The translations under genes and the position numbers were made by a program. Below, piece after piece: positions 1 to 58,289 of a stretch of DNA of 58,289 bases. The notes beneath the pieces are model-generated. The model was not told the DNA's origin, ran no database searches, and saw only the letters and a list, made by a program, of their open reading frames with translations. This DNA comes from Catajapyx aquilonaris (Eukaryota). How positions within the stretch are numbered: position 1 is the stretch's first letter; every line of letters starts with the position of its first letter. The DNA lies in contig JYFJ02002368.1 in the NCBI GenBank assembly GCA_000934665.2, positions 1-58,289 of the forward strand, in the 5' to 3' direction.

Positions 1-3000
1 CCATGGGGCATATGTGGAGGCCTCCGTATCGATCTGTTTAGGTGACAGACAGAGAGACAGACAGACAGATATAGGTCTGGAAATATGTATTAGATACACG
101 CTTTATCTTCATGCTTATTAAGATATTATCCTGGTGATAAATAAATAGCGTTCTCATCACATACTGCAATATACAGTATTTGGTTATATACGGGTATACA
201 GGTTTGCATGTTACATGTAACTGCGTGTCTAACTGTCAGTCTTGAAACTGGTTAAATCATCTGACACCTTAGACTCTTAGAGCTTATACCTCTAAGGTGT
301 CTATAATCCTTAGACAATAAAGGATCTTTTATGTCTATGGCTGACACCACTGCTCTGCCTTAGCTCCTTACTTAGCCTTATACATGAATAAGAACAAGAA
401 CATCCACCCAGCATATCAGTCGAAAGTTAACCAGTTAACAAAAGTAGACTTAAAAACATATACAATCATACAATCTCATAAAGAGTGCGTTGGAAGCAAT
501 AAAATACCATAAGTTATATATGTTATTCTTAACTGGAGGCAAGTTAATAGCGTAACAATTGCGGTACTGAATTATTTCATATGATGTTAAGTCTGTACAC
601 TGCCTTGAATGTGTCATATAAGGCTTCAGCTGTGCCTTTGAGCATAATAATCACATGCGCTACACTTATATGCAACTGGCATCATGGCATGGCGGAATAT
701 CCCCACTGGTTTTATAGTCAATATATAGGTTGTAAATTATGGACTATTTCTAACAGACCGACATGAAAATAACTTATGGTACAAAAATATGCAATACTGC
801 ATTCCACTGTCTTGTAGTTGCTGGCGTGTTAACGCAGTAACTTATTCCCCCTGACAATACTGCATATCTCATCTTGAACTATGGAGTTGTTCAGTGCATT
901 CCATTCAACCTTTATGTATTTTTAATAACAATATTAGCCAATGGCCACTTTCTTTGTTTCTTCCTTTTGAACCGCCCCCCTGCAGCCTTCCTTATCCCTT
1001 GGTGTGTGCAAGGCAGCTATCCCTTGCGTATATGGCCCAAGGCTGGGAACGTACTTTATTGGCTTCTCTTCTCTTCCCCGAAGCCAGCAGAACGTAATAA
1101 ATCGGCAATCTGCTGCGACTATCCCTGGGCCCGGGGCTTTATTTCTGTCGTAAACTCATCAAAGATCCTGTGACTGGAGGCGGCAGGACGGGGGCTCAAG
1201 TGGGGGGTGTTTTTGCCAAGGGTGGAGGGGGGAAGGTATTTTGTCAGGACGGAGGGCAATTGCCCAAAAATCGGGCGCAACCGACACCCATTCTTCGAAT
1301 TTGAGACCAGGAGCTTCTGGTCACCTCTTTTGGACAAAAGGACACTGTTCAAGGCAACACCGGAAGGGACACATTCTTCTGGAGGTGCTATAAAAGTGCT
1401 TCTCAGGGTGTCTATCGATGGAGGATTTTGTGCGGAAGTAAGGCGAACGAAACGAGCCTCTATTTATAGAGTTTTTGCCATTAAACAGAGAGATATAGGT
1501 TGGAAGAGAGGTGCGAGTGACTTATACGGAAGTGACTGAGTCGTAAAGTCAAACACCGGATCTGTGCCCCATCGCAAGAGCTATTAAAGCAGAGGGGGGA
1601 CGATACTAAGGAGTTGATATGTAGGTAGTTTTTCATGCATAATTTGCACGGGAGTTACAGGGTAAACACTGCAGTTTTTCAACTGAAATGTGCAATTTTT
1701 GGGGGTGTCTCATTTTGAAGCAGCAGGTAATTCAAAGCCCGAATTGGATCAACTACCAAAGGTATTAATTTCAATGAATATTCTCTTTGGAATGACGCAT
1801 TTGAACAAGTATCATTGAATCCCATTGTGTCGAATATTAGTTGTTAAAATTATTATAAATAGCTGTTTTCTGATTTCAAATAAGTTGATTCAAAATATGT
1901 GTAACTCTGGTGTTGCTTTCAGTGTTTGAATAAGGGTTGTATTCAGGAAACAAGACTGGTCTTTTTTTTCTCGTAAAGTCGTAACTGTCAAGTGACATAC
2001 ATGGTGATATGTTGCTACGTGACTTTGTCATTCCCACTAGTCTTGACATTGGGGTTCTCCTCCCTGAGCTTAAGACTCATTTATAACTCGCTCTGTAGAT
2101 CAGCTATGCCGATTGGATTTATATGGCATGTAATAATGTCACCAGACAACAATTGAACTCTGGCAGTATTTAATTTCTGAGCATTTCGCCATGTATGTAA
2201 ATACTGACAGTATACAAGGCCACGTCTCATTTCAAAAGGTAATTATACTACAATTTATTCCAGTTTGGATTGACATCATAATTGTTGGCATTGTTATGAC
2301 CGGACAACAATGAAGATGTCATTCAAAAATATGAAAAGCATAACACATTTAGGCAGTTATTAAATTGTGTATTTGATTTACGTGCCTACTGCAAGCATCA
2401 TTTCATCGAGCCCCAAAAGCAACAATATTTAAGAAAAATTAACACAAAAAATATTTGGCAGGTGCGAAGTATACGTATAAAACAGTATGGGATGTGTGCG
2501 TGTGTGGTTGTGGGAGAGAAAAAGAGATAACACATACTTAGGTGATGGAGGGCCAAGATGGGTGATGATGAGATGCAAAATGTTGAGAGGGCTTGTTGTT
2601 CGTGCCGTTAAGTGCAGTTTATGGGCCATGGAATGGCTGAAGGAAGAGGGTTGTCCAGCCTGAGCCCATAGGAAGGTGGGAGCACCCCCTCATAAAAAGC
2701 AAAGGGGAAAAAAAGCATAAATCAAGAGAGGTTTTTTGGTTTATTTTGGATGCGGGCCTTCGAGTCTCAGCCTGGCTGGCTGCTGGCCCCCTCTTGGCTG
2801 TTTCTTGCATGCTGTTTTGCTTGGCCTGCTGTTGATTCCTATCTGAACCCAACCATGCACGAGCACCTCACAGAAAATTCTGCTTCCAACACCAATATAC
2901 CTTCAGTGTTGTCTCTTTTCATGCAGAATCATCCCCACCCATTGCCTTGCTAAGATGGAAAATAAATCCAGGCGCACTCATACAGAGGCTAAAAAGACAA

Positions 3001-3221
3001 TCTGAATCTTTTTCATTCCGCATCAGATCAGTGTAATGTCGGCTGACTTCATTTTATTTGAAGATTCGACATGCAGAACTATCAGCGTCACAGTCGCATG
3101 AATACAAGATAAGAATAACGTTTGAAGTGTGAAGATTGCATTGCTGTGGGATAGCTTCACCATAAATCATTGTCAACATGATGCTTCTGCATTGACGACA
3201 ATGCTCAATGTGTCAATAATA

Positions 3222-3269
3222 CACTCTTAACCATTTACCTTCTTTAGAGAGGGTAAATGATTAAGAGTG
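3222..3269. mobile_element. 48-bp hairpin MITE remnant with TA flanks
   Basis: TA|CACTCTTAACCATTTACC...GGTAAATGATTAAGAGTG|TA; same termini as the element at 36980-37217. Confidence 0.7.
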
Positions 3270-4281
3270 TACTGATAGAAAATAGGACATACGTAACATT
3301 ACTGGGAGAATGTTACTATTTGACGCTGAACTTGATCAACGTTGCTCAAACATTATTGCATTATATGCCCTTTTCAACTTGGAGGCACCAAAATCACTCC
3401 TAAACCACGTTTTATATGTAAACGACACAATTTGATGATAAATGACAAAGGCCTAGGGTTCTTCGACAAATAACCAAGTGATGCAGCTGCACACTCGGCG
3501 CCAGACTCTTGCGCAGGCCTTTATAATCAGTGTATCGATAAATGAGTGAATAATATATGCATCAATGTATTTAAACCTGCATTTAAACCTTTTTAATTTG
3601 AGAGAAGGTAAGTTAATCAAGACAAGAGAGTCAAATTGCAAATATCAAACTTGCTATAGTCGCACAGTGAGGCACTCCCGCATTAGGCCAACATGCTCGT
3701 TCAATTTTCCGCCATTTTAGTCCCCTCGATATGATACCGGGGTTGGTTGAAATGAAGTAAGGCATCAGCCGTGGTTGAGCAGCTGCATCCAGGTGTAGCC
3801 ATGCAAGAGCTGAGCAGAAAATGGCGGAAATTACTTCCGGTGCAATTTCTCTCGGTCCTGCGCCATCCATCCCCATGTAACAGATGGATGGTAAGCCACG
3901 CTGGATTTTTTTAAGTTAATTTTGCTGCTTCTAACCGAAACTAACAGCTAGTGTGTACACGACCACGTCTCGATCGCGACTGTATCTGCATCAGACTTGA
4001 TGAATGATATATTGTATGATCGGTGCAGAGATGAGGTGTGCAATAATAAGGCGATATAGCCAGGAGGTAAGGCCTTCTTGATCCATCATCATCGTGATGC
4101 TTAACCGACCCATCAGGTTTTTTGGGAGATGAGATATACAGACGTCCTCGGGAGGGCAGGACTCGTATATTCCAGCCGGCCTTCGCAGCCCAAGTGTGAA
4201 ATTCCAAGGAAGTTGGTTGGATGAAACAGGTGGGTGGAGGAGGAGGCTTGCTATATAGGGGGAGAGACGACTCTTCTTCAA

Positions 4282-4306
4282 CTTCTTCTTCTTCTTCTTC
4301 TTCTTC
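4282..4306 (+). repeat. (CTT)n microsatellite
   Basis: About 8 consecutive CTT units followed by a T tract. Confidence 0.9.
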
Positions 4307-7300
4307 GTCTCTTTTTTTTTGGTCTGTGTTTCTTCGCCGCCGCCGAAGCCGCCTTTTGGAGGATGGTTGATGTTGCTTTGCCCCGGGCTCTGGCTGGCTC
4401 TCATGGGCCCCATTTTCCGGCCTGACTTTCCTGGCCGCCTAATTGGGCATTCTCATTGGGTCAAGCCTGGGACATGCACTCTTGACACGTTCTCTTTGTG
4501 CACCACACCTTCGAAGTGGATGGATGGACGCTGCCTGTGCACTTTTCCCTCGGGATCTGAAGCATTGGCTTGAATCGCTCTATCCTCATTTCCATTGGGG
4601 AGAAAAAGGCAACTGAATATTGCCAAGGAAAATAGAAGTTTGCTCAAAAATAATAATAATAATATGGTGCAATTGTATGTGGCCAACGTATGTGTCCACG
4701 GTGCATATGGTATATGTGATCATTTAATTTTTCTGGGCTCATTTTCATGGAAAAACACAACAATGTGTGGTCAAGTCAAACTTTGTACGGAGCCTCCATG
4801 TTTTTGACCACAAACTATGTAATGAAGGTGCGAACTTGATAACCCCCTTTCTTTCTTCTGTTGCTGCAACGCTTCACGTTTTGCCGCAGTAATCACTGAA
4901 AAAAGCCGTATGATTAAAAACATGAAGTAGAGCGGTCCATTATTCCTGCTTTACGACACTTCTCTGCACTCAGCTATGTTTTTGCCCGTCAACAGTTTGG
5001 GGTCAATTATCGCCGTCTCAGGAGCAAATAAGGAAAAGTCCAAGCCCTTCATTACTCTCAACTGGTCAAGTGCTACTGCGAGGAAATGCAAAAGATATGT
5101 AACCAGAACCGGTTTTTTTTTTGCTCTCAAAAAAGGCGGATGCAAATTACATGAGTCTAATATACAACCGGTGATAATATTGTGTACTTGCCACCGTTTT
5201 CACACTGGCTGTAAGTCCGGGCTTTCACTTGTGTAATGTAAGGATTAGTGCCCATTTCACTTTGGCATGAGGGGTCAATTTTGCACCGGGATGTCAGAGG
5301 TCACAGCGTCCCCCTGTGGACCCAACGGAGCCGCGTACCCTTTTTCTGTCGGCAACATCCGACCCTTTTCTTCGGCGTCTTTTGACCAACCCCCCCGTAC
5401 ACTCTTGGGGCTGACACCGTCCCCTCCATTACAAAACCATTAATATTTGGAGGCATGTCGTGCGCCCTGCCCGCTTCAAAACGGGTTCGCTGACCCTCCT
5501 GTGTCCCCCCTTGTGACCTGATCTCTTGGGCTGCACTTTGCGGTCTCCTTTTGCCAGCACTGACACATGTTTCTCAAAAGCAAGGAGGGTCAACGACCCA
5601 GCCACAATACATTCCACTGTATGAATGTGGCAATAGGTTCAAATAATTATTTAGGCTAATTTTAAAAATTATATATTCATAAAATGTGCACCTCTTGTAT
5701 ATTGAAAGGTGAATGAATGAGTTGGTGTGGAGTGATTTGGAATAGGTGGCAATGACCTTTTCAGGATAAATCTGCTGGAGGATCATGCATGGGCAGAAGC
5801 AGTGGGCGATTTGGAAAATTAAATACAAGTCCTTGGTAGGGCCTAAAAAAGAGAGGAAGAGGCGGGACAGCTTATTTGGGAAGTGCGCATCACCCACTCT
5901 GTCAAGGTTGCACATTATAATTGCCAAAATTAGGCAGAGGGGGATGCCGCAAAAGGGTATTTAAGATGTGTAAAAAAAAGTTATATATATTTTTTTGCAT
6001 TTTACGAGGGGAATATGAAGTAAAATCATGTACTACAAAGGGTAACGATTATACGACGTTCTCAGGACAAAATTTTATGGCAATATAGGCTGAGGAAACG
6101 AGGCGCTCATTTTCAGACCAATTGCTACACATCCTGAATAATTTCACCTCAGAAACCTTTATAGGCATATGATACATCTGACAGCACATATGCTTGGACT
6201 AAAGTAACTTACAGGCTGCTTCAATGTAACGCCCAGCATCTGCCCATTTAATTTATTTGCATGATTTCTAAGTGAAACTCTATATAGCCTAAAATTGGAG
6301 GAATTTACATCAGTGTTATTCTGTGCTTATATTGTGTTCATTGTTTAAATGGGAGGGAGGAAATTGTTGCACATTGCGTCAATTACCATGCAGGATGCTT
6401 TGAAGTGATACGCTTGCCTATATGCAGCAGGTTTCAATATTGGTTAATTTCTCAATATCGGTTAGGCAGAGTCCGCAGAGGCTACTGCCATGTAACAGTA
6501 TTACCGCGAGTTTCAAAAATAAGTAGTTGGTGGTATTGTTATTTTTTTTAAGAATTTTATCCAAAACTTAGCATATAATAATGTTATTCACACAATGGAT
6601 GAAAGAGCCTGTAGGATGAGCGCCCAGCATGAGACAAATTGCTGTAATTATAATAGAAGCAATAGTGCTGCTCTATCAGATATAGAAAATCTAAATTCAG
6701 ACATTTCTTTAATCGACATAGCGTTTGTTTCCAGCAGTTAAAATATGTCTCGTGTCGGGCTGTGTTTAGTTTCAATCATAATAAATGATTTTAAAAGATT
6801 AACAGCCAGATGGTAATTTTGAAACGCGGATATATTTACTGTAGGCCTATACTGTACGTTTGAACGTTGTTTTGCATCAATAAGCGTGAGTGTCCAATTC
6901 AGAGCAGTTTTCTATTAAGACATGATCTCAATTGTTTTTTTTTAATTTGAAAGAAAACAGGAACAAAATCCTTACTTTTAATTAAAATACCAGAACACCA
7001 TTTGAGAGTGAAATATGATCCGCATCACTCGGGAATCAACGCATCGGTCAGGAATGTACTGGTACATCAGATTATTATCTGGATTGACATATTTTAACTA
7101 ATATTATTATTAGTTTTAACTAGACACTGATGATATAGATTAGTTAGAGGTCTCCACTGAATATGGTTGGCATTATTGGGTTCTTATAATACCCAAATGT
7201 TCTGTGCCAACTGACGATAAATAGTTTTGCCTTTAGGCCTTCCAACTACAACGTGATGCGCATTATTCGAGTAGCGTCTCTGTCTGATTCCATAATTATG

Positions 7301-10300
7301 ATGATCACATATCGTCGGCGGATACAAGAGAAACACAGTAAAAAACAAGTTTCAAGTTCATCCAATAACTTGGATTCAATAGCATCTAATGTCTAATGAA
7401 TGAGACACACCCACCTTGTGAATCCATTTTCGGCGTCCTTCCCTAGAGCTTTGCTGATCACTGACTGATGGTGTGACTTCTGTTACATACGGACCGATGG
7501 CAGACCCATGTTTTCCCTGGCATCCGGAGCAGCAGGCCAGGTGTTTCTTTCTCTCAGAGGTCATCAGGTTCCGAAAATTATTTTATGACATAATGCTACA
7601 CCGGTGGTCATTCTGAGACACATCTGTATACCTACTCCTAGTCTAGCCGGTGCCTCGGTTAGTAACACAAAATGATAGACCAGATGCCGCCTGGAGAAAT
7701 TTCGGCTCCTGTACCCACATATGTTTATTTGCATAGCACTTAAAAAGGTCGCCGCATCCCCACGTGCTTGCTTGAACAATTAAACTGCAATTAAGCCCAC
7801 ATGAATTTTGTTGGTTCGTTATTATAAATACGAGCCAGCACGTGCAGCGTTGCAAAATAATGAGGGCGTCCAAAGACAGGTTTCTTTGGGACCGCTGTGA
7901 TTTATGGCCGACGACAACCGTCCGGTTTATGTACCCCGTACACCGCACGGTACTTTTCACAAACGGCCACGTTGCTTTCATCTGCTCGCATATCACCTTT
8001 CAACATATGCGGTTGCAGTGAACATTATTTTAAAATTATTATTATAAAAATACATTTTGAGTCATCCTGTAGGTTGAATGACAGTCGGAAGCGGGCACGC
8101 GCTAGATCTGCTGGTCTATATCACTACTGCACTTTTCTTATTTACAACTGAGTCGTAAAAACCTCTTAGTGTGGAGGGTGGGGTTTGAGGGATAATAATG
8201 TTACCTTGAAACGATAAGAGTGGAAGCCCCATCATGGAAATTCTGCTTGTAAATGGCGCTTTGCAGCCGCAAAACAGCTTTATGCGTGGCTCTGAGCATT
8301 CGGACTATAAACCCTTCCATGCCGACTACTGCCTCTGCCTTTTTGGCCCCCAAAGATTTAACGCCAGGCCTTAATGTTCTGCTTGTACAACCCCGGGCCT
8401 CCATTACGTCCACATTAGTATTATATTGTCCGCCCCCATATATTTTTACACCCACACTACTTGCATATAGGATTGCAGCATTTGGGTGGTATTTCGGCTG
8501 TCAGTTTAGCGGGCACCATCATATAAAACCCAAGCAGTAGTGTTTTAGGCTGAAAAAAGGCGGTTTTTCACTTAATGCCAGCAGCTTTGGGGTTTTGAAG
8601 GGGGGTTCTTCTCATTATGAGTCGGCCGCTATCCATGATGCGCCATATAATGTGAATGACATCATAAAGGTGATTGAGCTAATATAAGGCTTATCGAGGT
8701 GCAGCATCGCCTACTCTTCTGTAGCTCCTGCTGCTCAGGATCACACTCTGATTGAAAGATTTACACACAACCAACTATCGCCTCTCAACTATTGCCCGGC
8801 CGCCTCATCATGCGCTCCTCTATTATATTTTTTTATCACATTGTTATATCGCTTAGAAATTTATAGGTCGTAATCGGGAATTGCGTCATGTTGTTTGTAT
8901 AATTGGGAGGAATGGAAAAAAAAGGGGTGAGGTGTCGGAATGAGCAAATTTGTATTTTGTTATTAAATTATGAATATTGTGTGCTGTAAAGAACTATAAT
9001 GGATATGGTGTCGTTTGCTGCACAGTTAGGCCATTTTGATTTTCCTGACTCAATTACCAATCCGTTTAGTTTATGGCATTGTTTTAGCTCCCCTATACAC
9101 CACAGTGTAAGATATCCGGCAGTCCGAATGATTTTATGTGACGGGCAATATAAGCATTAAAATTAACTTAATGGGATACGATTGTATTGCTCTTTGTAAA
9201 TGCGTCCACAAGGGGTGCTTCTGCTGTGGTTTCCGCTCTTCATCCTTTCCTCCCCTCCTTGTCGTTCTTTTCACCAGAAACATTCAGCCGGTGTTTCTGT
9301 TGATCAATAGGGTCCCACAAAATATAGCCTAATTTCAGGAAGCAGTTTTCTATTGCCAATTATTTTACCGTGTTTTAAAATGAACATTTCAGCGTGAACA
9401 TGTTGAGGATTCACCCCAGTGCACTTTTCATATGGTTGGCCAAGTATAACCTGCAGGATACAATGTTTTTCTGATAGAAATGTCTGGCCGTCCTAGCTGG
9501 CGTGATAATACAGTCCACGAAATTGTTAGATGTAACTGATGTACACAGCTCTTATATACGGTTGCTCATTCTCCTTTAATTTTTCCACGTGCCAATATTG
9601 ATGACGTGAATCATTTGTTCAGTATATCCCCGCAATATGGAGCGAAGACACGTGGTATATTTCTCCCCAATAGTATGATATTTTGATGGCATTAAAAAGT
9701 GCAGGTGATGTTGTTGTCAGGTATTTGTTCCGGTAATAAAGATGACATGATAGAACACTGTCCCTGAACAATGCAACAAAGTATAAAATGTATATTGGCA
9801 TCCTTCCAGGGTGGCTAGGTGGAAATTTTACTAAACTCGGCAATTAATTATTATTAGAGCAGAGAATAAAGGGGGTGTCTATTTTACTGCATTTTATTTA
9901 GTTTGATGGTTTAGACTTTAGAGGATGATGCAACACATGTTCGTAAATGCTGTACTGATAAGGTGGCCTATATGTAGCCTAATAATAGTATACTTTTTAC
10001 AAAATATTGTACCCTCAGTATACCACAGTTTTCTAGACGTTTCTTTCTGAAATAAAGCAAGGCAACAAGTGAAGCGCAGGAGATATGCACATGTAGGCTA
10101 CCTTTCACGATTATCTATGTCCAAAGTTTAAGGAGTAACTGATATATGCCAGGGGATAAAAATTTATGATTGCGTAAAATCACTGCAAAACCACAAACAG
10201 GTGCATATACTAGCACATTTTAAGGAGTTAAAAAACTAAATATTTACTACACAGTCAGAATTAACTACAATTTTAGCAAACCAGCACATTAGCCTTATAT

Positions 10301-10365
10301 ATTGTTCATTTGCAGTACAGGGCAGCAGTATACATAAGGTTTGGTTGCATCTGTATATACATCGG

Positions 10366-10778
10366 ATTTTTTTTTTTTTTTTTAGATATACCCCGTGCTA
10401 GAGCCATGCATGGGCTCTCTTAGGGGAGTGGAATACCACCATGTGCAGGGACAGGGTGGGGATAGGAGGGGGGGACACTGGTGCATGTGCAATGTCATCA
10501 AGTTGGGGGTCGTGTGCAGTCCCTCAGGGGGCCCGTTCGCCAAGATGACCCCCTACATGCGAGTTAGAAACCCCCGACTAACCCGCACCTCCTCCAGGAC
10601 AGGGAAAGGAAGGAAGCGGCTGTGGCCTATTTTACGGTACGATCCCGGAAATTATTCCTGGGGCGACCTTGGAAAACCACAGAAACCAAGGTCAGGACCG
10701 CCGGCCTCCGGGACTCGAACCCAGGACCTCCCGATTAGCAGTCGGATACCAAATCCCCTCCGCCACTACTGCTTCGGT
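10366..10778 (-). mobile_element. tRNA-derived SINE with poly(A) tail and 10-bp target-site duplication
   Basis: On the - strand: tRNA-like head with A-box-like TGGCGGAGGGG, arm TCCGA-CTGCTAA-TCGGG (10746-10730), B-box GGTTCGAGTCC (10721-10711), a body with GGTTTTCC...CCAGG...CCGGGAT...GGCCACAGCCGCTTCCTTCC, and an A17 tail (T17 at 10367-10383). TSD TATACATCGG at 10356-10365 and 10779-10788. Confidence 0.88.
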
Positions 10779-12229
10779 TATACATCGGGAATTGATAATA
10801 TTGATCTTGTTGATCTTATTGATATTACTAGCAGCAGGTTACTCGGCGTTCCCGGGTATGTTGTGGTGGTATAGTGGTCGGGATATCCATATCTATATTA
10901 ATTATTTTTAGGACGTTTGTTTATAACATTTTAATTCCATATACACTCGATATGCCTTAATACTGGAGGTCTCATGGGCCATTGTGTATAGTAGGCTAAT
11001 TACAAACAATAAGCGAAAGTTTGTCATTACCTGTGAAGGGCAGAAGGGTGTAACCCTGCACACGTTTTTGTACCAAACGATCAGACATTTTTTTTTTCAA
11101 TCTAGTCTATATACCAATTAAATGAACGCCGATAAACAATATTGACTTACCCCCTTCTTGCACCATACCCTTCAATATTATTGCAGCAATTCTTGATGAT
11201 GCGCCTTATAGCCGAAACTGTTGCACATATTGTAAAGTCGGGTGTCTATTGTTATGTAGACACAACTTTTTAGTATTATGTAGCTAGAAACAGAAAGCCA
11301 TCAGTTGTTTTGTTTCTGCCTCTTGTGTAGTGGTATTCCCCTGGATTTCTATAGCGAACAAACACACTCACCCCCATCCTCATTTATGTAGATATAGATT
11401 AACGGTTAAGTTGATTGTTTATTACAACAATGAATAAGAAGGACAAATCCTATAACTAGGCCAATGTTCTGCTCTCAGTGGTGCAAACTACTGCAAACGA
11501 ACTCGATATATTCTCGGCACATGTCACATTAGCTTACAAATCATATTCTGAATATTTATTCACCATTCACTTCGTAACAGTTTTTATTCAGTCTATACTC
11601 TGTAACAGTTCCATAAAAGCAGAGATTTTCTGTTTGTTTTGTGTCATGACCTTCCGTAATTTTGTTTAGAAACAGCGACAAAAAGAGCAGGAATCGCTAA
11701 AACTGACCTAACTTAATTTATATAGACATTTCAGTTACAACACCACTAATTGGCATCCCATATAATCATATATGGTACCCCAATCATGTGAATTGCCAGA
11801 GTCATCTTTTGCTAACTGTCCTCTTACACTTTCCATCTCAGATCTTCTGGAACACGATTGTCAAGGGCATTTAGGCTTCCTAATTCCTAACAATAATGCT
11901 CAATTTTCTCTAAATTAATTTACAATCAAACTATGCAAAATCTCTGATATTATGCATAATGTTATATTTAAAAATATGATATTTTCCCTTTAATTCGTTA
12001 TATGGATTCAACCTGCTTTCCATAAAATGAGCCAATGTTGAATCCTCATTGGAATGTTCCTCCTATTGTCACCAGTCACCAAAGTGTCGAATAGAGATTG
12101 ATGTCCACGCAGCTAAAGGATGGATTGGGGGGGTGGGTGGGTTGTATAGGAACAGGTTTTGAGGCTAGCTGGCTGGGGCTGGCTGGCATGATTAGGAGGC
12201 CAGCAGGCTGCCTCGCAACGATTCCCAAG

Positions 12230-12557
12230 CGGCCATAATTGTTGTTGCCGTGAAAGCCAATGGCAAGCCCTATTCCGATTGGCCAGGGCGCCAGTATGGG
12301 CGTACGGCGCTTGTGACGCGCAACCTTTCCCAGCGAAACAGCGTTCTCGTAGGGCCATTTATCAAAAGAGGAAGCCGCGCCCCCACCGATGCGGACCCTT
12401 GCCTGTCTGTCCCCCGCCCATACCTGCCGCACTCTGGCCACGACTATTCCTTCTTGAAGGTGTCGCGTACTTGTCTCAGATTGTGTGGCCTTCCCCATCA
12501 TGTGCTTGTAGTGCTTGGTGACGTGCGGGTTTCTTTCCTTGTAGAGACTGTGCTATC
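12230..12557 (+). promoter_or_regulatory. Probable caudal core promoter / 5'UTR
   Basis: Shift to GC/CpG-rich sequence just upstream of the ATG; CCAAT at 12257-12261, inverted ATTGG at 12278-12282, AT-rich TTTATCAAAA near 12358. TSS cannot be determined from sequence. Confidence 0.45.
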
Positions 12558-15500
12558 ATGGTGTCCTACTGCAACGCGGTGGCAATGTTCCCGGCACCGA
12601 ATCGACATGCCCCGCATCACGCCAGCCAGACACCGTACTTTGCCTATGGATACCCACAGCAGACAGCGGCACAGTATGTGCCCAACATGAACATGGGGGA
12701 GCTGAACTGCAACCTCCAGCAGTTTCCAATGACACAGTTTGGCAGTCCTGATGGCCTGCAGCACCATCAGGCAGCATCTGGCTCGTGGCACAACCCGTCC
12801 GTGTACCCGATGTCGGCTCCGTTGCCGCACCATACCAGCTCGTGTGCTAGAAACACGGTGCCGTACGAGGAATGGAGTCTGCATGCACAGCAGTCGCAGT
12901 CGCCACATTCGCCAAGTCCATGCTCGCAACATATGGCGTCTCCCAGTCCTCAGCACCAGCAGCAAGGGTCTCAGAGCCCCACCTTGGCCCCGGTTGGCAT
13001 GTACCCGCACTACGGGAACATCAAACAGCAGCCGACAACGCCTGACTTCCCGTCGTGCTCGCAACCGCAGGACCTGAGCAGTGGTGCGCAGTGCTTAGGT
13101 GCGGCACCCTCCGGAGGATCCTCTTCGGCCACCATCACCGCAACGGCCATCGCCACCGTCACGGCTTCGGCCGCATCACCTGCCGACTCCGGGTTGGCCG
13201 TATCCAGCGACGGGGTGTCCAGCTCCGATTCGCCGCACCAGCACGAGCAGGTGGCAGCCGCAGGGGCCGCCCAGGGGCAGACCCAGCAGCAGCAGCAACA
13301 GAACCAGCAAAACCAGCAGACGGGACAGCAGCAGAGTGCGACGTCGGCCATACCAGCCGGAGCGCACCATCCTCACCACACGCACCCGCTGACCCACACG
13401 CATCCGCACGCGACGCACCACGGGCTGACACACCACGGGCCGCCCTCGGGCGCGTTGGTCGCCGCAGCAGCCGCAGCAGCCAGGCCGCAGCCGGTTCGAA
13501 GCCCATACGAGTGGATGAAGAAGCCGTCGTACCAGAATCAGCCCAACCCAGGTAGATTGCTTTTTCATTGCTTTGTCTCATTCTGTTATTGCTTATTGTT
13601 GTGGCTTCGGTGCACTAGTTGAAGATGGAAATTCCAGAGCCGTTATTGTTGCTTATCATGCCACAGTCTGAATCGGCCTGAATGCATCTTGGCAGTGCAC
13701 CATCTTGTATAATGGCAGATTGTAATTTGAGTGTGCTTTGGGGTATATTTGTCTGCAAAATTTATTCTGATGGGTGACACTATATGACAGCATATGCTGG
13801 GTGTCACTTGATATTAATCGTGCGTCGTTTACCTGTTGAAAGTAATTTTTTGACGAGCTATATCGTACAGTTAGCGTAACGTGTACAGGCAACAGTACTT
13901 ATTAATTTATTGAAAGAGTACTGCGTGCACACTTGTCGTGTGCTTATCTTGTTTGACAAATAATGTGCACATGTACGTACTATGCTAAAGTGCATCAACT
14001 AGTTTCCAAGAATAGCTCATTGCAATGCTCGGCTTATCTTGTCAATTTTGATATCTTGGCTGCTCAGTCTGCTGTTGACAAATCCTAAATCAACCGAAGA
14101 CAAATTTGAAGTGTCGTATCAATTTAATTACTCGAATCATTTGTTGGGACACAATCCACAGCTTGATGGGAAGTTATGCGACAATGCACGGTGGCGTTTA
14201 CGCCAACATTGAGTAATATGTGACGTAAATTGTTCCAAGCGTGGGACTTACGTCAGCATGTGCGACACTGCTGCAGAATACTATTGACGTAAATGCTATT
14301 TAATTCGTAAAATTACATCACGCAGGTATACTATAAGCAGCAACATGTTATGCAGTGCGTATTCTATTGTTGATAATATTTTTTTGATTGGTGATTGATG
14401 TATCCTGCAGACTGCGTGTACCATATAGGCGCATTTTAGATTTCGATATGTTACTAATAAATTTCTGAGAGCAAAAGTATGGTGTCAAGCACAGTTATGG
14501 CCTTGTTTTCATTGCCGATCTAGTGTTTATTATATCTACAAGTTTACCATAATTTGTAGGCCTTATAAAAATTTATTTGATTTGCTTTATTACATAACAC
14601 GCAATTAACCAGTACCTTCCGTTAGTTTATATATTTATGGACTATATAATTTCTTATATTTCAACCCGCATTCGAACTTCACAATGTCCCCAAATACGTG
14701 AACCTGCCATATTTTTGGAACAATATTTTGATGAAAAAAGGCATGTATATAGCGATTTAAAGGTGGCCGTTGCAGACCTGCAATAACAATCGAAGCTATA
14801 TAGCCATAAACTATTGTAATAAGCTCTGTTGAATATAAATGATGATTTGTCAAGCAGATATTAATAGTAGAACTATATTAAATTGTGTGCTCTATATGAG
14901 TGGTTCCTTATTTGTGTCCGCAAAAGGTCAAGAATTATTACAGCTTGTCTGTATTTGAATTGAAAAATATATCATTAATAGTCACGTACGCTAGAGTAAA
15001 TGCGGTCAATATTATTCGATTTGATGTAACGATTATTTGAATGCAACCCAATTGTTGGCATACGTACGAGTACACAGGCATTGCAGTATTACCTGTTCGA
15101 AAAGAACCGGAACAAAGCGGTGTCAGCCGGCAGTTGGTTGAAGACAGTGATGAAATGGTTTCATTAGATTCTATTTTCACCTGCCACGAAATACCTTATA
15201 CAGTCATAGTACGACTCGTATGTACAGCATAATTTATGACAGAGCAATAGGACATTTGAAATTTTTTTAGCCGTGAGTATTTCTCTCACCTTCAGCTGTG
15301 CGAACCTATTTGCATTTTGCAATGCATACACTCTGCAACCATTTCGGAAAATTCACTGAAAACTCTCTGTGCATGAAATTTTGGAAAGGCAAACTGCTTA
15401 AGTTGGTGCAATCTGAACAAAATTTGGAATAATTTCATATACAAGTAGGCTGCATTGCATTCCCCATTCTAATCCCCCCCTATATTATAATTATAAACCA

Positions 15501-18500
15501 GCTTTCGTTGGTATCTGTATTCGAAATTTCACACACCAAAGCCCTTTCAATTAATTGCACCAATACGGTGCAGCACAATGTACACATTTATTTTGATGGA
15601 CATTTTACATGCACAGTAGAGCAGCAGGTGTATTTTTCACATAATTCATCACGAGTTGCAGCAATGATGGCATAAAGGTGTAATAAGTTAGTTATTGGAA
15701 GCATTGAGGCTCTCCCTGTTTGTCCAAGTTAATCTCCGCGTACACCATTTTGTACGTAAAATTTTAATAATAAATTATGACGAACATTAAATAGTGTTTA
15801 GTGTATTATAATGATGAAGTATCAGCCATCTATTTGTAATTATGCATAATGCGATATACTTGTGATTTGAACATTACTTGAACGTCACAGATTTATTGCA
15901 GACTATATAATTACACACAGAATAAGAAATGTAGAAAGTCTGCTCCTATTATTGTAATGAATGTGAAGTCGATCGTTTTAGGAAAAATCATTTGTGGCAT
16001 GGTATTTTGCAGAACTACATGGTACGGTTATAATAAGTTTATATCAGAAATGTATTTTGTGATCACGGCTGCAGTTGGCGGTTATATACTCTGGCACGTG
16101 TAAAACAATCTCTTAACTATTTACAACTCCTGCAATAATAATTTGGCGCAAAAAGTTCGTTACCCCTTCAAGGCGACAAAGTCACGAAGCTGAAAAGAGT
16201 TAGGCCTATTGGCACTTGCGCTCTATAAAGGCTAGTTTTATGTTTCAAGACTTATATAGTTGTGGGTTACTCCGTTAATGATTGATTAATTAGTAAACCT
16301 ACCAATGAGTTAAATAGACGTACGATAAACAGTGTAACTAGTTATATGAGTGTCAGTTGTATACAGTATAGATGGGCTGTTAAATATGCTGATATCGGTA
16401 TTTTTAAAAAAAATCTGCCATCGGCTTAGTGAAAAAAGTATGCATATCCAGTACATGTTACACCCTTCTTACATAATATGTTGCATAACTTATAGTTTGT
16501 TTATTATCAGACGCTCTTGAAAGCAACATGCACTTTCCGTTCCATTTCCTGAAATTCCGACAATAATTTTTAACTATAAAATTTGTAGTCACTTTTACAT
16601 GGATATTATTTTACGAAATAAAGTGCATTGTTGTCTATAGACTACTTCCAACTACGCAGAGCTATATCGTTGTCCGATAGCCAACAATGGTACTTAAAAT
16701 TTTGCCGACAGTCTGGCTCCGAAACACAACGAGATAAAGAGCCTTGCATATTATGCGGATGGCATTGTTTGGTACGTTGAATTTACATTCCCCCAGTCTT
16801 TTGCATATATATAGGGCTTGGGCATTTTCGGGAGAACATTTGAGTTGCTGGAAAAGCCCAAGTGAATACTTTGGAACTCAAACTGAGCGCATAAAGGGAG
16901 AGGAAGGGAAGGAAAATGAGGGAAACCCAGAGATAGATAGTTTTCTTCTTCCTTCCTCATTCCGGCCCCCAGAATCCAGATCGTGGCATTAACTTCAGGA
17001 TGAGAAATGACAACTCCTCCCCCAACATCTTGAAGGCAAATGTGCCACCAAAAAACATAGCAAAGGCTTGGAATTTGTCGAGAATAAAGCTGATAGACTA
17101 CTATGTTGACATCTTTGATTGTTGAGGTTTTCACACGAGGGTAGAAAATTGTTTGCTACTGTTTTGGTTGAGGTGGAGGGAAATTAAAGGCAGATGCAAA
17201 CAAAGGGAATAATGAGGTTGTGTGTACAGAGTTCCATGAGGGACATGGTATGTGGATGGTATATAGTAACAATGGAAGGGAGGCCATATCTGCGGCTCAG
17301 CGAAATATGGCGCAAGTTGTGGTGCCCCCAAAAGGCCTTTTCAATTCATTCTTGTGTCTGGTCGGAATGGGAAGTAAACGGATGGGAACGTCCCATTGTA
17401 GGCGAGGAATGGGAGGCCCAATGTCTGGTCTAGGGCTGCCGACATGGTTGTCTAGGGTGTGCTTGCACAACCCACACGTAACGCTCTTCACGGTCCTCCA
17501 GGGGACAACTGAGCCCGGGCCTTACAACTGCACTGCCACCATTGGACAGAACCAGAAGGGCTTTAGTATATACACACATACTATATACATACACAACACG
17601 AGGGGCAACGTGTGTATAGGGCCTGGAGGCGACGACCATTTTTATTATGTGATATTAAAGCTTCTGCTGCCATAAATAATTCCCTTATCTCTCCAATGCA
17701 CTGAATGAACTTTCTTTTATACTTGGTGTCGTTAAAAAGAGTGATGACATAATATTATCCTCTAACCCTGAACAATTCACATATATATATTTTTTTATTG
17801 CAACGCGGGCTTGTATTTTAATTAGCGCCTGTATTCATTCACGCCGTACTCTCGGTATGTGATACGTAGGCCTACCGTATAAGCGAATTAGTTCAGGAGT
17901 TAGAGTCATATGTTCTGGAATGCACTCGGTAGCTTGAATCAAAATTTGTTTGAGATTTTTAGTAGACAAAACTGAAATTAGTTTCTTTTCTTTCAGAAGT
18001 GTGCGCGAGGCATCCTTTTGCTTGGGAAGACTACGGTAGGCCTACAAGTACGTTGATATTAGATTTGGCATGCATGAAGTTACAAGTTGTATTGTGTAGT
18101 GTGTACAGTGTTTGTGAATGTTTAGAAGATCAAGTTAGCGCGTTTTTTTTTCCTTTTCCACTAAAGTTGGTTAGGTTTTGCTGCCATCTGTCAGAAGTCC
18201 AACAACATACTTAACCTGTTTCAATACTTTGTATGCATCTCGGGCGCGTCTGGTCGGGTTATAAGGCTTTTTGGCTCACCAAGTGTGGTAACAGAGAAGA
18301 CCCCCACTTACTTTGCCACGCCGTGAAAGAGACCCACTTTTTGAAAGGGGGGATTTCAAAGATGGCTGTTGTGCCGCCCTCCTAGACGAAGAGAGGCCTC
18401 AAATAGCAGCCAAGAAGAGCAACAAACTTGGCCACTATGAGAAAGAGGAGGAGCTAAAAAACTATCCTCTGACATTTACCGGGTTGTAAATATTCCCACC

Positions 18501-21500
18501 GAAAAGCTTTGGGAGTGAAGAGACAGAAGAGATGGAGGAACTTTTAAGAAAAAAAAATATATAAGAGAGAGGGTTTGAGCATGGATTGCATCTTTTTGCC
18601 TCTTGTTTTTACGAGACAGGAAGTGACAAACTTGACACGGAGACAGATGCGATCTGAGTGGTGAGAAAACGAGGGCGAAACAAAGATGGCGAGAGTCTGG
18701 AAATACTAGGGGAAACGGCAGGCTTGTAAAAAATTTTTTTAAAACGGAAGTTATTAAGAAATTCTGTGGAAGGATTAGTTTCATTTAAGTGCGTACAATT
18801 ATTGATGATAAATTTGAGCTAATAAGTATGCATATTTTTTTTAAATGTGTAGTGGTCGAAAGCCTTTGTTAGATAAAATATGTGGAGTGTGTGAGTTCAG
18901 CATTTGTTTGAATAAGAAAACCAATTTTGCATACTGCTGCGTGGGCGACCAAACCACAAGAGCAGCAGCGATCTAATAAACAAAATTTCGTTAGGGGAAA
19001 CCCACCGTGCCTGGTCTTATTTAAAAAAAGTAGGTGTTAACCTGATCTGTAAAGGTCAATGTTACTATTATTTGCACTGTGCCTAAATATAAACCAGCAA
19101 TAATCTGAGATAAACTTCTCACCTTATATATCACGATGCCAGTTTTTACTACCCAGTTTTAATATGGATATGCTGCCACACTGTGCAAAAACCGAACTTG
19201 TATTAGAAAACCCCAAGTTTTTTGAACTAGGACAACATTTTTGTCAACCGAATTATATTCAAGGAATTTGCACTGATAGTGGTGGTGGCTATTTTTGCAT
19301 AGCCATGGTATGTGTCATTAGGTGCAAAACGTGGCGCTTTTCCGCTAGAGAAAACGCAGTTTGAAGGAAAGGAAGTTTCCAGCACACGAGAAATAACTTC
19401 CCGAACTTGTGAGACGTGTGAAAAGTAGAAAGAACGTGTCAAAATAGTAGCCTCTCGCGATGACTTTGCCTTTACACATATATATATATACAGTTGGACC
19501 TCCACCATTTTCCACCCTAACTGTCGGTCACCCAGAGTTGGCTGATATATGGATTATACACCCCCCTCAAGACATTTAAGATGCATGAAAAGTCAGGGCC
19601 CATTGATCGCGGTACACCTAGCCATATAAGCACGAACAGATATATAATTAGACAGGCTGAAAGCAATGAATTATGGACCTATGCGCACGAGGAGAGCACC
19701 TGAAAATCAGTTATACTCAAGGGTTCATGTGATGTATAGAAGGACCTATTGATTAGTATGTCTGACGAACCACTGCCTAGGGTACACTGCATCAACTATT
19801 AGCTATTCACAAGTGATCAGAAAATAATATTTCCGACATATGTTAGGTTGATTTTGTATAAAAGAGACCATCCTCTGCCGCCGGAAAAGGGCCCGAATCA
19901 GGGACTGAAAGACAATATTCTTGCATGGCAAATACGAGCGTCTGGAGGGCACTCTGAGTGAGAAAGGAAGCGATTTTCTGAAGTGGTGTACCGGAACGCC
20001 TTTGGGAAGCCAACCTCTCTGAAAGAATACCGAAAAAAAAGGGGGCACGGGGCGAAACAGGAAGAAAAGGCGGCCGTGCGACTTACAACTATCCGGGACA
20101 GCTTCCCACGAATCAAGCAAAACAAGATGGCGGGTTAGGATTTTATATATATAAAAAAACAAAGTTTGGGTGCGAATGAGGCGGAGAGAGGCTCATTTGA
20201 AGGGAGGTTGCGAAGAGGTCCCTAGGGTGCCCTATAGTCCTGGCGGCCAAGATTGTGGGCGTCCGGCCTGGGAGCGCTTGCCAAGATGGATGACCCTCGA
20301 CTCGTGTGGCCTCCCCTCCTCTTTGGTGGACAGCAAGGAGCTAACCCACCCACCTAACCTCAAAGCTGGTTTTTCTTAGGAGATGCCCCGGCCAGGCAGG
20401 GTTCTCATGTAAATTTAGCTTGCCGCCTTGTGATGCTTGGCCCACCTGCTCAAAAAGACACCCACTTGCATTCTGGGAGCGTCCTTTCACCCTGCTCCGG
20501 CCATTTTATGCGGGGATGAAAAACAAGAGATGGTTTGACCTTCTTTGGATATGATGACTAAGCTGGTTGGATGTCAACTAATCCAATGTCAGAATTTTTT
20601 AAATTTAATTTTTTAATATTGTTGTACAAAATGAGGGGTGTGGTTGGCCTAAACACCTATCAACTATGTAAAAAACCAGACAAACAGTAAAACCCGCATT
20701 TGATGCATATTTCCAAACGTATGTCTGTATGTTCCCGATGCAAATCAATACGGAGGCATCGACATATGACCCAGGGGGATCATTAGGGGTAGTTTTTAAC
20801 GGGGAAGGTTTGTAGCACATTGGACTTGACCTCCGAGGTCATCCTTGGCCGCAGGAGGCAAAGTGGCAGAAAAGCAGGATACATCGATTCATCGATTCAT
20901 CCAAAGAATTTCATAACGTAGTTTTCTATATGATTTGCACAAATGTTAATTCGTTCTTCATAAGTGTTGAATGGTCATCCTCAAAGCGCAGGTCAGCCAA
21001 GCATTAATAGCGGACTATAAAACTCAACCTTGTGGAAAGTTCAAGTGAGGGTACCTAGGAATGTAGGTTTTTTTTTAAAAAAAAAAAATGGAATGAAAGT
21101 TGTCGCGGGTGTGTATTGAGCATGAATGTGGTGGGTGGGATGTTGGGAGGGGTTGTGTCGAAAAATGTCCCTTTTTCAGAAGCCGATTTTTGGGACTTGG
21201 GGACTAGGGGCGAGACTGCGGAGTATATCGCTTTATCTCCAGGGGCTTATCCTGGCGGCTCGAGCACCAGACAAAGGAAGGACTGGGTTTGAGGGGAGGT
21301 CCTGCAGGGGCGCAAATTGGGCCAAAGCGAGCCGGCAAAGTTCCAGCCGGGTGTCCGGTTTGGGGGGGCAAAGACCCCGGGTCGGGAATGGTATGGTCAA
21401 AAGGGAAGGTCCTGTGGGGGAGGGTGGACAAATTAAGCCGTCGTCAATCACCGGCCTGACTTACATCCGTTTGCTTCAACCGCTTTTAGCAGTGGAAACT

Positions 21501-24500
21501 GTATATGTACAATGAATTATGAATGGAATTTGCATTTAACAAAGTTTTAACAAATTTAAATTGTAGGCAATTTATCATATAGGAAAAAAGTAAGAACACC
21601 AGAAGGTATACAAAGGATAGCATAAACATGAATTTATGCAAATGTGCGCACATAGGATTTATGAGGTGGCTTCCTCTTTTTTGATAAATAGGGTGATGCG
21701 AACCTTGTTTATTTCACCGTTGAAGTCACCAAATTCATTACCCGACAATCTAAATATTGCGTGCTTGCCTGTCAGTTTTCGAGATTTCTGCCAGGTGCAC
21801 TCTGACAGGAAATTGTCACATGAGCGTTACTCACGTCGTTATAGGCTTGGATAGTAACGATCGCGATGACATTTACGTCTGCAATAAAATCTCGTAAACA
21901 CCAGGGGGTATAGGGGGGGGGGGATTGCACTGTGATATTTGTGCAAGGTGGTTGTACGCGCCGAATAATATTAATCACACGATGTGCGTTGAATATTATT
22001 TTTGGATAGTAAGAGAGGGGGGCAACAATGGAGACCTTAATGAGGAAATTGTGCGCAAGCGTGACTGCTCAGCTCGGCCACAAAGGACACCGACATGTGT
22101 GCAATAGACCGTTTCGTATGTCCGACTTACTTGGCTCACTATTATCCCCTCGTAAAGTCCTTGCCGAGTTTCCATTTTCTTGGGAGAAAAGAAACGGGCA
22201 CTCCTGGTTATAAGAAGTATTTTTTTCCGTTTGTTTCTATGATTCAAGAATGAGATTGCAAGAGTTTTCATGAAAATTTCTTTCTCACTGGCTAGCAAAT
22301 TGCAGATCTTCTTTTAGCAAAGGGGAGGGGGGGGGGGGAAATAACACGCGCGATATCTATAGGGTTTGGAATAAGTTCGCAGTTTATTGGGGCAATAATC
22401 GGAGGTGTCGATTGCTGGACTAATTATTTCTTGTGTAACCTTTTCATGAAGGACAGGCGGCGTTGTGGAAATCTCACACTTATTTTTGAGTCATGGCTAT
22501 CATTAGGGGAATATCCAGATAGTGGCAAACACACTATTTACGATATCTTGTGAGTTTTGGAGAAATTATGATTTTTTTTAAGTTACTGGTATGTCAATTA
22601 AAATTATTCATTATTTATGAACAGGTTTCTGGTACTTATTAGCCCCTCGGCAGAATCATCAGCATATTATTACTACAATTAAAATAATATACTGCTAGTC
22701 GCTTCTTATCAAGTCAACAAGTGATCAGTTGACGTACACACCAGCAGTCAAACGCAAAATCAGGGGGTACGCTCTGTATTGGCACAGACCAATAATTGGG
22801 ATTGTAGGTCTGGTAGCACAATAACTGCCACAAAACAAACCATCCAGACAAATGGTTTGGTTTCGAAATCCCATATTGCAAATGGCAACGAGGATAATGG
22901 GAATCATCATAATGCCACAGCCCTTTTGTTTTCTATGCCCATCCTCATTCGAAGCCATCTTGAGCCAGGTTCCATGTCACGATGCCATCAAGTCATGCTC
23001 CCCCCCAAGGTCACGATTTCTATCATACAAACCACCCTCAAAAAAAGAGTATGTATCTAATCGGCCATCTTATACTCTCCGACTCTCTCTCTCTTCATCG
23101 TCCGCCAAGTGGCCCAAGGAAAACTCTGGCACGAAATGTGACCAAACCCACCAGGTAAAACCTGGTTGGGCCAGCATCCCTATAAATCATGTCCTCTTAA
23201 TGGATCATTTGCTATTATCTTCCCAGAAGAATTTTTTTATAGCAATTAATATATGTCGCTTGAAAGCTGAAAATGTCGGTATGCAACTATAGAAAACGTA
23301 ACGGTGCAATTAGAGAACACTGCTTGCGGTGGTCAGTTATAGATGAATTTTTTAACGAGCCGAAAAGTCGGCCATATTGTTACCCCCTCAGTATGGTAGT
23401 GTTGGAAACAATTTGCGCCAATTTTTAAAAATTCATTATTTTTAGTAATTTTCTGTACTAGTTTACAGCCAATTGTTAGCACAATCAAGTTGTGTGCTTT
23501 AGGACAGGGGGGTGGAAGGGGGAGGGGGTAAAAGGCCATTTAGCACTGGGTGTTAGCAGCAATTACCCGGGTGGCAGGTGGGCCTTTTGAAGACGAATGG
23601 GGCGCGAAGTGGGGGCGCTGACAACCCAATGAAGAGGGGCTCGTGTCCGGTCGAATGAGAAGGATGGTGCTAGGGGGTGGTCACTGGGCGGGTCACATGT
23701 CAGTCCCTTACACAGGACAGATGGACCACTCGAGCAGCTGCTGGCAAAAAGTTTTGCCCCCAAGTTGTTTCGAGTGGTGGAAAGCCGGCCAATTTTGCGA
23801 CGATGCAATTAATAAGTATACAATGCAGAAGGGTACTGTACTGTGAGATCCTGGTACCGGTTTCCGGGTTCATTTTCCAGGTCCCCCTTTTGTGATGCCG
23901 GTGGTCATTAAAAAATGGCAGTGATGAAGAACCTTGCGTGGCTTCATATATGAGAGTTTTGCTTCTGAAATTGCCACATTAGCATTAACTCTTTACCGTA
24001 AATTGAGGTGCAATTCGTGTATTCTTGAGAGAAAACTGTACAATTTTTAGGGCGAAAAAATAACAATGAAGACATCTAGAGCCGTCTGGTCAATGTCACC
24101 AAGGCTTTCCCCTCGAGACACCTAGGTGCATGTCACATTGTTACTTCTCATTCTGGTGGGATGAAATAGCCTTTTTTTTTACTGATGCTCTCTGTAATGG
24201 GCATTCCTTACTCCTTATCGCCGCTCAGGTATGATAATATTAAACATTCAGTGTCAAAGTTTATAGCTTAGCCATAAATTTTTAGTTACGACCAGCTGGT
24301 TTTTGTGAGAGGTTGGGGGGCTAAGAGTCGTACACACGCCTTCAAAGACTATACAATGTGTCGGAATTTTAATTTTTTTCGTGGACATGAGTCGATTCCA
24401 AATATGAATTTTTCACTAAAATATTGTCGGGCGACATTCCCACTGACATACGCATGTGAGGTGAAATATACTGGTATGGCACGAGTGTAGATATACACAT

Positions 24501-27500
24501 GACGCGTTGTAAATTCTGCGAGGGGAAAGAAACTCGCACACATGATAAGCTCCCCTCTTTTTTTCCGTATGTTATCAGTAGCTATCGTGCAATATTAGTC
24601 ATAGAGGTGGGGTGTACGCGACACTTGTCACATGTTTGCACAGCGAGCTCCTTGTTTATTATTTTCAAGAGGACATCATGTCGGGTTATCTACCCGTGAT
24701 GAGCAGGAGACACGTGCGTTTTATCGGTAGGTGCAAATTTGTAATATTCTTTGGGCGGTGTGTGTATAGGGGTGTGGACATGGGTGTGGGTACCGGTATG
24801 TCCGAACCAGTGAGAGAGCACGTCGGAGACATTTTTACTGGGTGCGTTGACAAGTGCTCGTAAAATGCATGGACAGAAGACATAAATAGTGGCCAGGCTG
24901 CCGATCTTTTGGGTGTCTGGAATGTCACCCATGTCGTCAGGGTCGCTTGTCAAACCCCCCCTTAGATGATGATGTTGGGCGGAGTGACATCGTGCGAGGC
25001 ATTACATTGTGTGACACTTTACTTCACGACTCAATTTTGCAACTAATTGGCGAGAAATTCGCTTCCAAGTATACGGGGCTATTCTGCACAATAGGTCCAC
25101 TTTCCTTTATGGTTATAGCTGACAATATTTTTTTTGGTGGGGGGAGAGAGAAAATATATACCATTTTAGTGCAGTATACTTCTTGTAACGTACAGGAGTG
25201 GAAAGGACGCAGGGTGCTACTGTACAAGGTTGGTACAAATTGAATGCACGATTGCACTTTCGATTGGATGTCTGAAATGTTTATTGCGACATTTCATGGG
25301 CACACTTTTCACCGCCAGTTTGTGTCAATAATTGTATTTTACGCATTTCTTGCAAATGGGCAGCTGACAATTAATACGTATTGCAATAATTGCAATAATT
25401 CAGCGTACTCCTTAAAACAAGAGTTCGCGGTAGTCTCTGTCCTTATCAGAGCATGGGGTTGTTGTCGTGGGGGTGGGAAGGAAACACATATCAGTCGTGT
25501 AATACCCCAACTCTAAGGATTAGCAGGCGAGAGGAATCAGCCTTTGAAGCTGCTATACCGCCATGTTTGCTCTAGGCTCTGATTTCGAAGCCGTCCGATA
25601 GCGTACCGTGCAGGTTGACGTGCGATGATAATATGCCCCCAGACCCAGATTGCCAACCCACTGATAAAAACAACAGGGTGATTCAAATCCCTAGTCACCC
25701 TGTAGGAGCTTCCGTTTGCATGCAACGTAGGATGGCACCGTGTCTCACACAGACCGTATTTTATCTGAGCTCTCCTCACACCTATTATTTGCAGTCATAA
25801 AAAGAAGTAGAGAAAAAAAATGAAGGGGGGGGGGGGGGGGNGGGGGGGGTAGAAGCGAAGGCCGAGTCTTGAGAAACGACTCAGTCACACAATCTGCCGT
25901 TTCGCAGCATGTTCAAATTTTTACTCGATAAGAGGAAGTGAAGGCAATAATCATGGGCGAACCGGAGCTACAGAAATTAGTGGGCATTATCGGTGCTGCA
26001 TCCACAAAAGTAAAGGAGGAAGGAAAAGGAGCTGAAGCGAAAATAGTTCAGGGGGGTTGTAAAAACACATACAATTTTTCCCCCCCAAAAAAAAACATAA
26101 TTTAGGAGGGGTGGGTGGGAGAAGAGTGATTAGTCCAATTCAGTCCTTTTATGGATCATAATTTGACTCCATTTTTCGAGACCGTTTACGTGGAACATAT
26201 TAGCTCTTTCTTGCAAGTAGATTCAGGCACGATTAACATACCGACTTTTTGAAGAATATATTTTTTTGCAGACGAGCGGAGGCTATGTAGGTCTGATGTG
26301 TGTGACCTGGTTATCTCTCGACTACATGTTAACATGAGGATAAACATGCAGACACAAGGTGGCGACAATGTTTGTCTTTAGGGAAGGTGTGTGCTCCTTG
26401 TGCTGCTAACAGGCTCGACTTATTACACAATTTAGCTAAATTTATTTTGTTTTACTATATTAAATAAATTGATAGCGCTCCTGCTTCACCTGGTGGTCTT
26501 CAACTGATTCTCTTTCATCTTGAGCTAAATGTGGTCTTTCAGCTTAAATATCATAATATTCTGCATATTTGGGTGCGAATTTAGGCGAAAGTTTGATCCT
26601 CCCATGAGCCTATTTCAAAGGCGCATGAGGCTAGATTTCTTTGAAGAGGAGGCAGTAAAGTCGAGGCCTTATCGCCGGACGTCACCTCAAAGCGACATGT
26701 CAAAATTTATCGGCACAAAAGTGCCGCAGGGAGATAAGATCGGTCGTGCAATATACAGAGCCATTATATGCCCCGGGTCTGAGCAGCAGGATCTCGGAGG
26801 TTTCCTGGATAAGGGGGGCAAAATGCGTACAATATACTCCCGCAAACTCCATATAGTCGAGCACACACGTAAGCGGAAAAAGAAAGAAAGAAAAAAAAAA
26901 GCTTTGAGGGGGGGTGGAAAAAGAAGGATGGATCCTGAATGCAGCAGGCAGACACGAATATTCCAGAATGTGTAACGATGTCGTAAATGGTGATTCCATG
27001 CAACATGGCGTGAAAGGTGTACCATGCCTTACTTGCTCGAGTGTAAGTTTGGCGAGACGCTGGGAGAATATTCAGATCCTCATAGAGTGGGTCAAGTTGT
27101 ATGCACAGTGAGAAAAACACATGTGATGCTGCAGGCCTTGAGATGCACAACACTGCTCACTGCATATAATACATACGAAGCTTAAACCGGAAGGTTGTGT
27201 TAAAAATGGACTATGTGCACATGTCTGAAGACAAAGAAGACCTTAGGTCACTCTATATAGTGTCCTTGGCAAGGACAGCCCCATTCATCTTCAAAGATCC
27301 GCTGACTAATTGATTTAAACATGCAAATAACAGGTTGCAATTTATGGGGTTACTATAAATGTCACCGAAGCAGCCACCTTGCTCGCTCCAATCGACACAT
27401 TGTTTCAAACCCCTTTGTGCCACATACCATTGTGTGACGCTGCTAACATGTAGGCCGCCATTTTGTACAAACTGTGCACAAATATTCGAGGAAAAAAATG

Positions 27501-30500
27501 AATGTGATTTTCGACCCTGTTTCATAATATTAGGCTGTTTCTCGATATTAGTTGGTCTGTATATTAGTTACGGACCCCAAGCACTGCTCCGAAAGTAAAA
27601 GCAGCAGCAAACAGCAGAGTCGTTGAATGCATCACGATAGCCCGTAATTAACGTAAATTAAGGCGAACACGATAGCGGGCCGTCAATAGGACCTGCTTGT
27701 AAATCATGCAGAGGGGGTTGCAAAGGCAGCGAATTCCCCGATAGCAGACACGCTCGAGGCCCCTATGAGCAAGGGCAGAGTCCAGTTTTTTTTTTTTAAT
27801 GTACACTTTTTTTTTGTATACAATAATGGCGGCCGTTCGTTGGTTGGAATAAGTAAAGGCTGTGTGGGGATGAAGAGGCGCCACGTAGACTCCCAACGTG
27901 GATTGGGTATATCCATGGCCATTGCATATAGCCCAACCCCTGGCGTTGCATGTCCCCACCTGGATTATATACACCACAAAAAGGTGGGGACTCCGCCTAT
28001 GCAGCTAAGGCCTTTCTTGGAAAAACGGTTCTTTAATCAAACATGGCCGATGTTATTAGTCACCGATCGGGATGCTTATTATTTTAGGCTTGGGGGTTTT
28101 TCAATAGTGTACGTTGCCTGCTGCTTTTGTGGCCTGCAATATAACTTTGGATGGGGAGGGTTTATCGATTTGACTGCCCGGTGGAGTAATATAAGCTTAA
28201 TAATGGCATTAGGTTATATTTTCATAATGGACTAGGTGGCTATAAAGTGGCACCTTGTATTAGGACGGGTTGACAGTATGGGGGACATAATGAAGTGTAA
28301 ATAAGGCGGGTTACAAAATGGGTTACGTAATTCTGCAAAATGTATTTTTCCTTGTTTGTGTTTTTTTGTGAGTCGGAATATATTCAGCGTTTGCACAAAA
28401 ACAACAGGACCCTAGTTTTTCGGGTTATGTAATTCAATAATCTGGTATTCAGTGACAGTCGGCGTAAACAACTGCTTGTAACTTTATGGGGCTAATATAG
28501 TAATAAAAATCGCGGTGGCAAGTGTTGTGAAGAAGCGTACACTGACTCACCCTGTAGCAAATTCGCCTAAAATTATGCCTGATTTTGACTTCTTTTTTAA
28601 ATTCAAGACTTATGCTTACTAAATAAATGGCAGCTGCTAGTTTGGAAGAATAAAACGCACCATTGTCACTTGCCACTGTTTCCAATTAGAAAAGAGGAGA
28701 AATGGTAGTCCCCCCTCTTCTCTCCCCCATCTTGATGTACAGAAGAGCAAAGAATCTCTGCTTGTTCGAGGTGTCCCAAGCGGGCCTTCCCATCCCATTG
28801 GCCACAGCTACAGAAAATGGATGACCAGCTTTCCGGATATATCTACAAAAAAGAAGAAGAAAATAAATGAAGAGCTGAGATGAGAAAATTATTGGGCAAA
28901 CATTCCCTTGCGAATCAGACCAATTATCCCTATTTCCAGGTTCATTTGTGCCCAATTTTTTTGTGCGAATTTGCGAGTTATGTAGTGCGAATCCTGCGCA
29001 TGCGACGATCATAAAAGATGGTTTTTAAAGCGGCATGTAACAATTTTTACCACGGTCGTGTTTGCTAACTGAGTGCCCATAACTCGAGGTGGCCGGTTTT
29101 CTCGGCTTGTGGTTTTCAAGACTTGGATGGGGAAGGCTTATGATATATGGCGCGGTGGAGCGGAGGCCACTATACGCTTATTAATTTCAGACCTGTCCAC
29201 GGTTCCTTGCTTTTTATTCCAAGTCTGTGCAGCTTTTGTCGGGGAAATAGAGAAAAGAACCAACAGGTAGTTTTAGCACACCATGTACCAGCCATGCATG
29301 TTCCGCATATTGATTTGTCACGAACTATGACAAATCCATATTGTACTTATCAAATGCGACTTAACTGTTTGTTTGCAGGTGATCATATCTGTACTGGTGT
29401 AATTAGCCCTTAGGATTTCTTAGAAATCCTGAGGGCGCCAGAGGGTATATACTGTACCGTATAGGGTTTGGTCACTAGGGAAAATGGCCACTCTCGGTCC
29501 AATTTTTGGGAGGGCTTGAAATTGAAGCGTGAAGCCATCGGGGGTCGGTTGACAAGACGGGGATTGTTTCGGGATAAAAATTGAAGGGCTATATTTTATC
29601 AGGTTGTCTCTTTTCCGGTCCCCATTTGACCTTTCGCCCACCCAAATAAAATGTAATGCAGCTTTTGCGCATCGTAAATCACTTAGGATCAGACAATGTA
29701 CCGTACACTCTATAGTTTTTGGAAGAACTTGTTACTCTCAATAAGTTTGAGTCTGTACATATATGATCATAAACTTACATGCCGTATGTACAGTGGCGGC
29801 CAAGTGTGAAGAGATGAGTATCTTTATAGTCATTATTCTTTCTGCAAGAAGGAGTTCACGTAATTCTCGAAAAAAAGGTCCCTGGATCGGCTTTGTACTC
29901 GGCTGATTCCGTAAGCTACGGTGCTGTAAAACGTTTACAGCAAGGATAAATCAATCACGATAAGACAATTAAGCTTATCCTGTGAGCCCAGTAGATTCCC
30001 TGTACGGGACAGCACGTTTTTCAGAATTATTTACGGTACGACTCAGGTACCAAGAAACAAAGGAGTGATAATCAGCGAAATATTTAAAAATATATATATT
30101 TATAGTTTGAAGTGTGATTTTATAGTTGGGTTAATAGTGTATTGTATAGTAGTCAGCATGCGATGTGTGATGTGCCGGACAATAATATTGCTGGCTATAA
30201 GAGGTGCGAAACATGGGTATTGCATGTCTCATATGCCTTATGTGAGGATGACCTCGCATAAAATTAACTACTGCCGTGTTCTTTTAGAGATATAAAAATT
30301 CGCGCCGCTAATGAAACGGTCCTTATTGTTTATTTACAGGAAAGACCAGGACAAAGGACAAGTATCGTGTGGTGTACACAGACCATCAGCGATTGGAGTT
30401 GGAGAAGGAATTTCATTACAGCCGATACATCACAATCCGAAGGAAATCTGAACTGGCAGCCATGTTGGGCCTCTCTGAGAGACAGGTAAGAAGTTATTCC

Positions 30501-30858
30501 GCAGTGACTTGCGTAATTAGTGACTCATTTGGGAACGTGGAGAGTAATTGTTGTAATATAACAATTTTCCTTGTTTGGCAACAGACTTCTCACAGATTTC
30601 ATAAGCATATTTTATAGCGCAATTATTTTGTTGACCATCATTCTAACACATGTCTGTTCCAATTTTTTTTTGCAGGTGAAGATCTGGTTCCAGAACCGTC
30701 GAGCGAAGGAGCGCAAACAGACAAAGAAACGCGAGGAGCTTCTCCAGAAGGAGAAGATTGAAGCCGTGACGAAAATGCAGGCCGTAGCCGTAGCGCATGC
30801 CGCAGCCGCAGCCGCAGCCGCAGCCCAACACAACGGACTCGTGCACAAAATGGAGTAG
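12558..30858 (+). CDS. cad: Caudal/Cdx ParaHox homeodomain transcription factor, 3 coding exons (12558-13551, 30340-30485, 30676-30858), 440 aa
   Basis: Exon 1 starts [11 protein letters not shown], is Q/H/P/A-rich and ends [19 protein letters not shown] (hexapeptide), donor G|gtagat. Exon 2 (tttacag|) completes [49 protein letters not shown], donor gtaaga. Exon 3 (ttgcag|) reads [15 protein letters not shown]...HKME*. Phases are consistent (994+146+183=1323 nt). The homeodomain is diagnostic for Cdx. Confidence 0.97.
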
Positions 30859-33077
30859 TGTCCGGCCATTGTTGCACACACACACACCCCCTCACCAACC
30901 ACCACATGCCTTGTATAACCAGCACCCAGTGTCGTACTCAGGTACGCAATACCCCTTGGAGGAGCAGTGCCATAAACTGATTACCCCGGTGACGGTATAC
31001 ATAAACTGGCGGACATATACCTCACTTCGCTGGATTGGCTGTGTCCTCCTAATTCTGCTCATTTCGCATGTGAATCAGTGCTACGGTGTCCGGTTTTTTG
31101 AGACGTACCGACCGAATAGTGTGTATTTTTTAGTCGTTATTCGTGCACTTCTTCCCTTGACCATTTTTAAATCATTTCTCTCCGGTTACACCTGGGCCAA
31201 TGTTGGGGATGCATGACGGGAGACAAAGAGGACAGAAAGTGAATCATCTTGTGTCTCTGAGGACAGACGATGCTCGATGTGACATCTCATTGGGGTTGAA
31301 CCCCAGAGACAAATCAGGGGGCTGTTGCAGCATCACCAAACACCACTGCCTAATGGACGTCTGGGGACACATTTTAACCCAGTTTTCGGTTCAGGAAGGG
31401 GACAAGTGACAAAACGCCTGCGTGTCATCTCCGGGGATGAATTTTCCTAGCTCGGTACATTAATATTTCAAAAAAAGCGCGACACTGTTATCAAAGCAGC
31501 ATAATTTATTTAGAAAAAAAATTCGGCTTAGAAGAAATGAATATTTGCTAACGTCAGTCGCGTTGGGTGATAACGCGTGATATATATGCGTCAGTACTTT
31601 ACAATTTTTATCAGTATGTCAGTACACTTGGATCCCATGGGATGGGTGGGGTCTAATTTATTCTGTAGATCCGATGCCTCATTAGCTCTGTTTTTTTGAC
31701 TTAAATTCGCAACGGAATTAGCGAGATTTCCACCGGGACGCAGGTTTTAGGATTTATCTCTTACCTGATGATTAATTCAACTGGTCCCCGAATTTAATTA
31801 CTGTTGCGTGCAGATTGGTGTTTTTTTTTGGTATTCTGGTGCTGGGTCTATCTTTTTAACGAGACCTGTTCATAATGGCATTCCCCATTTTGGCTCAGGT
31901 GTGGCCCGGCTGTCCCCCCCAAGGTTCGTGTGTTGCTGACCTCTCTTTTCTATAGTGTTCAGCCTCAGAATAGTACTGACCTCACAATGGAGCTAGTGTC
32001 AACAATGGACTTGTGATGTCAGTACTATAATCGATGTCTGAATAGGATGTGTGTGTCTATCATATCTCCTCTGTGCAAGTCAAGGGAGGCGATCTCAGAG
32101 CACGGGATATTTCCTATATCCTTTTTATATAGTCTACTGTGGACTATTATTCACGTGTGGCTACATAACACTTGTCACCGCACTGCATCACGTGCCTTGG
32201 ACCTATTTCACTATTGATGTTACATAATGTATAATGCGTGTTTTCTCATTTTTGAACGCATCGAAAAAATAATAATAATGTCCATTAGTTGTATTGTTGT
32301 GTTTGAAATTGTTTTGTGCGGTGGGGTGAGGGGGACCATGTAGCTTTTGTATATGATTAGTTTGTAATTTTTTTTTTTTAGAGTGTTAGTATCCGCTTTT
32401 TTGGTCGTTGCTCTCTTTGGGACGGATGTCCTGTACTTCTGTTCTGCGGGTACGCTGTACAGATATTTTGAATTTTTTTGGAGGAAGGAGCTCGAAGTAG
32501 GAGGAGGAGGAGGAGGGGGGGGGATATATATACAGTATTTGTTTTGGAGGCAAGTCTGGTGTTGATTCTGGCCTGGATTTGTGCTGGCGAAGGAGGCGCC
32601 CAGCTATAAAGGAGATCTGTCCTGTACAGTTTCTGAATTCCAGTACAAACTCATAGGCCTACCTAGTACCTACCCTGTTGAGTGTGGAATTTCTATTTTG
32701 TCACCGGCCATTAGCGTCGCATACCATTTCAAAAACAAAAAAAAGTATATGCAAATTATATACGTATACGGACTTCCCCAGCATCGGATGACTTCAATGT
32801 ACGGCACAGACTCGTAGTGTTTGCAACAAAAAAATAATAATAAACTCAGTGATTGTGAATATTGATTCAATACATTCCATCTTCTCTCTGTAGGTAGGCC
32901 TTTTTATTCACTCTTTTTCCTATATGGTTGTTACAATATTATGATCTGTGTAACTTAGATCGTAGTGTATAACATGCATGCGGCAAATTTTTTTGTTTGT
33001 TGACGACACGTAATAATATTATGTAGCTCACGACTTGTACAAAGTGTAATACAACATTGTGTCTGGATGACATGAAG

Positions 33078-33083
33078 AATAAA
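33078..33083 (+). terminator. Likely caudal polyadenylation signal (3'UTR ~30859-33100)
   Basis: AATAAA followed ~20 nt later by a GT/T-rich tract (ttttcgtattgtgtttttttc). An alternative AATAAA lies near 32839. Confidence 0.55.
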
Positions 33084-35638
33084 TTTAAAGACATACAGCT
33101 TTTCGTATTGTGTTTTTTTCTACTGAATTGTCATTTTCAGTTGATATCATTTTCCCAGCAGTATAACGGTTGTCGTGACAGAGCGTGACATGAGACCCAG
33201 CAGTTATTCATTCCCCCAACGAAATATGGCCTCTCCCAATGGGATCTCAACCACGACATAGTCAAATGATTCCCTAGACTTTTGCTCAACTTTCTGTCTG
33301 CGAAACTGGAGCCGACTGGAGGTACAGGATGCGTCATAAAATGCAGTTGCCATTGCAGTTGTGTGTGTAAAGCGGTTGTTTAGAGAGTGGGCAAAAGTCT
33401 GTTCTGGGCCGGGTTTCCTGTCGTGTGTCGACCGTTGCCAAGCCACAAGCCCCTGGGGATGCGTTTTGGGAATGTTCTGTAGGCCGTAAATGAGCCAGTT
33501 GGTTGGAGGGGGGGTTGCTAGGGAGGACACACAAGACAACAGCTAGGGGGGACGGCTACTGGTGAAAGTCGACAATTTCACGCCGGCGGTCAAACCCCGC
33601 CGCGTGTGGTGGCAACATCAGCAGGAAGCAGAAGAAACGAAAGAAACAGAAGGGGGGGAAAAAAAGTTGCTTCTGGGCCGATGAACTTGGACGAACTTGC
33701 TTTTGTTGCTGCTCGAGCCAACAGGTAAGTACTGTACAAAAATATGCTGATGCCACACGATAATTCCGTCAATGAATTAAAGCTGTGACTCATTGGTGCC
33801 TCAATTAACAATAAGGTCTAAGCAATCTTCTCCCGGAGGTCACCTCTTTTTTAAACCAGGTCAGCCATCAGTATATTTTACACATATCCGTACAATATTG
33901 TACTAATAAAATGTTCCTTTCGATCAATTTGGTACCCCCTAAGGTACGTGAACCAATCGAACCGCCAATTACTTCACCTAATCTTTCACAATTCCGCGTC
34001 TAGGAAAGGACGGGAGTTATGACCAAAGCTATTTAGCTCAATAAATCGATCAAGAGTCAATATTTGATATTTTTTTTGTACCCTACCTTCTCCATACCAA
34101 TCCCCTTCGAGGCAAAAGAGTCATATAACCGATTGCATACCCGGTTGCTAAATTCCAATGACATAATACTTAAGGGGTCATCCAAAAAGAATATACTGTA
34201 TAGAGTATAGATATTGTAATATTTTTGCATATTAGAGGTTACATGGTGTCATGCTGGCTATAGATTGAAAAAAAATGTATTGCAAAAATTTATGCAATTT
34301 TTGTGAATTAGGAGGAGACACCTCGATTTCATTATTGTGGTCGCAATTATGACGCGTCATTTGGATTTTAAAACATATATATTTGAATATTTGCTGACTG
34401 AATGGGCTGAAAATATTTAAGCCGTTATTATATGACTTTATTACGACTTTGCAGCATAATGTTACGTTCATGCTGTACTAAAACGTCACGCTTCGCAGCA
34501 TGGGGGCTGCTATAATGCTTTATGACCAAACGTCCCTTAAATATGCTTCATGATGGTAATGCACCGTACACATCGTTTAGCACCAATGACGACATGAACT
34601 CCGGAGCGATTTAACTCCATTCTGAGCGTAATTGATCTGGCCATAAAGCCAATTGCACCTTACGACTGGGAGGGTACAGAATCTCCTTTTTCCACCAAAG
34701 TGAGAAGTGGCCATCATTTTGAGCCATAGGAAATGAACATGTCACTTTACTGCTACTGGAATTTTCTGTGCAGTATATAATATAAAAAAATATATCACAA
34801 GTTTCGCTTAGGCCTAGGAAGTGAAAGTCTCCCGATGCTTAGGATGGAATCTAGGACCTTTTTCTGGAGCAAGGACTGATTGATTGATTACCAATCGATC
34901 ATACCTTAGGGCACACTTCTGGCGGTGTATTTGAACCGTGCTTGGTACCATTTTTCAGTAATTCGGGAGCAAAAATTTTTCGGCCTTCATTTCAACCCCA
35001 ATCAAATGGCCTCCAGACGAAAATTAGTTTCGGTAACGAGGTTGTATACCGTAACATAAAACTAGAGAAAAACTCGGGTCTTAAGCCTGCCTTTCAAATT
35101 CCGTTTGTCACATAGGTTTTACAGCCGGGTGTTGCGTGGTTAGCTACCGAGCGACGCCATTTTTTTCAGTTGAAGTGTCCGAAGAAGAGGGCCTAGGTCC
35201 CTTTGTCCAGGACAGGAACAATGCTGCCCCCAAAAAGCTGCCCTGTGGCCAAGTGGAGGGCAATTGGGCCTGGGACGATGCTATCGGGAACGGCTATAAA
35301 CTCATGAGCGATGCAGCTCGACCCTCCCGAGAAAGAAAGAAAGAAAAAAAAAATCTTCAGCATCTCGGCTTCCATTTTATTGAACATGGCCGGCAGGATG
35401 GTTGTCACTACAAAAAAAAAAAACATGGGGCTTAAAAAATGTTGAAGGGCGTGGAAGAAACCAGGGTGAGGAATGTGCAAATGAAATGCATTCCACATAA
35501 GTAGTTCAGTGTTTTGAACTCTGTACTGACTACGTACTAAACAGCTCGAAGCTGTACCTGCGGCAGAATTTGAGTTACGGCGATTTTTTTAAAAAATGTA
35601 ACAAGAACAAAAAGTTAGAAAAATTCATTGTTGAAAAT

Positions 35639-35698
35639 TGTACTGTACTGACTATGTACTGGATTGTACTGACTGTGTACTGGACATGTACTGACTGT
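35639..35698 (+). repeat. Short tandem repeat of TGTACTG-based units
   Basis: tgtactgtactgactatgtactggattgtactgactgtgtactggacatgtactgactgt; a related unit lies at ~35521-35538. Confidence 0.75.
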
Positions 35699-36979
35699 GA
35701 GGAAACTGTTTCCATAGCACATTTAGCAGATGGTTTTTCACAAACAATGTCTTACACAGCCCACAGCGACCTCCAGGTGTAATATACAGCCAGATATAGC
35801 TATCTGTCGGCCTTCTTTAGCTTAAGGTGGCAAACAATCCTCAGGGAGTTTGCGGAATCGAGAAGACTATAACTAATCTCCAGGTTGACTCGAGGTGTTC
35901 AGCCACTGAGCGAAATATTGCCGCCGCATGTCCCAACGCCATAAATTAGTGCACCTTTGCGTTTCACAGGTGCGAATTCCTTGTCTAAGCCCCCCCCCCC
36001 GAAAAGGTCTTATCAAATGTATAGTTGCAACAGAAGAGTGCCGACAAAATATGACGTCATTTGATAGTTTCCGGTCCCATCTTTATTTGGCGACAACAAG
36101 AGTAGGGGGAATGGATCAGAAGCCGAAGAAAGGTATATATGTGTAAGATGGGGGGGGGGATGCGGGTATGTGACGTCACGTTCATAAATTTGGAGTGGGT
36201 CCCCATATAGCTGTCAGGCTAATGTCTTTATGGCCCCCCGCGTTTGGGCTGTCGGGAGAAGGAAAAAGGGGAGGGGGGAGGGGGGGGGAGATCCTTGCTA
36301 AAGGTCCGATTAAAATGGGGCAGAAGGAGAAGCAGCAGACATAGGCCTAATCGAGGAAAAGGCCTACCTTCGCTCCCACAGGGGGGAAAAAGACTAAGGA
36401 TCCCCCCCTTTTTCTTAGAGTTTTTATCGCCTACCCGCCATGTTATAGTGCTTGGGTTTTTTTGTGTGGAGTTTTTTATTTTATTTTAAGATTTTTTTTT
36501 GAGAAGGTGGTGATGGGGAGAAGACAAAGCCTGCATTTGGATTGAAAGGATGGACGCTTGTTATGGCGGTTGCAGCCTCAAGTTATGGTATTAGAGGCAG
36601 TTTATTTGGTAACAACCACGGATGGAATAATAATTGTTAATGTATGGTAATTTATAGCAGGTTGTAACTTGTTAATGTTGTATAATATGCGTTAAAGATC
36701 TATCACAGTACAGTGTAAAATATAACACTTATGTAGGCTGAAACAAGAAACTGTGGTCTGATAAGTATAATATTTCTGGAAACTCACCCTGTACAGGGTA
36801 AAAGTAATTTAGTATTTATTATTTTGATTCATTGGCTTATTCTTACTATTAGAAACTACTGCATCATATTTCAAAAATTGACAAAAGATAATGTACATTT
36901 GTTTTTCGCTTGACATTTCGTCCCAAAGAACATGGTGTTTCCTGGAGACAAGAGATTAGTCCTCTTTCTGGCACCACTA

Positions 36980-37217
36980 CACTCTTAACCATTTACCTTC
37001 TCTAGAGAGGGTAAGAAAGTGGCAATTTTTTTACCTTACATTGTAGGGTAAATATTCTTGGGTAAATTGATTCTAAGGTAAATTTTGCATGTATTACCTT
37101 AGAAAATAGAGGGTAAAAAGTGTCTCTTTTTTACCCTCTATTTTCTACATGCCAAATTTACCTTANCTACACTCTTAACCATTTACCCTCTCTAGAGAAG
37201 GTAAATGGTTAAGAGTG
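36980..37217. mobile_element. TA-flanked MITE (same family as 3222-3269), containing an assembly N
   Basis: Termini CACTCTTAACCATTTACC / GGTAAATGGTTAAGAGTG with TA on both sides; internal TTACC/GGTAA sub-repeats; N at 37166 followed by a second left end. Confidence 0.7.
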
Positions 37218-37995
37218 TATCAACATGCCTGTACAGTACATTGCATAAAAACTCTCATGTAAGCATGTGTTTAATATGCAACACAACTCGCTTCAGAATA
37301 CTATATCTTTTTATACCAATGAGTAATTGCACATTGCGATTCAATTGGCTCTCTTACAGTTCGTCTTATCTTCTCAGCTCAGAAAAAGATCAGAAAACCC
37401 TGCATAATCCAAGCACAAATAACAGTGCGCAACCGGTATTAATTTTTTGATCAACTAAATAGCATATTATCTCGGTATGCCGCGCTTCCTGTAACATTCC
37501 TTGTAAGGACTGCAGACCTCGCTCACAAATTTTTTTTGTGTCCCCTTATTCGTTTGAGGCCGACTAAGTTTTATAACGCGTAATTATCGACATTTTCACT
37601 TATATAGTGGAGCGAAGTGAACGGATTTTTTTTTTGTACCTTTCTTCTCATTCGCCTTCCATTTTTTGTATTGTGAGTTGTTGCATATTAGTTATATTAT
37701 ATATTTTTGAATATTAGGCCTCCACTTGTCCAGATAGTTTGAATTATCCTGAAGTTAGGCACAGCTACTTTTCGAGGTCATCATTATTAGCTACATAAAA
37801 TAATAACAAATAACTCTAAAAAATAACATTATTATTTATTGTTTTATATTATTTCATGCCCGCTATTTTCATAGAGTATGTATGAAATTGGACTGAATTA
37901 TTATCATTATTGCACCATATTTCCTCTAGTTACGTCACAAAGATAAGGACCAGGCGATGACCCCTTTGCCCCTTTTGCTGGCCTCAGAATCCAAG

Positions 37996-39171
37996 ATGGC
38001 CATGGACATCTCCGTCGTGAACAAACTAGGCTACGAAGAATTCAACGCCACGTTCGGAAACGTGATCGAACACGGCCTACTCTGCACCGCTGCAATCTGG
38101 TCCCAACGTCCATTTCGCGATGTCCGCCATTTGCACCAAGAATACTGCAAGTTCATCGATGCCCTTCCTCAAATTGGTAAAAAACAAAAAAAAACTGCAT
38201 AATTTTTAAGTCCATTTTTTTTCTGGGGCGTTGACATAAGTTGATGGATGAGTAGGATGGAGAACTGGTTGTGGGGAGCATAAAAGAAGTGGTGGTGCTT
38301 TGAAGGGGGGGGGGGGGGGNGAGGTGAATCTTGATTGGTTGGGAGTCGGCTTGTGTTGGTTGGCGGTCTGGTCTTTTTGGCCCGGGGAAATTGGGAGGAG
38401 CCTGCTCACGGAATGAGTATTATTCCCCCCCATCCCCACCCCCCCACCCCACCTTGGGACCCCCTAGCTATAGATTGTTATCATACATGGGGACTAAAGC
38501 CAGCCTCCATGGTCAACACCAGGAAGACTGCACGCACCTGAGGGAAAAAGTTTTTTCCCCCTGATATTTTCTTGATTACAAACAATACAAACAATCACAA
38601 ACATTAATTATTCTGAGGTGTAAATAATTTAAAAAAAATCCCCGGTGTAAATAATTATTTTAAAAAAATCCCCCCGAAGATGAAAAAAGTTTGTCCTATT
38701 TGGTTACCATTTGGTTTGCCCAAATTTTTAATTATGGTTTTTTTTAAAGGAAAAGAGGGGATATTGAGGTCCCATCCTGATTTGGCGGGTCGTTTGGCTG
38801 AATTGGGTCAGCTTTCACCAGAGTCCACCAGAGAGCAGGAGGAAGCAGGAATCATCCGATTGACTCCACAGGAGCGCCATCTTATGAACACTCTTAACAA
38901 TCGGTCAATTTTATTATAATTTATTCTTAATTTTTTTTAAAAAAAGAGGCTATAATTTGATTTAATTTACAGGTACAAGGAGAAGTTCAATTTTCCGTTC
39001 GTGATTTGCGCTAGGAAGAACAAGAAGGAGGCGATTATGAAGGGATTGGAGGAGAGGCTGGGGAATGAATACTTCCAAGAGTCAGACATTGGGGTCAGGG
39101 AGGTCAAGGACATCTGCTACCTACGTCTTGCTGACATTATTGACGAGGTTCCTTTCCAACACAAGATGTAA
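37996..39171 (+). CDS. URAD: OHCU decarboxylase (URAD / PRHOXNB, ParaHox neighbour), 3 exons (37996-38176, 38750-38903, 38973-39171), 177 aa
   Basis: Spliced product MAMDISVVNKLGYEEFNATFGNVIEHGLLCTAAIWSQRPFRD...GKEGILRSHPDLAGRLAELGQLSPESTREQEEAG...NNRYKEKFNFPFVICARKNKK...EVKDICYLRLADIIDEVPFQHKM*. Matches recalled URAD motifs (FGNxxE, WSQRPF, HPDLAG with catalytic His, ESxREQ, FPFV, EVKxI..LRL). GT-AG introns in frame; AATAAA at 39184-39189. An upstream in-frame ATG exists at 37957. Confidence 0.95.
38617..38675 (+). repeat. Two-copy tandem duplication (~28 bp) in URAD intron 1
   Basis: GGTGTAAATAATT...AAAAAAATCCCC occurs twice in tandem. Confidence 0.7.
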
Positions 39172-40352
39172 TTTATGCTGGGGAATAAATAGTCATTTGG
39201 ATTAGACGGATATTATCTCTTTTTTATAAGCATTACAATAATTGCACTAGGCTTTTTTTTCCAGGGTAGTGTGACATTTAAAAAAATTCTGCGATTCCGA
39301 TGTGTGAATGGTGAGTACAGCAGCGATTAAAAATCCCGTCATTTACAGGTTTAATCACGCAGCAATTAAGGGTCGCTTGTATAGCCTACCAGGTCAGATA
39401 ATATCGGATTCTTGCCTACTAAAATCTGTATTTGGCACGAAAAACATTGCCCTAAACTGTCAAATCATTTGGTCAGGCAAGAATCTGAGTTAACCGACAT
39501 GGTGCAGAAGAACAGTATAAGCAAAAAACGCAATTGCAATGGGCAGTAAAACCAATAATAATTGCTTGGCGACTAGCTCCATTTTAGAAATATTGGAACT
39601 ACTGGATTAATTTGTGTAATAAAATGGGGCTGGACGAATGACACTTCACCTCGGCTAATTTATAAAATCAGTCCTTTACCATATTTTACAAACATTTAAT
39701 TCCCTTAAAAATGCAATAGTGTTCGTTTCTTGGATCCATTCAAATTTTGAACACCAGGAATTGTAATGGTACCATTTTATAACACTAATTGTCTGTTTGG
39801 GGACATTAGAGTTGAATCGATTGTTGGCTGATGGGCTGAGTTGAACAGGACAGTTGTGCTGTCTTCTGGAGACATTCATAATAATTCTGAAATTTTGATG
39901 TACGTACAGTAATTATTATATCAAAATTTGTACTTGAGTAATTGTGGTTTGATGTGTTATTTGACAAAATGCTTTCTTTTATGCAGGTGCAGCCTTCAGA
40001 TATTATATCAGTGGTCTGACAGGTCTACATTACCATGCTGCTGCCGCCTTCACAGCCCTAAGCAAGCATCACCTCCATCCTCTACAATAGTACATGATCA
40101 TTGGTCTTTCATCGCAGCATCCAGCATCTCGATGGTCGTCGGACACACTGCATAAGCCATGGTGGCATTAAACATAGCAGCTGAATCTGAACTTGAGTGA
40201 GGGAAACAAGGGATGGGTTTCAAAAAATAATTCTCGACTGTTGATAAAATGAAGCACCGAAGTCACAAGCCTTGGGGTAGTTGTGATGTTGACATTGTTG
40301 GAGGCATGCTGTGTATGTAACGTTGATACGAAATTGTACTTTTTGCTGCTAA

Positions 40353-40479
40353 GGGCCGGTTTCACCGAGCTCAGTATATGATAAAACCAGGGTTCTTTCT
40401 CAAAATCCCTATCTATTTGTATTGGATTTTCCTAAAGAAACCTGGTTTTATCATATACCAAGCTCGGTGAAACCGGCCC
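40353..40479. mobile_element. PIF/Harbinger (Tourist-type) MITE
   Basis: 127-bp fold-back with ~40-bp near-perfect TIRs GGGCCGGTTTCACCGAGCT..GTATATGATAAAACCAGG; TAA on both flanks (40350-40352, 40480-40482), the Harbinger-type TSD. Confidence 0.85.
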
Positions 40480-41559
40480 TAAGAGACCCTGAACCAATTC
40501 CATAGTTTATTAGTAACTTGTTGCCTGACATTTTGATCTCATACATATATTCTAATGAGGCATATGGAAGAGATGTTGGGGCCACAAGGTGTTATTAAAA
40601 CATGATTCATTTTCTACTAATTAATATTTGTGACATTGATGACATGCAGGTGATTTTTGGATAGGTGAACTTCAATGGCATTGGGCAAGTACAGTGGTGC
40701 CCTGATTATATTGGGAAGAGACAGAATAGCCACTCAAGGTACTGCTAAATAATTAGCCGATTAGTTATGAGAAAAATGACATTGAAGGTAAGACTTGACT
40801 AAAAGACTAATGCACGGTATGTCCATTTTCATCGCGAAATTGAGCCCCATATTGGAGTAAAACCATAATGTCACAATGACCTTGTCATTGCTCGTTAACT
40901 TGCAAAGTTCGCAGGTTCAATCAAGTGTCGTATGCTTCGCAGTGAATACACAAGTAACACCATATTTTGTGAGAAGGCTACCACTTAATAGAAAAAATGA
41001 TACTCAAACTCATGGTTTCCATTTGTCAGATTTAATGGTTTCAAGGCAGATTTTTTTTACAAATGATCACTGCCAGACCATATTCCAGGGGTGGTAGGCT
41101 ACAGCAGGAAACTCGACTGCATTGGGATGTGTCATAGAAGAAAGGTGTAAATTCTTGCCTGACATGCCAAGGGTCATTACTAAAATCGTAAAATGTAATG
41201 CTGGATAATAGGCTTTGTTGTTAAATGTGGAAGAGGATTTGTCATGTCTTTATTTACAATGCACTGTCCAAATCTGCAGTACAACAGTGAAGCTCATAGT
41301 CACTCTCTTCAGAGAATTGAATGGAATGAAGGCGACTTGCATTCCCAGTTGTGCCAGTCATTATAATTTACTGTTGATCGCCCATAGCTGTTTGTGATAT
41401 CAAGTGTCTCCCAGTGTGGGGCTGTGGGCGCATGTTGGTCGTTTGAAACTTTTCTAATTGCTTTTGTAGTGTCATATATATTGATCAAGTGACTACTACT
41501 GCATCACTGACCACCACGGTTTTTGATAATGTGCATCTGTTGATGCATGGTGCATTACC

Positions 41560-41968
41560 CTCAAGTGCCAAAAGTCATGGGATAGGTATCCTCTAGCCTT
41601 GTGAAGTGCAGAAACTCTTATGTGGCATTGATGCCATAAGTTGAGCCATGCCATTTGGATGGATAGCCACCTGCAACTTCTTGGATTATTGAAGCTTTGA
41701 AGGTGCATGATTTTGGACCTCGTCACCACGTCTCATAATAATGCTGGATAGGATTCAGTCTGGCCACATCATTCTTCATAACGCTGCTTGAACCAATTCA
41801 GGACCTGCTAATGAAACTGCATTAGCCTGCTGGAATTTCACATCGTCATAAAGCAGTGCCAGGAGCTGCGTTCAGCACCCTGCCTCACGACAAAACCTGG
41901 CCATACACGCCAGGGTGGTGTGATTTCAAAAGTTTCATGTTTCGATCCCACGACTTTTGGCACTTGAG
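41560..41968 (-). mobile_element. Internally deleted, decayed Tc1/mariner element
   Basis: 24-bp inverted termini CTCAAGTGCCAAAAGTC[A/G]TGGGAT (41560-41583 / 41945-41968, 1 mismatch). The - strand holds frameshifted Tc1 transposase C-terminal relics: FQQANA (cf. FQQDNA), WP..LNPIQH (cf. WP..SPDLNPIE), MASMP..RVSALHKARG (cf. SMPRRV.AV..AKGG). Confidence 0.75.
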
Positions 41969-43198
41969 TCTTGCATAACAATGATTATAAAATCATGTGA
42001 ACTGTTTCACCTGATTTACATTCTTGCATCTCTGTTGCTTTCAGATTTCTTTCGCCCAGAGGAAGAGCAGCAGTGATTTCCAGGACTGTTGTTACCAGAG
42101 GATGATACCCATGACGAGATGTTGCTGTAGGTCAGTATCATTGAGATTTTTGAGTGTTGGCTCCTGTGAGAATTACCTGACTGCAATAAAATGACTCTTC
42201 TGAATGTATCTGCTTTCTATTGGGAAATGAGGGGAAACCTTTTGTGCTGCACTCGAAGTCTTTGCAGGTGGAATATTGCTCATTTTGCAATAGAAAATTC
42301 ATTGCTTTGAAATTCTGCCTAATATTAGCAGCTAGTGCTTTTGATAACCATGCATAGTAACTTTGCAAGAGTAACTGCCTAATAATAACATTAATAAGCA
42401 ACTTAGTACAATAGAGCTGCAACAGCAATTGGAAAAATGTTAATGTGAAAAATTGAAGCTCAATTTTTGAATATATGTCTTGAATGTGTGTCAGCCAAAT
42501 ATCTTCATTTAAATGTTACTTTTATTGCCTTCAACATTGTACATTAAGTTGCTATTATTATTCACATCATAATTATGTGAATAATAGAAATTTCTGCTGT
42601 TAGTGTGGCTTGGAATATATTAGCTGGGAGCAGGTTTGCTACCAACTGCTGCCTACAGTGATTGCACTCAGCATATCATTGCAGCCAAGTATTTATGCTA
42701 ATGACTGTAAAATAACTGATCATATATCTTAACCTGGCCCACTATTTGGTTGCAAGGCCAGAGTATTTCCACAAACTGATGCCCATGCCAACATGGTTGA
42801 CTTTTGTGGTAGGGTGTATTCTCAAAATGGTTCTTTGGTTCCAATAATATAATCCTGGTTGACAATGTCAGCAGATCAGTTGTGTTTCTGGATTGGCAAT
42901 GATCTTACTCTATCTCTATGTGTGGGGCAACAGTTAATCAACATGTATTAGGCTGCATTAATGCCAGTTCACATCAGAACCACTTTTTTCCCCCCAAGTT
43001 AGCTTAAGAAGGGCATCAATATTAATTGCAATCAGTTACTTTTCCACCACACATTTTCTGTGCTGCTGTCCTATTGGGCTAATTCAAATGTTCCGAGTAA
43101 TTGCACTTAGGACACTTATGAGGTTATGACACTGTATTTTTTTCCATGATGCTTTTTGGGCTGAATCGACAAATGGGTGGCATATTGGCGTGATTGGG

Positions 43199-44685
43199 TT
43201 AGGCTTCCTCCAGAACCAGATCATTTGACAATTCTTTAAATATATTGTACTGGAGGATGTCAGCTAAGGACAGCATGATGTGCCTGCACTTGTTGGCCGT
43301 CCTACGTCTGTTTTCATCTTCCATCTGATGCCACTTATCTTCCATGCGCTTTCGATATATTTCCAGCTCAATTGATATTCTCTTGCGATACGACTGCAGT
43401 ATTTCATTCATTCGGTTCGTAGTCCGTAGGTGGGTGTCACGATTGGTCTGGAATGCATTTCGCATCTTGGGCGACGTTGCGATCCTCAACTTATCCCTCA
43501 CTTCGTCTACAGCATCCACCCAAGATTGACACTCCTTTGGATGGTTAGAGCGCGGCACATACGCGAACTGCAACAATATTAGGTCTTTACACGGGTCATC
43601 GATATTCCATGCATGATGATACCAGGTATACGCACATGAGCAAGGCGTCTCTGGAAGACGGACGTTTTGTCCATGAATTCCTGGCTTCTCTTCAGGTTCG
43701 TTCTGCTCATCTTCCTGAGAAGACACATGAAAACTTCAGCCTCGTTTTTAAAGAAGGACTCAAAATCCTCTTTAGATGCGATCATGAATTTGTAGGCCTC
43801 CTTTTTCTGTGGAGAATTGACAGCATAGGCCTTATTTAGTTACTGAAACAGGCACACAGTAAGCCTATTACCTCACGGACGTTACTTCGGTCTTGAATGA
43901 TTTTATTGCATTTCTTCTCGTAGTCAAAAAGGCGGATCCGGATATGTCGCAGAGTTGATATGTTTTTACACCATGGAATGAAGTTCTGATGGAAATAGAA
44001 TCGCATATTATTAGCACTCGGGCAGTTGCATAAACATGTGACATGTGACATTTAGGTATGTGCATGATGAAAGTGTGCAGTACTGTATAGGCCTACTGGT
44101 GTCATGCAATTATTCAGGAAATGGTTCAACTACGTACCTTCTCCAGGGGACATATTTCTGGATCGTAATGGAAATCTTTACCAAGAAACCAATCGTGCTG
44201 ACGGTACTTCTTTGGTATGGTGAAATTGACAATGACGAACAGCAAATATTTCACCCTGTTTACGTATTCCAATGTTAGTATACATTTCTCATCCAATTCT
44301 TCGTTGCGGGAATCTCGAGCCTGGAGTATTTTGTCAATTTCGATGTAGCACTCATTTCGGATGATGATGGCGTAACCCTGAAAGGAAAGTGGAGCAATAT
44401 CATTGTTGCTGTAAACAACACTCGTATTACATTTTATTTATGAATTCATATTAACAATATATTTATTTTATTTGAACAGACGGATAGATCTCATGTTGCT
44501 CAGAAGTTTGCCCTAAAAACCAGAAAAACCATTATTATGGGTGAATATTATTCTACTGTATACAGTGCACATACACGAAGACGTGAAATCATGCAAATGC
44601 TTACCAACATCTGTTCCTTCAAGTCTTCACTGGAGCGAGTGACCTCTGAAGGAGTATCCTCCGGCACAATTGCAGTATGCTCCAT
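43199..44685 (-). CDS. Uncharacterised 5-exon gene (44685-44605, 44377-44138, 43985-43872, 43806-43636, 43567-43199), ~324 aa, charged/helical protein
   Basis: Five open exons joined by four phase-0 GT-AG introns (donors gtaagc, gtacgt, gtaata, gtgcgt; pyrimidine-rich acceptors) give one stop-free frame MEHTAIVPEDTPSEV...GYAIIIRNECY...NFIPWCKN...KKEAYKFMIAS...FAYVPRSNHP...DLVLEEA*. No family recognised; exon 1 is the least certain. Confidence 0.7.
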
Positions 44686-45078
44686 AATTGCAGTACGAGA
44701 CAAAATGTTAATTACGACTGAAATTTTGAGTAGGTCTCAAGTGATCTCTGGTTTGTTTAGACTAGTAAATATGGAAACCAAAAAAAAGTGTCACCAATAG
44801 GGCAGAATAGGGTTGCTAAGTAAGTGGGCAGCATTTTTCTCACAAAATGTACAGTAGCCTACTAACTAAGTTGTGCTTAATGTCATGTACGGTAATTCTA
44901 TGTGTGTGTAATTGTGTATGCAACATAAGTTAACGTGCTGAAACATTTTTTTTTCGTTGTAAATGGTCTGGACTGGTTGCAGCGCTGATATGCGGCCACA
45001 ATGCGAACCTGATCATAGAGCCTCGAGGGGCCTCAGGAGTAGAAACAGATGGGCCTTGAGCTGCCTTTCAAATCAAAG
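44686..45078. promoter_or_regulatory. Probable bidirectional promoter between the uncharacterised gene (-) and RBM28 (+)
   Basis: Only 393 bp between divergent ATGs; the RBM28 start lies in AAGATGGCG (YY1/Pho-like motif common at housekeeping gene starts). Confidence 0.5.
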
Positions 45079-48000
45079 ATGGCGTCTCCTGAAAAACGTG
45101 GTGGTGCCTCGTGTTCGATTTTCGTCGGGAACATTCCGCAGGAATGGAGCAAGTCCAACTTGGACGAGGTCTTCGGGGCCGTAGGACCAGTCAAGAGGAG
45201 CATTGTGGTCCAGCAAGGTGCGTCGGGAAGGGGAATTTAATGAAAAATGTGGGTGGTGCTAACTTTTGTGAATGACTTTTCAGGTGGTAACAGACGTAAT
45301 GTTGGGTATGTGCACTACGAGGAGGCGAAGCATGCAGCGGAAGCACTGGATCAGCTGAGGGGAAAGACTATCGGTGGCGTGAGGCTTGTTTTGAAACCGG
45401 CCAAAGATAGGAAAGCGGGACATGACACCCACACCGTTGAGAGAATACCCGAGAGGAGATGGATCCCGCATGTTAACAAGAAGGCCCGGATTGTGGTGCG
45501 GAACCTCTCGTTTAAGGTGAGCGGATGAAGCGACATGCTGTGGACTGGGGATGCTTACCTGCCGTCGTTGCATTTCAGGCTTCAGAAGAAACGGTTAAAG
45601 ACCATTTCTCCCGGTATGGCGAAGTGTTGGAGGTCAGCATACTGCGCAAGCCTGATGGGAAGATGGTGGGCTGCTGCTTCGTGCAGTTCTCCTCTCTTCC
45701 AAGTGCAGCACAGGCCATTAAGTTGGCCAATGCAAAACCGCTTCTGAATCGTCCCGTTGCAGTTGACTGGGCCATTCCCAAGGATCAGTTTCGCCAGGGT
45801 GGAAAACCTAAGGAAGCCTATGTGGTCAAGGTTGAAAATGAAGAGGAAGCAGGCAGTCTCAACGAGGATGGTGTAAGGGTCAAACAGGAGGCAGAAGAAA
45901 GTGACGCTGAGGAAGTTGCGGTAAAGGAGGAACCAGAAAGCGAAGACGAAGATGATGAGGATGAAGAGGAAAGTGATGAAGAGGATGATGATGATGAAAG
46001 CGATGATGACGATGATGAAAGGTTCGTTTGTGTAACCATCCTGATTATGCAGTTGAAATCTACATACTTAAGCTCAGATTAAATGTTGTGTAATGTTTTG
46101 GACGAGGTTTCAAAGTAATTTCAATATAGTTAAAATTAGTCGGGGGGCCAACGTGTTACAAAAGTTTCAGCAGGGCAATTTTGAATCCAATCAAGGCCAG
46201 TAGACTATTTCAACGAAATTAATATCAGATATAATATAAATACATCTGGTTGTTTTTCACTTACGCAACTTCTGCTTGCAGTGATGAGGAGGAACCATCA
46301 CAGAAGCCAAAGCGGGATCTGAAACGCGACGGAGGTGAAGGAAAAACAGCTTTCATCAGGAACCTTTCCTTTGACTCAACTGCAGAGGATTTGAAGAAAC
46401 TGTTTGGGCAGTTTGGCAGAACTGGTTACGCAGTCCTGTGCATTAACAAGTTGACGAAGCATTCAAAAGGAACTGCATTTGTCAATTTCGAGGTTTGTTC
46501 TGTCGGTTATTCTTCTTGGAACAGCATATTTCAATTTTATTCAAAAACTAATGGAATAAGTTGCTCCGAGTATGTTATCGTGACAAAACGAGTGCCAGAA
46601 TATGTAATGTTAGTGTAATTATTGCTTTTCGCAGGACCCAGAATCGTTTAATAAGTGCGTGGAAGCAGCTAAATCTAGAGCAGGTCTGACTTTAGATGGA
46701 CGTCGGTTGACTGTAATGAAAGCCATCAGCAAGGAACCAAAGCGGGAGCTGAAAAGTGACGCAGGTGAAGGGAAAACAATTTTCATCAGGAACCTTTCCT
46801 TTGACTCAACTGAAGAGGATTTGAAGGAACTCTTTGGGCAGTTTGGCACCACTGTTTACGCAGTCCTGAGCATGGACACGTTGACGGAGCATCCAAAGGG
46901 AACTGCATTTGTCAAGTTTGAGGTTTGTTCTGTCGGTTATTCATCTTGGAACAGTATATTTCACTCTTATTAAAAAATGAATGGAATAGGTATGTTATCA
47001 TTATGGAACGAGTATATAATGTTAATGTAAATATTGCTTTTCGCAGGACCCGGAGTCAGTTAATAAGTGTCTGGAAGCAGCAAAATCTGCAGCAGGTCTC
47101 AATTTAGATGGACGTCGGTTGGTTGTCATGAAAGCCATCAGCAGGGAGGACCTAAAGCAGCAAAAGGAAAACATGTCAGACAAGACTGGGAAAGATAATC
47201 GCAACTTATTCTTGGCACGTGAAGGATGTGAGTGACCGAAACGATACGTTTTAAAATTGAGAACCTATTATAAGAAAGCGGATTTATGTATTGTGACTAC
47301 CTGTGCATAATATATGTACAGGTAGACAGCAATAATACATGATACGACATAATTGGAGAGTTCCTTAATATGAGTGTCTACAACTGAGCATTCATCGCTT
47401 TAATTTAAATGGTTGAATTAAATAGTACTGAATGCACTGCATTTCTCAAACCTTCATAACGATTCTTGGTCTATAGTGGTGCGGCCAGGCACAGATGCAG
47501 CCCAAGGTGTGTCTGGATTTGACATGACCAAGCGTCTGCAGCTGGAGAGATGGAAGAGGCAGATGTTGAACAACTTGAACATGTTTGTGTCCAAGACCCG
47601 CCTATGCATCCACAATATTCCGCCATACTACACGGACAAGAAGTTAAGGTTTCTATTCATGCGGTTTGGAGGAGAAGGGTGTAAGGTCACAGAGGTCAGC
47701 GAACGTTCCTGCGGAAAAGATATAAGTTATTTTCGTCATGTTAAGAAATGGCATTGAATTCCCATTTTGCAGGCGAAAATAATGCGAGACCTGAAAAAGC
47801 CAGATGCCAACGGTGTAGGACTGTCAAAGGAGTATGGTTTCGTCAGCTTCTCTGAGCATGAGCATGCAATGAGAGCCCTTCGGAGCGTAAACAACAATCC
47901 ATCCATATTTACAAATCTAAAGGTAATCCTTACCTGGTTTCTATGAGCTTATTGCACAAGTAGTGTAATGACATACTAGGAGCATAACATTGTCATTAAA

Positions 48001-49076
48001 TTTTCAGAGGCCAATAGTCGAATTTTCATTGGAGAACCGTGCTGCAGTCAATGTGAAACAGAAGCGCCTGGAAAAGAGCCAGCAGAATAATTCCAAGTTG
48101 GAGAAGGACACTGGAGAGAAGAAAGGTGGAAAGGAGCGGAAGGAGAGGAAGCGGAAGAGGAAGGAAATCAGTGGAGAAGTAGAGGACACAAGCTTCATGG
48201 GAGCCACGTCTGACCCCAAGGTAAAGAGTGTCCTGTCTCAGCGGAAGATAACGGAGATGGTGAAGGCCAACACCGAGACGCAGTCGCAGTTGAAGAAGAA
48301 CAAGAAGATTACAAGGAAGATGCTAAATGCGAAGAACCAGAGAAAGAGGAAGAGGACTTTGGCCCAGACGGAGGAGGTTGCCGAAGACGCTCCTCCGCCC
48401 AAAGAAAAGGTCAGTTCCTGTCCTTCCGTCATCACCATTCATGTAGTAAGCACTGGCAGTCGTTGCCAACACATTCAAACTGGTTCCAAGGCCTCGTAGA
48501 CGCCTGTTTTCTTTTAAAAGACCTTGGCGATACCAGATGAAAGAGAAAACATATTCAGATGTGGTCTGGTTTTTATGCAGGTTGATAAATATTAAAGTAA
48601 AGAATTTGGTCTTACCTCTTGCCTACTGGATTAAAAGGCACGAATTTTGTGCTCCTCTGTGATCAAATTAATAATTCACTTCGTAATAACAGTTGCAAGC
48701 AAGGGACGCTAATTACATGCAGTGAACGACTTGCGCAGCAATTGAAAAGTAGCCATATCCAAAACCTTTTTACACGTAATCATTCGTATGGGCATTCTGT
48801 CAGTGAACTGCTTGTTTGTTGTCTTACTTGTGCTCATGGTGTTATTGTACCTTGAGTGTAAATTATGCATGATCACGGTACTTTCCCCCCTCAAGGTTCT
48901 GTTGCTTTTGAACATTGGTGCCAACTCTGTAATTTCAGAAGCAGAAACGTTCGAAGAAAGTGAAGAAGGAGAAGGAGCTGATGGAGGACAAGCACTTTGG
49001 GGAGATGGTGAACAGATACAAACGAGGGATCGAGATGGCCTCTGCAGAGAGGGGCGGGAAGAAGTGGTTTGAGTGA
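45079..49076 (+). CDS. RBM28: RNA-binding protein 28 (Nop4 homolog), 10 exons (45079-45217, 45284-45516, 45579-46021, 46282-46492, 46635-46922, 47047-47227, 47477-47694, 47773-47922, 48008-48409, 48939-49076), ~800 aa
   Basis: RRM1 (IFVGNIP), RRM2 (RIVVRNLSFK...RPVAVDWAIPKD), acidic D/E tract, RRM3 twice (FIRNLSFD...KGTAFV), DNRNLFLAREG, RRM4 (VSKTRLCIHNIP...EYGFVSF...NNNPSIF...RPIVEFSLEN), Lys-rich tail ending KKWFE*. All splice phases consistent (2403 nt). Confidence 0.95.
46303..47143 (+). repeat. Tandem ~420-bp duplication within RBM28 (RRM3 plus its intron)
   Basis: Copies ~46303-46730 and ~46731-47143 share coding sequence and intron starts (gtttgttctgtcggttattc[t/a]tcttggaacag) and acceptors (attgcttttcgcag|GACCC). 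Confidence 0.93.
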
Positions 49077-49759
49077 CATTAATTTGGAAAAGAAAGGGAC
49101 CCTGACATTAAACTCCTCCAAGACGAAGTGTAAAAAAGCGTCCACAACACGCAGTCTAGTGTTGCTCAACAGCGAGGCCACTCCCACTATAAATAGTTTT
49201 TGCCTCCCCCACCCACCAGGAGGAGGGGGGGAACTTCCTCCCCCCCACCCTCAGCCAACACTAGACTTAAGCACCCAAAAATCCCCAGCCCCATCTTGTG
49301 TGACTTTGCCAGCATGATGGGACTATTTTAACTCAACGCGACATGAGCGTGTGTGTGTTGCTTTGGCAAAAAGGATGACGGGAGAGAGAAAAAAAAGTGG
49401 CCAAAATGGTCTGGCTTAATGAATCGCTGGCACACTTTCACCGCACTACCGTTCCCCTTTGACCATTTTGCTGTTAATTGACAGTCACCGTGCATTTACG
49501 TTGTTGTAAGAAATTATGTGTGCTGTTTTGAAATATATAATTTGATTCTCTAATGTGCATGTGTTTTATCGTAGTACCGGCGAGGATTGGAAAATCAACG
49601 ACACAGCCTGTCATAAAAATTACACATTGACTTTTATAAGATAGTGTGAATACATAAGCTCTGTTTAAAAAGTCGAAGGGTAAGAGTTCGTTGCACTAGC
49701 GGACACCTGGGAGTGGAGGTGGGAGACCGAGAAAAAAAACATGGCAGTGGTTAAATAGC

Positions 49760-50692
49760 TCATATGGATGGCCTGCTTTGGGCAAAGTGCTTGGGCAGTG
49801 CCAGGTGTTTGTCCACTGGTGGGGCCGAGGTGAGTTCCTCCTCTTCCGTGGGTGGTCCGCCTTTCCGTCCATGACTTGCTGCCCCCAGTCCTGCCCCCAG
49901 TCCTGCTCCTGGACTCAGTTTACGACCACCACCACCACCACTGCCACTGGCAGGGGTGCGGATGTTGCGGTAGAACCGTTCAAACTGGGCTTTCAGATCG
50001 ATTTCTGACTTGCTGGCTGCACCTGCGGATGCGTCTGTGGTCTCCTCGCAATTCTCCTCATCGACCTCCTGAGAATTGAAGTGATTTTGCAAATGTCAAT
50101 TAACATGCTTATAAGGATGGCATTCGCCAAATTTATCATTTTATATTGATAAAAGCTGAATTAAACTGGTACGCCAACATGAGCAAATGGCTGGATTCAT
50201 AACAGATGTGATGTATAATATGGTTACAACTTATAAGTTGCTGTCAACAACTTGCGTGAATCTAGTTTTCACTGCATCTGCCCTCTGCTGTACTTTTTGC
50301 TTACATTGGCAATAGAAACACTTGTTAAGGTGACACCCAGTTGTACTGCTTGTAAACAATTGCATAAGCAAGATTACTTGACAAAAAATTTGTGACATTA
50401 TATTGCCAATGCAGAAATGTAGATGCAGCAAACAGTACAAGAAAATTGGCAATCATTTACATCCTTTGCGTACATGTTTACCTCTACATACACCTTAGCA
50501 TATTGTGATCGTACTGACCTTGATCTCGTCAAATGTGACAGGTTGCGTTCTAAATCGTCCACCTTGATGCATTTTTTTCTTGACTGCCCTGCGGTACAGC
50601 TGTGGATGTGATTCTACTGCATTTATGCTTCGGTGCAATCGGGAGAGGGGCTCCGGATAAACCGCATCCACATGAAACTCCTTTAGTGACAT
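49760..50692 (-). CDS. C11orf96-like (DUF4695-like) protein, 2 coding exons (50692-50519, 50068-49760), ~160 aa
   Basis: A phase-0 GT-AG intron (AAG|gtcagt ... ttctcag|GAG) joins [16 protein letters not shown]...[21 protein letters not shown] to EVDEENCEE...[26 protein letters not shown] matches the recalled human C11orf96 core [18 protein letters not shown]. Confidence 0.8.
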
Positions 50693-53600
50693 TTTCAATG
50701 AAAACCTCCCGGCCGGACGATTCGCGACCTAAAGAAGTGTCCGATGTGTGAACTCACACTATCACTTCGCACTTGAAGCGCACTTTTTTTTTTTGCAGGT
50801 GTCACTGAATGACTACACTCACTTGGATTGTGCCGGATGAACCGATGATTCAACCCGACTAAAAGAGGAGTTTCTACCACATATTTTGATGTGTGGACTC
50901 CGATTCCAAGTGGTGTAGGGACTTTTGAAAGGGAACACTTTTTGCGGGGTGAACGTTTTCCAAGCAGCAGAATGGCGCAATAGGACTTTCTCAGTAGGAG
51001 TTTGGTGGGGCGGGTTGGGTGGGTGGAGAAGGAGGAGGGGAGTCAAAAGTTGGCTCAGGAGAGTGCTTTTTACCAGTTGCTGATTGCTAATTTTAGAATT
51101 TGGCAGAAGTTTGGTCCTCTGGTGTGTTTCCCACTGAACCCCCACTCCCTCCACATGCATGCATCCCATACATAAGGGCTGCGTCCCACTTTATTATAGA
51201 CACCAAGAAATGTTATTGCTGGCAATTAAACCTTCGCATGAAGTGCAGCGAATGCTTTGTTTGCACATTTCGTACACATCAACACCTGACACGGATTGCA
51301 TCATGAAATTAAAACGGCAACGGTATGCAGCTCAATCTCTCATTTTTTTATTTGTCGAGATCAATGCAATTGATGCAATACAAAGGCATCTCGAAATGTA
51401 TTATAACATCATATATGTAAATTAAAATGTCCAAAAATATCTCATGGCTGTCGCATGGATATGGTTAGGATAGGCGGATAAAACCGTTAAAAGATTCGAG
51501 TCCAGTGGAAATTTGTCACAACGATTTGACAGTAAGGCAAGTAATGATTGTTAGCAAGTAGAATATTACATGTTCCTTGCATCATGCTGTTCCCCCCCAC
51601 CATCTTCAACAGTTACTATAAATCTCTCTTCCACTCCCCCCTAAAACTGTTGCCACTCCTTAAATTGGAACAGCGACCTAGAGAAGACGCACAATCCGAG
51701 TTCATTCCTTTTACACATGAACAAGTAGTTAACTGAAATTCATATCCACAATGTTTGCACCTGTCAAGTCTTTTTAAAAGTGTCAATTGTTTAAAAACCT
51801 ACAGATACAGTTATCAGACGAAACTTTTCGCCGTACCAAACGAAACAACTCCTTAACCCTTAGTAACGGCCAATTTTAATTGCAGTTATGCAACCCAGAC
51901 CTTGCCTGCTTCAAATGCTAGTGCCAGAACAATGTGGACATGAACCTCATTAGCTTAAGGACATTCAGTACATAATGGACAACGTCAGAACAGATTCAGG
52001 TCCAGATATGAGATTCCAAGAAGGAAAGTAAGAGCAGTACCAAAGCTAAAGGTGTGCAAGAAACGGCAAGAAACATATTTACATTTACGGAACAATTAGC
52101 TAATTCAAAACCGCAGTACAAAAAATCCTGACACAGGGCGACCAGCGAAGTGGATGATTACCAAAAATATAGCTATGAAACCAACACCAAGACACGAAAT
52201 CGCAAAATAAATAAATAAAAGGCATTATAATAATGTACCGGTCTGAAAATCCAAACAAGTTCACCCATCCCAAGAGTCGATTGGGCAAGGTGTTAAGAAT
52301 TTGCATGCCAAAGCCATGACGGCAGCATGCTTGTCATCGTGGAGATGAAAGTGGCACCCATTCATGTGCATAATTCATAAGTTAGGAGCATCCAGGAATG
52401 CGTGGCAGATGTCAGAGGCATTCACCCATCACGCACGAAGAGTCGAAAAGTGGGACGGGATCCTCTTTCCGCACCTCGCCCGGCGAGGTGGATGAAATCT
52501 TTGAGGTCAGGATTGGGTTCGCAGATATCTTTACACAGATCTATTTAGAAGTGTATGGGGCTTTGCATGCTATGAAAATAAAATCTTTCAGTAGTTTAAA
52601 AAAAATTATCAAACGATAAATTAAGCTGGAATGTAGCAGTAATCACATTTCACATAAGCAACACTTTTCATGGCTATTCAAAAAATGGCAAGCACGTTGC
52701 GAGTTTTCTTTTTGTCTTCCCACACACATTTTGATTTTAAACTGTGAAACAGCAGTTTAAAAATATGGCAATGTTCACAACACCAATTTTTTTCATGCCC
52801 TTTTTATCACAACCATTTAAACTACTCCCAGTTTCTCCATTAAAATCGTAGCTGTCAACCCTCCTAACCTGACTCGCATCAGATGCAAGGCAGCTAGCTG
52901 GCAGAAGTGACAAGCCAGACGTACAACTTGCTGTCACCACATTGCCAAGACAGGCTTTGACAGGGTACATTTTCCATTGAGTAACTGCACCTGTGAAGCA
53001 TCATGTTAAGGACCGCTTCCCTCGTCAAACCTAGATTCAACTAAAGTGGCAAGTGACTTGGGACATGTTCCTATAAATGTGATCTACATCTAGTATTACT
53101 GAACTTGACTATGGCCTGCGTGAAAAGGCTATACATGGGTACTCGATGATGCAATAGCAGCCAAGGTTGTTGTACACTCACGCACCAAGTGATTTATCTC
53201 TTGTGAAGCTGGGACAGCTTATAAAACTTGCACCATTGGATAGCCATATTTTTCTAGCGTTGAAGGAAAGTACCCTGCCAAAGCCAAAGAGGTCGTGGTA
53301 AGTTGCCTTCAAAAGATGCCTACCTCTGAAGCCTGAGGTCGATTGTTCTTTGGATGAGTTTCCACAGGTTTACACTGTGCATGAATCGAGGAAGAATTGA
53401 CAGCACCGATAATATTCACACAAAAATGCTGCAAAGGTCTTCAGTCCATCATTTTGAAAATGACGTTGCGTCTCATCCCTGCTTCTAAGTGTGAAAACGT
53501 AGCACATAAAATAAAAATAAGTGTAACAGTGCAATACTAGCGTGACTAGACCTAAAAAATGTTTCACTGGGTCCAATTTTCTTTCATTTGTACAATAAGT

Positions 53601-53818
53601 AGAATGGCCTTCTAGCAAAATAGATCTCATCTTCCCTTGGACTTATTTGGGGCAAATTCACCCCAACTCGCTCACTCTCATTCTTACAAGTCCCTTAAAA
53701 ACTAAACCACTGCACTCGAGATGCAAAGAGACAAATCCATGTCTCGTTAGTAACCTGCAGATCATTTGTTTTTTGTTTTTTCACATGGAACGTTTTAATG
53801 TTTTCTGGTAAACGCCGT

Positions 53819-56800
53819 TCACTCGCAGGCCAGTTTGCTGTCGAAGCTGCTGAGGGCTATTGCAAATGCCTGCAGTGCGCACATGGGGTAACGAAAGTCC
53901 ATTGTAAAGACGTCCTCCGCTACCCGGCCAAACTGCATCACTATGTAGTCCACTGTTGGGGAAAAAAAAGCATTCACATGCTGTACAAATTCAAGAAGAC
54001 AAATTGGATCAGCAAGAAAGACTCAGGTGGATATTTTAAACCCATGCCTCAAATGAAAATAATATTTACCAAAATTGAACATATAGCTGTGGTTGCACTG
54101 TTCCAAAAATTCTATAATGATTTCATTGTTTGACATAAATTTCAGATGATATTATTAACACTCATTGAATCAGTTTCACAGCATTTTTCCCTCACCTCTA
54201 TATAATAAACATCAACTTACCGTCACTGTCATGCACTATTTGGAAATTCTTGACAGACGCCTGGGTGACTCTCCCATGGAAATTGAGCACATAGGACTGC
54301 GTGTCCTCATTCCAAACAGGGGTCTTGTTGTGGAGTTCAATCACATTCTCCATCTTCTTGCTCTTCCACCGCTCTGCAAGCAATCACAATCAGTATGGAA
54401 CAGAACAAAGCAAGAGATGCACAACCGCACCTATGAGACCCTCGTGGTCCGACTGTGGTTTCACCTCTACCCTCTTGTGGTCAATGGTCATCCCTGGGAG
54501 AAGGATGGTCATCTTTCGAGGGCCCTTGAAGCCCAGGACATTTGTCTCCTGAAATGGTATTAACATACATTAAGATCGGTGAACAAATCCAGTCTTCAAG
54601 GCAGCTAATTCAATCGCCACCGAAATCCCCACTTGTCCACTCACGAGCTTTAAAAATTCGACTCACGTATGCAACAGCAGCCAACTCCTGCCTGGCGCCC
54701 CCGCCCCCACCTCCGCTCCTGTCTGATCCTCCAACTCCTCCACCAACTGACCCACCGGCCTTCCTCGGAGAGTCCCCATTGTCAAATATGACAAAGTGGG
54801 TTCCCAGGAGGTTGGACCTGAGCTTCCCTACGAACGACTCCCCACCACGGGACAGGTCAGTGGGGTCAACAGAAATCAGGTAGTTGGAGGTGGTGCTCTT
54901 CTTCCTCTTCCGTCCGGCAAGCAGGAAGACTTTCTTCCCATCATCACGTTCCATGTGCAAGAAATAGGTGGGGTAAAGCCCTCTGTCCATTCCTTTGCGA
55001 TCCCTGGTGATGCGGCATTTCACCAGGGAGCCCTGGGCAGCCGGCTCCAGCACAAACTGCTCCAGATTCTCCATTGCTTCAGAGGATGAGCCAGGTACCA
55101 GACCTTGGCTCTCCTTGGAACCAGTTGATTCCTACAATTAAAAAAACAAGCAGTGGTAAGGAATTTATCAAAGTGCAACTTTCGGCCTCATGATTGCTGG
55201 CACAAAAACAAAATGCTCCGCAGGCGGGGAGCGCTGAACTCAAAATTTAAAATATGTGGCCATGTTGCGCTTGTTATTGATTGCTGCTCAGTTTTTGTCA
55301 ACAATAAATAACAAGCGCAATCCTGCCAGATTTATTTTATTGCATTCGGTGCGCCATGCCCTAAACAATTGTGTTTGCCAGACAACCAAATAACCAATTA
55401 GGTGGTTATTAGGCAATACCAACTACATCCAATTCCATCATAGAGTAATCCAAATTTTTATCCCCTCCCCCTGCTTTACAAAGCAATATCTGCTCCCCAT
55501 GCGGTGCTCACAAAGTCAGCGGATTGTTGCCATGCTGTTCACAGAGCGTGATGTGGATTTTATTGCAAGCAGTCATGCATTCTATGGAGCAGGAACAGGA
55601 GGGAAGGGACGGAAAACTTTTGCTTCTTAGAATTTCCACTTCCATTCCCCCCTCCCAACTGTGCCCGTATAGGTAGGATATTTGGAGAGGAATGCAATGA
55701 TGACTAAAAATTATGCAGTAGGATTCTGACATATTTCCTTCAGGACAACACTGCATTTGAATAAATGCTCATGCAGTGTTTCCATGGGCATATCATATGC
55801 AGCAGAAAATAATCTCTTCAGTCACAGGCAGGTTATATAAGATTATCCAGGATGAGAGTTCCAAATGAGAGAGGAAGAAATCTACGTCAGGAAGCATCCC
55901 TAGGGGCATAATTACATCAGTCAAGGGAATCTTCTTTACGCAATTTCTGTAAAACATATTTTCTCTCAAGGAAGCTTGAAACAAATCTAGCCGATCTCTT
56001 TCTTCAATTAGCCTGATTCTCTGAAATATTCTGGAAGTGTAGCGACAAAAGAGGAACGATGTGGAAGGAGTAGGTGAAAGTGGCGGAATTCGATTCCTTC
56101 TTTTGAACCGAGAGTCTATCAAAACATAGCATGAGATATTAAATAAGTGACAGGGATTTATCATTAATGATTATTACACCTTTTTTAAAGAACAGCATCC
56201 ATTATTTTAGCAACAACGTATTGTTTACTATTACGTGCCAGGCCGTCAATTAGCACCCCAAATGAGTGTCCAATTAGGCACACCGGTCCTCGCTTATGCA
56301 TAAAAATGTCTCCGATGTCAGAACCAAACTGCAGCAATTAGTCCTTCCTCGCATTATGCTAATTACTTCCCCGATTACCCCAAAAATCAGCTTATATCTT
56401 CCAGGGTCCCCCAATTCCCACTTGTCCTCAAGATTTCAAGGTCATCCTGGCTTGCAGGCAACCGCACCCTTGTACAACCGGCAGCATAACCAGCAGGCGC
56501 AACCTACCCAGGGTGAGGCCATAGCTAAAATCAAAGGCTTTGGCCTCTCAGGCGGCCGATCCTCGGAGGTCACCCCGTGCATAGGGCACACCAGGACCTG
56601 GTCGCTTCTGGTGCACTGGGTCACGAAAGGGTCGCCTTTCCCTTTACTGGCCTGGGTCTCGGGCGAGTGTTCCGACCAGGCCTCCCTGACCCTGCCTCTC
56701 CTGGTCTGCGGCCTGCTCAGTGTCGGGTACTCATCGTCATCCTCCTCGTATGGGTGTATGGCAGGATAGGAAGGTCTGGGAGGTTGGGGATTGTCCTTCC

Positions 56801-57076
56801 TAGCTACCATCTACAGCCAAATTCATGCGGTCAGAATAGGACCAATGTGGGAAAGCATGTGCATAGTATATAAAAAAAAGTGCGATATGTGTACATAGTT
56901 TGGGGTGTGAGGCAGCATGGTTGGGGAGAAACTCACGGCGCTGTTGGGCCTCTTGTTGGAGTCGACTGCCAAGGGGTCTAAGGGCGAAGAGGGGCTGCGT
57001 ACGGGCTGGATAGGTGTCGACTCGTGGTCCTCACCATCCTCGCCCAGACGAAGGTGCTTCAGCTTCTTCTCCGCAT
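53819..57076 (-). CDS. TUB: Tubby-family protein, 5'-incomplete; exons 57076-56937, 56810-56508 (less certain), 55131-54667, 54548-54431, 54373-54221, 53952-53819
   Basis: Tubby domain: [141 protein letters not shown]. The most upstream exon found begins in phase 1, so the start lies further 5'. Confidence 0.95.
55190..55388. repeat. Degenerate fold-back (old MITE-like inverted repeat) in a Tubby intron
   Basis: Core arms TTGCGCTTGTTATTGATTGCTG (55265-55286) and CAACAATAAATAACAAGCGCAA (55299-55320) pair with 2 mismatches; weaker complementarity extends outward. Confidence 0.55.
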
Positions 57077-58289
57077 CTGCAGGAACGGAAAAATAATCGC
57101 CCAATAATTACATCGCCTGTGCCTGTTCCCAGGAACATTACCGATTGAACCTCCCCTGGCTCCGGAAAAAAATTCGTTTCACTGCACAATTTGGGACAAT
57201 TCCCATGCGGTTTTTACACCGGTGGAAAAGTTGAGGCTGTGGCTTAGTTACTACTACCCCAGTTTTTGGAACGGTACGAGAGCCGAGCGGTACAAAAAAA
57301 AAAGTAATCGATTTAAACAGGCATAACCTCTACATAAACTCCATGAACGTCCCTTTTTTTCCGCCAAATATTTTTTTAAACTTCCGGATGAAACTAGAGC
57401 CTTTTATTCCCCTGCGGTTTTCCCACAGGGAATTTACATTTTTAAATTCCCGCTTCATTCAAAGGGGAAAAATCGAGGGGGAAAATGGCGCCGTTTGTAA
57501 CTTGCTGTTCGAAGGAAGGAAAAAATTATATTAAAAGCGAAGTAATAGGGACGCAAAAATCTCCATAGAAATCGAGAGCAGGCTACAATGTGTTGCAGCC
57601 GGCCCGGAAAGTGCACGGTTGACATATTCGGCTAATGGAAAACTGGCTATATCTCCATCATCTACCAGGAACGCAATCAAAATTTCCAATCAGCCCTGTA
57701 AACAGGATGACTACATATTGATTGCCATTCAAACCATAGGGAGGCACAGATGCTGCTTGCATTTCGCTTGCAATAACGACACTGTGCCATTAAGGGAACC
57801 AAACGAGCGAAAGGCTTTTCGACTGATAAGAGATTAATATATATGGGAACAATAACTTAAAAACACCAAACATCTGACTGCTTCTAAGTTAACAAATTAA
57901 TTGTTTTCGTTCAATGTTGCAGGATCTCAACAACAGCTGCTTACATCAGCAACATTTTTTTTTTTTAGAATCAGCAATCATGTTGCTTCAGACTTATGGT
58001 GAACAATCCCAAGACTCTCATGCGTTACCGTACGTTTGGGCTCTCCTTTGGCTCGGGTACTCTCCGCGGCTGCCCCCTCCAGTTTTGCCCCCAAAAAATG
58101 GAGAGGTCAGCGACCCTCCTCAGCAGTCAAGACAGCGATCCAACACCAGAATATGGCGAAACCCAGTCGAACAAACAAGCCTCAGGGTCGGTCCAGATGC
58201 GTGAGGCCCCTTCGGAAGCCCCAACACGAGTGACCGACTATCCCGCGCATCTCTCTCGAATACCACCCCCCCCATCCTCTCTCCCCACC

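Follow-up and report, generated by a model that had tools for sequence, protein, structure and literature searches.

In Catajapyx aquilonaris the next gene after the homeobox gene caudal (Cdx), on the same (+) strand and starting 7.1 kb beyond its stop codon, is the OHCU decarboxylase gene URAD, known in chordates as PRHOXNB, a neighbour of the ParaHox cluster. We consider the pair a candidate instance of retained ParaHox neighbours, and our preferred reading, with a probability of roughly 55%, is that an old Cdx-URAD neighbourhood has been passively kept and locally inverted. Counting passive and constrained retention together, we put ancestral proximity of the two genes at about two thirds. 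The ancestry is thus probable but unproven and a regulatory cause is unsupported, and we regard the pair as a modest, testable lead, not as a new kind of system. Below, the window is the whole stretch of DNA analysed (contig JYFJ02002368.1, 58,289 nt); feature coordinates are given in Table 1.

Gene models of caudal and URAD

Table 1. Features of the caudal-URAD interval, in window coordinates
Feature	Position	Strand	Remarks
caudal/Cdx exon 1	12558..13551	+	N-terminal region, ending in YEWM hexapeptide region and QPNP; in-frame splice to exon 2
caudal exon 2	30340..30485	+	Homeodomain helices 1-2; Pfam Homeodomain E 1.3e-10
caudal exon 3	30676..30858	+	Helix 3, poly-Ala tail, stop; Pfam Homeodomain
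caudal 3' UTR, probable	30859..33100	+	~2.2 kb; AATAAA at 33078; low-depth X5 contig pieces 30962-33007
High-copy MITE	36978..37219	.	Terminal inverted repeats (37 nt) with TA at each end; the single-N scaffold join at 37166 lies inside
URAD exon 1	37957..38176	+	Pfam OHCU_decarbox; first in-frame ATG 37957; X5 contig covers 37985-38175
URAD exon 2	38750..38903	+	RSHPDLAG motif; GT..AG joint 38175 to 38749
URAD exon 3	38973..39171	+	To stop; AATAAA at 39184; 2o70 E 2.6e-12; contig extends to 39210

The caudal model, drawn from the DNA sequence, has three exons encoding 440 aa, with GT-AG introns and no internal stops. The homeodomain carries the N-terminal arm KTRTKDKY, which we take to be diagnostic of the Cdx type, and a hexapeptide lies upstream, the combination that identifies a Cdx/caudal (ParaHox) gene; the same arm occurs in the Strigamia Cad row of a published supplement. 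In a metagenome scan, exon 2 retrieved 38 Cdx-type loci with identities of 69-96% among the matches listed. Exon 1 gave no Pfam match, and a homologue search with it found none; we infer that it is joined to exon 2 over an intron of 16.8 kb that contains N25841. The adjacency of caudal and URAD is unaffected by whether this join is correct. The 3' UTR would end near 33100.

OHCU decarboxylase, the product of URAD, performs the last step from urate to allantoin. The gene model comprises three exons on the + strand (190 aa counted from the first ATG) with no internal stops and introns of 573 and 69 nt, although a start at 37996 or 38002 is more likely than one at the first ATG; the Met at 38002 aligns with Met1 of PDB 2o70 (E 1.5e-12). 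Pfam OHCU_decarbox (PF09349) scores above its cut-off on all three exons (profile positions 1-49, 54-101 and 103-155), and each also matches the zebrafish enzyme of solved structure 2o70. The RSHPDLAG motif aligns from chain position 60 of 2o70 onward, so that the His at position 67, which we take to be the catalytic His of the zebrafish enzyme, is retained.

A 585-nt contig from run X5 covers 37985-38175, 38749-38902 and 38972-39210 with no mismatches and with joints exactly as in the model, including the GT..AG splice of exon 2 to exon 3 (38902 to 38972). Run X5 is from a second study and its kind is not on record, but the contig is spliced and RNA-like, and from its joints we conclude that URAD is transcribed. 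Depth in X5 is 91 for this contig and 2-11 for the caudal UTR pieces, values that do not rank expression.

The window protein shares 47% amino acid identity with frog URAD, 46% with that of a coral, 42% with that of Nasonia and 38% with that of Schistocerca. Our tree contains 31 rows, 30 of them hand-picked from fetched URAD-like proteins, with fragments, long branches and near-duplicates excluded. The window protein falls inside an unresolved 25-row group that holds all seven named animal rows and is split at 100/99 from six outgroup rows (unnamed or IMG, presumed microbial). No starred set surrounds it, and while the best topology leaves it outside a 10-row insect-containing clade, grouping with that clade is not rejected (p-AU 0.25). 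On its sequence the gene is an animal-type, intron-bearing OHCU decarboxylase, and it is a candidate one-to-one orthologue of the vertebrate gene. A homologue search with exon 1 found none, and the ESM Atlas gave weak leads (two top clusters labelled 'commonest Arthropoda', with the phylum known for one member each, and no match for another query). Open frames, splicing and the retained His exclude a pseudogene, and the introns and the placement in the animal group exclude a recent bacterial transfer.

The gene models, Pfam and ORF scans bear out the sequence-only reading in its basic observation, that an intact same-strand OHCU decarboxylase lies about 7 kb past the caudal stop with no gene between. 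None of the 23 stop-to-stop ORFs of at least 70 aa between the two genes reached a Pfam cut-off, a scan that genes with short exons could escape; the count omits three ORFs that run antisense to exon 3 of caudal and two that overlap with exon 1 of URAD. Intergenic segments, which are purine-rich and of low complexity, scored 6-10.5 in a codon-bias scan in which the true URAD exons reached only 10-13 though they were in the training set, making this a weak test. X5 cover is absent over 33340-36795, but this does not argue against a gene in that stretch. The 58 kb window gave no Rfam or tRNA (ARAGORN) match. It holds no second homeobox helix-3 motif and thus no ind/Gsx or Xlox; tight linkage of two or more ParaHox homeobox genes is not seen within it, and with caudal as the sole helix-3 motif in 58 kb an intact ParaHox cluster within the window is rejected.

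The assembly between the two genes

Two single-N positions had been flagged as possible misjoins, and we compared four runs over 29500-41000, of which X1, X2 and X4 derive from a single sample and are possibly what the assembly was built from. The concern was not borne out at N38320, which falls in URAD intron 1; the spliced X5 contig spans it and rules out a misjoin. N37166 lies within a MITE with a summed depth of ~11,000 in the run contigs, against 20-30 in its flanks, and with loose ends at 36978 and 37220. Judged by depth, copies of this element number in the hundreds; another member of its family, in a short hairpin form, occupies 3220-3271.

DNA contigs tile unique sequence on both sides of the MITE at a depth of 20-30, and the simplest reading is a single, probably heterozygous insertion site at 36978-37219. 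It is also conceivable that the scaffolder joined two different MITE copies at N37166, in which case caudal and URAD would not be neighbours. No listed contig of the four runs crosses 36997-37192, copies exist by the hundreds, the left MITE piece lacks a right end of its own and the right piece resembles a complete short form, all as a misjoin would have it. We nevertheless judge a misjoin very unlikely, since each flank bears a terminal repeat of the same element, left on one and right on the other, correctly oriented and with TA at both ends, and the repeat is merely ~240 nt long. The flanks are moreover alike in single-copy depth (~20-30), and each shows several base differences from the run contigs, as a heterozygous site would. 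A joint from 37147 to 37201 is present at depth 17-28 in all three DNA runs (one sample), although its short side is 21 letters and may derive from another copy. In Schistocerca nitens, URAD and tubby lie on contigs of equal listed size; this speaks for the right half of the window, though not for the join at N37166.

Probable ancestral proximity and possible secondary re-association

Cdx and URAD are same-strand immediate neighbours in the chordate ParaHox A locus (Gsx-Pdx-Cdx-PRHOXNB/URAD-FLT3; human 13q12, coelacanth, amphioxus), as they are here, but that locus also contains Gsx, Xlox and a receptor tyrosine kinase, and the window is without all three. In the available portions of the respective papers, PRHOXNB is described as flanking the chordate ancestor's ParaHox cluster (PMC3698058) and that of the coelacanth (PMC4471637). 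We found no report of a Cdx-URAD/PRHOXNB pair outside chordates in the full-text literature, a scope outside which most subscription papers fall. As the pair is visible in any genome browser, the absence of an earlier report in print makes a weak claim to novelty.

We infer ancestral adjacency, inversions and passivity as follows. Cdx and URAD would already have lain close together in the protostome-deuterostome ancestor, and in a slowly rearranging arthropod lineage no break would yet have fallen between them. The difference in order would amount to one short transposition or to a total of two single-gene inversions, such as one per lineage if the ancestral pair stood head-to-head or tail-to-tail, and retention would be mostly passive, with no need for a shared enhancer. 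This retention is favoured by the real adjacency, the animal-type URAD, the chordate PRHOXNB flank, the low probability of chance adjacency and the survival of other ParaHox neighbours elsewhere; it is weakened by the single genome, the absence of URAD at 38 other Cdx loci, the negative cases of Ptychodera and Platynereis, the placement of URAD in the tree and the unbridged N37166.

With pools assumed to hold 15,000-600 genes, chance alone would place URAD immediately beside caudal with a probability of 0.0001-0.003; a genome-wide scan examines many such pairs. Pairwise micro-synteny blocks (at least three genes) in shuffled genomes are given, in the available part of one published account, as about one tenth of the number observed. 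A possible but unlikely alternative is secondary re-association, in which the two genes belonged to one ancestral linkage group, became tightly linked independently in chordates and were re-shuffled together here by intrachromosomal inversions. The order unlike that of chordates would fit such a history, as would the lack of any other known ParaHox neighbour besides URAD in the 58 kb window and the absence of the adjacency in Ptychodera, on the Platynereis 3' side (both as far as the available texts report) and at the 38 Cdx loci, a comparison of low power. The probability that any of ~12 named ParaHox neighbours would adjoin caudal by chance is also higher, at 0.002-0.04 per genome, the upper value applying to a 600-gene linkage group (pool sizes and the figure of 12 are assumptions). 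However, it was URAD specifically that was found, at a chance of at most ~0.003; truly conserved pairs commonly change order (PMC3514665); and the negative cases, few in number, are for the most part uninformative.

These cases include the metagenome scan with caudal exon 2, which covered at least 592 stretches and 38 loci of unknown taxa. HMM and tblastn searches placed URAD at none of the 38 loci among the matches listed, just five of which retain 10 kb of sequence on their 3' side. A next 3' gene could be identified in three loci, as CLEC16A (L027), Met-tRNA ligase (L037) and a second Cdx (L014), and Pfam revealed no further gene in L013 and L020 (ORFs scanned: L013, 33/33; L020, 41/41; L022, 15/17; L027, 25/46; L037, 16/60; L014, 20/70). 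The mark of a conserved pair would be adjacency in several distant lineages; so far it is seen in chordates and this genome, and at 0 of 38 low-power loci.

In Drosophila, cad presumably adjoins Pomp. Searches by GO and domain terms found no URAD entry in the supplementary gene lists for Strigamia (one of them incomplete), which do contain cad IDs, or in that for a millipede. The sequence-only reading cites arthropod ParaHox clusters as generally regarded as broken up; wholly lost linkage would be an overstatement given the loose Gsx-Cdx linkage described, in the text available, for the millipede Trigoniulus corallinus (PMC7523956) and the same-chromosome linkage of ParaHox genes at 28 Mb in a tick (PMC10726417). 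For Capitella, the available account gives one to three predicted genes, unnamed, between Xlox and Cdx.

The Cdx-URAD link is not universal, even with an intact cluster. In the accessible part of PMC3698058 the Cdx-PRHOXNB link is described as a feature of the chordate ancestor that is absent in a hemichordate, the BAC of the intact Ptychodera ParaHox cluster being without PRHOXNB. For Platynereis (Hui et al. 2009, PMC2723086), the portion available to us reports SF1KHL, Rad50, CcnA and Exosc9 on the 3' side of Cdx and repeats on the other side; URAD is not among these four genes and none is reported 5'. The same source provides a close parallel to our case, a protostome Cdx off the cluster that keeps neighbours of the human ParaHox type and was used to reconstruct the bilaterian ancestor, with Rad50, CcnA, Btk and AIR1L given as surviving ParaHox neighbours. 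However, the Platynereis neighbours (Rad50, CcnA, Exosc9, SF1KHL) were matched at the level of chromosome bands and without URAD, whereas here there is direct adjacency of two genes. Other non-chordate ParaHox relics, again from partial texts, are those of Trigoniulus corallinus and of a coral whose Gsx-Xlox pair is flanked by POMP (PMC6214176); these consist of homeobox-homeobox linkage or POMP, whereas the relic in the window is URAD.

Gene order, regulation and wider bearing

In the available portions of two papers, human FLT3 reads through into URAD, which has the same orientation and is 11 kb away (PMC12542110), and the promoters of FLT3/PAN3 are placed 138 kb upstream of CDX2 (PMC9203705). 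The human order deduced from these statements is URAD then CDX2 on one strand, which supports the sequence-only reading's placement of URAD on the 5' side of human CDX2, whereas here it is 3' of caudal. No single inversion suffices to derive the window order from the human one; two single-gene inversions or one transposition are needed. The further proposal that URAD now lies where Xlox lies in chordate clusters describes one of two geometries, since an in-place flip of caudal equally gives the 3' side and would leave URAD at the outer edge of the old cluster. Cdx is described, in the parts of the literature available, as opposite in orientation to Xlox both in deuterostomes and in Capitella, which suggests that this arrangement is old and that the rearrangement occurred on the arthropod side.

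The sequence-only reading also had the pair possibly held by shared regulatory DNA. Under such active constraint, caudal enhancers would lie in or beyond URAD, or the two genes would share a posterior gut/excretory enhancer within the 4.9 kb that separate URAD from the 3' end of caudal, and the pair would have been under selection since the bilaterian ancestor, with URAD the bystander in a genomic regulatory block. We consider this improbable. Both genes are gut-expressed in vertebrates and caudal is expressed in the insect hindgut and Malpighian tubules, which we count in favour of constraint, together with a weak excess of Cdx-type sites in the AT-rich segment 33100-37956 (12 versus 6.1 in a crude 2-mer shuffle, with 6 of 200 shuffles as high). 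A transcription factor beside a non-developmental gene is a class enriched among conserved pairs (PMC3514665), and enhancers from the URAD/FLT3/PAN3 side of the human locus are able to drive CDX2 according to the available text of PMC9203705. Against this, TCF sites in the intergenic DNA number 0 versus 4.1 expected, and blastn of this DNA against the 38 Cdx loci (E 0.05; URAD introns excluded from the query) gave no match, a weak result as the loci are distant and mostly short. The link is absent in Ptychodera despite the intact cluster, as far as PMC3698058 could be consulted.

The published signatures of such pairs that can be tested here (PMC3514665) are likewise lacking, and the proposal fails on them. 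Bystanders in genomic regulatory blocks have extensive introns, whereas those of URAD measure 573 and 69 nt; co-regulated divergent pairs are arranged 5'-5' with short spacing, whereas caudal and URAD are in tandem at 7.1 kb; and orientation has not been kept. The pair does resemble the conserved microsyntenic pairs and genomic regulatory blocks of Irimia et al. (2012, PMC3514665) in setting a developmental factor beside an unrelated housekeeping-type gene across phyla, but it differs in bystander introns and orientation, and so far comprises chordates and one arthropod; the main text of that paper does not mention Cdx by name. It is similarly doubtful that a Cdx-URAD linkage of bilaterian age has been held by regulation and that the order in the window records the history of Cdx flips, with URAD marking the ancestral ParaHox cluster's outer edge and its side revealing the lineage in which Cdx inverted.

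If this is a true arthropod case, the link dates back to the protostome-deuterostome ancestor, the reconstructed ParaHox region gains a direct neighbour, and URAD becomes a cheap marker for cluster break-up in ecdysozoans and for the site of Xlox loss. If it were held by regulation, URAD would also be a signpost to the ParaHox locus and to the fate of Xlox across ecdysozoans, but the mechanism is unchanged unless regulatory constraint is demonstrated. An origin of the linkage before the protostome/deuterostome split, as first proposed, stands as the likeliest reading, qualified by its dependence on one genome with no second protostome case found: the arthropod pair hints that the two genes stood side by side before the insect and vertebrate lineages parted, which one genome cannot prove.

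The other genes in the window are an RBM28-like gene, a DUF4695 gene and tubby. A tubby exon makes an arthropod likely, with 71-72% identity to mayfly, damselfly and mantis-shrimp sequences, 69% to Lingula and 68% to Strigamia, and ~63-66% to most vertebrate rows, a comparison of low resolution.

Linkage of URAD and tubby and possible origin of the right half of the window

Three further genes lie to the right of URAD, one of them a tubby (king tubby) gene some 15 kb away. In the locust Schistocerca nitens, the URAD and king tubby proteins (P0023 and P0228) are listed with the same longest contig, of 638,960,400 bases, and the two genes therefore appear to lie on one chromosome; there is a hint that the linkage of URAD and tubby is old within hexapods. 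The gene between tubby and the multi-RRM gene, which we take to be RBM28-like, has two exons and probably resembles human C11orf96. As human C11orf96 lies on 11p, as does TUB, a different ancestral linkage group from that of the ParaHox neighbourhood may have given rise to the right half of the window. Within the RBM28-like gene, a pair of exons looks to have been duplicated internally (around 46235–47196).

Genes and repeat elements in the window
Feature	Position	Strand	Remarks
MITE family, hairpin form	3220–3271		52 nt
MITE family, longer form	36978–37219		
Second inverted-repeat element	40349–40483		Arms 60 nt; very high-copy, summed depth ~28,000
RBM28-like multi-RRM gene	45046–49066	+	Pfam RRM_1, several exons
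Two-exon gene	49760–50692	-	Weak DUF4695 match, Pfam E 0.005, below cut-off
Tubby / king tubby gene	54438–57107	-	Pfam Tub E 2.5e-30

Non-coding surroundings of caudal

None of the ORFs scanned in the 12.5 kb upstream of caudal (1–12557) was supported by Pfam, nor was any among the minority of ORFs scanned in its 16.8 kb first intron (13552–30339). Together these stretches probably constitute a large regulatory domain, which adjoins a compact, gene-dense region.

Other Cdx and URAD loci

Among the Cdx-type loci from the metagenome scan, one animal contig (L014) carries two Cdx genes arranged tail to tail within less than 20 kb (1662–10700, + strand, and 17951–19670, - strand). Another contig (L037), very compact and almost without introns, contains a divergent Cdx-like homeobox (9956–11890) flanked by an eRF1-domain gene and a Met-tRNA ligase. 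URAD can be duplicated in tandem, since the clam Mactra antiquata has two near-identical copies (P0111 and P0313) whose locus tags are two apart.

Repeat elements

The MITE family, whose terminal repeats are internally palindromic, is present in hundreds of copies as judged by depth. The second inverted-repeat element lies in the repeat-rich stretch behind URAD (39100–41000).
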